A DNA stretch of 32,000 bases, taken from contig CAVRAI010000006.1 of the NCBI GenBank assembly GCA_963718915.1, forward strand, positions 120,001-152,000. The letters run 5' to 3'. The notes under the pieces are model-generated. The model was not told the origin of the DNA and ran no database searches. It was given only the letters and a program-made list of their open reading frames with translations. Source of the DNA: an uncultured Chloroflexia bacterium (GTDB lineage: Bacteria > Chloroflexota > Ktedonobacteria > Ktedonobacterales > JADMIN01). Both the position numbers and the translations under genes were made by a program. Shown here piece after piece: positions 1-32,000 of this stretch; within the stretch, counting starts at the first letter, position 1, and the number at the start of each line of letters is the position of its first letter.

Positions 1-2
1 CA

Positions 3-1322
3 GTCGCCGCTGTCTATACGCAGCAGACGCCGCCCACCACCTTCACGTTCAATACCTATCCGCCTATCGCCAAGTTCGGCAATCCCGACCCACTCGATGT
101 AGATATGAACGCTGGTTCGCTGACCGAAGGCATTCAACTTGACGTGCCCCCTGGCCCGGCGGGCGCGATGCCGAATCTGACGCTGGCCTATAACAGCGCG
201 GCGGTGAACGAACAGCACAGCCCCCAGGGCGCGGCGGGCTGGGTGGGCGAGGGCTGGAGCCTCTCGCTCGGCTCGATCAGCTGGGCTGAGCACAATGTCG
301 TGCCCACCTGCACGACGAGCTGCACCAATAGCTGGCAGAGCCAGTGGATGCTGAACGATCCCTTCGGCACCAGCACAGAGCTGATTCCGCCTAATCTGGC
401 GACCTCGACCTACTATGACGACTCGAACAACTGGTGGTGCACGACCGGCAACGCCTCGTCTACCGCCTGCCCGATTCAATTCCAGACGGCCAATGAGAGC
501 TACGCCAAAGTCTATGCCTATGTTGGACCTACCAAAATTGGCACTCAGACCGATCCATTCCCCTGTTTCCGGGTCTATCTGCGGAACGGCGTCATGGAGG
601 AGTTTGGCTGCACCGCCGACTCGTTGCAGTATTATCCGCTGCTGTCTGGGTCGTTGCCGCACCAGGGCAACAGCAACGTGGTCTATCCCGTCGCCTGGAT
701 GCTCGATCTCATCACCAATCCGCAGGGTGGCCAGGTGCATATTACCTACCAGCGAGATATGGCGACCGCGTCTAACGGCGTCTCCTACCCCCGTGATGTC
801 GTTCCGTCGACCATCGAGTGGGACTCGCCCGACTGCAACAGCGCCAAGCTGCTGTGTCCCAGCTCGTCGTGGCATCCACACTACCGCGTCCAGTTCAGCG
901 CCACGCACTCGACGTACGTTGGGCACCCAGCGAATACGCCCACAGGCTGCAACACCGATTCGACGGTCCGCTGCGATGACCCGATGAACATCACAGGGGC
1001 GAATGGCTCGAACGCGCCGCTGGTGAATGGCGCCTTCGTGCTCAACGACGCCAATGTGCAGATCAACAACACCCCTGCGACCAGCTACAATAGCTCCTCG
1101 TGGAATACGGTGCGTGACTACCAGTTCAGCTATGAGCAGTCTGGCCCGACGACAATTGTCGATCCGGTGACCGGCAAGAACATTTCGAGCGCGGGCTATC
1201 TAGACCTCACGCAGTTCCAGGAGTTCGGCGACAACGGGACGTCGAGCTACTATCCGGCGATGAGCTTCGGCTACTCCAGCCAGACGGAATACTACGAGGA
1301 CGGCAGCTATACGCCGTACTAG
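3..1322 (+). pseudogene. Main rhs/Tc-type toxin gene, fragment 1 (SpvB/TcdB-like N-terminal region); 5' end lies upstream of the window
   Basis: Frame 3 is open from base 3 (VAAVYTQQTPPTTF...VDMNAGSLTEGIQLDVPPGPAGAMPNLTLAYNSAAVNEQHSPQGAAGWVGEGWSLSLGSISW). The L-x-Y-N-S ... G-x-G-W-x-L pattern is typical of SpvB/TcaC-type N-terminal regions that precede YD-repeat shells. The frame stops at TAG 1320-1322, but protein-like coding continues in frame 1 (TSTTFCGPSWNTGGNGGTCDLWSQSRDGNSRYLTTIDNGQGLHQSISW, about 1318-1465) and then in frame 2. Confidence 0.75.
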
Positions 1323-4036
1323 CACGACGTTCTGTGGCCCAAGCTGGAACACCGGCGGGAACGGGGGTACCTGCGACCTGTGGAGCCAGAGCCGGGATGG
1401 CAACAGCCGCTACCTGACCACGATCGATAACGGCCAGGGGCTGCACCAGTCGATCTCCTGGAGGTTATGCGCGCAACAACACCCACGGAGCCGGTACCTC
1501 GCATGGTGCTGATGACGTCAACCCGTTCTATTGCACCACGAACCCGACGGGATACCCATGCAACTCGGCTGACGATCAGGCGTGGAGCCGCATCGTGGTC
1601 ACCAGCCGTTCGGATTCCGTGCAGCAGCTCACCCAGGCGGGGCAGGGCGGGACGCTGACCTCGACCCCAATCACCAGCAACTGGACATACAACTACTACC
1701 TGTCATCCCTGACCGCGAAGGAATGCATCGACTGTGTGGCGGGCATGTACTGGGGCAACCAGAACGACGGCGACTACATGGACTACTACAACGGCAAGTT
1801 CATGGGTTTCGCCGAGGCGGATGTCTCGAACCCGGATGGGTCCGCCGAGAAGCATTTCTATGAGGCGACCGAGGGCTGGGGTGTCTATACCCTGAACACC
1901 ACATTGGTGCCAAGCTGTAACTCGACGCTGCCACCGATCCAGACCGCGTGCCAGCCTTCACCCTGGTGGGATGTGGCCAACGCCGGACATGGGCTGGAGA
2001 CAGAGGCGGACTACTACGACAGCGACACTGGCCATACCCTGCTCAAGAAGATAACCTCGACCTACAACGCCGTCTGCCCGCCAAGTGGGGTCAGCGCGAC
2101 GCCCGTGTACACTGGCAGTGGCAGCAGCTTCGGCCCCTGGGGGAGCAATCAGGTCAGCGAGCTAGACCACAACAACCCGGTGGCGGTCTGCGACGTGCAG
2201 AAGACACAGCAGGTGACGACCACCTATGACAGCAATGGCTTTGGCTCGGGTAATAGCATCAGCGAGACCGACAGCTACACTTATGACATCTATGGCATGG
2301 TCTCGCAGACGAAGCGGGTTAGCAGCAGCGGCGGCTCCAGCCCGACGACGATCTACGACAAGACCACCTTCATCCGCAACGACGGGCTGACCCTGCCACC
2401 CTCACAGCGCAACGGGACCAACCAGAGTCCCTCCACCGCGAACCCGACCTGGTGGAGCGGCGTCTATCTCGTCGAGTTGCCCGCCCTGGAGACGGTTGAG
2501 GATAGCAGCGGCAACGGTAACCGCTATAGCTGCAACTATACCCTCTACGATGGCATGGCGGTGTATACGATCAGCCAGACCAGCAGCCTGACGAAGGGCA
2601 ATGTGACCGAACAGGACACCTATACCAACTGCGGGACCGCGCCGAACTACACGACCAGTGGCAAGGTGGGCGCGACGACCAGTTACGACACGTATAGCAA
2701 CGCCACCGCAACCCAGGACCCCGACGCCGTCAACGGTGACGCCTCGCACAAGATTGCCAGCGGCAGTTGCTCGGGCCAGACGAACTGCACCCAGTACGAC
2801 GCGAACACCGCCGCCAAGACGACGGGCAGCAGCAGCGTAGGCAATCTGAACGACGCCAGCGCCTATGACACGACCGCCGGGGGCGGCTACGGACTCTGGC
2901 CGACCACGACGACCGACGCCAACGGCCAGACGACGACCTATACCTACGATGGGCTGGGACGCATGCAGACGATGGTTGCGCCGGGGCAGACCAGCGGCCC
3001 CGCCACCCAGACGACCGCCTATTACAACAATCTCTGCCCCGCTACCGGCGCTTCATCGCCCTGTGTCGAGGTCGATACGACAAGCCGGACCAGCAGCACG
3101 ACCAGCGTCCTGACCCGCCAGTTCTACGACGGCGAGAACCGGTTGGTGGAGACACGCACCGCCGCGCCTGGCGGGCAGGATGTTGTCCAGTACACGCTCT
3201 ACAATGCCGCCGGGCAGGCCGCGCAGTCGAGCGTCAAGTACTTCGTGACGGCCTATACCGGCCCGGGAGGCGTTACCGCCGCCTACTCGATTCCCGATAG
3301 CACGCAGGATGGCACGATCACGAGCTATGACGGCCTGGGGCGCATGATCCAGGCGCAGGATGCGCTCTCGAACGTCGGCCACATCGCCTACTCGATTGTC
3401 TGTAACGCGCCAGGGACGAGTGACTCCGCCTGCTACGAGCAGACGCTGGCCACCGACCCGAACAATCACCAGCAGGGCAGCCTGAGCGACGCCTTTGGCC
3501 GCGCGCTCTATGCCCAGCGCTACAGCGGCAACAGCCCGGCGACCTATGCCGTCTATAGCACGGCCAAGACCACCTACGACTTCCTGGGCCGGGTGACGCA
3601 GACCTTGCAGCCCGATGGCGTCAGCATGTCGACGGCGACCTATGACGCCGCCGGACACGTGACCAGCGCCACCGACCCGGATCGCGGGCTGACCAGCTTT
3701 ACGTATGACAGCAACGGCAACCTGACCCAGCAGACCGACGCCCGCTGCGGGACGAGCCTGCCGCAGACGGCGTGCGGCGCAGGGACGACCTACACCGGCT
3801 ATGATGGCCTCAACCGGCCGATCTGGCGCAACAACAGCAGCACACCGAGCGGGGCGTACGTCACCTATTCGTACGACGGCTCGCCCTTCGGCAATGGGAT
3901 GGGACATCTGACCGCCGAGGTCTTCCGTGGCAGCGCGGGAACTGGCCCCGCCCAATTCTCCGGCGCCTACACCTACGCCTATGATTCGCTGGGCCGCACC
4001 GTTCAAACCGACCAGACGATGGGCGGGGCGGGCGCG

Positions 4037-4600
4037 TGCCCACCCGGCTGGACCTGCCAGGATATTGGCGGCCCCGGGCAGGCGGGGAGCCAGAGCTACG
4101 CGGGCGACAGCCTCTGGACCGTCTCGGGCGGTGGGACGGATATCGTGGGGACGAGCGACCAGTTCCACTTCGTCTCCCAGAGCCAGGCGGGCGACGCGAC
4201 GCTCTCGGCCCATGTCGCCTCACAGACCACCACCGACCCCTGGGCCAAAGCTGGGGTGATGGTGCGCGCCACCGGCACGGGGGCCAACGCGCCGTTCTAT
4301 GCGGTGCTGGTCTCGCCGGGCAACGGCATCGCGGTGCAGTATCGTGATACGGCGGGCGGCACGGCAGTGCACCCGGCGAACGTCAACGGCGTGGCGGCGC
4401 CCGCTTATGTCGCCGTCGCGCGCGTGGGGACCACCTATAGCGGCTATACCTCCACGGATGGGACGAACTGGACCTTGATCCCTGGCTCCAGCCATACCAG
4501 CAGCGGCCTCAGCGGCAGCGTACAGATGGGGCTGGCGGTGACGGCGCACAACAACGCGACCGTCTCGACGGCGACCTTCGACACCGTCTCGCTCATGACC
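4037..4600 (+). other. ConA-like/LamG-type (DUF1349-like) beta-sandwich domain, copy 1, inserted in the Rhs shell
   Basis: CPPGWTCQDIGGPGQAGSQSYAGDSLWTVSGGGTDIVGTSDQFHFVSQSQAGDATLSAHVASQTTTDPWAKAGVMVRATGTGANAPFYAVLVSPGNGIAVQYRD...GTTYSGYTSTDGTNWT...VQMGLAVTAHNN...FDTVS. The pattern W..QDIG...G.G.DI.GTSDQF.F....GD....A.V..Q...WAKAGVM.R...Y......G...QYR matches what I recall from ConA-like lectin/glucanase-fold accessory domains. The family name is from memory, not from a search. Confidence 0.6.
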
Positions 4601-4615
4601 GGGGGCGCGAATGTC

Positions 4616-5165
4616 TGCCCGACCGGCTGGACCTGTCAGGATATCAACAGCCCAACGCCCGCTGGGAGCCAGAACTACCTCAACAACGGCGTCTGGATCA
4701 TCTCGGGCGCAGGCGCCAACATCTGGGGGACGAGCGACCAGTTCCACTACGTCTCGCAGGCCGTCGCCAGCGATGTCGCCTTCAGCGCCCATGTCGACTT
4801 GCAGACCAACACGAACTCGGTTGCCGAGGCGGGAGTGATGGTGCGCGGCAGTAGCGCCAATAACGCCCCCTACTACTTCGCGTTCGCCACCCCCAGCGGC
4901 GTCGTCTACGTCCAGTACCGTGACGCGGCGGGTAACACCGCCGCCACCCAGACGACCACTGCTGGGAGCGCACCGATCTACCTCAAGGTCGGACGGGTGG
5001 GAACCACCTACACTGCCTACACCTCCAGCGATGGCGTCACCTGGACGGCGATCTCCGGCTCGGCGCGCACCATGAGCAACCTGAGCGGCAGCGTGCAGAT
5101 CGGCCTGGCCGTCACCTCGCACAACAACGGGACACTCTCGCCCGACACCTTCGACCAGATTAGCG
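4616..5165 (+). other. ConA-like/LamG-type beta-sandwich domain, copy 2 (tandem with copy 1)
   Basis: CPTGWTCQDINSPTPAGSQNYLNNGVWIISGAGANIWGTSDQFHYVSQAVASDVAFSAHVDLQTNTNSVAEAGVMVRGSSANNAPYYFAFATPSGVVYVQYRD...GTTYTAYTSSDGVTWTAISGSARTMSNLSGSVQIGLAVTSHNNGTLSPDTFDQIS. It is colinear with copy 1 over its whole length. Confidence 0.6.
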
Positions 5166-5720
5166 AGACGCCGGGTAGTTCCCCAGTCTTCGCGCCGCCC
5201 GCTGCCGTCACCGTCACGCCCATCGCCGCCGCCGATGGCACGACCAGCTACCCCATTCAGACGGCCTACAACGACGCCAGCCAGCCGACGACGCTCACCT
5301 ACTCGGACAACGAGGTGGCCAGCTACGGCTACGACGGCGCCTCTGGCTGGCTTTCGAGCCTGAGCACGACCCCGGCAGGCGGCAGCGCGACCACGCTCCT
5401 GGGCAGCATTGGCTACAGCGGAGTCGGTGGGGCAGCGGGTCACGCCACCAGCGCGAGTGTCGGCGGCGGCACGTACACATTTAGCTCTAGCTATGACGCC
5501 GATGTCCGCCTGAGCAGCCTGAGCGTCTCGAACACCAGCACCAGCGCTGTGCTCTTCCAGAGCCAACGGGGCTATGACGCCGCCAGCAACGTGACCTCGG
5601 TCGCCACGACGCTCTCCGCCGGAACGGACAACCAGGCGTTCTGCTATGACGACCAGAACCGGCTGGTCTGGGCCGGATCGACCGGCACGCCGTCGTGCGG
5701 GAGCTCACTGACCGCCAGGG

Positions 5721-6222
5721 AGCCTGAGCAGCGCCAACTACACGCAAGCCTTTACCTACGACAATCTGGATCGGCTCACCAGTGGGCCGCTGGGCAGCTA
5801 TACCTATGGCGATAGCGCCCATCTGCATGCCGTCACCAGCATTGGCAGCGGTGCCGACCTATACCGCCAAATATGACGCGGTCGGCGACATGACCTGCCG
5901 TGCGCCTGATAACACGACGACCTGCGCGGGTACGCCAACAGGGGCACAACTGGGCTACGACAACGAGGGGCGACTCGCCACCTGGCAGAATGCGCCAAGC
6001 AGTCCGACCACCACTGATAGCTTCCTCTACGATGGGGCGGGCAACGGGTCGAGCAGTCGGTAACCATCAACGGCTCGATGACGACCACGACCACCTATGT
6101 GGCGGGCGGGCTGGAGGAGATCAGCGCCAATGGCGTAAGCACGACCACGACCACGTATTTCACGGGCGCAGATGGCTTGCCCACCGCCGAACGGGTGAGC
6201 ACGGGGAGCACGCCGGCCCATT
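5721..6222 (+). pseudogene. Main rhs gene, three short frame segments between closely spaced frameshifts
   Basis: Frame 3 reads SLSSANYTQAFTYDNLDRLTSGPLGSYTYGDSAHLHAVTSIGSG. Frame 1 reads PTYTAKYDAVGDMTCRAPDNTTTCAGTPTGAQLGYDNEGRLATWQNAPSSPTTTDSFLYDGAGN. Frame 3 then reads VEQSVTINGSMTTTTTYVAGGLEEISANGVSTTTTTYFTGADGLPTAERVSTGST. All three are colinear with the uninterrupted cassettes O4 and O5. The apparent 1-nt indels are near 5852 (ggtGccgac vs ggtccgac), 6045 (aacggg vs aaccggg) and 6212-6216. Confidence 0.7.
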
Positions 6223-7297
6223 GAGCTACCTAGCAACTGACGGGCAAGGGACGGTCAGCACATCGCTCGATAGCGCAGGGAATGTGACGAGCAGTCAGCT
6301 CTACACGCCGTATGGGAACGCGCGCTATAGCAGCGGCAGTTCGCCCACCACGCTGGGATATACGGGCCAACGCGCCGATAGCGCCACGGGGCTGGATTAC
6401 TACCAGGCGCGATATTACGATCCGGTGGCGGGCCAGTTTGCCTCTGCCGATTCGGTCGCTGATGGGCTGAATCGCTATGGGTATGTGGCAGGCAATCCGG
6501 CGACGGCGACCGATCCCAGCGGGCACTACCAGTGTTTCGATGACTCTTGCACGCGCGGAGGAGGCCACGGCGGCAATGGCACGAGTGGCAGTGGTAGCAA
6601 GAGTGACGGCGATGGAGGTGGTACTGGCACGCATGGATCCTGTAAGGAGAGTGCCTATCATCCAGAGTGCAAAGCGTATTATGATTGGCAGCGACAAAAT
6701 GAGCCGCTCCGCTGGGATGCGCTCAATGGCCTCCGTACTAAAGCGGGCATGCTCTTAATAGTTGCGGCAGCCGCGCTATTGCTTGCAGGTCTAGTTACAA
6801 TAACCGCGAGTCGTAATGCGGTCACGATATTCGATACTCTCCTAGACATGGGAGAGGGTATCTATGCGGGCCTTCTGGGCATTCATCTTCTTAGAAATGC
6901 CTCGTGGGATGTTAACTATGCCACAGGTGATGATCTGAATGCTGTATCATTCGCGCTGGCGGCCCTTACTTCCGCGGTCAACAGTGCTTTGGGAATCCTG
7001 GTCCAAATCGCAAAACTAGGCTGGCTTGGAAAAGCTCTTGAGGACGTAGCGCTGCCGGCAGCCATCGAAGCGGCCAAAACGGCTGCAACAGGTGGATTTA
7101 TGGGCATAGTGATTAGGCTAATCATAGATGCCGCCCAAGGTATGGTAGGCGTTGTAGCTACAGCAATAAGTCAAACCGTCTATGCGGCGGCTATGGCCGC
7201 AAAGATAGACTTTGACCAGAACCTGAACATGGACTTAGAAACGTGGTGTGGGCTGCATGATGGCGTCTGCACGAAGGCACCAAAGAACACTTATTGA
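6215..7297 (+). pseudogene. Main rhs gene, last fragment: RHS repeat-associated core plus C-terminal domain CT1 (6527-7297)
   Basis: GPLSYLATDGQGTVSTSLDSAGNVTSSQLYTPYGNARYSSGSSPTTLGYTGQRADSATGLDYYQARYYDPVAGQFASADSVADGLNRYGYVAGNPATATDPSGH is the canonical RHS core; DPSGH lies at 6512-6526. The unrelated CT1 follows: YQCFDDSCTRGG, a Gly/Ser-rich linker, then a long Ala/Gly/Ile/Leu/Val-rich region ending WCGLHDGVCTKAPKNTY. Confidence 0.8.
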
Positions 7298-7540
7298 GGA
7301 GCCTACCGTTCCCGCGTCGCAGTCGAGCTTCCGCCACGATCTATGCCAGCGCATAATCGATGTACAGAGGGCGTTATGAACTTGATGAGCCGGTCTCAGA
7401 CGCCCTAGAATGGCGATGGAGCGCTGGCGAGAGGATGAAGAAGGCATCGGCTCTCAAGGCTCCCAATTTCACCCAGGCTGTGGCGATCACGGGCGGCCCA
7501 AGGCCTTTCCTAACACCTGCGCAAAGGACGGAGAACTCGA

Positions 7541-7924
7541 TTGAGAGATACAAGTGCGATTGCGATTATATCAGGTATTACATTTGCCCTTGCAGGCCTT
7601 GCGTTTATGTTAATCGTTACACCGATGGCGGTGCGCTCGGTCTATACGCAAACGCCCAGGCAGTCACATCGATCATTCGGTCGCATAAGCGCATGGCTGG
7701 TGGCGCTAGGAACAGAGGCAACAGGATTAATACTCCTTGCTATTGGGGTAGTGTCTCTGCTGGGGTTGATAGATCACCGTATCTCCGAACTGGCCTTCGC
7801 TGCAATAGACGCGTTCATAGTGCCATATGGAGCACTATATTTACTGGTGTCAATATTGCTCGTGGCAATAGGCGTGTTGACATTATTCGTGGGCCGCATA
7901 GTTTCTCAACACCGCAACCGGTGA
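7541..7924 (+). CDS. Small multi-pass membrane protein; candidate immunity protein for CT1
   Basis: 127 codons with a TTG start and GGACGGAG 7 nt upstream. About four hydrophobic segments (AIAIISGITFALAGLAFMLIV, ISAWLVALGTEATGLILLAIGVVSLLGLI, AFAAIDAFIVPYGALYLLVSILLVAIGVLTLFV). It is the first plausible same-strand ORF after CT1. The immunity role is inferred from position only. It overlaps the 7360..7980 ORF, which looks like off-frame noise. Confidence 0.55.
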   Translation: MRDTSAIAIISGITFALAGLAFMLIVTPMAVRSVYTQTPRQSHRSFGRISAWLVALGTEATGLILLAIGVVSLLGLIDHRISELAFAAIDAFIVPYGALYLLVSILLVAIGVLTLFVGRIVSQHRNR

Positions 7925-8339
7925 CATCCACGCGCATAAAAACACCGGATGTCTCACATTGCGCCTATGACTATCTGTGACTACTGCGGCGATGTGGTTA
8001 CTGTCAAGGCGAGGTGTGAATGGAGTGAACTTCTGATTACGAACCAGACAGGCAAGTCAACTCAGCCGTAGTCATGAGGGAGAGTGATGTATATTATCTC
8101 CACAATCCGCCTAGAAGAAAGCGAGTTGACAGATGCGAGGTCTATGCTAGTAGGCTTCGTCAGGCACAGAGGATACATCCTGTTGCAGGCGCGGCAGCAG
8201 AGCAACGCCACCTGCGTTCCCTCTGGCGCATTGCAGCTTCCCCTGCTGGCAAGCACTGCACTGCTGGCGCTGTTGGTATTGCTGCTGGTTTCGTGCGCTA
8301 CTCGCGGTACTCTCACTACGCAAGGAAAGAAGGCCAGGG

Positions 8340-8936
8340 ATGGGACAGGCACACTATGAGACGCAACCTGGGGAGCAACACCTGCTAGCCAACGGCGCAC
8401 TCTCCCAGATCAGCAAAGCGTCACAAGCGTCACAAGTGTCACCCGACTTGTTCCACCTAGCTCTCAGGCTCATTGCCGAATTGGGCGCCTGCATACAGAT
8501 GATCGCCAGTGACCTCCTTCACGCGCACGAAGAAGCGCACGAGGCCCAAGACCTGGACCTAGCCGCGCACCGCTGGGCGCAGCACCTGCGGGCGGTAATC
8601 GCGTTGGTCGAAGAACTCGGGAACGGTAGCGCGAGGGAGAGGGAGAGAAGCGTCGGAATACCAACACTGCGCCCGCTAGTCGCTCCGTACGCTACTGCCA
8701 CGACGCAGACAGAACCAGGATCTTCCCGCCTGGCACGTCCGATGCGTCGCGCCCGTCCAACATCAGCATTGGCATCTCCAGTCCGGTTGACACCCCGCGA
8801 ACGCGAGGTGCTACGCCTGGCTGAACGCGGCTATCCGCCGCGCATAATTGCCAAGCGGCTCTATCTCTCGGTGGAGACCGTCTATACCCACCGGCGCAAC
8901 ATCCGCCGCAAACAACAGCAGCATGCCCAGCCGTGA
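8340..8936 (+). CDS. LuxR/GerE-family helix-turn-helix transcriptional regulator
   Basis: The C-terminal LTPREREVLRLAERGYPPRIIAKRLYLSVETVYTHRRNIRRK matches the LuxR/GerE-type HTH pattern (T.RE.EVL.L...G....IA..L..S..TV..H..NI..K). I do not recognise the N-terminal 140 aa. Confidence 0.7.
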   Translation: MGQAHYETQPGEQHLLANGALSQISKASQASQVSPDLFHLALRLIAELGACIQMIASDLLHAHEEAHEAQDLDLAAHRWAQHLRAVIALVEELGNGSARERERSVGIPTLRPLVAPYATATTQTEPGSSRLARPMRRARPTSALASPVRLTPREREVLRLAERGYPPRIIAKRLYLSVETVYTHRRNIRRKQQQHAQP

Positions 8937-8943
8937 AGTGGGG

Positions 8944-11382
8944 CGGGCGCGGATATCGTCGGGACGAGCGACCAGTTCCACTTCGTCTCAGAGAGCCAAT
9001 CGGGCGATGGCTCGCTCTCGGCGCGGGTGAATACCCAGACCAACACCGACCCCTGGGCGAAGGCGGGGATCATGGCGCGCGCCAGTAACGCGGCGAACGC
9101 GCCGTTCTACGCGGTGTTCGTCACGCCGGGCAACGGCATCGCGGTGCAGGTTCGCGATAGCACGGGGGCGACGGCGGTGAAGTCGGCGACGGCCAGTGGC
9201 GTCGTACCACTCTATCTCCAGCTCACACGGAGCGGGACGACCTACAGCGCCTCCACCTCCAGCGACGGGGTGCATTGGACCGCGATCCCCGGCTCGGCGC
9301 GGACGATGAGCAATCTGAGCGGGACGGTGCAGCTGGGGTTGGCCGTCACCGCGCATAACACCGGCGCGCTCTCCGCGGCTCTCTTCGACCAGCTCAGCGC
9401 AGCTACCCCAGCCCCCGGCAGCATCACTGTCACCCCGATGGCCGCTGCCGATGGCACGAGCAGCTATCCGATCCAGACCGCCTACAACGACGCCAGCCAG
9501 CCGACCAGCCTCACCTACTCGGACAACGAGGTGGCGACCTACGGCTATGACGGCGCCTCCGGCTGGCTTGCGAGTCTCAGCACCACCCCCGCAGGTGGTA
9601 GCGCCACCACGCTACTCGGCAGCATCGGCTACAGCGGCGCTGGGAGGAGCGGCAGGGCATGCCACCAGCGCGAATGTGGATGGTGGTACGTATACCTTCG
9701 GAGCTAGCTACGACGCCGATACCCGCCTCAGCAGCCTGAGCGTCTCAAATACCAGCACAAGCGCCGTCTTGTTCCAGAGCCAACGCGGCTATGACGCCGC
9801 CAGTAACGTCACGGCGGTGGCCACCACACTCTCAGCAGGCACCGACAACCAGGCGTTCTGTTACGACGACCAGAACCGCTTAGTTTGGGCGGGGTCCACT
9901 GGCACGCCTTCCTGTGGCGCGTCGCTCACCGCAGGCAGCCTGTCCAGTGCCAATTACACCCAGTCGTTCAGCTACGACACGCTGGACCGCCTCACCAATG
10001 GCCCGCTAGGCAGCTACACCTACGGCGATAGCGCGCATCTCCATGGCGTGACCAGCATTGGCAGCGGGCCAACCTACACCGCCATGTACGACGCGGTGGG
10101 CGATATGACCTGCCGAGCCCCCGACAACACGACAACGTGTGCAAGCGCCCCGACGGGCGCACAGTTGGGCTACGACAACGAGGGACGGCTGGCGACGTGG
10201 CAGAACGCGCCGAGTAGCCCGACGACGACTGACAGCTTCCTCTACGATGGGGCGGGCAACCGGGTCGAGCAGCAGGTGACCATCAATGGCTCGATCACGA
10301 CTACGACGATTTATGTAGCCGATGGGCATGAAGAAATCACCAGTGGTGGAGCAGGGACCACTCTCACCAAGTATTTCGCAGTAGGAGATGGCTTACCAAC
10401 GGCCGAACGCGTCGGTACCAACGGCCCAGTAAGCCTCCTCACCAGCGACGGGCTGGGTAGCCTCTCTGAAGCCCTTGATAGCAGCGGCAATGTCACCTTC
10501 CAGCAACTTTATGCGCCGTATGGTGTCGGGCGCTATAGCAGTGGCAGCTCACCGACGGCACTGGGTTATACTGGGCAACGCGAAGACGGAACAACCGGAT
10601 TAGATTACTACCATGCCCGGTATTATGATCCAGTGGGAGGGCAATTCGGGAGCGCAGATACCGCCGATGATGGGCTGAACCGGTATGGCTACGTGCACGG
10701 GAACCCAACGACAGCGACCGATCCAACGGGGCATCGATGTTTTACAGGCGATGGTAGCGTTTGTGGCGGACCTGGGAGTTCACCCTTGCCTCCAATTCCG
10801 ACGACGTGTCATAGTGATGCATCATGTGGGTGCTATACACTGTGTAGCAGTAAGACTATCTGTAACCTTGGCCTACCCACCCAAGGTTGTAACAACGGTC
10901 CGACGCTTGGTGCTGGTGGGGTAAGAAGCGGAGGACACGAGCAGACCAACGCGATATCTTTTAGCGATAAGAGGTATCTTTTCCGAGGACCCGAGCAACA
11001 TGGAGATGACGGACAATGGCACGTCAATGTGCAGATTTTTTCCGCGGAAGGCCAGGAACTGCACAACTACCATATCTTTTATGGGGGTGATCATGCAGGT
11101 AACAACTGCAGCGAGGTCGCTTGGGTACAAGGATTCGATACAGGTGCCTATGCTAGCGAAGATATTGAAGGAGAGAACCGATTCTTCTACGGTCCGCAAG
11201 GGCCGGAGCCTTATCCTGCAACGTGCGCCTTCGGAGCAGAAATAGCCGCGTGGGATGCCACAGGTAAGATCGCGCAGGAAAACGACATTCCCGGAATTAT
11301 GCCGGATTTGGCGAGGTTTCTCATAACATCTTTCGCAGAATTATGTGCCTTGGGGGATGAATATAAGGGGAACAAAGGGTGA
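8944..11382 (+). pseudogene. Orphan rhs cassette O2: one ConA-like domain, YD repeats, RHS core and CT2 (10735-11382); no start, one frameshift near 9643-9647
   Basis: Homology to the main gene begins abruptly at about 8944 (GADIVGTSDQFHFVSESQSGDGSLSARVNTQTNTDPWAKAG..., compare 4140). The frame changes after GSIGYSGAG (9027..9707 ORF to 9451..11382 ORF). The core ends YGYVHGNPTTATDPTGH (DPTGH at 10720-10734). CT2 is RCFTGDGSVCGGPGSSPLPP...HNYHIFYGGDHAGNNCSEVAW...EYKGNKG. Confidence 0.8.
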
Positions 11383-11566
11383 TTCGCAGGCTTTAGCCTC
11401 ATCTGGCGAATGCTACCTGCGGCAGACCAGAAGTGCGTTAATAGATATCAGCTTTCCCTTGCAAGCCTGTTCTACGTCTTGATGTATGATGGGGTGAAGT
11501 AGCCTGTTGCGGCACATGCAATGGCGGAGCGCCTTTATCTGTTAACGGGCAAGGAGATGTGCTGAT

Positions 11567-12238
11567 ATGCGTCAGATAGCCTTTAATGCCGAGCCACAGT
11601 ATGGTCGAGTGGCACAAGAATATGGGCGTTTTCGCCTGCGACGGGTGTTCATGCCTCTGGAAGGTGGTGGCGCGGAGCCTACAACAACCTATGCGATCAC
11701 CCTTGTGCGCGACACAGGCACAGAGACAGAAGCAGAGGTCGCCTGGATCCAGCGCTTCTTGGCGACGTTACCTGGCATCATCCGTTGCATCGAACAATGG
11801 CTTGAGAGTGAGCCAGCGCGCCTTCGGCACAGAGAGGAGGAATCGGCGGCGCGTGAGAAGCGCATCGCCTCCGGCGAACCGCCCATCGAGTGGACCGACG
11901 AACGCTTGCAAGCCCATGCGGCGTTGATGGAACAACAGCACCAACAATGGCAGCGTGAACACGAGGAACGGCTCGAACAGATCTATCAGGAGCGCTATGG
12001 CGATTGGCGGCCACCAGTACCGACGCGGGAACAGGTGGAGCAGTACTTCCAGCAGATGGCTCCAGGAGAGGAGCCCTGCCCGGATGTCACTGTTGTGCGA
12101 ACATTGGCGATGAGTCTGGAGGAGCGGCATCAGCGTTACCACGCGGTTGAGGTCGCGTTGCGCGAGCTGAAGGCGGCTAATCCTGATGTTGTCCCGCATC
12201 TTGACAGCCCGCTCGGCGGTACAAATTCGACGCCCTGA
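11567..12238 (+). CDS. Hypothetical soluble, acidic, Glu/Gln/Arg-rich protein; candidate immunity protein for CT2
   Basis: 223 codons, ATG start with AAGGAG about 10 nt upstream. No hydrophobic segments. The central region looks helical (HREEESAAREKRIASGEPPIEWTDERLQAHAALMEQQHQQWQREHEERLEQIYQERYG). It is the first same-strand ORF after CT2. I recognise no family. Confidence 0.5.
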   Translation: MRQIAFNAEPQYGRVAQEYGRFRLRRVFMPLEGGGAEPTTTYAITLVRDTGTETEAEVAWIQRFLATLPGIIRCIEQWLESEPARLRHREEESAAREKRIASGEPPIEWTDERLQAHAALMEQQHQQWQREHEERLEQIYQERYGDWRPPVPTREQVEQYFQQMAPGEEPCPDVTVVRTLAMSLEERHQRYHAVEVALRELKAANPDVVPHLDSPLGGTNSTP

Positions 12239-12336
12239 TCGTCTTGTACCTCTAAGTCGTCTGCGGTGCATTTCGCTACGACTTCGGCAGGTCAACTACC
12301 TTTAGAATTGCGCCTGTGGGCGTAATTTTCGGCTCC

Positions 12337-13632
12337 CCAGCCTGAGCACGACACCGGCGGGGGGTAGCGCCACCACCCTACTGGGCAGCATCGGCTACAG
12401 CGCGGCAGGCGGAGTCGTCGGCCACGCCACCAGCGCCAGCGTCGGCGGTGGGACGTATACCTTCGGCGCCAGCTACGACGCCGATGTCCGGCTGTCGAGT
12501 TTGAGTGTCGCGAACACCAGCACCAGCGCCGTGCTCTTCCAGAGCCAGCGGGGGTATGACGCGGCCAGCAACGTCACGGCGGTCGCCACGACGCTCTCGG
12601 CCGGGACCGACAACCAGGCGTTCTGTTACGATGAGCAGAACCGGCTCGTCTGGGCAGGATCCACGGGCACGCCAAGCTGTGGCGCGTCGCTCACGGCAGG
12701 CAGCCTCAGCAGCGCCAACTACACGCAAACCTTCACCTACGACAAGCTGGACCGGCTCACCAGCGGGCCGCTGGGCAGCTACACCTATGGCGACAGCGCC
12801 CATCTGCACGCAGTGACCAGCATCGGCAGCGGGCCAACCTACACCGCGAAGTATGATGCGGTCGGCGACATGACCTGCCGCGCGCCGGACAACACGACGA
12901 CCTGCGCAAGCACTCCAACCGGTGCGCAGTTGGGCTACGACAACGAGGGGCGGCTCGCCACCTGGCAGAATGCGCCAAGCAGCCCGACCACGACCGATAG
13001 CTTCCTCTACGATGGAGCAGGCAGCGCGTCGAGCAGTCGGTGACCATCAATGGCTCGATGACGACCACCACGACGTATGTGGCAGGCGGATTGGAAGAGA
13101 TCACTGCCAATGGGGCAGGGACAACGCTCATCAAATATTTCTACCGGCGCTAATGGCCTGCCCACCGCTGAGCGGGTCGGTCCGACAGGTATAACCGGCC
13201 CGCTGTAGCTATCTTGCCACGGATGGGCAAGGCACGGTCTCGGAATCGCTCGATAGCGCCGGGAACGTGACAAGTAGCCAACTCTATACACCGTATGGCA
13301 ACGCACGCTATAGCAGTGGCAGCTCACCTACGAGCATGGGCTATACTGGGCAGCAGGCGGATAGTAGCACAGGGCTAAACTATTACCCGCTCGGTATTAC
13401 GATCCAGTGGCGGGGCAGTTTGTCTCTGCCGATACGGTGGCCGATGGCCTCAACCGCTACGGTTACGTGGGCGGCAATCCCACAACGGCGATAGACCCAA
13501 GTGGGCATCGGATGGAGGCTCTTTTCGATGACTACGAGTGTCACGACTGCGACTTTACCCTTAACAACGTTACTGTCTTCTACCATGGATGCGCCAACCC
13601 AGATCTGGGGTGCTCATATGCTGACGCAACTA
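12337..13632 (+). pseudogene. Orphan rhs cassette O3, 5' part: YD repeats, RHS core and the first 41 codons of CT3; several frameshifts, then cut by an IS insertion
   Basis: Homology starts at SLSTTPAGGSATTLLGSIGYSAAGG (about 12337). Apparent 1-nt indels lie near 13022-13026, 13140, 13206 (ctgTagctat vs ctgagctat) and 13387-13390. DPSGH is at 13494-13508. CT3 then starts RMEALFDDYECHDCDFTLNNVTVFYHGCANPDLGCSYADAT and is interrupted at TA 13631-13632. Confidence 0.8.
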
Positions 13633-14834
13633 GTACTCAGTCCAGTTTGATTTGAGGGTTAGGATAGAGCGCATGCAGCTTGGTACGAGCATCATCGGGG
13701 GTGAATTGCCAGCGGATGCGGGCGTGAGTTGCGTTGCGCTCGGCCTCCAGGGCGGTGACGCGCTGAACCAGCGTGTCGTTATCGGGGACTGGACGCGCGA
13801 GGCAGCCGCGCTCGATGACGCTGATCTCGATCTCGGCCATATTGAGCCAACTGCCATGTTTTGGCGTATAGTGCACCTCCAAGCGGCTGGCGATAGCGCG
13901 CGCCTGCGCAGGCGGGAACGCCGCATAGAGCGCGGCCAGGGTATGGGTGTTGAGGTTATCCTGCACGAGAGCGATCCGCTCGGCCAGAGGGAAGGCTTCC
14001 TCGACCAGCCACCGCAAGCAGCGGGCATAGTGCAGCGCGGTACGCCGCGCGGTGGACGCGTACGTGACGCCAGCCCGCATGCGGAGCGACCAGCACAAAG
14101 AGGTTGGCCGTTCCCTGCCGAATATATTCGTAGTGCCGGCGCTGCACGGACGGGAGCGGGCGGCAGTCCATCCGCGGCTGCCCGTGCAAGACGACGGGCT
14201 TCTCATCGAGGCAGACGAGGGGGCGCAGGGGATCGGGCGGAGCGGCATAGACGTGGGCGTAAAGCGCGAGCACATCCTCCATCGCCGCGACAAAGGCGGC
14301 GCTCACGGTGGGAATACACCAGGCTTTGTGCTGCCAGGGCTTCAGCGCGTTTTTTGAGCAAGGCGCGGATGGTTTAGGGCGAGATGCGTTCCACAAAGCC
14401 GAGTTAGATCGCTTTGCCCGCCAAGAGGCGCAGCGTCCAGTGGTCGTGGCCAGCGGGCGCATCGCTGCACGCGACGGCAATGAGGTGGGCTTGCTGCTCG
14501 CCGGTCAAGGCGGCCCGGAGCCGCGTCTGCCGCCGGTCGGCGAGCACCGCCGCGACACCCTCTGCGGCAAAGCGTTGGCGCACGCGCCAGACCGTATTCT
14601 GGCTGACATCGAGCGCCTGGCTAATCGCGGCGGCGCTCCAGCCGTCGGCCAATTTCAAGAGCACATGGGCGCGCCGCTGGATCCGCGCAGCGGTATGTCC
14701 GCGCTGGATGACGGTCTGGGCCTGGGCGCGTTCAGCGGCGGACAACGTCAGGGGGTGGGTAGAGGTGGGCATACGAGGCTCCTTTCTGGTGCTGCATTCT
14801 ACCACCTTCTCCCAAATCAATGTGGACTAAGTAC
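13633..14834 (-). mobile_element. IS630-family (Tc1/mariner superfamily) insertion sequence, copy A
   Basis: Terminal inverted repeats: GTACTCAGTCCAGTTTGATTTG (13633-13654) against the reverse complement of 14813-14834, GTACTTAGTCCACATTGATTTG (19 of 22 match). It is flanked by TA at 13631-13632 and 14835-14836. It encodes an HTH plus DDE transposase on the minus strand. Confidence 0.85.
13637..14772 (-). pseudogene. IS630-family transposase, copy A (inactivated)
   Basis: The N-terminal HTH region (MPTSTHPLTLSAAERAQAQTVIQRGHTAARIQRRAHVLLKLADGWSAAAISQALDVSQNTVWRVRQRF) has AAAGGAG upstream of ATG 14772. DDE-type motifs are present: CLDEKPV, LVQDNLNTH, HGSWLNMAEIEISV. Two in-frame TAA stops (plus-strand tta at 14404-14406 and 14383-14385, where copy B has ttc) and a 1-nt insertion (ggtGgacgcg, about 14052) break the frame. 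Confidence 0.8.
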
Positions 14835-14836
14835 TA

Positions 14837-16040
14837 GTACTCAGTCCAGTTTGATTTGAGGGTTAGGATAGAGCGCATGCAGCTTGGTACGAGCATCATC
14901 GGGGGTGAATTGCCAGCGGATGCGGGCGTGAGTTGCGTTGCGCTCGGCCTCCAGGGCGGTGACGCGCTGAACCAGCGTGTCGTTATCGGGGACTGGACGC
15001 GCGAGGCAGCCGCGCTCGATGACGCTGATCTCGATCTCGGCCATATTGAGCCAACTGCCATGTTTTGGCGTATAGTGCACCTCCAAGCGGCTGGCGATAG
15101 CGCGCGCCTGCGCAGGCGGGAACGCCGCATAGAGCGCGGCCAGGGTATGGGTGTTGAGGTTATCCTGCACGAGCGCGATGCGCTGGGCCAGAGGGAAGGC
15201 TTCCTTGACCAGCCACCGCAAGCAGCGGGCATAGTCCAGCGCGGTACGCCGCGCGGTGACGCGTACGTGACGCCAGCCCGCATGCGGAGCGACCAGCACA
15301 AAGAGGTTGGCCGGTCCCTGCCGAATATATTCGTAGTCCGGCGCTCCACGCGGCCGGGAGCGGGCGGCAGTCCCATCCGCGGCTGCCCGTGCAAGACGAC
15401 GGGCTTCTCATCGAGGCAGACGAGGGGGCGCAGGGGATCGGGCGGAGCGGCATAGACGTGGGCGTAAAGCGCGAGCACATCCTCCATCGCCGCGACAAAG
15501 GCGGCGCTCACGGTGGGAATACACCAGGCTTTGTGCTGCCAGGGCTTCAGCGCGTTTTTTTGAGCAAGGCGCGGATGGTTTCGGGCGAGATGCGTTCCAC
15601 AAAGCCGAGTTCGATCGCTTTGCCCGCCAAGAGGCGCAGCGTCCAGTGGTCGTGGCCAGCGGGCGCATCGCTGCACGCGACGGCAATGAGGTGGGCTTGC
15701 TGCTCGCCGGTCAAGGCGGCCCGGAGCCGCGTCTGCCGCCGGTCGGCGAGCACCGCCGCGACACCCTCTGCGGCAAAGCGTTGGCGCACGCGCCAGACCG
15801 TATTCTGGCTGACATCGAGCGCCTGGCTAATCGCGGCGGCGCTCCAGCCGTCGGCCAATTTCAAGAGCACATGGGCGCGCCGCTGGATCCGCGCAGCGGT
15901 ATGTCCGCGCTGGATGACGGTCTGGGCCTGGGCGCGTTCAGCGGCGGACAACGTCAGGGGGTGGGTAGAGGTGGGCATACGAGGCTCCTTTCTGGTGCTG
16001 CATTCTACCACCTTCTCCCAAATCAATGTGGACTAAGTAC
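14837..16040 (-). mobile_element. IS630-family insertion sequence, copy B, directly abutting copy A through a single shared TA
   Basis: Same inverted repeats as copy A (14837-14858 and 16019-16040), flanked by TA 14835-14836 and TA 16041-16042. It is nearly identical to copy A apart from scattered substitutions and small indels. Confidence 0.85.
14841..15978 (-). pseudogene. IS630-family transposase, copy B (two-frame organisation at an A7 run, plus further indels in the catalytic region)
   Basis: The HTH ORF ends ...PETIRALLKKTR* and the DDE frame continues KNALKPWQHKAWCIPTVSAAF... from the A7 run (plus-strand T7 at 15555-15561), which is reachable by a -1 shift. The frame is lost again after ...VVLHGQPRM and is regained at LVAPHAGWRHVRVTARRTALDYARCLRWLVKEAFPLAQRIALVQDNLNTH...WLNMAEIE. 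Confidence 0.75.
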
Positions 16041-16042
16041 TA

Positions 16043-16716
16043 GAGCGTACGTCGCTCCGGGCCAATTGGAGCAAAAAGGCACAGATAACAATCCTACCGT
16101 CTACAAGTATGGGACCAAACAAAACGGGGCTCTGCTCTCAGGGTATAGCGGGAAGGTTTTGGATCATCTGATCCAAACGAGGGAGATCCTAAGAAAAGCT
16201 TACCAAAAGTTTCTCGATTGGGATGAAAATGAAGGCGAAGCAGCTATCGACGTCGCTTCAGTGGTTGGTGCATTTGTCTCGGCTGTTGCAGCGTGCTATA
16301 AGACTGACTTTAATGAGTGTCCCCTCTTCGATGGGGACGAACTCGAGCAACTACATGAATGGTGGGTTGGAAACCTCACAGTACTGGAGCAATTGGCTGT
16401 GGTTGATGCCGAGATGAATGTCGCAGATTTTAACGCTTCGATTACGGCCTTGAAGGGAGCGGCATCTAAAGGTCAGACCGTATGGTACAGACAAATGATG
16501 TGGCTTGGACACATTAACTCTAAATATAGCCAGGAAATTGGAGGGCCATCGTTTAGCACGGGTTGGGGCGATCAGCCTCCACCGGATGCATTGTATGCGA
16601 TTGGCAACAGCATGATGGCGCAATGTGCTGGATATCCGTCGAGTGACTTTGGGACTAGTCCAGGAGTAACTAAACAACAGGATTCCAATTACCCTGGCAC
16701 TGGGCCTTGCAATTAA
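16043..16716 (+). pseudogene. 3' part of CT3 (toxin domain of cassette O3), displaced by the IS pair
   Basis: Joining 13632 to 16043 (removing IS-TA-IS-TA) restores one frame: ...GCSYADAT-RAYVAPGQLEQKGTDNNPTVYKYGTKQNGALLSGYSGKVLDHLIQTREILRKAYQKFLDWDENEGE...PGTGPCN*. Without the IS pair, CT3 would be 265 codons. Confidence 0.7.
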
Positions 16717-16798
16717 AGACCAAGGCCCAGAAAATAGGTACTGCTAGATTCACAACTACTGCTAGATTGCTACGGCAGCATAGCAGAAGAGCGAAAGA

Positions 16799-17524
16799 GT
16801 GAAGGTGTGCATGTCAAATAACCTTGTACCAGAGCAGGTGAATTCCCTGCAGCCGCCTGAACACTCGTTGCGAGCCCTCGTGGCAGCACTCATCGCTATT
16901 GGTGTTCATCCCAGTCGCGCCGTCTTCTCCCAATGGATGGATATCGTTCGACCTGAGAGGATACGCCTCTACGCACTACTGCTCTATGGATTGGTAGTAT
17001 TCAACGGACTATTGTCATCGGTGGTGCCAGCAGTTTTCGGCCTTTCAAGTCTACCAGCGACAAATGGAAACGGGGCATCAATGCTGCCCGGCAAATTGAT
17101 CGTTGCCGTTTTCGTGTCGCCATTCGCGGTTCTACTTGGCATTGCCGTGATCATCTCTATCGTTGCAGCGCTCATGCCTGCGACCCAGGGAACACTCAAC
17201 CATCGTGCATATCTCCTCCTACGTCCATTTCTGCTCGCACGGCTTACGGCGGCCACCGTAATTATTCTCCTCGACGTCCTTACGCTTCCGCTGCAGCTGC
17301 CCATCGTTACGCAGCATCTCTCACTGAATGCATGGCAGCCGTTGGTGGCGCTTGCCGCTGCTATCTATGAACTCATTCTCTTAACTAACGCTCTTGCCGC
17401 CGTGAGTACACGAAGCAGGTGGTTACTCTTCGCAATCATTGTATTCGGCGAGTTAACAGGATATTTGCTTGGCTCCGTATTCCCAGTCGCGGTACTTCGA
17501 GCATTTGGTATTCACACATCCTAA
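16799..17524 (+). CDS. Polytopic membrane protein (about 6 hydrophobic segments); candidate immunity protein for CT3
   Basis: 241 codons from GTG 16799; an in-frame ATG at 16811 preceded by GAAGG is an alternative start. Hydrophobic segments include IRLYALLLYGLVVFNGLLSSVVPAVFGL, LIVAVFVSPFAVLLGIAVIISIVAALM, WQPLVALAAAIYELILLTNALAAV and WLLFAIIVFGELTGYLLGSVFPVAVL. It is the first same-strand ORF after CT3. Confidence 0.6.
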   Translation: MKVCMSNNLVPEQVNSLQPPEHSLRALVAALIAIGVHPSRAVFSQWMDIVRPERIRLYALLLYGLVVFNGLLSSVVPAVFGLSSLPATNGNGASMLPGKLIVAVFVSPFAVLLGIAVIISIVAALMPATQGTLNHRAYLLLRPFLLARLTAATVIILLDVLTLPLQLPIVTQHLSLNAWQPLVALAAAIYELILLTNALAAVSTRSRWLLFAIIVFGELTGYLLGSVFPVAVLRAFGIHTS

Positions 17525-17590
17525 CAACAAGAAGTATGCGCCTGGAGATCCACCACCGGCAGCTATCTCGACCGTAGGACGCGGATCCGG

Positions 17591-19576
17591 GTGGCGCAAA
17601 AGGCGACGACCAGCCTCACCTACTCCGACAATGAGGTGGCCAGCTATGGCTACGACGCCACCTCCGGCTGGCTCAGCAGCCTGAGCGCCACCCCGGCAGG
17701 CGGTAGCGCCACGACCCTGCTCGGCAGCATCGGCTACAGCGGGGCGGGCGGGGCGGCGGGCCACGCCACCAGCGCCAGTGTCGGCGCAGGCACATATACC
17801 TTCGGCGCCAGCTACGACGCCGATACCCGGCTCAGCAGCCTGAGCGTCACCAACACCAGCACCAGCACAGTGCTCTTCCAGAGCCAACGGGGCTACGACG
17901 CCGCCAGCAATGTCACGGCGGTGGCCACGACGCTCGCGGCCGGAACGGACAACCAGGCGTTCTGTTACGACGACCAGAACCGGCTCGTCTGGGCCGGATC
18001 GACGGGCACCCCGTCGTGTGGGAGTACCCTCACGGCAGGCAGCCTCAGCAGCGCCAACTACACCCAAACGTTCGCCTACGACACGCTCGACCGGCTCACC
18101 AGTGGGCCGCTAGGCAGCTACACCTATGGCGACAGCGCCCACCTCCACGCGGTCACCAGCATTGGCAGCGGGCCGACGTATACGGCCACGTATGACGCGG
18201 TCGGTGACATGAGCTGCCGTGCGCCGGACAATACGACCACCTGTGTAGGCACACAAACCGGGGCGCAGTTGGGCTACGACAACGAAGGGCGATTAGCCAC
18301 CTGGCAGAATGCGCCAAGCAGCCCCACCACGACGGACAGCTTTCTCTACGATGGTGAGGGCCAGCGCGTCGAGCAGTCGGTGACAGTCAATGGCTCGATG
18401 ACGACGACCACGACGTATGTGGCGGGCGGCGCCGAAGAGATTACTGCGAATGGGGCAGGCACAACCCTCACCAAGTACTTCGCTGGCGCTAACGGGCTCC
18501 CGACGGCTGAGCGGGTTGGGACGGGTGGTCCGATCAGCTACCTGGCCACAGATGGGCAAGGGACCGTCTCTGAATCGCTGGACAGCGCGGGGAACGTGAC
18601 GAGCAGTCAACTCTATACACCGTATGGCAACGCACAGTATAGCAGCGGCTCTTCGCCGACGAGTATGGGCTACACGGGCCAACGAGCAGATGGCGCGACG
18701 GGGTTAGACTTCTACCAGGCACGGTACTACGATCCAGTGGCAGGCCAGTTTGCCAGTGCTGATACCATGGCAGATGGATTGAACCGGTATGGGTATGTAG
18801 GAGGCAATCCTGAAACGGCAACAGACCCCAGCGGACACAAGGCGTATTCTGGGGATGGGGGAGGAATAAACTGCCTCTCGTTGCTGGATTGTGGCCTTAA
18901 CCTGGTCTATGGTGGCAACGCGTCGGCAGATCGTCATGGTCATATTACAGTAGGCGATGGCCAGCAGATGACGATATCGCCAGTTGATAATGATGCACCT
19001 CACGGTGCTACCAGCGAATATGAATGGTGCACTAACGACGGTACGTGTGTAACTGCGGTCGGGTACTCAGGGAAGGAGTTGAAGAATCTCATCAGTTCAG
19101 ACAAAGAACGTTTGAATGACGATCAGGCCTGGTTGCAGAGGCTAAACGATTGGAGCTCTGACATCGCAAATGGAACTGGTCTTGCCGTTGGAGTGATCGT
19201 AACATTGTGCGTGTTGGCAGCGGAAGGTGTCGCAACAGTAGAAGGAGACCCGCCTCCTGATGTCTCGTCGGCAATTAAGCAAGCTCTCGGGGTTGGATCA
19301 TTGGCAATGACTGGAACCGCTGCTGGATTAAATCTGGTGCTTGACATCGCTAAAGTCCAACTGAGATCAACGATCTCAGATCTGCAAGCCACACTAGCGC
19401 TGGAGAATCGGGCGGCGCGATCTGATAGCACCCTGTGGTATGTTAGTGGGGCTGGTGCTACCGTCATCGAGAGAGGGAGCAGTCCTGGAGACGCTGTGAA
19501 AAACGCAGTAGGCAAGGAACTCTATCGTGAATGCGTCACGGGGATAGGCTTCTTCAATAACGAGCACAACTGCTGA
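17591..19576 (+). CDS. Orphan rhs cassette O4: YD repeats, RHS core and CT4 (18839-19576); uninterrupted frame but only a GTG start and no N-terminal shell
   Basis: 661 codons. Homology to the main gene begins at about 17603 (TSLTYSDNEVASYGYDATSGWLSSLSATPAGGSATT). The core ends YGYVGGNPETATDPSGH (DPSGH at 18824-18838). CT4 is KAYSGDGGGINCLSLLDCG...VGYSGKELKNLISSDKERLNDDQAWLQRLNDW...GFFNNEHNC. I saw no convincing RBS before the GTG. Confidence 0.8.
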   Translation: MAQKATTSLTYSDNEVASYGYDATSGWLSSLSATPAGGSATTLLGSIGYSGAGGAAGHATSASVGAGTYTFGASYDADTRLSSLSVTNTSTSTVLFQSQRGYDAASNVTAVATTLAAGTDNQAFCYDDQNRLVWAGSTGTPSCGSTLTAGSLSSANYTQTFAYDTLDRLTSGPLGSYTYGDSAHLHAVTSIGSGPTYTATYDAVGDMSCRAPDNTTTCVGTQTGAQLGYDNEGRLATWQNAPSSPTTTDSFLYDGEGQRVEQSVTVNGSMTTTTTYVAGGAEEITANGAGTTLTKYFAGANGLPTAERVGTGGPISYLATDGQGTVSESLDSAGNVTSSQLYTPYGNAQYSSGSSPTSMGYTGQRADGATGLDFYQARYYDPVAGQFASADTMADGLNRYGYVGGNPETATDPSGHKAYSGDGGGINCLSLLDCGLNLVYGGNASADRHGHITVGDGQQMTISPVDNDAPHGATSEYEWCTNDGTCVTAVGYSGKELKNLISSDKERLNDDQAWLQRLNDWSSDIANGTGLAVGVIVTLCVLAAEGVATVEGDPPPDVSSAIKQALGVGSLAMTGTAAGLNLVLDIAKVQLRSTISDLQATLALENRAARSDSTLWYVSGAGATVIERGSSPGDAVKNAVGKELYRECVTGIGFFNNEHNC

Positions 19577-19607
19577 AGCCACAATCATTATCAGGAGCCC
19601 GTAAACA

Positions 19608-19886
19608 ATGAGTCGGCAACCTGCAAAACGGAAAATAGCGCTGGTTCTTCTCGGCGCTGTCTTAGGAGGAATAGTGGGGCTGGCACTCGTTGAGGTAGTC
19701 TTGTCACCTGCGTTCGCGAGTTACTTTCGCAGTTGGGGAGCGGAGCAGTTACAGCAGTTTCTGCGTCAACCGGTAGTGTCTCCATTTGGGGGAGCTCTGA
19801 TTGTTGGCCTAGGTTTCTACCTGGGTGGGAGGTTGGCGCTCTGGTTGTTGTGGGATAGGCGGAATCCAAGAAATGAGGTAGCCTAA
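19608..19886 (+). CDS. Small two-pass membrane protein; candidate immunity protein for CT4
   Basis: 92 codons, ATG start with AGGAG 9 nt upstream, beginning 31 nt after the CT4 stop. Hydrophobic segments: IALVLLGAVLGGIVGLALVEVVL and FGGALIVGLGFYLGGRLALWLLW. Confidence 0.6.
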   Translation: MSRQPAKRKIALVLLGAVLGGIVGLALVEVVLSPAFASYFRSWGAEQLQQFLRQPVVSPFGGALIVGLGFYLGGRLALWLLWDRRNPRNEVA

Positions 19887-19977
19887 ATAGGGCGGCTTGG
19901 TATAACCAAGTAATGTAATGCTAGGCAAGCTAGCTGCTGCTTAATTCGTATTCCGTAATCAGCCCAAAATTATTCTG

Positions 19978-21888
19978 GCAGGCGGCAGCGCCACGACACT
20001 GCTCGGCAGCATCGGCTACACGGGAGCGGGTGGAGCGGCAGGCCACGCCACCAGCGCCAGCGTCGGCGGGGGGACGTACACCTTCGGCGCCAGCTATGAC
20101 GCTGATGTCCGCCTCTCCAGCTTGAGTGTCGCCAGCACCAGCGCCATCTTGTTCCAGAGCCAACGCGGCTATGATGCAGCGAGCAACGTGACCTCGGTCG
20201 CCACCACACTTACAGCGGGAACCGACAACCAGGTGTTCTGCTACGATGACGAGAACCGCTTGGTCTGGGCCGGGTCTACCGGCACCCCAAGCTGTGGCAC
20301 GTCCCTGACGGCAGGGAGCTTGGGTAGCGCCAACTACACGCAAACGTTCACCTACGACAATCTGGATCGCCTCACCAGTGGGCCACTGGGCAACTACGCC
20401 TATGGCGACAGCGCGCACCTGCACGCCGTCACCAGCATAGGCAGCGGTCCGACCTATACCGCCAAATATGACGCGGTCGGCGACATGACCTGCCGTGCGC
20501 CTGATAACACAACGACCTGCGCGGGTACGCCGACAGGGGCACAACTCGGCTACGACAACGAAGGACGGCTCGCCACGTGGCAGAATGCGCCGAGCAGTCC
20601 CACCACCAGTGATAGCTTCCTCTACGATGGGGCGGGCAACCGCATCGAGCAGTCAGTGACGATCAATGGCTCGATGACCACGACGACGACGTATGTGGCA
20701 GGCGGGCTGGAGGAGATCAGCGACAACGGCACGGGCAGCACCCTCACCAAATACTTCACGGCGGGGAATGGCCTGCCGACGGCGGAACGGGTCGGGACCA
20801 GCGGCCCGCTGAGCTATCTGGCCACGGACGGACAGGGCACCGTCTCCCAGTCTCTCGACAGTGCGGGGAATGTAACGAGCAGCCAGCTCTATACGCCGTA
20901 CGGCAACGCGCGTTACAGTAGCGGAAGCTCGCCAACGAGTATGGGGTATACCGGGCAGCGGGCGGATGGCGCGACGGGGCTGGACTATTACAGTGCTCGG
21001 TACTATGATCCGGTGGCAGGTCAGTTTGTCAGTGCTGATACGGTGGCCGATGGGCTGAGCCGTTACGGGTATGTAGGTGGCAACCCCGAGACGGCGACTG
21101 ATCCCAGCGGGCACTACCAATGCTTCGACGATTCATGCGCGCGCGGAGGGGTCGGCTCAAGTGGGAGTGGCAGTGGTTCGGGTAGCGGGTCTAGTGGCGG
21201 GAAGGGATGTGGTGGCAATCAGCAATGTTCACCAGGTTCACCAGGTTCTCAGGATCCTTGCGCAAAACCGCCCAGCGAGTACTATGCAGCGTGCTACGCA
21301 CAGTGGGAGGACACGAATAAACAGAAGCGCTTTGATGCGCTCACATTAACGCGAGTGATAGCCTATGGCACTCACGGGCTAGGCCTGGTTTTGAGCATGC
21401 TGGCTGATGTGGCTATCTTTATGACCAAAGGTTCAGCAGTTCCAGCCCTTATGGCTTGGTTAGACTTCGCTTTTGACACGTTGAGCCTGGCGGATGATGT
21501 AGCAAACGCTATTTCTGATGCTGCTATGATAGCTGCGGTGGGATGGATGACAGGTGTAGTTCACGCCGTCATAGGGATCGTACGTGGAGCTATAGCCCTG
21601 TATAAGCAGTGGGGCCCACTTGGGGAAGCGGCGGCAGATGCCGCAGTCATCACAATGAAAGCAGGCTTTGGTGGTCTCCCTTCGGTGCTGACTACGATCA
21701 TCATGATGCTGGCGGGAGTTATGGCAAATAATCTTCTGAGTGCTGGTGGGCATTTTGTAATAGCACTCGGAGCCGCGTTAATATGGGATTACCAACGCCA
21801 AATGTCGGAGGACATCGGGGTTTGGTGTTCCGAGAGTCAGAACAAGGGGGTATGCACGACACCGCCGGTTAATCCCAATCCGATCTAA
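19978..21888 (+). CDS. Orphan rhs cassette O5: YD repeats, RHS core and CT5 (21115-21888), a paralog of CT1; uninterrupted frame, no canonical start before TTG 20122
   Basis: The frame is open from 19945 and homology starts at AGGSATTLLGSIGYTGAGGAAGH (19978). The core ends YGYVGGNPETATDPSGH (21100-21114). CT5 is YQCFDDSCARGG, a (GS)n linker, a long hydrophobic Ala/Gly/Ile/Val region, and ends VWCSESQNKGVCTTPPVNPNPI. Confidence 0.8.
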   Translation, partial: AGGSATTLLGSIGYTGAGGAAGHATSASVGGGTYTFGASYDADVRLSSLSVASTSAILFQSQRGYDAASNVTSVATTLTAGTDNQVFCYDDENRLVWAGSTGTPSCGTSLTAGSLGSANYTQTFTYDNLDRLTSGPLGNYAYGDSAHLHAVTSIGSGPTYTAKYDAVGDMTCRAPDNTTTCAGTPTGAQLGYDNEGRLATWQNAPSSPTTSDSFLYDGAGNRIEQSVTINGSMTTTTTYVAGGLEEISDNGTGSTLTKYFTAGNGLPTAERVGTSGPLSYLATDGQGTVSQSLDSAGNVTSSQLYTPYGNARYSSGSSPTSMGYTGQRADGATGLDYYSARYYDPVAGQFVSADTVADGLSRYGYVGGNPETATDPSGHYQCFDDSCARGGVGSSGSGSGSGSGSSGGKGCGGNQQCSPGSPGSQDPCAKPPSEYYAACYAQWEDTNKQKRFDALTLTRVIAYGTHGLGLVLSMLADVAIFMTKGSAVPALMAWLDFAFDTLSLADDVANAISDAAMIAAVGWMTGVVHAVIGIVRGAIALYKQWGPLGEAAADAAVITMKAGFGGLPSVLTTIIMMLAGVMANNLLSAGGHFVIALGAALIWDYQRQMSEDIGVWCSESQNKGVCTTPPVNPNPI

Positions 21889-22306
21889 CCAGATGAGTCC
21901 AGCAACCAGAGGATACGCGCCATAGCAAGCCGCTTGCCCTGAGAATTGCCCAATTCAGTAGGTTATCCCCACACTTAGGAACCATCCGGCCAGCCCAGAG
22001 CGAGGTTCTTCGGGACAACCAAGCAAGTGCTGCGGGGTGTCGGCATGGTTGGGGGCTCGTCTGGTGCTGTGAAGGGAGCGGAAATGCACGGCGGATGGGG
22101 TGGATCCGCCCGGCGAAAGAGAGCGCTCCGCAGGCAAGCGCCATCCAGTGACGGGAGATCGAGCCACATCCGGTAGTCGCAGGGTTATGGGGCAGTGCCC
22201 GGTTTCGGCAGTGGCGCACAGAACGGTGGGGAAACCGTGAGTTGCGAGTCGTTGTAGTGCACTCTTGCGGGGATGTGCCACGGTTGGAATACCGTTCGGG
22301 GAAAGT

Positions 22307-22714
22307 ATGGCGGGAAAATGCCTCTCGTGTGGGGGCAAGCAGGTAGGTGTGCATGTGATTGAGCGTGTGATAATCCTGGCGTTTATTGTGCTTTTCACAA
22401 GCGTTGCCGGATTCTTCATCTATTTGCTCGTCGTCTGGATCGTCGGTCGTCGCAGACTCCATGAACCGCTCACCCGGCAGCAGCTCGGTATCGATTTACT
22501 GCTTCTGGCAGGTGGATTGGGTTTCTTGGCGTTCGCTCTGCTATTCGTCATGTTCGGTCAGGAGAGCCATGACATCGCTTTGCCCAGCGATGTAGCGCAA
22601 GGGCTGAAGGTTGCAATGATAGCGTTAGGCGCTTCATCAGTTGCCATTGTCTTCTGTGGAGTGGCAATCCTCTTGGCCGACCGCTTTCTTCATCTCCCGG
22701 ATAGGTCGGTCTAA
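22307..22714 (+). CDS. Small multi-pass membrane protein; candidate immunity protein for CT5
   Basis: The ORF track gives 22265..22714 from a TTG. The in-frame ATG at 22307 (MAGKCLSCGGKQ...) is preceded by GGGGAAAG. Hydrophobic segments: VIILAFIVLFTSVAGFFIYLLVVWIV, IDLLLLAGGLGFLAFALLFVMF and VAMIALGASSVAIVFCGVAILLA. Start choice is uncertain. Confidence 0.55.
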   Translation: MAGKCLSCGGKQVGVHVIERVIILAFIVLFTSVAGFFIYLLVVWIVGRRRLHEPLTRQQLGIDLLLLAGGLGFLAFALLFVMFGQESHDIALPSDVAQGLKVAMIALGASSVAIVFCGVAILLADRFLHLPDRSV

Positions 22715-22792
22715 GCAGTCTCCCAAAGATATCTACACCAAGCGGAAGGCGGGCTTATCAGTCGCGTGGAGTTGCACTTCGAGGTTTGTGAG

Positions 22793-23362
22793 TAGCGCAT
22801 CTGCCTGGCTTTCGAGTCTGAGCACGACGCCCGCAGGCGGCAGCGCCACCACCCTGCTGGGCAGCATCGGCTACAGCTGGCGCAGGCGGAGCAGCGGGCC
22901 ATGCCACCAGCGCCAGCGTGGGCGGGGCGGAGGAGGGACCTATACCTTCGCAGCCAGCTACGACGTCGATGTCCGTTTGAGTAGCCTGAGTGTCTCGAAC
23001 ACCAGCACCAGCGCCGCTTGTTCCAGAGCCAACGGGGCTACGATGCGACGAGCAACGTGACGGCGGTGGCTACGACGCTCTCTGCCGGGACGGACAACCA
23101 GGCGTTCTGTTACGACGAGCAGAACCGGCTGGTCTGGGCAGGGTCCACCGGTACGCCATCGTGTGGGTCTTCACTCACGGCAGGCAGCCTCAGCAGCGCC
23201 AACTACACCCAGACGTACAGCTACGACACCCTGGACCGGCTCACCAGCGGTCCCCTGGGCAGCTACAACTATGGTGATAGCGCCCACCTCCATGGCGTCA
23301 CCACCATTGGCAGTGGGCCAACGTATACGGCGACATATGATGCGGTGGGGAATATGGCCTGC
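22793..23362 (+). pseudogene. Orphan rhs cassette O6: 5'- and 3'-truncated YD-repeat fragment with frameshifts; no core, no toxin domain
   Basis: SAWLSSLSTTPAGGSATTLLGSIGYS..., then a pair of compensating frameshifts (about 22878 and about 22935), another near 23007 (gccgcttgttcc vs gccgtgctcttcc), then FQSQRGYDATSNVTAVATTLSAGTDNQAFCYDEQNRLVWAG...TYTATYDAVGNMAC. Homology to the other cassettes stops at about 23362. Confidence 0.75.
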
Positions 23363-23677
23363 ATTGGCACGAACAACCTGACCCCTAACCCTCGCCGCCG
23401 ACCTGCGCGCCACCTTGCGTGACGCCCGCTACCTCGTCGCCATCGGTCGTCTCGAACGCGTCCGCTGGTACCGCTCCCTCTGGGCACTCGAACTCACCGG
23501 CATCGGTGGTCCCTCATACGGTTTCCGCTAATATTGTTACCCATAGCGTTACCCATGCTCGTCGGAGTTGTGTATGGGATCTGTGTGTTGAACAGATTGT
23601 GCATACGACTGCTTTTCCGAGTTGTTTTGCGAGTGCGCGCAAGATGTCTCGCAAATGACCAATACCGGTGCATTTCG

Positions 23678-23750
23678 TTGACAGGCATCGATGGACAGGC
23701 ATACTATGGCGCTTGGGTCCGAAGGTTCTGTTGTTCCATTGGACAGGCAT
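23678..23750 (+). promoter_or_regulatory. Candidate sigma70-type promoter overlapped by three copies of the direct repeat T(T/G)GACAGGCAT, upstream of the 1601-codon gene
   Basis: TTGACA at 23678-23683, then 18 nt, then TACTAT at 23702-23707. The 11-mer occurs at 23678-23688 (TTGACAGGCAT), 23692-23702 and 23740-23750 (TGGACAGGCAT). Sequence pattern only. Confidence 0.3.
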
Positions 23751-23834
23751 TGTTGTGGATTTGATCCTACGCGCATTCTGCGGCAGTATCGCGCTGTGAA
23801 GCGATCAACTATCACGCCGCGAGAGGTCATGTGA

Positions 23835-26800
23835 ATGTCGCAACATAACGGGCCAAAGGATAGCGGCACGCCGACGGATCGTGTCGATGGAATCGCTCGC
23901 TTAGGCCAGACTGCAGCGGTGACATCCTCTTCCACCAGAGACGGGACGGTTGATGTAGCACAACGACGCAGCAGTCTGGCGAGCGGCGCAGTCATACGAC
24001 TTGGCGGCCGTATGACCAAGTTACTTGCCAGTGTTCTTACGTTCGCACTGGCATCGCGGTCCCTAGGAATCGAGCGTTTTGGCGACTTCGTTATCATATT
24101 CGCTTATATTCAACTCTTTAACGCACTCGCTAACTTTGGCGTGGACAGCATCCTGATCCGCGACCTGGCGCAACCTGAACTCGATCGAGGGGCTCACCGA
24201 ACACTTGTTCACGCGTCATTTACTAGCAAATTGTTGCTTGCCGTCGGAGTTAGCGCACTTGGTGTCTCGGTAGCTGTGGCGCTGAACTTTTCCGGGCAAC
24301 TACTTACATCTATTGTCCTCTTCTCACCCTTCATTTTGGTAACAGCATTTGGCACGAATGGTGTGTTCGGCGATGTACTACAGGCGCGTGGAGACAACAC
24401 CTCTATCGCTGTGGCTAGCGCCATTTCGGCCATTGTGGTTGTCGTCGGCACAGCCGGGGCTAGTCTTCTACATGCAAGCGTCGATGTATTCCTCCTGGTT
24501 TACACCCTTTCTAACTTGGTCGACGCGATCATCTGTATCCTGACTTCCCGGAAATTCATCCCCTTGGGCATGAGCTGGAGTGGCCCAGCGATTCGTTACC
24601 TGCTTGCGGAATCCTTCCCGCTTGCCTTCGGCTCGGCGTTTGTGCTGGTATATGGGCGCATCGACACTATCATGCTCGAGAAACTGACCGATCCCCAGCA
24701 GGTCGCGCTCTATGGCGTTGCGTATAAGTTTTTCGATGTCCTCTCCACCATCTCGGCGACGATCATGATCGTGGTGTTCCCTTCCCTGGCGCGTGCGTTT
24801 GCTCGCGACAAGGAGGGTGTACGGCGTTTATATTCACAGGTGTTCATCCTCATGGCTGCGTTAGCGATCCCGATGACCGTCGGTGTGGTAGTTTTCCGTT
24901 CGCAACTCCTCTCCTTGGTGGTCGGAGAACAGTACCTTGCAGCGGGAACAGCAATGCCGGGACTCATGCTCGCGATTGCGCTGATCTTTCCCAGTACCGT
25001 TGCGTCATACATGTTGATCGTAATCCGCAAGCAGCGCTGGAATTTTCCGATGGCAGTGGTCGCGTCAATTCTCAACATCGGCCTCAATCTTCTCCTCATC
25101 CCACGGTTTGGCTTCGTGGCTGCGGCCTGGGTGACGGCTGCGACGGAGGCATTCGTCATCATCTTCAATGTCGCCGTCGTCGCATTCACAGGGCACATGA
25201 TCCCATCGCTACGCAAGATGCTCGGCCTGATTGGAGCTTGCCTACCGCTAGGTCTTGCATTCCTGCCACACCTTCCCTCCTATGTCGGAGGAATCGCAGG
25301 TCTATTGCTCTTTGGGGGCCTTCTGTTCGTGCTTGGCGTTGTCCAACCGGCACAAGTGCGTGCGTTGCTCTCGCGAACGCCTGCGCCAGCAAGCGCCGAA
25401 GAGGAGGACCTCGAACGCGAGTACAGTGGGGTACTGCCGGCGCTGCAATACGTCGCTATGGCAGATCAACCCACTATGCCCCTTGCTGCCGTCCGACCTG
25501 GTGTTGCACGCGACCAATCATGGCAGACGAGCGCGCGCTTGAAGACAGTGCGGCCAGAGAACGGCAGCCAACAGCCTCGGCAAACCACACGCGGGAAACG
25601 ATCGGTCCTGATCGCTGCGATGGTCTCCCTGGTGGCAATCTCAGCCGCGTGCATCATCTTACTTCCTTTCGGCGTTGAGGTCGTTGCGCTACTCGTGTTT
25701 GCGGTAATGCTTGCCTCTGTCGCAATTCGCCCGCAGTGGGGACTCTATATTTTCGTGCTTGCGCTCCCGCTGCACAATCTGCTGATGGCGTTGCTCTTCG
25801 CATCGACAGGGGATGCCAACTTTGTGAAACTCGCGCAGCCATGGAAAGAGGTTGTCCTGGGGATCGCGCTGCTACGTGCTGGACTGCCCGCTGTGCTCGA
25901 ATGGTGGCGCACGCGACGGGTGCGCCTGACTGCGCTCGACATCCTGGTATTGTTGTTCTGTGTGGTGTGTGCGCTGAGCGTGGTGACGCCAAGCCATATT
26001 GTGCCGCTGACCGGCAAACTGCTAGGCTTCCGCCAGTTGGTGGCGCCGTTCGCGGTCTATTTTCTGGGCCGGCTGGCTCCTCCGACGCGTCGTGAACTGC
26101 AGTGGCTGGTTGGTGCTCTGGCGCTGATCGCCCTGGTATTCGCGTTGGTAGCGGTTGGCGAGCGCACCGTGTGGGGTGATGGGCTTTTTGTGGCGCTCAA
26201 CTACGGTTCCTACAATGCCACCTTTTTCAATTTCGAGTCGTTCTTGCCGTACAACATGGGAGCTACCTTTTTCACGGGAACTCCAAACTGGCTGCCGCGT
26301 GCTGGGTCATTGGCGGTCAACCCACTCGATCTCGCGTCTTTGCTGGTGATCGCCCTCCCTATCGTTCTAGCGGCAATGCCAGCCTTCAAGGAACACAATG
26401 CCAGGGTGTGGCGTCTTCTGATGGGCCTCACGGCGGTGATGAGTGGGGCGGCCCTGGTTCTCGCGTTCGGCCGCATGAGCCTGTTGCTGCTCCCGGTCGA
26501 GCTGCTACTACTCGTGGTACTCCTGGGCATCCGCAGCCAGTGGCGCGGCGTAGTGCTTGTCGGCCTGGGCGTTGGCATTGGCATCTCGCTATTCTTGCAG
26601 ACATCCGCGTACGTACTGGCCGCCCAGGATCCAAGTGACCGTGTGGCGTGGTCGAACCAGGGCATGCTTGCTTCTGGCGTATATACCTGGCTGGATATTC
26701 TTGCCCCCATCCTCACTATCTGCGGTGTTGCTGCCATTGTCGTGGCACTTATCACGGGGATATCTGCGATGATCCGTCGGCGGCGCGCTTCCCTCGCACG

Positions 26801-28640
26801 GGCGACGTTGGGCGGACTGGTGGGTGTCGTGCTCATAGCCGCCTGTCTGTTTGTTCCACCGCTCGCGCTTGCGAACTCCACAGGCATGTTCGCTCCGCTG
26901 ATATACAACACGCCCATCGCGAAGCTGACGGGCATACCACCAGCGTCTTGGAACCTTACCGATACCTCTGGAGGCGGCGAGCATTCCACTCCAGGGGACA
27001 ACACTCTAGCGAGCGCTATTAGCAGTGATAATACTTCCACACAGGGGCACTTCGAATCCTATAAACGGTTGCCAGGCGCGATCCTCCATCATCCGCTGGG
27101 CTACGGCGTCGGAAGCGCTGGAGCTGTCGGCTCGCGCTATGATACGGGCCTCAATGCGGAGAGCGCTTACCTGCCAGTCGGCGTGGAGCTTGGTTTGCCG
27201 GGACTGCTGCTCTACCTGGGAATATTCCTGGCATCGCTGTTCGCCATATGGAATGCGATTCGTTCGCGACTTGATCTGCTTCACCGAGCGGTGTTCGTGG
27301 GAGTGCTTGCGGCGTGGGTGTTTGTGCTGGTCGATGGTGTTGTTGCCGAGATAACGCTGAACTTCTTCGTTCTGTATGTCATGCTCTGGCTCACAGGATC
27401 CGCGGTGACTTTGGTACGCCAGAGCAGGGTTGTGCCGGACGGAATCCATGATACGTTTCAGGCCGTACGTCCCCTTCGTATCGCGATGGATGTGCAGTGT
27501 TTGCGCAGTGCGAGCACGGGCGTTCGGGTCTATGTGGATGAGCTTCTGGCGCGATTCGGTCAGCAAGATGTTCCACACGTGGTGGCGCCGATCTCAGGCC
27601 CGAAGGGTCTGCCCCCCACCAACACGGCGTTTCGTGCTATCAACCAGGGTCTGAATCTGCTCTGGGTGCATGTCCTTCTGCCAATCAGGCTTGCCCTGGG
27701 CAATTACGATGTGCTTTTCAGCCCTGAGTATCTGACGCCGATTTGGGTGCCAGTGGCCCGCGTCGTCACTTACCACGATTCTACCTTCCTCCGACGCCCT
27801 CAGGACTACAACCGTGTCTGGCACTTGATGTACCGCCTCATCACCATCCCAGCGACACGCCACGCTGATGCCATCGTGATGCCCTCACACTTCACAGCCA
27901 CAGAAGCCTCGCAGCTAGCTCATTTCGATCCTGGGCGCATCTACGTGACGCCAATGGGTCTCCCAGAATCGGGCACGTTGCGTGTGAATACATTGCGTGT
28001 GGATACACGGGCCGATCAGATCGTGTCGCGCTTCGGTGTGGCTTCAGGCACGTATCTTCTCCACGTAGGCGTGCTTGAGCACCGCAAGAATCTTGAGACC
28101 CTGGTGCGCGGTTTCGCGCTCTGGCGCCAACAGGGTGGGCCACAGCAGTTCAAGTTGGTGCTTGTTGGACACTCGCCAGTCCAGCCGACGCTCGACGACA
28201 CGCCGAATATCAGGCGCGTAATTGCGGAACTCGGCCTGGAGCAACTCGTGGTTCTCACCGGCAGGCTGACGCTGGAGGAGCGCGACGCTTTCTATGCACG
28301 GGCAGCGGCCTATGTTCTGCCCTCCAAGACTGAGGGGTTTGGGTTCCCTGTGCTGGAGGCCTTCGCGGCCAAGATTCCGCTCGTCTGCTCATTGATGGGA
28401 GCGCTACCCGAGGTTGCCGGAGACGCGGCGCTGTTCTTTGAACCCTCTTCTCCCCAGGAACTGGCGGATCACTTGAAATTACTCGCAAACGATCCCCATC
28501 TCCGTGGCGAACTGGTGCGCAAGGGTTCAGAGCGGCTCGCGAATTTCACCTGGGATCACACAGCCCAACGTACCTATGACGCGTTCGAGGCTGCGGCTGT
28601 TCGTGCCTATGCGCCGTCGAGCGCGCGTAGAACTGAGTAG
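23835..28640 (+). CDS. Fusion protein: Wzx-type polysaccharide flippase, O-antigen ligase/Wzy-like polytopic domain and GT4 (family 1 fold) glycosyltransferase
   Basis: One uninterrupted 1601-codon ORF with GAGAGG 8 nt before the ATG. Residues about 45-520 resemble Polysacc_synt/Wzx proteins (LASVLTFALASRSLGIERFGDFV..., ESFPLAFGSAFVLVYGRIDTIMLEKLTDPQQVALYGVAYKFFD). Residues about 590-1190 are polytopic and include an O-antigen-ligase-like segment (HHPLGYGVGSAGAVGSRYDTGLNAESAYLPVGVELGLPGLLLYLGIF). Residues about 1210-1601 are GT4-like (RIAMDVQCLRSASTGVRVYV..., LLHVGVLEHRKNLETLV, LPSKTEGFGFPVLEAFAAKIPLVCS). Confidence 0.8.
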   Translation: MSQHNGPKDSGTPTDRVDGIARLGQTAAVTSSSTRDGTVDVAQRRSSLASGAVIRLGGRMTKLLASVLTFALASRSLGIERFGDFVIIFAYIQLFNALANFGVDSILIRDLAQPELDRGAHRTLVHASFTSKLLLAVGVSALGVSVAVALNFSGQLLTSIVLFSPFILVTAFGTNGVFGDVLQARGDNTSIAVASAISAIVVVVGTAGASLLHASVDVFLLVYTLSNLVDAIICILTSRKFIPLGMSWSGPAIRYLLAESFPLAFGSAFVLVYGRIDTIMLEKLTDPQQVALYGVAYKFFDVLSTISATIMIVVFPSLARAFARDKEGVRRLYSQVFILMAALAIPMTVGVVVFRSQLLSLVVGEQYLAAGTAMPGLMLAIALIFPSTVASYMLIVIRKQRWNFPMAVVASILNIGLNLLLIPRFGFVAAAWVTAATEAFVIIFNVAVVAFTGHMIPSLRKMLGLIGACLPLGLAFLPHLPSYVGGIAGLLLFGGLLFVLGVVQPAQVRALLSRTPAPASAEEEDLEREYSGVLPALQYVAMADQPTMPLAAVRPGVARDQSWQTSARLKTVRPENGSQQPRQTTRGKRSVLIAAMVSLVAISAACIILLPFGVEVVALLVFAVMLASVAIRPQWGLYIFVLALPLHNLLMALLFASTGDANFVKLAQPWKEVVLGIALLRAGLPAVLEWWRTRRVRLTALDILVLLFCVVCALSVVTPSHIVPLTGKLLGFRQLVAPFAVYFLGRLAPPTRRELQWLVGALALIALVFALVAVGERTVWGDGLFVALNYGSYNATFFNFESFLPYNMGATFFTGTPNWLPRAGSLAVNPLDLASLLVIALPIVLAAMPAFKEHNARVWRLLMGLTAVMSGAALVLAFGRMSLLLLPVELLLLVVLLGIRSQWRGVVLVGLGVGIGISLFLQTSAYVLAAQDPSDRVAWSNQGMLASGVYTWLDILAPILTICGVAAIVVALITGISAMIRRRRASLARATLGGLVGVVLIAACLFVPPLALANSTGMFAPLIYNTPIAKLTGIPPASWNLTDTSGGGEHSTPGDNTLASAISSDNTSTQGHFESYKRLPGAILHHPLGYGVGSAGAVGSRYDTGLNAESAYLPVGVELGLPGLLLYLGIFLASLFAIWNAIRSRLDLLHRAVFVGVLAAWVFVLVDGVVAEITLNFFVLYVMLWLTGSAVTLVRQSRVVPDGIHDTFQAVRPLRIAMDVQCLRSASTGVRVYVDELLARFGQQDVPHVVAPISGPKGLPPTNTAFRAINQGLNLLWVHVLLPIRLALGNYDVLFSPEYLTPIWVPVARVVTYHDSTFLRRPQDYNRVWHLMYRLITIPATRHADAIVMPSHFTATEASQLAHFDPGRIYVTPMGLPESGTLRVNTLRVDTRADQIVSRFGVASGTYLLHVGVLEHRKNLETLVRGFALWRQQGGPQQFKLVLVGHSPVQPTLDDTPNIRRVIAELGLEQLVVLTGRLTLEERDAFYARAAAYVLPSKTEGFGFPVLEAFAAKIPLVCSLMGALPEVAGDAALFFEPSSPQELADHLKLLANDPHLRGELVRKGSERLANFTWDHTAQRTYDAFEAAAVRAYAPSSARRTE

Positions 28641-28739
28641 CCTTTCGGCCGCAGCACGGTTCCCACGTGCGAGACATCTGAGTTGCTGGCGTGTGGCGGT
28701 TACGCAGACTCTCCTCTCCTGCGGCAGGTGAAGCAGCGC

Positions 28740-29732
28740 CTACACGTTACGCTCTCGCCAGGGAGCGGGTCCTCGGAGCATGATCCCTATGACGTGCCAG
28801 AGCAACCTTGCACGCTGCTGTGACTTTTCTCGGAGATGCTGCTTCGGCGCGAGCAAGCCCACGAGCGCAAGTGCGCACATCATGGCGAAATAGGCGCATA
28901 GCACCGCGACGGTAAGAGTTGCTGCCTGCCACACCCCCAAATACCTATGAGCGAAATAGCGCGCGCTGTTGATGCTCGCGCCTAGTGAGCGCGGGGTGAG
29001 GCCCTTCTGCCGACTGGAACCTCCCTCGAAGTGGATGATCGTGGAGGTGGGCACATAGCGGACGACATAGCCCGCTCTTCGAATGCGATAACAGAGATCG
29101 GTGTCCTCAAAGTAGAGGAAGATATGTGGATCGAAGCCACCAACTTGCGCCAGCACATGGCTCGGAATCAGCAGTTGGCATCCAGAGAGCGTAGCAACAT
29201 CCCGTGGCGCGCTATGATCCCAGTCCCGAAGCTGCTGACGGCGCTCGCTGCGGCTAGTCAAGCCGAGATATGCGAGTATATAGCTAGCAAGTAGCACTGG
29301 CAGCGTGTACTCGTCGCGGCACGAATACTGGATCGTGTGGTCAAGATTGAGGACTCTTCCTCCAATGGCGCCGCAACGGGGCCCTAACATATCGGCGGCT
29401 GCCACGAGGCCGTCGAGAGGTTCGAGCACCTGCGTGTCGGTATTGAGGAAAAGGATATACCGTCCGGTACAGTATGGGAGCGCCTGGTTATTCCCTGCGC
29501 CGAAGCCACGATTCTCTCGGTGGTATACGCACCGTACCAGCGGGATGGCGTTTTCGAGCGAACGGAGCAACTCCTGGCTACCATCAGTGGAGGCGTTATC
29601 CGCAATGACAATCTCGTACGAGCAGCGTGTGCCTGAGCGCATGATGGAGTCAAGACACTGCTCCACGAGAGGCGCACCGTTCCAGTTGAGCAGTACAATC
29701 GAGATGTCTACGACACGGCCCCGGTCAGTCAT
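28740..29732 (-). CDS. Family 2 glycosyltransferase (rhamnosyltransferase-like)
   Basis: 330 codons with GGGGAGG upstream of the ATG. ISIVLLNWNGAPLVEQCLDSI...YEIVIADNASTDGSQELL, FGAGNNQA, ILFLNTDTQV (DxD-type motif), and a C-terminal hydrophobic segment. Confidence 0.85.
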   Translation of the reverse strand: MTDRGRVVDISIVLLNWNGAPLVEQCLDSIMRSGTRCSYEIVIADNASTDGSQELLRSLENAIPLVRCVYHRENRGFGAGNNQALPYCTGRYILFLNTDTQVLEPLDGLVAAADMLGPRCGAIGGRVLNLDHTIQYSCRDEYTLPVLLASYILAYLGLTSRSERRQQLRDWDHSAPRDVATLSGCQLLIPSHVLAQVGGFDPHIFLYFEDTDLCYRIRRAGYVVRYVPTSTIIHFEGGSSRQKGLTPRSLGASINSARYFAHRYLGVWQAATLTVAVLCAYFAMMCALALVGLLAPKQHLREKSQQRARLLWHVIGIMLRGPAPWRERNV

Positions 29733-29830
29733 CTATGCGTGACCTCCCCTCTGGTGCGCCATTATCCGCTGATAACCGTTTCGGCTTGGAATCTTCTGTC
29801 TGGCATCCGTTTGGTAAGGAAACCACGGTG

Positions 29831-31024
29831 CTACACGTCCGCGGGGACACCCTTATAGACCTCCCACAGAAGTTCATTGAACGCAGGGACGATGCGGTCG
29901 AGGGTAAAACATTGCAGCGCGCGTTGCTGACCGGCGGCGCCCATAGCGTCGCGTCGCTGCGCGCTCTTAACGAACCTGCCAAGCGCACTGGTCAACGCCT
30001 CGACATCATTGTTAGGCACGACGTAGCCGGTTTCATTGTGGGTGACCAGTTCGCGATTACCACCTACGTCGGTTGCGACCACCGGTTTGCGCGCAAACAT
30101 CGCCTGAATGATAGTTAGGCTGGCGCCTTCGCCATATCGCGACGGGGCCGCGAGAATATCCATGGCCGTCATGAGATCAGGCGCGTCGCGCCGCTCACCC
30201 AGCAAATGGAAGCGCGTCGGGTCAGGCGATTCAGCGATCAGTCGATGCAGCGTATCGATCGCGTCGGTCTGGCCCGGCACTGGCCCGCCCGCGATGAAAC
30301 AGTGCAATCGTGGGAAGTAGGGCATCAGCCGTGAGACAGCCTGTACGCACAAGTCTGGCGCTTTCATATGCGAGATACGCGCTACCATTCCGACGACGAT
30401 GTCTTCAGGGGTAAGCCCCAACTCGGCACGGACACGTTCGCGGCCACTCGCATTCATCCAGGTTCCCGGCTCTTTGCCGTTATAGATTACAACACCCTTC
30501 GCGCGAGCCTCGGGTGTCACCAGAATGTTCTCCAGCGCCGCCTGGCTCACACCGACTACGCGCTGTGAGTGCGACGGCACAAAGCGACGCATCAGGGTGA
30601 CAAGCGGCTTTGGGCCTTCGAGTGTCTCATGAATGTGCCAGACATGCGGGCGCTTCGTCCTCGTAGCGGCCAGGGCTCCGGTCCAGGGAGCAAGGGTATT
30701 CGTGTGGACGAGATCCACCTGCTCGCGCCGTATGATCTCCGAGACGGCACTTACAGAGGTGCGGACGCGGCCAAGGAAGCCTGGAAATGCTGACGGTGAA
30801 AGATACTTGCGCCGTGCCACGGCAATCGGGAATGAATGAACCAGAATGTTCGACTTTTCCAGTTCAGCGCTCAACAAGCCGCTGTACTCCATGTCGTTGG
30901 CCAACAGGACGAGCGGATTGAATCGGCTGCGATCCAGCCCACGAAGCAGGTACAGCAAAGAGATGTCGGCGCCATAGAGCTCATTACTGGGATGTAAGAA
31001 CAGCACCCGTACCGGTTCGCGCAT
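29831..31024 (-). CDS. Family 1 fold (GT4) glycosyltransferase
   Basis: 397 codons with AAGGAG upstream of the ATG. VRVLFLHPSNELYGADISLLYLLRGL..., HVWHIHE, FIAGGPVPGQ, PSRYGEGASLTIIQAMFARKPVVATDVGGNRELVTHNETGYVVP (the E..7..E-type region). Confidence 0.85.
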   Translation of the reverse strand: MREPVRVLFLHPSNELYGADISLLYLLRGLDRSRFNPLVLLANDMEYSGLLSAELEKSNILVHSFPIAVARRKYLSPSAFPGFLGRVRTSVSAVSEIIRREQVDLVHTNTLAPWTGALAATRTKRPHVWHIHETLEGPKPLVTLMRRFVPSHSQRVVGVSQAALENILVTPEARAKGVVIYNGKEPGTWMNASGRERVRAELGLTPEDIVVGMVARISHMKAPDLCVQAVSRLMPYFPRLHCFIAGGPVPGQTDAIDTLHRLIAESPDPTRFHLLGERRDAPDLMTAMDILAAPSRYGEGASLTIIQAMFARKPVVATDVGGNRELVTHNETGYVVPNNDVEALTSALGRFVKSAQRRDAMGAAGQQRALQCFTLDRIVPAFNELLWEVYKGVPADV

Positions 31025-31052
31025 GCCTTATGAATCTCCTTGGAGCTGCTCA

Positions 31053-31451
31053 TCAGTGGACCTTCGCGGAAACGTCTTTACTCGGCCAATGAACCGGTTG
31101 CAACGTGTATCGATCGTCTTCAAACTGTCCAACGAAAGGGCGATCCTTACCGGGAAAGGTATTGTAGGTTGCCAGTTTGGTAATGCTGCGGCTTAGGTCG
31201 CAGCGGCGAGGTTGCGCGGAGCGTAGACGTGCGACCCGGCGCCGACTGGAGCGAACCGGTTCGCGCATCGAGAAGCCTTCACTTGCTCTGCTGCAGACGA
31301 TCACCCCATCTGCCACACTGCGGCGGATTACCTGAATCCAGCGCACATCAATACTAGTACAACTGCATGCTTGTCCACACGAAAGTATGACTATACTCCT
31401 AACCCTATCGCTCTTGACATTGCCGCTGGCGACTCGAACATAACCGTGCAA
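31053..31451 (-). CDS. Hypothetical ORF of doubtful reality (start 31451 or Met at 31268)
   Basis: Only the distal 72 codons (MREPVRSSRRR...ATYNTFPGKDRPFVGQFEDDRYTLQPVHWPSKDVSAKVH) look at all protein-like. I see no recognisable family. It lies in the divergent promoter region between the GT4 gene and the 31484 ORF. Confidence 0.2.
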   Translation of the reverse strand: MHGYVRVASGNVKSDRVRSIVILSCGQACSCTSIDVRWIQVIRRSVADGVIVCSRASEGFSMREPVRSSRRRVARLRSAQPRRCDLSRSITKLATYNTFPGKDRPFVGQFEDDRYTLQPVHWPSKDVSAKVH

Positions 31452-31483
31452 TCAATCCGATCTGACGCCCGATAGGTTTCTCA

Positions 31484-31819
31484 ATGTATCTCCCAGTGAA
31501 GGAGAGCATGAGTTGCGCATCCTTGAGCAGTACGGCGATGGCGAACTCAGCAGCGGAGCCGGGCGCAGTGAGCCTGCTTGATCCATCCCATTGGTGGCTC
31601 GACGCCGACTCTAGCTCTGGCGCTGCTCCATTGAGCACGGCCGACGGTGGTCAGCATTGGACTATGCTCCCGTCGGCCGCCCCGTTCGCGCAGGTGTCGG
31701 CGCTCAGTTTCGTCTCCGCCACGCAGGGCTGGGCAATTGACAGTGCGGGCCTGCTGCGAACCGACGACGGGGGTGGCGCCTGGACCGTCCTGGCTCCCGC
31801 ATCGGCGGCTGCATCATGA
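31484..31819 (+). CDS. Short BNR/Asp-box repeat protein (Ycf48-like beta-propeller fragment?)
   Basis: Two S/T-x-D-G-G-x-x-W motifs (STADGGQHWT, RTDDGGGAWT), each followed by a hydrophobic strand, as in BNR/Ycf48-like propeller blades. At 111 codons it is too short for a full propeller. An alternative start is ATG 31508, just after AAGGAG. Confidence 0.4.
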   Translation: MYLPVKESMSCASLSSTAMANSAAEPGAVSLLDPSHWWLDADSSSGAAPLSTADGGQHWTMLPSAAPFAQVSALSFVSATQGWAIDSAGLLRTDDGGGAWTVLAPASAAAS

Positions 31820-31882
31820 ACGCTGAGGGTGATTTCAGAGGCGGCAGTCTGGTTCCCAGCGCCAGCGAACCTCGTCAATGGC

Positions 31883-31998
31883 CTACGACTGCCCCTGCGC
31901 GCGGCGCTGGAAAGCGATGCCTGCGCCATCTTCCGCGCGGTCGGGGTCGGCCTTTGTTAGCTCGATGAGTAGCTGGATGTCCGGGTTCGGCGCCAGTG
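31883..31998 (-). CDS. 3' end of a minus-strand gene that continues beyond the window (unknown product)
   Basis: The reverse-strand frame reads LAPNPDIQLLIELTKADPDRAEDGAGIAFQRRAQGQS* with GC-rich third positions and a stop at 31883-31885. It is absent from the ORF track because it has no start inside the window. Confidence 0.3.
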   Translation of the reverse strand, partial: LAPNPDIQLLIELTKADPDRAEDGAGIAFQRRAQGQS

Positions 31999-32000
31999 TC

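Follow-up and report, generated by a model that had tools for sequence, protein, structure and literature searches.

The window analysed here, a 32,000-nucleotide stretch of a contig from a soil bacterium of the Ktedonobacterales (Chloroflexota), contains a main rhs gene and, downstream of it on the same strand, a run of shorter segments that repeat its shell and core, with the following features.

1-7297, + strand: main rhs gene, 5' end beyond the window, frame-disrupted; colinear with the homologue P0122, indels relative to cassettes 2, 4 and 5
3-1319, + strand: N-terminal region, weakly SpvB-like, equivalent to residues ~290-840 of full-length relatives
4019-4603 and 4604-5173, + strand: two tandem concanavalin-A-like (DUF1349-type) domains in the YD shell, an internal repeat of 68% identity
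5286-6526, + strand: main-gene arm, homologous to every cassette (core-end motif, self-blastn, TIGR03696)
5854-6045, + strand: main-gene tract ~95% identical to cassette 5 (20449-20640), a putative gene-conversion patch that includes 62 identical nt
6530-7297, + strand: CT1 toxin tip, Cys/Gly-rich linker plus hydrophobic helical domain; homologue of CT5
7541-7924, + strand: candidate immunity gene I1 of 127 aa with a TTG start; a hydropathy scan predicts 3 TM helices
8340-8936, + strand: LuxR/GerE-type HTH ORF (GerE, E = 1e-10), whose stop codon lies directly before cassette 2 and in its frame
8940-10733, + strand: cassette 2 arm, a lectin-like domain lacking its N-terminal part, followed by shell and core
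10735-11382, + strand: CT2 toxin tip, 215 aa, soluble
11567-12238, + strand: candidate immunity gene I2, for an acidic, soluble protein of 223 aa; preceded by AAGGAG
12331-13507, + strand: cassette 3 arm, at least 4 frameshifts (self-blastn)
13509-13632, + strand: CT3 toxin tip, 5' part, 124 nt up to the IS copies
13633-16040, - strand: two tandem IS630-family copies in CT3 (13633-14836 and 14839-16040), 98.7% identical, TA junctions
16043-16716, + strand: CT3 toxin tip, 3' part, which continues the frame of the 5' part after excision of 13633-16042
16799-17524, + strand: candidate immunity gene I3, for a multi-pass membrane protein of 241 aa
17607-18838, + strand: cassette 4 arm, intact, in an ORF open over 17525-19573
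18839-19576, + strand: CT4 toxin tip of 245 aa with a single hydrophobic segment, marginally similar to CT3
19608-19886, + strand: candidate immunity gene I4, 92 aa, 2 TM; AGGAG upstream
19977-21114, + strand: cassette 5 arm, intact, in an ORF open over 19945-21885 (P0007)
21115-21888, + strand: CT5 toxin tip, same family as CT1
22307-22714, + strand: candidate immunity gene I5, 3 TM; a TTG at 22265 is an alternative start
22795-23362, + strand: cassette 6, a coreless arm fragment, one frameshift, 3'-truncated (self-blastn)

Five copies of the core-end motif RYGYVxGNPxTAxDPxGH are present on the + strand (starts at 6473, 10681, 13455, 18785 and 21061) and none on the minus strand, and their DPxGH ends lie at 6512, 10720, 13494, 18824 and 21100, exactly where a first-pass annotation of the sequence had placed them. 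That annotation had also described related coding DNA of more than 1.1 kb before each core end and a sixth fragment without a core, and self-blastn recovers both, the former as homologous YD-shell arms of 1.1-1.8 kb at 74-83% nucleotide identity. The arm of cassette 2 is the longest, extending back to position 4706 of the main gene. The profile searches that the annotation had proposed as a check return TIGR03696 on the cores of the main gene and cassettes 2, 4 and 5 (E = 1e-18 to 3e-21) and on the frame-repaired translation of cassette 3 (2e-22), together with RHS_repeat/YD matches in the main gene, whose RHS core domain spans ~6302-6526 and terminates in DPSGH. The family profile of the shell matches solved Rhs, TccC, YenC and teneurin shells.

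The main gene had been taken for full-length, which does not hold. The first residue in the window aligns at ~290-410 of full-length relatives, so that the gene begins some 300-400 codons before the window and is cut by its edge, and it carries at least six frame-breaking indels (near 1316-1333, 1461-1469, 5712, 5852, 6041 and 6206-6213), placed relative to the intact 2222-aa P0122 and to cassettes 2, 4 and 5. P0122 is colinear with the main gene across its successive reading frames, namely 3-1319 (f2), 1264-1509 (f0), 1418-5812 (f1), ~5715-5852 (f2), ~5853-6041 (f0) and 5894-7294 (f1); the protein predicted there in the public record of the source contig, P0121 (1406 aa), corresponds to the 1595-5815 ORF alone. 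The translation of 3-1319 is 64-79% identical to P0132, P0130 and others by blastp, and matches Pfam SpvB at E = 0.007, under the cut-off; its relatives bear PF03534, and their N-termini carry signal peptides or TM anchors. If repaired, the main protein would comprise ~2,750-2,850 aa, ordered as an N-terminal export or anchor region (beyond the window), an SpvB-like region, the YD shell, the RHS core and a C-terminal toxin, which would be held inside the shell; the aspartyl autoprotease motif of the core ends at DPxGH.

The extra lectin-like domains noticed in the first pass are upheld by structure prediction. DUF1349 matches 4019-5173 at E = 7e-7, under the gathering cut-off, and the AF2 model (pLDDT 93.9) finds its best Foldseek matches among DUF1349, CBM66 and legume-lectin folds (PDB 3o12, 3mep; CBM66 4b1m), with E = 1e-7, probability 1.0 and TM ~0.7. 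In these models the inserts are thus DUF1349/ConA-type β-sandwiches, the same fold as the known lectin-glucanase domains, from which they differ in being only 15-18% identical, in their sub-threshold Pfam score and in lying inside an Rhs shell. They probably bind glycans of target cells.

Downstream, the layout of truncated core/toxin cassettes proposed in the first pass stands, but several of the cassettes are damaged. Frameshifts affect the main gene, cassette 2 (one +1 shift at ~9641), cassette 3 (several) and cassette 6 (one), and CT3 is split by the IS630 pair, which matches HTH_23/HTH_29 and DDE_3 (E = 6e-15); both transposase frames are themselves disrupted, and removal of the pair restores the CT3 ORF. 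Clean ORFs are seen in cassettes 4 and 5 alone. As sequenced, the locus is therefore partly decayed and, with a main gene broken in frame at six or more points and hence no intact delivery gene, may be non-functional in this genome. Tentatively, and with somewhat less than even odds, the breaks in the main gene, cassettes 2 and 3 and the IS copies could instead be assembly or polishing errors, in which case an intact main ORF of ~2,800 aa would deploy CT1 from a fully live locus. The repaired main and cassette 3 arms contain no nonsense codon despite at least 11 indels in the two together, their net indel sum is zero in each, and their dN/dS equals that of the intact cassettes. Indels occur in multi-copy sequence (rhs and IS) only, neighbouring ORFs including one of 4.8 kb being clean; between the two IS copies, 11 substitutions are accompanied by 6 indels; and on a related contig of long-read style (L003) the main gene is likewise split, into three called ORFs. 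However, cassettes 4 and 5, although equally repetitive, are free of indels, simple changes in homopolymer length do not account for most of the indels elsewhere, and the public gene call P0121 reflects the same breaks in the deposited sequence.

Each core is followed by a tip of lower GC (0.49-0.54, against 0.64-0.65 in the arms), as had been noted; contrary to what had also been supposed, the tips are not all unrelated, since CT1 and CT5 are homologous members of a small, hydrophobic, all-helical family and CT3 and CT4 may be homologous to each other. The CT1/CT5 family recurs on P0132, a full-length 2422-aa Rhs protein from another contig; P0009 is 72% identical to CT1 and P0113 62% identical to CT3 over 258 aa, while sequence searches detected no relatives of CT2. 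None of the tips or immunity ORFs matches a characterised family (CT1 matches nothing in Pfam or NCBIfam), and the predicted structure of CT5 is of low confidence and without a fold match, in line with the first pass, which had recognised none of the tips.

The small same-strand ORF reported after every tip is likewise found, except that CT3 is followed after 124 nt by the two IS copies, and that after CT1 the best candidate is 7541-7924 rather than the longer overlapping ORF at 7360-7980, which has no TM segments and no matches. These candidate immunity ORFs bear TM helices and Shine-Dalgarno-like sequences, and their character follows that of the tips: CT1 and CT5 (possibly also CT3 and CT4), hydrophobic and helical, are paired with small multi-pass membrane proteins, and the soluble CT2 with a soluble acidic protein. 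The pairing suggests that CT1/CT5, and possibly CT3/CT4, would be membrane-targeting toxins, depolarising or pore-forming, which their immunity proteins would block within the membrane.

Cassettes 4 and 5 might not be silent, and could be translated from internal starts as toxin-antitoxin-like modules with their immunity genes or as standalone effectors. Both are intact ORFs of ~650 aa (17525-19573 and 19945-21885) with possible GTG/TTG starts, public gene callers predict proteins for cassettes 2 and 5 (P0006, P0007), and an orphan rhs gene of Salmonella provides a precedent for activity (PMC7043789). We consider this unlikely, since no convincing Shine-Dalgarno sequence precedes the candidate starts of cassettes 4, 5 and 2, and recently displaced ends would be intact in any case.

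The arms are under purifying selection. Comparison of all arms gives dS of 0.8-1.9 (about 1) and dN/dS of 0.065-0.11 (~0.07), which implies that they diverged as parts of functional genes and not in situ. A tandem duplication of one gene's 3' end, followed by divergence and decay in place without foreign tips, is accordingly very improbable. The single orientation of the arms, the similar 5' boundary of several of them (near 5286-5374 of the main gene) and the paralogous pairing of CT1 with CT5, and perhaps of CT3 with CT4, would fit such an origin; yet a dS near saturation under such constraint is unexpected for untranslated duplicates, the tips lie 10-15 GC points below the arms and are mostly unrelated to one another, and further Rhs genes on other contigs carry the same toxin families.

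Exchange between main gene and cassettes, through which the deployed toxin was supposed to be swapped, left one visible tract. The count of 10 mismatches in 185 nt given for it is correct, with its partner at 20456-20640, 5 nt from where it had been put. Within the tract a 62-nt run is identical between the main gene and cassette 5, a length reached in 1 of 20,000 codon-position-preserving shuffles, which suggests gene conversion; the tract is bounded by indels of the main gene at 5852 and 6041. The longest exact matches between arms are otherwise 23-29 nt. The arms have diverged much further than those of enterobacteria, whose orphan cores are reported to be identical to the main gene (PMC2935791); at 74-83% identity RecA-type swapping should be rare here, and toxin exchange by recombination with the main gene is a less simple matter than it is there.

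Taken together, the RHS core and YD profile matches, the homology of the arms, the reduced GC of the tips and the small ORFs on the same strand back the main-gene-plus-orphan-tips reading of the first pass, and we put at roughly 80% the probability that this is an Rhs/YD-repeat polymorphic-toxin locus composed of a main rhs gene and displaced orphan toxin/immunity cassettes. The four 5'-truncated shell/core/toxin cassettes and the coreless fragment, with their candidate immunity genes, would be earlier or imported 3' ends that successive C-terminal displacement moved downstream (the model of Jackson 2009), where they would preserve immunity genes as well as a stock of toxins. Comparable arrays are found on related contigs: there are five core ends on L003, many orphan-like ORFs of 450-650 aa lie together on contigs, and P0122 is followed by an orphan and by YxiG-family small genes. 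Contrary to what had been claimed, the array is thus not unusually deep for its lineage.

The shell with its autoproteolytic core matches, by profile search, those of the Tc cocoons TcdB2-TccC3 (TccC3) and YenB/YenC2 (YenC2). This likeness and the weak SpvB-like match, with PF03534 in relatives, would be expected if the gene encoded the B-C component of an insecticidal Tc (ABC) complex directed against eukaryotes rather than an antibacterial competition toxin. We regard that as highly doubtful, because the 32-kb window holds no TcA-like gene, the PDB matches span the TccC-type shell only and not the TcB part, and a candidate immunity gene adjoins each tip, a hallmark of self-protection against an antibacterial toxin. 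To our knowledge, Tc hypervariable regions lack an adjacent immunity gene, and we know of no lectin inserts in the solved TcB/TcC structures. The 'TcdB/TcaC' export class of RHS toxins, defined by a signal peptide and SpvB, was listed in Chloroflexi by Zhang et al. 2012 (PMC3482391); the SpvB match in the window is below threshold.

Among antibacterial systems, WapA of Bacillus subtilis is a Sec-dependent, wall-associated YD-repeat toxin of contact-dependent inhibition, and the YxiG family is named for a gene in the region downstream of wapA. By analogy, the protein described here would be a probable Sec-exported YD-repeat carrier of a C-terminal polymorphic toxin with an adjacent immunity gene, and the related P0122 locus carries YxiG-family small genes. 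At the sequence level the two share RHS/YD domains, and the protein described here is much larger, with SpvB-like and lectin-like additions and an N-terminus beyond the window.

The closest parallel is with the enterobacterial rhs loci and their orphan rhs-CT/rhsI pairs (E. coli, Salmonella, Serratia and Dickeya; Jackson 2009, PMC2935791; Poole 2011, PMC3150448; Koskiniemi 2014, PMC3967940), which share the large YD gene ending in an RHS core (DPxG), the lower-GC variable toxin tip with a small immunity gene downstream, and the 5'-truncated core/tip/immunity cassettes after the main gene on the same strand. In contrast to those loci, the window contains no PAAR, VgrG or other T6SS genes and relatives bear a signal peptide or TM anchor; identity among the arms is 74-83%, where those of enterobacteria are identical or nearly so; the shell carries inserted lectin domains of ConA-like type; and the reading frame of the main gene is broken as sequenced. 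The layout is familiar from enterobacteria; here it occurs, partly broken as sequenced, in Chloroflexota, a little-studied phylum.

The locus is a genuine Rhs toxin-cassette array. A core end reading RYGYVxGNPxTAxDPxGH occurs five times, on the + strand only, with DPxGH at 6512, 10720, 13494, 18824 and 21100, exactly where the first-pass annotation had placed it. The homology claimed there for the YD-shell and core DNA preceding these ends (the arms) was borne out by self-blastn, which gave 74-83% identity among the arms and delimited the following elements in the main rhs gene at the array head and in the 5'-truncated cassettes c2-c6:

5286-6526, + strand, arm of the main gene
8940-10733, + strand, arm of c2, which extends back to main-gene position 4706
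12331-13507, + strand, arm of c3
17607-18838, + strand, arm of c4
19977-21114, + strand, arm of c5
22795-23362, + strand, coreless arm fragment c6

The main gene is thus followed on the same strand by four core-bearing cassettes and, as had been proposed, a sixth fragment that lacks a core; with their distinct tips and small ORFs these make up the main-gene-plus-orphans layout described in the first pass. The tips are indeed more AT-rich than the arms (GC 0.49-0.54 against 0.64-0.65). An early count of 10 mismatches in 185 nt between two arms was right, although the partner segment is 20456-20640, 5 nt away from where it had been put. HMM searches matched both the RHS core (TIGR03696, 67-79 bits against a cut-off of 32.5, in the main gene, c2, c4, c5 and the frame-repaired c3) and the YD/RHS repeats of the main gene (PF05593, E 6e-14; TIGR01643, E 1e-13), and a profile of full-length relatives matched the solved Rhs, TccC3, YenC2 and teneurin shells in a PDB search. 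All five cores carry ARYYDPVAGQF(A/V)SAD...DPSGH, the sequence context of a predicted aspartyl autoprotease, whose self-cleavage would release the toxin.

For all arm pairs dN/dS lies at 0.065-0.11 and dS at 0.8-1.9, which argues that the arms diverged as coding DNA for functional proteins and not as untranslated local duplicates. Tandem duplication in situ was rejected on the same values, and the foreign composition of the tips also speaks against it. Together, arm divergence and foreign-composition tips fit the model of C-terminal displacement put forward by Jackson et al. (PMC2935791), who reported that the cores of orphans and main gene were identical. Such identity, or near-identity, was not found in the window, where the longest exact matches between main gene and orphans run to 23-29 nt, with one exception in c5, so that RecA-type swapping should be rare. 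The exception is a 62-nt identical run within a tract of ~95% identity (main gene 5854-6045 against c5), a length reached in one of 20,000 codon-position-preserving shuffles, and the tract is likely a gene-conversion patch. On either side it is bounded by an indel of the main gene (5852 and 6041).

The head of the array had been read as one full-length gene, a description that the sequence does not support: the main gene has at least six frame breaks as sequenced, for which assembly error is a possible cause, and its 5' end lies beyond the window. In full-length relatives, the counterpart of the first residue encoded in the window is residue 290-410, so that about 1 kb of the gene lies beyond the window edge, the export signal with it. 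Over window positions 594 to 6532 the main gene is colinear with P0122, an intact 2222-aa homologue (70% identity), with frame shifts near 1316-1333, 1461-1469 and 5713, and again before 6185. Compared with the arms of c2, c4 and c5, its own arm shows +1 both at 5712 and at 5852, -1 at 6041, and at 6206-6213 an insertion of 8 nt, where c3 carries 9 nt; the upstream frame, if continued, would reach a stop at 5813. Frameshifts were also seen in c3 (at least four), c2 (one, at 9641) and c6 (one), and c4 and c5 read through cleanly, over 683 and 647 codons. The arm indels cancel out modulo 3 in both cases, those of the main gene being +1, +1, -1 and 8 nt out of a 9-nt insertion, and those of c3 -1, +1, +1, -1.

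The indels of the main gene and c3 may represent genuine disruption, a reading favoured by their being mostly other than homopolymer-length changes and by the freedom from indels of c4, c5 and 8 kb of neighbouring genes. They may also be a sequence artefact, as suggested by their location in multi-copy DNA and by the repaired main and c3 arms, which contain no nonsense codon and have the same dN/dS as the intact arms. Zero-sum indels without nonsense codons fit either sequencing error or very recent disruption, and the head gene and cassette 3 are apparently decayed.

Absent from the first-pass annotation was a 1.2-kb direct repeat after CT3, the toxin tip of c3, which consists of two tandem IS630-family elements, 98.7% identical to each other in self-blastn:

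13633-14836, - strand, IS630-family copy
14839-16040, - strand, IS630-family copy

The features of the family are all present, namely a DDE_3 transposase (in pieces, E 6e-15) with an N-terminal HTH (HTH_23, E 7e-14), terminal inverted repeats, and TA at the target (junctions at 13631-2, 14837-8 and 16041-2), both inverted ends reading TA followed by GTACT(C/T)AGTCCA. Excising 13633-16042 fuses 13509-13632 in frame with 16043-16716 and gives a 265-aa CT3, 62% identical to the C-terminus of a protein relative (P0113). The two copies lie head-to-tail with one TA between them, differ by 11 substitutions and six indels, and both have broken transposase frames; as a rule, such tandem IS dimers represent intermediates of transposition or artefacts. 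For annotation, the locus calls for caution: in the deposited sequence the head gene does not form an intact ORF, and insertion sequences interrupt one of the toxins.

The extra lectin-like domains claimed for the array were corroborated by a modelled β-sandwich jelly-roll fold that matches solved DUF1349/ConA-like members. In the YD shell of the main gene they form two tandem units of 190 aa each, just below the DUF1349 threshold:

4019-4603, + strand, first lectin-like unit
4604-5173, + strand, second lectin-like unit

A truncated copy stands at the start of c2, a cassette that combines lectin domain and toxin. The PF07081 gathering score of 32.4 bits is reached neither by the main gene (29.5 bits) nor by c2 (18.3 bits), and three relatives (P0126, P0233 and P0234) have a precomputed PF07081 match. 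An AF2 model of the domain, built on a 17-sequence alignment, is a β-sandwich (pLDDT 93.9, pTM 0.91) that Foldseek matched to 3o12 and 3mep (DUF1349) at E 1e-7 and TM 0.70-0.76, the next PDB neighbours being CBM66, GH43 C-terminal domains and legume lectins. Most relatives align to no more than the first 58% of the query, and some have PA14, GLEYA or LamG domains instead, so that this site within the shell looks to be a variable slot for carbohydrate binding; ConA-like inserts in the Rhs shell may set target specificity.

Neither the tips (CT1-CT5) nor the small ORFs matched Pfam, NCBIfam or PDB sequences, in agreement with the earlier remark that none of the toxins was recognisable. The tips are not all unrelated, as had been thought, because CT1 and CT5 are homologues (27% identity over ~253 aa); a CT3/CT4 similarity is marginal (E 0.015 in a tiny database). 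The CT1/CT5 family is small, 1.84 billion proteins yielding 18 representative clusters; it also ends a full-length 2422-aa Rhs protein (P0132), and one member (P0009) is 72% identical to CT1. A Cys-rich linker, long hydrophobic helices and a terminal WC...C..P motif are common to the family. The AF2 model of CT5 (8-sequence alignment) is all-helical at low confidence (pLDDT 59), and since Foldseek returned only insignificant helical bundles for it, no fold was assigned. CT2 is a soluble tip for which no PDB sequence match and no relatives were detected; the word-indexed protein search with CT2 (10735-11379) came back empty and missed even P0006, the window's own c2 product, which is 100% identical over CT2, so that negatives from this search with short queries are weak and do not signify absence.

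Shared types of linker follow DPxGH (window 6527-6560 and 21115-21150; from 7338 and from 11958 in L003, a related locus). HYQCFDDSC.RGG is common to CT1, CT5 and two relatives, P0011 and P0066, and HRC.T.DG.VCGGPGSSP to CT2 and the relative P0001. Each type stands before differing toxin domains, and because linkers are shared in this way, recombination break-points may lie beyond the core motif.

The candidate immunity ORFs, named I1-I5 after the tips that they follow, are:

7541-7924, + strand, I1, 3 TM
11567-12238, + strand, I2, soluble and acidic
16799-17524, + strand, I3, multi-pass membrane protein
19608-19886, + strand, I4, 2 TM
22307-22714, + strand, I5, 3 TM

Their candidacy is based on position, strand, TM content and Shine-Dalgarno-like motifs, the last found upstream of several of the five. 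For CT1, an ORF at 7360-7980 was considered as the immunity gene, but the overlapping 3-TM ORF 7541-7924 is tentatively preferred. Since the hydrophobic helical tips pair with membrane-protein partners, they suggest membrane-targeting toxins, and CT1/CT5 would form a small, uncharacterised hydrophobic toxin-domain family with candidate membrane-protein immunity partners. A LuxR-type ORF (8154-8936) shares its frame with c2 (8937-9704), as does the I3 ORF, taken from 16784 to 17524, with c4 (17525-19573), one stop codon intervening in each case; both arrangements may be due to chance.

The first-pass view of the array as unusually deep did not survive comparison with related loci. Deep arrays are normal in the lineage, because L003 (ENA ERZ25039543 contig_22541), which matches the main gene at ~78% identity along 4 kb, contains five core ends whose tips differ, one of them a PT-HINT toxin and another of the CT5 family, because YxiG-family small genes and an orphan lie downstream of P0122, and because orphan-like ORFs 450-650 aa long are in many cases found together on one contig. 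In L003, too, the head rhs gene (895-6177) is split, gene calling giving three ORFs in a row (692, 494 and 583 aa), and the downstream cassettes are intact. The sole match in the species-representative genome set, L001 in the Ktedonobacterales MAG DASUHD010000175, is an isolated 570-bp arm fragment (9993-10564) covering the same arm stretch as c6, without core or tip and surrounded by unrelated ORFs. Among the protein relatives, many bear the NCBI name Ktedonobacterales or Ktedonobacteraceae; P0121 (1595-5815), P0006 (c2) and P0007 (c5) are the window's own products on one NCBI/ENA contig, and 26089-30260 is matched at 100% identity by a 4.2-kb Logan contig (run ERR11563127).

Downstream of the array, a 1601-aa ORF (23835-28640, + strand) joins a Wzx-type flippase (Polysacc_synt), a Wzy_C/O-antigen-ligase-like region and a GT4 glycosyltransferase, an unusual three-way fusion at the head of a polysaccharide cluster that continues with:

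28740-29732, - strand, GT2
29831-31024, - strand, GT4

Rfam and tRNA scans of the window returned nothing, no convincing short repeats were seen in the inter-cassette spacers, and a scan for sigma-70 promoters and terminators stayed near background and was given no weight.

As to delivery, the ORFs searched gave no Pfam or NCBIfam match to T6SS features (PAAR, the VgrG-binding clade domain, vgrG, hcp or chaperone), the N-terminus of the main gene lying outside the window, and relatives have a signal peptide or a TM anchor at the N-terminus, so that our best guess is Sec-dependent, WapA-like export. The SpvB match in the main gene, at 16 bits, stays below its cut-off of 22, no TcA occurs within the 32-kb window, and Tc-type PDB profile matches are confined to the TccC part. 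We put at roughly one in five the chance that the following hold jointly: that Ktedonobacterales keep deep Rhs arrays as working modules and not as silent debris, that exchange of lectin and toxin could re-target and re-arm the protein, that short-tract gene conversion acts between arms of ~80% identity, and that CT1/CT5 with their 3-TM immunity partners are an undescribed, lineage-restricted family of membrane-active interbacterial toxins.

The array leaves the current view of Rhs mechanism unchanged. It places a main-gene-plus-orphan architecture known mainly from Proteobacteria also in filamentous soil Chloroflexota (Ktedonobacterales), and we found no published account of Rhs in Ktedonobacteria or of this layout in Ktedonobacterales; what adds interest is the phylum of the host, the lectin domains inserted in the shell, arms that have diverged and hold one conversion tract, a family of hydrophobic toxins that is uncharacterised, and the apparent decay of the head gene and cassette 3. 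It conforms to the framework for polymorphic toxins set out by Zhang et al. (PMC3482391), who list RHS toxins with signal peptide and SpvB in Chloroflexi, and has the same architecture as enterobacterial rhs/orphan loci (PMC2935791, PMC3150448, PMC3967940), from which it differs in that enterobacterial orphans are reported to have cores identical to the main gene (PMC2935791), whereas its own arms have diverged to 74-83%.

Follow-up and report, generated by a model that had tools for sequence, protein, structure and literature searches.

A candidate membrane-active family of hydrophobic Rhs C-terminal domains paired with small polytopic membrane proteins

Tse5-CT, the C-terminal tip of an Rhs protein, spontaneously enters lipid layers and causes cells to depolarise; Tsi5, a protein with two transmembrane (TM) segments, neutralises it (PMC9637101, PMC10684867). 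By analogy, this pair from the H1-T6SS of Pseudomonas aeruginosa (Tse5, or RhsP1, PA2684, with Tsi5) is the closest functional analogue of two tips, CT1 and CT5, that we describe from a 32 kb window, the whole stretch of DNA analysed here. Common to both systems are an Rhs shell, a hydrophobic C-terminal tip that appears to be non-enzymatic, and an adjacent gene for a small integral membrane protein with a known (Tsi5) or putative immunity function. Since Tse5 and Tsi5 have been established experimentally (PMC9637101, PMC10684867), a membrane-attacking Rhs payload would not be new in kind, only as a sequence family. The original prediction for this DNA overlooked the precedent. Unlike Tse5, which is linked to PAAR and VgrG and delivered by a T6SS in a diderm, CT1 and CT5 come from a Ktedonobacteria-like host, and no T6SS genes were found in the 32 kb window. 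Nothing described in Tse5 corresponds to the terminal Cys loops of the CT1/CT5 family, and the partner proteins, in contrast to Tsi5, have two to four TM segments and fall into several unrelated families. Searches with the family profile (PDB sequences, Pfam and NCBIfam) detected no sequence relation to Tse5; Tse5 is absent from the PDB match lists of Rhs-core searches, so the null result in the PDB says little about Tse5 itself.

The ionophore tips of CDI systems (CdiA-CT, EC93 type, groups 1-6) are predicted to be bundles of membrane-spanning helices, and they act by dissipating the membrane potential; their CdiI partners vary greatly and are each specific to a toxin, and the toxins themselves show strong divergence within families (PMC11630599). 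They resemble CT1 and CT5 in kind only, as predicted helical bundles of membrane length with polymorphic partners. CDI tips are carried on a CdiA filament behind a VENN-type boundary, use a separate entry domain at the N-terminus to hijack inner-membrane proteins, and form a five-helix bundle, whereas CT1 and CT5 follow an Rhs core with a DPSGH boundary, are prefixed by a Cys loop and a Gly/Ser linker, have six to seven predicted helices and show no sequence match to CDI tips. In Staphylococcus aureus, the T7SS LXG proteins TspA (with TsaI) and EsxX are depolarising polymorphic toxins of a monoderm, with polytopic membrane immunity proteins in variable arrays (PMC9484751, PMC12744356). Tips that depolarise membranes, as we suppose CT1 and CT5 to do, and that are countered by polytopic membrane proteins would be common to both, but delivery there relies on an LXG/T7SS module rather than an Rhs shell and no sequence match was found. 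EsxX in addition depends on a glycine zipper, and the hydrophobic part of our tips has none: CT1 lacks G-x3-G-x3-G, and the repeats of CT5 are confined to its Gly/Ser linker (residues 17-33).

The analogy originally drawn for CT1 and CT5 was with the pore-forming colicins (PF01024), helical membrane-inserting domains that are neutralised in the bilayer by small immunity proteins with three to four TM segments. The colicin channel domain is a water-soluble globule of ten helices with one buried hydrophobic hairpin, whereas the CT1/CT5 domain is hydrophobic throughout. None of the 13 family members searched matched PF01024 at E<=1, and colicin channel chains were absent among the Foldseek PDB matches. 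Bacillus subtilis WapA, an Rhs/YD protein, shares the plan of a variable tip, an immunity gene and orphan cassettes. Characterised WapA tips are soluble nucleases or tRNases with soluble immunity proteins; CT1 and CT5, in contrast, are hydrophobic and partnered with membrane proteins. WapA-type Rhs/YD toxins in general, from monoderms without a T6SS (Bacillus, Streptococcus), combine a variable toxin at the C-terminus with a neighbouring immunity gene and orphan cassettes (PMC12704120).

The features of the locus are collected in Table 1. As had been predicted, both tips open with YQCFDDSC(T/A)RGG straight after DPSGH and continue with a Gly/Ser-rich linker, a Cys-containing segment (SCKESAYHPEC..YYDWQ in CT1, PCAKPPSEYYAAC..YAQWE in CT5), the motif R(W/F)DAL (LRWDAL and KRFDAL, respectively), a long part dominated by Ala, Gly, Ile, Leu and Val (combined fraction 0.50 in CT1 and 0.47 in CT5) and conserved ends (TWCGLHDGVCTKAP in CT1, VWCSESQNKGVCTTPP in CT5). 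DPSGH is the conserved end of the Rhs core (boundary ...YYDP...NRYGYV.GNP...DPxG[LH]), and alignment of the CT5 ORF with solved PDB Rhs/TcC chains stops there, at about query residue 330-342. An exhaustive profile search with follow-up recovered about 20 relatives from soil metagenomes, all of which end Rhs/YD proteins and each of which has a hydrophobic, predicted all-alpha domain of about 200 residues. With moderate confidence, we propose to place CT1 and CT5, as divergent members, in an undescribed family of such Rhs payloads from Ktedonobacteria-like soil bacteria; the domain would insert into and depolarise membranes and be neutralised by its partner within the bilayer.

Table 1. Features of the CT1 and CT5 cassettes in the window (positions count from its first letter)
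Feature	Position	Strand	Basis or remark
Main Rhs gene, 3' part upstream of CT1	5700-6250	+	frameshifted; comparison with intact CT5 orphan
DPSGH, Rhs core end before the CT1 payload	6512-6526	+	sequence
CT1, whole tip	6527-7297	+	intact frame, starts right after DPSGH
CT1 pre-toxin linker, with Gly/Ser-rich low-complexity stretch after the Cys loop	6527-6637	+	sequence
CT1 first Cys loop, YQCFDDSC	6527-6550	+	sequence
CT1 hydrophobic all-alpha toxin domain (predicted)	6638-7297	+	hydropathy, AF2 model, leave-one-out profiles
CT1 second Cys loop	6638-6670		
CT1 LRWDAL	6707-6724		
CT1 strongest TM-like helix	6746-6802		
CT1 C-terminal landmark	7217-7270		QNLNMDLETWCGLHDGVC
CT1 stop codon	7295-7297		
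CT1-I1 spacer	7298-7540	+	74-83% identical to spacers of L002 and L001
Conserved hairpin/inverted repeat	7368-7406		within CT1-I1 spacer
Sigma-70-like site	7382-7411		within CT1-I1 spacer
I1, candidate immunity protein for CT1	7541-7924	+	127 aa, 3-4 TM segments; TTG start after GGAG
LuxR/GerE-type HTH gene after I1	8340-8936	+	homologue in L002
Orphan Rhs core fragment bearing CT5	20122-21114	+	frame intact, DPSGH at end; sequence, PDB Rhs/TcC alignment
CT5, whole tip	21115-21888	+	sequence, hydropathy, leave-one-out profiles
CT5 Cys loop, followed by Gly/Ser linker	21115-21138		
CT5 second Cys segment	21256-21294		
CT5 KRFDAL, followed by hydrophobic helices	21325-21342		
CT5 LSAGGH	21736-21753		
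CT5 C-terminal landmark	21796-21855		RQMSEDIGVWCSESQNKGVC
I5, candidate immunity protein for CT5	22307-22714	+	135 aa, 3 TM segments

The first Cys loop (C-x4-8-C-..GG after DPxGH) is also found in the unrelated tip CT2 (RCFTGDGSVCGG), and a similar C-x4-8-C..GG loop is present in relatives of the family. Because CT2 has it too, we regard the loop as a shared linker and not as a family-specific feature.

The main Rhs ORF begins at position 105, its N-terminus lying beyond the window or right at its border, and it matched RHS_repeat; P0001 and its relatives carry a precomputed annotation as YD-shell (PF25023). Five different tips stand behind near-identical Rhs core fragments in the window, and comparable arrays of orphan cassettes occur in loci L011, L014 and L025. 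The nearest Rhs cores in a scan of GTDB genomes are those of Ktedonobacteria MAGs, none of whose tips belongs to the CT1/CT5 family, and a scan of GTDB genomes with the family profile found no relative. The window had no match in Rfam.

With the CT5 orphan as reference, at least four frameshifting indels can be counted in the Rhs gene of CT1, located near 5712 (+1), 5853 (+1), 6045 (-1) and 6197-6211 (+8). With this gene frameshifted and CT5 carried by an orphan fragment, it may be that neither tip is produced at present in this genome. It is possible, though on balance we doubt it, that CT1 and CT5 are decaying relics, the former behind a broken gene and the latter on a promoterless orphan, forming a silent reservoir for recombination while the immunity genes alone are in use. 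Frames are broken in further cassettes as well (9027-9707/9451 and 12501-13043), and IS630-like copies lie inside the array; however, the frames of CT1 and CT5 themselves are intact across 256-257 codons, and CT1 compared with its L002 relative shows purifying selection (dN/dS = 0.28). The conserved spacer with a promoter-like site before I1 suggests that the immunity gene is expressed on its own, in line with such decay, but the indels could reflect misassembly of a stretch rich in repeats, and long flanking genes are intact (e.g., the 1601-aa ORF at 23835-28640). As this alternative concerns present activity and not the identity of the domain, it is compatible with the membrane-inserting payload that we favour.

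The cores of about 150 residues have GRAVY values of 0.93 (CT1) and 0.92 (CT5), within a range of 0.51-1.06 for the cores of 13 members. Three segments per core exceed a Kyte-Doolittle (KD) threshold of 1.6 in a 19-residue window; in CT1 one helix alone is unambiguously TM-like (KD 2.61), the remaining segments being borderline (1.6-2.0). Given this single clear helix and 14-22 charged residues per core, a largely amphipathic protein that binds membranes peripherally is a possible alternative form of the domain. In an AF2 model built from 13 sequences (pLDDT 71.8, pTM 0.62) all of the structure is helical: helices of 22-48 residues, with loops of 3-5 residues between them, make up a predicted bundle of six to seven long helices, several of which are sufficiently hydrophobic to cross a bilayer. 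Confidence in the model is moderate, and residues 122-160 fall below pLDDT 50. An earlier model from six sequences (pLDDT 56) was too poor for use. The helix at 26-49 has an Eisenberg <H> of 0.53-0.71 in four of the five members examined and of 0.29 in P0011, with one to four charged residues, and the charges in the helix that follows are nearly all acidic.

Foldseek searches (two AF2 models against the PDB, one against viral structures) returned nothing below E=0.1, and the weak matches were generic helical ones (BAR domains, designed bundles, NuoK-like subunits and holins). A soluble enzyme fold, the outcome that the original prediction had named as contrary to membrane attack, was not among them, in keeping with the all-helical model; nor was an enzyme fold or catalytic motif found in the conserved columns, Pfam, NCBIfam, the PDB or Foldseek. 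The earlier impression that no named toxin family is represented also holds, with zero matches in Pfam, NCBIfam, PADLOC, PHROGs, PDB sequences (no chain at E<=10 with the family profile) and 72,556 plasmids (tblastn). When tips and partners were searched against Pfam, NCBIfam, PADLOC and PHROGs, nothing rose above noise apart from a sub-threshold DUF6585 in the partner type of L025, L026 and L027.

We infer that CT1 and CT5 attack membranes, on the grounds of their composition and predicted structure, the gene pairing and known precedent. The tip would be kept within the Rhs shell and freed after autoproteolysis; it would then enter the cytoplasmic membrane of the target and, acting as a pore or ionophore, dissipate the potential across it, while I1 or I5 would guard the producer by binding the toxin within the bilayer. 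Such binding would account for a separate, unrelated partner for each toxin subtype. The paired cysteines hint at disulfide-stabilised loops, which suggests action from the extracytoplasmic side. In a bolder version, which we hold to be rather unlikely, the family would be a structurally new membrane-permeabilising class in which disulfide loops staple both ends and which attacks the exposed membrane of monoderms from outside, without a T6SS or import. Four of the five tips of this locus are paired with membrane proteins; if external attack were true, Ktedonobacterial Rhs proteins would be biased to membrane-active payloads because their delivery route stops at the membrane.

A domain embedded in the membrane need not form a pore. 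It could poison a membrane protein or a lipid-linked pathway (a transporter, Sec/YidC or the lipid II cycle) or be an intramembrane enzyme, with the partner blocking the interaction, although we judge this quite unlikely. Invariant or near-invariant columns of the family are limited to three Cys, one Asp, one Gly and one Trp, and they contain no conserved catalytic constellation, but the near-invariant Asp, part of the LDL motif, sits within a hydrophobic helix and the cores are rich in acidic residues, both of which would suit a non-pore mechanism. So would the His-bearing SAGGH motif, were it not that the His is kept in the CT5-like clade and missing from the CT1 clade. CDI ionophores, which require specific membrane-protein receptors, are a precedent for protein-protein recognition in the bilayer (PMC11630599); for CT1 and CT5, however, searches by fold and by profile matched no family of enzymes or inhibitors.

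The two tips are real homologues at the level of family and profile only. Full-length BLASTP aligns them at 28% identity (E=6e-12), and a shuffle test gives z=11 for the whole domain and z=9 for the C-terminal tail alone, whereas the hydrophobic cores alone, compared pairwise, do not rise above composition (z=0.66). That last value would agree with two non-homologous tips made similar by common linker and junction motifs, such as the Cys loop they share with CT2, and by hydrophobic composition, as would the word-index searches, in which CT1 did not return CT5 or vice versa. We consider this highly improbable: in leave-one-out profiles of the hydrophobic core only, CT1 scores 25.4 bits against a shuffle maximum of 7.8 and CT5 64.7 bits against 4.0, and all members score 21-85 bits while shuffled copies reach at most 15.6. 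Intermediate members also link the clades of CT1 and CT5 through the collinear motifs R.xAL, LDL, GG(L/F)P and Q..MDI..WC..G.C, and domain length and helix pattern are alike across both. These profiles, together with the further members, every one at an Rhs C-terminus, back the placement of both tips in one family. One of these members, P0006 in L008, is 85% identical to CT5.

The first exhaustive search gave 49,745 matches, most of them ordinary Rhs cores (the profile contained the P0002 Rhs core), from which only those reaching profile position ~430 were used. A metagenome scan with a four-sequence alignment led to three loci, and a word-index search with a 13-sequence profile yielded no additional members. 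CT4 was rejected as a member, with an hhalign probability of 1% and a WC..G.C-like motif as the sole common feature; the family HMM matched neither CT3 nor CT4.

Each tip is trailed by a small membrane ORF, as the original prediction stated, and the two are indeed different proteins: I1 and I5 have three strong hydrophobic segments each (GRAVY 1.06 and 1.11, respectively) and no similarity to one another (E=3.6). In L002-L004 a CT1-like tip is followed, at an unchanged spacing, by a homologue of I1 (127 aa, 58% identical), the start of which can be seen in L001 as well; the dN/dS of I1 is 0.39. A homologue of I5 (119 aa, 76% identical) stands behind the CT5-like tip of L008. With homologues kept beside the matching toxin subtypes (L002 for I1, L008 for I5), both can be taken as real genes on sequence grounds. 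The start codon of I5 may be the GTG at 22355 (119 aa), as in L008, instead of the ATG at 22307. The ORF at 7360-7980, which overlaps I1, was discarded as spurious: its ATG lies within an 11-nt stretch that is absent from L002.

Across the 12 loci with readable downstream DNA, a membrane ORF of 67-179 aa with two to four TM segments follows 12 of 13 tips (the window twice, L002, L008, L009, L011, L012, L014 twice, L025, L026 and L027), and the exception is L010, where a transposase-like gene abuts the tip. These partners belong to at least four or five unrelated families. The proposed pairing with small polytopic membrane proteins is thus general to the family and no coincidence of this locus. 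That the C-terminus, helical and hydrophobic as it is, should instead be a membrane anchor or assembly domain tethering Rhs to the producer, with the membrane ORFs as unrelated neighbours, is scarcely credible given its position past the boundary of the Rhs core, the site of encapsulated payloads, the orphan-cassette arrays typical of toxin/immunity modules, and partner genes that co-vary with toxin subtype, such variability of tip and partner being a hallmark of polymorphic toxins (for ionophores, PMC11630599).

To our knowledge, membrane-active polymorphic toxins are few and structurally poorly understood (the main examples are Tse5-CT, CDI ionophores, TspA and Ssp-type effectors), and the interbacterial weapons of Chloroflexota and Ktedonobacteria are essentially unstudied. 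The CT1/CT5 family, which is not detectably part of the Tse5 or CDI ionophore families, would add a sequence-unrelated membrane-active family in this group. With about 20 natural variants and their diverse partners, it offers a comparative set with which to ask how Rhs shells accommodate a hydrophobic payload, what lets that payload into a bilayer and by what means a small membrane protein stops it. The family profile also allows annotation of tips now labelled 'hypothetical' or just 'RHS repeat-associated'. New families of Rhs tips are found on a regular basis, and the concepts of the field are unchanged by this one.

The spacers between toxin and partner, 243 nt for CT1-I1 and 418 nt for CT5-I5, are long for a toxin-immunity pair. 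The CT1-I1 spacer is probably a promoter or regulatory region of the immunity gene. The LuxR/GerE-type HTH gene downstream of I1 possibly belongs to the cassette, since the start of a homologue likewise follows the I1 homologue in L002.

CT1 and CT5, two hydrophobic C-terminal tips of Rhs proteins, almost certainly form one family. The sequence features that the original prediction had listed for them were all located. In both tips YQCFDDSC(T/A)RGG immediately follows DPSGH, the end of the Rhs core, and is succeeded by a linker rich in Gly and Ser, another Cys pair beside an aromatic/Trp motif, (L/K)R(W/F)DAL, about 150-170 residues of hydrophobic sequence and a conserved end with a WC-x5-8-C motif. 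Ala, Gly, Ile, Leu and Val make up a fraction of 0.47-0.50 of the entire tip, and the core has a GRAVY of 0.92-0.93. The cysteines are grouped in local pairs (3/8, 39/48 and 241/248 in CT1; 3/8, 32/38, 49/60 and 238/247 in CT5) that suggest disulfide loops and thus, speculatively, an extracytoplasmic site of action.

Based on BLASTP, CT1 and CT5 are 28% identical (E=6e-12). A shuffle test traced this pairwise signal to the motif at the N-terminus and to the C-terminal tail, and the hydrophobic cores alone did not score above chance (z=0.66). A resemblance due only to a shared recombination junction and greasy composition is ruled out by the wider family. In a leave-one-out profile test restricted to core columns, each member scored 21-85 bits against the profile of the others, and the best of 200 shuffles was always <=15.6 bits. 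CT5 behaved as a typical member (64.7 bits); CT1, from the most divergent clade, reached 25.4 bits with its close relatives left out of the profile. These scores and the collinearity of the relatives support the single family originally proposed.

Word-index searches recovered five close relatives for CT1, one for CT5 and no more. An exhaustive profile search found a dozen proteins with a match reaching the end of the tip; its profile also held the Rhs core of a relative (P0002), and only matches running to the tip end were counted. Trimmed at DPxG, the dozen align collinearly with CT1 and CT5, sharing in order C..(Y/W)..W, R.x(A/K)L, a hydrophobic helix, an LDL motif, GG(L/F)P, SAGGH (in the CT5-like clade) and the ending Q..M(D/P)I..WC...G.C. 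In a 13-sequence alignment, only three Cys, one Asp, one Gly and one Trp are invariant or nearly so, and no catalytic-like residue set occurs among the conserved columns. Additional members are encoded at the metagenomic loci L014 (a second, partial copy) and L025-L027. Every member is the C-terminal end of an Rhs/YD protein, and the GC content of their contigs ranges from 0.40 to 0.65; therefore, the family is wider than one genus.

The AlphaFold2 model (13 sequences; pLDDT 71.8, pTM 0.62) is all-helical (helices 2-49, 53-78, 90-117, 121-142, 146-156, 161-188 and 192-198) with a small terminal hairpin where the two C-terminal cysteines lie. Helix 26-49 has the hydrophobicity of a TM helix in four of the five members examined, and the helices after it are of moderate hydrophobicity, most of their charges being acidic. 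Foldseek searches against PDB and BFVD returned nothing below E=0.1, the weak matches being generic bundles and small membrane subunits. As anticipated, no named toxin family was recognized: Pfam (including the colicin channel model), NCBIfam, PADLOC, PHROGs, PDB sequences and 72,556 plasmids gave no match to the family. With neither fold nor profile matches, a confident soluble-enzyme fold, which the original prediction had held to speak against membrane attack, was therefore not found.

A small membrane protein follows 12 of the 13 tips (12 loci), in line with the predicted pairing. I1 and I5, the candidate immunity proteins of CT1 and CT5, are unrelated to each other by sequence comparison, and each is kept beside its own toxin subtype. 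In L002-L004 the CT1-like tip is followed, with equal spacing, by an I1 homologue (127 aa, 58% identical), and the start of another is visible in L001; in L008 an I5 homologue (119 aa, 76% identical) comes after the CT5-like tip. None of the partners could be assigned to a named family. Values of dN/dS (CT1 0.28, against its L002 relative; I1 0.39; I5 0.62) indicate coding sequences under selection that is more relaxed in the partners.

Toxin-to-partner spacers are long (243 nt for CT1-I1, 418 nt for CT5-I5). Across three loci, the non-coding CT1-I1 spacer shows 74-83% identity, a level close to that of the coding DNA. It contains an imperfect inverted repeat (14 pairs, mostly retained in all three loci) with a 9-nt insertion of L001 in the hairpin loop, and a sigma-70-like site (TTGATG-18-TAGAAT) overlaps the hairpin. 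The immunity gene thus seems to be controlled separately, and the element may act as its promoter, as an operator or at the RNA level. A LuxR/GerE-type HTH gene lies after I1 (8340-8936). In L002, too, the I1 homologue is followed by the beginning of a homologous gene, and this regulator may travel with the CT1/I1 cassette.

Coordinates and sizes of features in the window and at related metagenomic loci
Feature	Position	Description
Long Rhs gene	105-7297, in pieces	RHS repeats and two DUF1349-like inserts
CT1-I1 spacer	7298-7540	hairpin 7368-7406
CT1-I1 spacer, L002	698-960	
CT1-I1 spacer, L001	1509-1800	
CT2 tip	10735-11382	orphan module
CT2 partner	11567-12238	soluble, acidic; only such partner in the locus
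CT3 tail	16042-16716	two IS630-like copies lie between it and its core
CT3 partner	16799-17524	241 aa, about 5 TM
CT4 tip	18839-19576	orphan module
CT4 partner	19608-19886	92 aa, 2 TM
CT5 tip	21115-21888	orphan module
Rhs core stub	23018-23422	
L009 downstream ORF		116 aa, 2-3 TM
L010		no partner ORF; transposase-like gene abuts tip
L011 downstream ORF		175 aa, 4 TM
L012 downstream ORF		68 aa, 2 TM
L014 downstream ORFs		67 aa, 2 TM (uncalled); 118 aa, 3 TM
L025, L026, L027 downstream ORF		~175 aa, 2 TM and soluble C-terminal domain

The tips lie behind the Rhs boundary in a cassette organization, are hydrophobic and helical, lack enzyme features and are systematically paired with membrane proteins. 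Each pair is likely to be some membrane-related form of toxin-immunity module. As far as computation goes, the hydrophobic helices, the membrane partners and the lack of an enzyme fold support the predicted attack on the membrane. Several precedents exist. The Rhs tip Tse5-CT, against which the 2-TM protein Tsi5 confers protection, was shown to insert into lipid layers, form ion-conducting pores and depolarise cells (PMC9637101, PMC10684867). Helical bundles are predicted for CDI ionophore tips, whose CdiI immunity proteins are specific and highly polymorphic (PMC11630599), and TspA/TsaI and EsxX are the T7SS counterparts (PMC9484751, PMC12744356). Because of these precedents, we infer that the tip would insert in the cytoplasmic membrane of the target and collapse its potential, and that the partner would block the toxin within the bilayer, a full sequence of events that we consider more likely than not. 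The sequence family is new and previously unnamed, and it represents a known kind of system rather than a new one, in which a membrane immunity protein accompanies a membrane-active Rhs tip.

CT3 and CT4 were rejected as members, the family HMM matching CT1 and CT5 alone in the window. Both contain a single hydrophobic helix and have a membrane protein encoded after them; with CT1 and CT5, four of the five tips of the locus thus have membrane partners. A weak similarity connects CT3 with CT4 (GYSGK(V/E)L..., E=0.002). A WC-x5-C motif in the N-terminal part of CT4 (residues 59-73, EYEWCTNDGTCVTA, 19013-19054) resembles the C-terminal end of CT1 and CT5, a similarity without significance by hhalign (probability 1%); either a small disulfide loop that recurs or a trace of past recombination could explain the motif. 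Other hydrophobic Cys-terminated tips occur in related metagenomic Rhs arrays (L025 46-1278 and 4030-4956; L011 6582-8273). They do not match the family HMM, some precede membrane ORFs, and there may be a broader set of membrane-type Rhs tips in these bacteria.

In this high-GC Rhs locus, the long Rhs gene is followed by four orphan modules, each composed of an Rhs core fragment and a tip. Among species-representative genomes, the closest Rhs cores are from Ktedonobacterales/Ktedonobacteria MAGs (89% and 57% identity), which makes a Ktedonobacteria-like member of Chloroflexota the most likely host. Measured against the intact CT5 orphan, the main Rhs gene has frameshifting indels in its 3' part, at ~5712, 5853, 6045 and 6197-6211, amounting to four frame changes within 600 nt (5700-6250), none in long homopolymers. 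Frames are also broken at 9027-9707/9451-11382 and 12501-13043, and the long flanking genes are intact. Either array decay or imperfect assembly of near-identical repeats would account for this, and thus CT1 may not be made within a full Rhs protein here.

Ktedonobacteria are Gram-positive-type filamentous soil bacteria and are not known to have a T6SS. The Rhs shell region (ORF 1595-5815, about aa 870-1180) holds two tandem ~150-aa DUF1349/ConA-like inserts (CP.GWTCQDI...), with copies again at 9027-9400; such decoration is unusual among Rhs proteins and could act as a binding module. The CT3 module contains, between the core fragment 12501-13043 and the tip tail, a tandem of two near-identical IS630-like copies (13637-16026, minus strand; HTH_32/HTH_23 and DDE_3, both copies frameshifted). 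Further downstream, a single 1601-aa ORF (23835-28640) combines Polysacc_synt flippase-like, Wzy_C (O-antigen ligase/polymerase-like) and GT4 glycosyltransferase domains, and two more glycosyltransferase genes lie at 28740-31024 on the minus strand.

Follow-up and report, generated by a model that had tools for sequence, protein, structure and literature searches.

A conserved single-chain protein of Ktedonobacteria-type Chloroflexota with Wzx-like, Wzy_C-like and GT4 modules

The DNA analyzed here, referred to as the window, is a stretch of 32,000 nucleotides, and it raises the question of whether a flippase, a polymerase or ligase, and a glycosyltransferase can be encoded as one protein and, if so, what their joining would achieve. 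The host lineage belongs to the soil Chloroflexi (Ktedonobacteria). An earlier note, made from the letters alone, had described an uninterrupted three-module ORF of 1601 codons at this locus, and the ORF list bore this out: the frame opens with ATG at position 23835 and runs to 28640 on the forward strand without a stop codon or a frameshift. A Shine-Dalgarno-like GAGAGG was found 8 nt upstream of the start codon. The product is a genuine membrane protein of approximately 170 kDa with about 30 transmembrane (TM) helices. The features of the gene as a whole and of its 5′ part are as follows:

23678..23707 (+), candidate sigma-70-like promoter 5′ of the fusion gene, TTGACA-16/18-CATACT/TACTAT with 10/12 matches, proposed from the consensus match only
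23835..28640 (+), one ORF of 1601 codons with Wzx-like, Wzy_C-like, and GT4 modules (ORF list, Pfam, family alignment)
23835..24014 (+), cytoplasmic N-terminal tail, residues 1–60, variable apart from a conserved R..SL...A.IRLGGR directly before TM1

The N-terminal tail showed in-frame conservation in the closest relative. Downstream of it, the protein was divided into three modules with two connecting segments:

24015..25349 (+), MOP/PST flippase module, residues 61–505, with 14 predicted TM helices, N-in/C-in (Pfam, AF2, fold matches, K+R bias)
25350..25595 (+), linker 1, residues 506–587, cytoplasmic and predicted to be disordered (pLDDT ~30; dN/dS 0.17)
25596..27419 (+), Wzy_C/WaaL-like membrane module, residues 588–1195, with 16 predicted TM helices (Pfam, AF2, fold match, K+R)
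27420..27470 (+), junction 2, residues 1196–1212, a short cytoplasmic tether ending in an invariant RPLR
27471..28640 (+), GT4 (GT-B) module, residues 1213–1601, with EX7E at E1500...E1508 (Pfam, NCBIfam, PDB relatives, invariant residues)

All three module assignments made in the note were backed by profile searches and, for the two membrane modules, by fold comparison as well. When the whole fusion protein was searched against Pfam, its N-terminal part matched Polysacc_synt (PF01943; residues 53–321, E 1.2e-21, 77.9 bits at a cut-off of 28.2) and Polysacc_synt_3 (PF13440; 59.7 bits at a cut-off of 23). The AF2 model of this module has 14 helices, within the 12–14 typical of the MOP fold, and modest confidence (pTM 0.57); a Foldseek comparison aligned it with MurJ (7wax; E 1.7e-7, TMt 0.72) and WzxE (9g9p; TMt 0.81). 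Lysine and arginine account for 28/190 residues inside vs. 3/59 outside. On these profiles and this model, we assign the N-terminal module to the MOP flippases of the PST/Wzx type, with translocation of a polyprenyl-PP-linked oligosaccharide as its predicted activity.

The Wzy_C match of the middle module (residues 964–1128) scored 31.3 bits in the whole protein, just below the cut-off of 31.7, and 32.6 bits, above the cut-off, when the module was scanned alone. The same profile was matched in 10/10 members of the fusion family (best E 2.3e-10) and in 18/22 wider relatives (best E 5e-19). The AF2 model was of moderate quality (pLDDT 68, pTM 0.69), and its only confident fold match in the PDB was WaaL (7tpg_B; prob 1.00, E 0.01, TMt 0.56), all subsequent matches having a prob of 0.21 or lower. 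At the sequence level, the PDB yielded no match to WaaL or Wzy, whether it was queried with a single sequence, with the profile of the family, or with a broader profile to which stand-alone relatives had been added, and this last profile retrieved chance-level matches only (diadenylate cyclase, E 0.003; a rhodopsin-like nascent chain); thus, the connection to WaaL is based on the fold match and Pfam. The K+R counts were 14/62 inside vs. 8/211 outside. Profile and model together place the middle module, with a predicted WaaL-like polytopic fold, in the Wzy_C superfamily (PF04932), to which WaaL ligases, Wzy polymerases, and PglL-type O-OTases belong. A polymerase and a ligase would differ in their acceptor, which is another lipid-linked unit for the former and a lipid, a protein, or the wall for the latter, and the sequence does not distinguish between them.

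Three segments of the middle module stand out:

26175..26321 (+), conserved extracytoplasmic loop by predicted topology, residues 781–829, with a family-invariant R822
26688..26852 (+), two-helix hairpin TM12–13, residues 952–1006, of this clade only and absent from relatives P0019–P0023
26853..27170 (+), large extracytoplasmic loop, residues 1007–1112, with a variable S/T/G/P-rich part (1007–1062) followed by conserved motifs

Profile positions 372–447, which correspond to the hairpin, were unmatched in the relatives. The conserved part of the large loop contains DN(T/S)STQGH (H1072), HPxGxGxGSAG, R1101, and ES (E1109). Among members of the fusion family, H1072 never varies and R1101 is near-invariant; R822 is present without exception across the broad family, in which R880 shows conservation of at least 90%. 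The canonical Wzy_C/WaaL motif, HN...E.G..G before the next TM helix with a catalytic His, is presumably represented here by E1109-S1110 in place of His-Asn (ESAYLPVGVELGLPG), in a register set from the Pfam consensus and from the end of the Wzy_C match at residue 1128. Stand-alone relatives have GE[NS]xY at this site, and a 932-aa paralogue in the L001 cluster has the canonical PHN. The chemistry of the Glu-Ser subfamily, which comprises approximately 1000 relatives of the middle module, may differ from that of WaaL, and this Glu-for-His group may use a variant catalytic mechanism. For the two conserved loops, a comparison is offered by the loops PL3 and PL5 of Wzy with their conserved Arg residues (PMC3854497).

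The C-terminal module matched Glyco_transf_4 (PF13439) at residues 1229–1376 (38.4 bits, cut-off 28.5) and Glycos_transf_1 (PF00534) at residues 1407–1565 (88.2 bits, cut-off 26.4, E 6e-25). The EX7E motif in the C-terminal domain is a hallmark of GT4 enzymes; it is intact in the fusion (E1500-GFGFPVL-E1508), and neither Glu varies among 11 sequences. The closest solved relatives in the PDB were MshA, BshA, and GlgA, and weaker NCBIfam matches included MGlcDAG synthase (E 1e-5), GlcN-PG synthase (E 1e-9), and IagA/BgsA (E 0.09). Judged from its motifs, the module is a predicted retaining GT-B glycosyltransferase, with a sugar specificity that cannot be read from the sequence. A match to PF20706 (“GT4 in conflict systems”) was weaker than the generic GT4 matches, and we attached no role in defense to it. 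The LRIAMDV segment had been regarded as a GT start, and indeed the GT4 fold has RPLRIAMD as its first strand, and the module opens with this segment in every architecture variant.

The predicted topology comprises 14 + 16 TM helices, and both membrane modules have a positive-inside bias and an even number of helices. The note had left the side of the membrane on which the GT domain lies to topology prediction; the N-terminus, linker 1, and the GT4 module were predicted to be inside and both conserved Wzy-type loops outside. The connecting segments had been placed at about 25380–25600 and 27400–27460 and described as low-complexity linkers. Their positions were adjusted to those listed above, and the description held for linker 1 insofar as disorder was predicted, but this linker contains a conserved core:

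25425..25490 (+), conserved motif in linker 1, residues 531–552, VLPALxYVAxSDQPSxQLAA, with 75% mean pairwise identity in the family

Across the family, this motif is as conserved as the catalytic domains. The dN/dS values were 0.215 for the Wzx module, 0.168 for linker 1, 0.261 for the Wzy-like module, and 0.243 for GT4, so that all three modules and linker 1 are under purifying selection (dN/dS ~0.2). The conservation of the motif, together with the dN/dS of its linker, speaks against a merely passive tether.

The exact protein of the window had no entry in the assembly collection by exact look-up. However, approximately 12 (10 + 2) full-length homologues with 38–57% identity were recovered from independent Ktedonobacteria assemblies (ENA, NCBI, JGI, and Logan), and the three-way form is kept across lineages that are just 38–42% identical. 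The fusion is real, conserved, and without prior characterization, and its family has already been deposited in databases as “glycosyltransferase.” A search of the literature on natural Wzx-Wzy or flippase-polymerase fusions and on Ktedonobacteria envelope glycans found nothing relevant. The three-way architecture is rare, as the note had supposed in calling it unusual: it was present in 2 of the 150 best-scoring clusters at 50% identity, these 150 being the best drawn from 1059 relatives of the middle module.

Both split and fused forms exist among the relatives, several of which occupy the equivalent position in their gene clusters. In several uncharacterized relatives, one module is missing or exchanged for another (GT2 or YfhO). 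Proteins with the Wzy-like and GT4 modules and without Wzx were represented by P0020, P0068, P0173, and the 932-aa protein of L001; in the last case, within the cluster that also contains a fusion gene, a Wzx protein of 592 aa is followed by the Wzy_C-like-GT4 protein of 932 aa, in the same order as in the fusion. In P0019, a GT2 domain precedes the Wzy-like and GT4 modules. Wzx-GT4 proteins without the middle module were represented by P0017 and P0011/P0174, and Wzx is joined to YfhO in P0013–P0016. The L005 locus encodes an orthologue with an in-frame deletion of Wzx that retains the motif of linker 1. The start of the GT4 module, RPLR[IV]A[MV]D, is common to all architectures that have this module. 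The linker of the Wzx-GT4 variant, compared with regard to insertion versus deletion of the middle module, was A/P/G-rich and unrelated to linker 1 or junction 2, and thus favored neither direction. A 692-aa protein without a Pfam match, encoded 5′ of Wzx-GT4 in L009, was considered as a separate Wzy-like module and rejected, since it showed no similarity and was weakly PMT_2-like. The variants lacking the Wzy-like module (P0011/P0174) or Wzx (L005) indicate that covalent three-way coupling is dispensable.

Two glycosyltransferase genes on the opposite strand lie next to the fusion gene in the window:

28740..29732 (−), partner GT2 glycosyltransferase of 330 aa (Pfam), 72% identical to the L001 GT2 encoded two genes upstream of the fusion
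29831..31024 (−), partner GT4 glycosyltransferase of 397 aa (Pfam), 58–71% identical to the GT4s of L001, L005, L009, and L010

In every related locus, an orthologue of the partner GT4 is encoded directly before the fusion gene; a partner GT4 is thus always adjacent to the fusion gene, and a GT2 usually is as well. In sister genomes, the fusion gene is located among dTDP-rhamnose (rml) genes, a DUF1972-GT4 and further glycosyltransferases, a Hexapep acetyltransferase, and methyltransferases, and L010 has no glycan genes nearby other than the fusion and one GT4. No initiating phosphoglycosyl transferase (PF02397/PF00953) and no co-polymerase or chain-length regulator was found in the window or in L001–L003, L005, L009, and L010; the genomes are fragmentary, and the genes for both functions may lie at other loci.

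Wzx/Wzy-dependent assembly, as in O-antigen, ECA, and teichuronic acid synthesis (TuaB/TuaE/TuaC), employs the same three protein families with the same sidedness as the fusion. Unlike those systems, the fusion is one polypeptide with no initiating transferase or co-polymerase encoded nearby, its Wzy_C module has 16 TM helices rather than 12–14, and it presumably carries Glu-Ser at the His-Asn position of the canonical motif. The Chloroflexota lineage of the host is not known to have LPS, and therefore the glycan acceptor must be something else. Among fused proteins, WadA of Brucella is a bifunctional core glycosyltransferase and O-antigen ligase, with a cytoplasmic GT and a Wzy_C ligase site on the outer face; it consists of an N-terminal GT (residues 1–266) and a 12-TM ligase, acts on lipid A-core, and has no flippase (PMC9938171). 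Compared by architecture, the fusion has the reverse order with a C-terminal GT4, a different GT family, a 16-TM module, and an added flippase. In MprF/PplT-domain fusions, a lipid synthase is fused to its own flippase; PplT-GT-B fusions have been described from Chloroflexi and, in rare cases, fusions of PplT with an O-antigen ligase as well (bioRxiv 10.1101/2022.03.11.483950). These proteins share with the fusion the principle of “make it and flip it” in one chain, whereas their flippase family is unrelated to MOP, their substrates are phospholipids, and the third module is absent. Thus, WadA and MprF, the closest characterized precedents, are two-module proteins, and the three modules described here are an extension.

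The reading that we favor, and consider reasonably probable, is that one chain unites three steps in a lipid-linked glycan pathway of the Wzx/Wzy type, namely make, flip, and polymerize or ligate. According to this proposal, the tethered GT4, the partner GT4, and the GT2 would assemble an oligosaccharide linked to polyprenyl diphosphate at the inner side of the membrane, with the tethered GT4 probably adding a late sugar. The MOP module would flip this intermediate, and the Wzy_C-like module would move the glycan from the lipid carrier to an acceptor on the outer face, either by polymerization or by ligation to a wall or lipid acceptor. Being fused, the modules would have a fixed 1:1:1 stoichiometry and stay in proximity, and it is proposed that, as a result, units would be flipped and used only if the tethered GT4 had completed them. 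We infer this covalent coupling of sugar transfer, export, and polymerization or ligation from sequence, folds, and gene context.

A division of labor closer to that of WadA was also considered, in which GT4 would build or cap the acceptor, such as a glycolipid anchor or a lipid-linked primer, the MOP module would flip it, and the Wzy_C-like module would ligate a separately made glycan onto the sugar installed by GT4. In Brucella, the GT of WadA adds the acceptor sugar and the ligase domain attaches O-antigen after flipping (PMC9938171). The weaker NCBIfam matches of GT4 include glycolipid-anchor synthases, and the L001 cluster contains a second Wzx and a second Wzy_C-like-GT4, in line with one set polymerizing and the other ligating; however, the anchor-synthase matches are far below the cut-offs and no better than those to EPS glycosyltransferases, the module order and GT family are unlike those of WadA, and the gene content of L010 leaves no visible separate donor pathway. 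We therefore regard this division of labor as unlikely. We are more doubtful that the fusion is one of convenience, in which independent modules would be joined for co-expression, stoichiometry, and membrane tethering of GT4, with no hand-off of substrate. It would account for a GT4 that remains constant from RPLR[IV]A[MV]D onwards behind Wzx, Wzy-like, GT2 plus Wzy-like, or Wzx plus Wzy-like modules, for the tolerated loss of either membrane module in orthologous loci, and for the predicted disorder of linker 1, but the conservation of the linker-1 motif and the persistence of the three-way form in such distant lineages speak against it.

Pel biosynthesis pairs the GT4 PelF with the PST-like membrane protein PelG, and an analogous synthase would have GT4 as its processive cytoplasmic polymerase and the MOP-type module as the exporter of the polymer, with the Wzy_C-like module as an accessory. 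The Wzx-GT4 variant without a middle module, found on two independent contigs, would suit such a synthase. Nevertheless, the fusion protein had no PelF or PelG family match, the partner GT4 matched PelF only weakly (36.5 bits vs. a cut-off of 100), the best structural matches of the N-terminal module were flippases of lipid-linked saccharides, and the middle module is strongly conserved, all of which makes this mechanism highly improbable. The unusual length of the ORF and the rearranged, repeat-rich neighborhood are the only observations in favor of three adjacent genes having been merged, be it by an artefact of assembly or sequencing or in a pseudogene undergoing decay. More than 10 homologues of 38–95% identity, each assembled independently, have uninterrupted junctions, the modules and linker 1 evolve under purifying selection, and the predicted topology is coherent. 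Moreover, the adjacent rhs DNA, which had been taken for error-laden or decayed, proved to consist of diverged orphan cassettes, each an rhs C-terminus, arranged in an ordered array. An origin in error-prone sequence is thus rejected on the basis of the homologues, dN/dS, and the orderly rhs array, and the chance of an artefact or pseudogene of any kind is negligible.

Beyond the three-step pathway reading, a stronger form of coupling can be put forward tentatively: the last cytoplasmic GT, the flippase, and the outer-face polymerase or ligase might form one assembly with direct lipid-linked hand-off, in which the linker-1 motif would serve as a cytoplasmic coupling element. To our knowledge, a complex of Wzx, Wzy, and glycosyltransferases has long been suspected and never shown structurally. 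A natural fusion of all three provides independent evolutionary evidence that proximity benefits these activities, and a single chain with fixed stoichiometry is tractable for cryo-EM and for hand-off tests with split and point mutants. If the proposal is true, the fusion would be a “Rosetta stone” of the Wzx/Wzy pathway and would offer structural work a Wzx-Wzy-GT complex already joined in a single chain. As the family is small and its function inferred, we regard it as a useful lead rather than a new principle. In 2023, WadA became the founding case of a class of membrane enzymes whose active sites lie on the two faces of the membrane (PMC9938171). The fusion protein would broaden this class, adding a third module and a monoderm-type phylum in which envelope glycans are essentially unstudied.

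The earlier note had described one uninterrupted ORF joining flippase, Wzy-like and glycosyltransferase modules, and its coordinates and two junction positions were correct to within about 30 nt. The gene occupies a single open frame (23835..28640, +) with an ATG start and encodes a protein of 1601 aa. A Shine-Dalgarno-like GAGAGG was found 8 nt 5' of the ATG, and a sigma-70-like candidate site lies upstream, at 23678-23707. The start at 23835 is supported by the closest relative, L011 (95% identical), because the same N-terminal tail is kept there in frame, immediately following a stop codon; in the L011 record, the gene caller had placed the start at an internal Met. A search of 5.8 billion proteins revealed one protein at 95% identity and nine full-length homologues (1577-1633 aa) at 48-57%, drawn from ENA, NCBI, JGI, and Logan assemblies. 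The family aligns colinearly from end to end with a mean column identity of 71%, and dN/dS against L011 was 0.215 for the Wzx module, 0.168 for linker 1 (residues 506-587), 0.261 for the Wzy-like module, 0.243 for the GT4 module, and 0.257 overall. The three-module fusion is genuine, with colinear full-length homologues in independently deposited assemblies. P0021 (1524 aa) and P0177 (1552 aa) form a more distant three-module pair, 38-42% identical to the full-length homologues. Among species-representative genomes, a scan with two peptide patterns found the family in three Ktedonobacteria MAGs only. Homologues, where named, appear in the databases as 'glycosyltransferase [Ktedonobacterales bacterium]', and members of the family are already public under this generic name. 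One full-length homologue, P0002, carries the label of a Nitrososphaerota archaeon MAG; like P0003, it shares 57% identity with the window protein, and it groups by identity with Ktedonobacterales proteins. Judging from these identities, its contig was probably mis-binned.

All three domain assignments proposed earlier were borne out by Pfam, and those of the two membrane modules also by fold matches. In the whole protein, Polysacc_synt was matched at residues 53-321 (E 1.2e-21), Polysacc_synt_3 at 75-369, Glyco_transf_4 at 1229-1376, and Glycos_transf_1 at 1407-1565 (E 6e-25). Wzy_C, at 964-1128, scored 31.3 bits (cut-off 31.7), rising to 32.6 bits when the middle module was scanned by itself; it was matched by all ten family members (best E 2.3e-10) and by 18 of 22 more distant relatives of the module (best E 5e-19). 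NCBIfam gave only sub-threshold matches to the fusion, namely to EPS, mycothiol, and teichuronic-acid GT4s and an EPS flippase, and none of its curated models matched the middle module. In the PDB, only the O-antigen ligase WaaL (7tpg_B; probability 1.00, E 0.01, target TM-score 0.56) matched the AF2 model of this module (pLDDT 68, pTM 0.69) with confidence, all remaining matches having a probability of 0.21 or less. The model of residues 1-612 (pTM 0.57) resembled MurJ (7wax; E 1.7e-7, TMt 0.72) and WzxE (9g9p; TMt 0.81). In the EX7E motif of the GT4 module, E1500 and E1508 are both invariant in the family alignment, and among solved structures the module is closest to MshA, BshA, and GlgA. 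Some 1000 proteins related to the middle module make up a large, mostly stand-alone Wzy_C subfamily with the common motifs SxxGH ... GE[NS]xY ... G.ELG..G. Throughout the subfamily, a Glu-Ser appears to be in register with the canonical His-Asn motif, and HN is absent; in the fusion family, an invariant His (H1072) is located 37 residues upstream of the Glu-Ser.

The middle-module model has 16 long helices and, if TM1 is taken to enter from the cytoplasm, its loops carry 14/62 K+R inside versus 8/211 outside, a bias seen in all homologues. The Wzx module has 14 helices (K+R 28/190 inside versus 3/59 outside); thus, both membrane modules are even in TM count. From these helix counts and the K+R bias, the N-terminus, linker 1, junction 2 (residues 1196-1212), and the GT4 module are predicted to be cytoplasmic, which agrees with the placement of the GT domain considered in the earlier note. 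The two conserved loops, 781-829 (R822) and 1007-1112 (H1072, R1101, E1109), together with R880, are predicted to face outward, the arrangement known from Wzy and WaaL. A two-helix TM hairpin at residues 952-1006 (window 26688-26852) is confined to this clade of the Wzy-like module and is missing from P0019-P0023 and the stand-alone relatives; since it adds two helices, parity is unaffected. In the large external loop, the first half (residues 1007-1062, window 26853-27020) is S/T/G/P-rich and indel-rich across the family. Compared with the 95%-identical relative, it has 10 non-synonymous and 1 synonymous changes, a dN/dS of about 3.9 based on small numbers, versus about 0.2 elsewhere; the segment may be exposed, diversifying or glycosylated.

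Both split and fused forms were found among the relatives. An exhaustive profile search returned 1059 relatives of the middle module at E <= 1e-3, almost all of the 150 top-scoring ones being stand-alone, with 440-550 aa. Among the long relatives, the family representative P0004 and P0021 are Wzx-Wzy-like-GT4, P0019 is GT2-Wzy-like-GT4, and P0020, P0068, and P0173 are Wzy-like-GT4. P0011/P0174 (1019 aa, found on two independent contigs) has Wzx and GT4 but no middle module at all, and each of its two parts shares 54% identity with the window protein. In L005, a Ktedonobacterales MAG contig, about 470 residues spanning the Wzx module are cleanly deleted in frame from the orthologue at 9737-13123, which retains the N-terminal tail and linker 1. 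A second, split set in the L001 cluster (17464-22146) is an analogue of the fusion with identical module order: a stand-alone Wzx of 592 aa, sharing 25% identity, is followed directly by a 932-aa protein combining a weak Wzy_C module (canonical PHN...GIIG motif) with GT4. With it, the cluster has two flippases in all, and two Wzy_C-type modules that are possibly one polymerase and one ligase. Other large uncharacterised proteins join a Polysacc_synt flippase to a YfhO-type GT-C (P0013-P0016, 1331-1398 aa) or GT2, GT4, GtrA, and PF03706, the MprF-type flippase region (P0018, 1505 aa); such flippase-transferase fusions appear to recur as a design.

The fusion gene has conserved partners, and two of them lie next to it in the window, beside an rhs region:

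1595-5815: long RHS-repeat ORF
8340-8936 (+): ORF with a LuxR/GerE-type HTH (E 1e-10), between rhs cassettes
about 9.6, 12.4, 17.7, 20.0, and 22.9 kb: five further diverged rhs core-end copies (60-88% identity)
28740-29732 (-): GT2, sharing 72% identity with the upstream GT2 of L001
29831-31024 (-): GT4, 58-71% identical to the GT4 directly preceding the fusion in L001, L005, L009, and L010

The trio of fusion, GT4, and GT2 is conserved and, in the window, rearranged beside the rhs array. In L001, L005, and L009, the fusion-type gene has a GT4 gene (about 400 aa) on one side and a Hexapep acetyltransferase gene on the other. Sister clusters also carry rmlA/B/C/D-type genes, further GTs, methyltransferases, and a DUF1972-GT4, presumably from the GacB rhamnosyltransferase family. 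In L010, only housekeeping genes surround the fusion and its partner GT4. Neither an initiating phosphoglycosyl transferase nor a co-polymerase was seen in the window or the related loci. The rhs DNA had been called error-laden, a description not upheld: region 1595-23422 shows an ordered pattern of diverged copies, each followed by low-GC variable sequence (GC swings from 0.65 to 0.52), and its sequence pattern is that of a putative array of orphan rhs C-terminal toxin/immunity cassettes. About 400 nt separate the end of the last copy from the fusion gene. Within the array lies a 1.2-kb tandem duplication (13629-14650 and 14833-15855, 99-100% identity), which is either recent or the result of collapse or expansion during assembly.

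The fusion thus consists of three intact modules that are under selection and consistent in their sidedness, and its GT4 partner is constant. We consider it rather probable that cytoplasmic GT4s and GT2 would assemble a polyprenyl-PP-linked unit, that the MOP module would flip it, and that the Wzy_C-like module would transfer it at the outer face. The main rival is a WadA-like variant, in which, by analogy, the GT4 would make the acceptor and not the donor (WadA: PMC9938171). A PelF/PelG-like synthase, also argued by analogy, has little support.

The modules may instead be joined for convenience, without substrate hand-off, and natural variants with a module deleted support this. Such a reading is weakened by linker 1, which is predicted to be disordered (pLDDT about 30) but holds a 22-residue motif (531-552, VLPALxYVAxSDQPSxQLAA) 75% identical across the family, compared with 70% for the Wzx module and 73% for the GT4 module. 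Junction 2 is short and variable and terminates in the invariant RPLR[IV]AMD, the strand that opens the GT4 module in all architectures found. No natural Wzx-Wzy fusion came up in our literature searches. For the Wzx/Wzy field, the fusion offers a structural target and a useful 'Rosetta stone' lead, although the family is small and lineage-specific and its function inferred.
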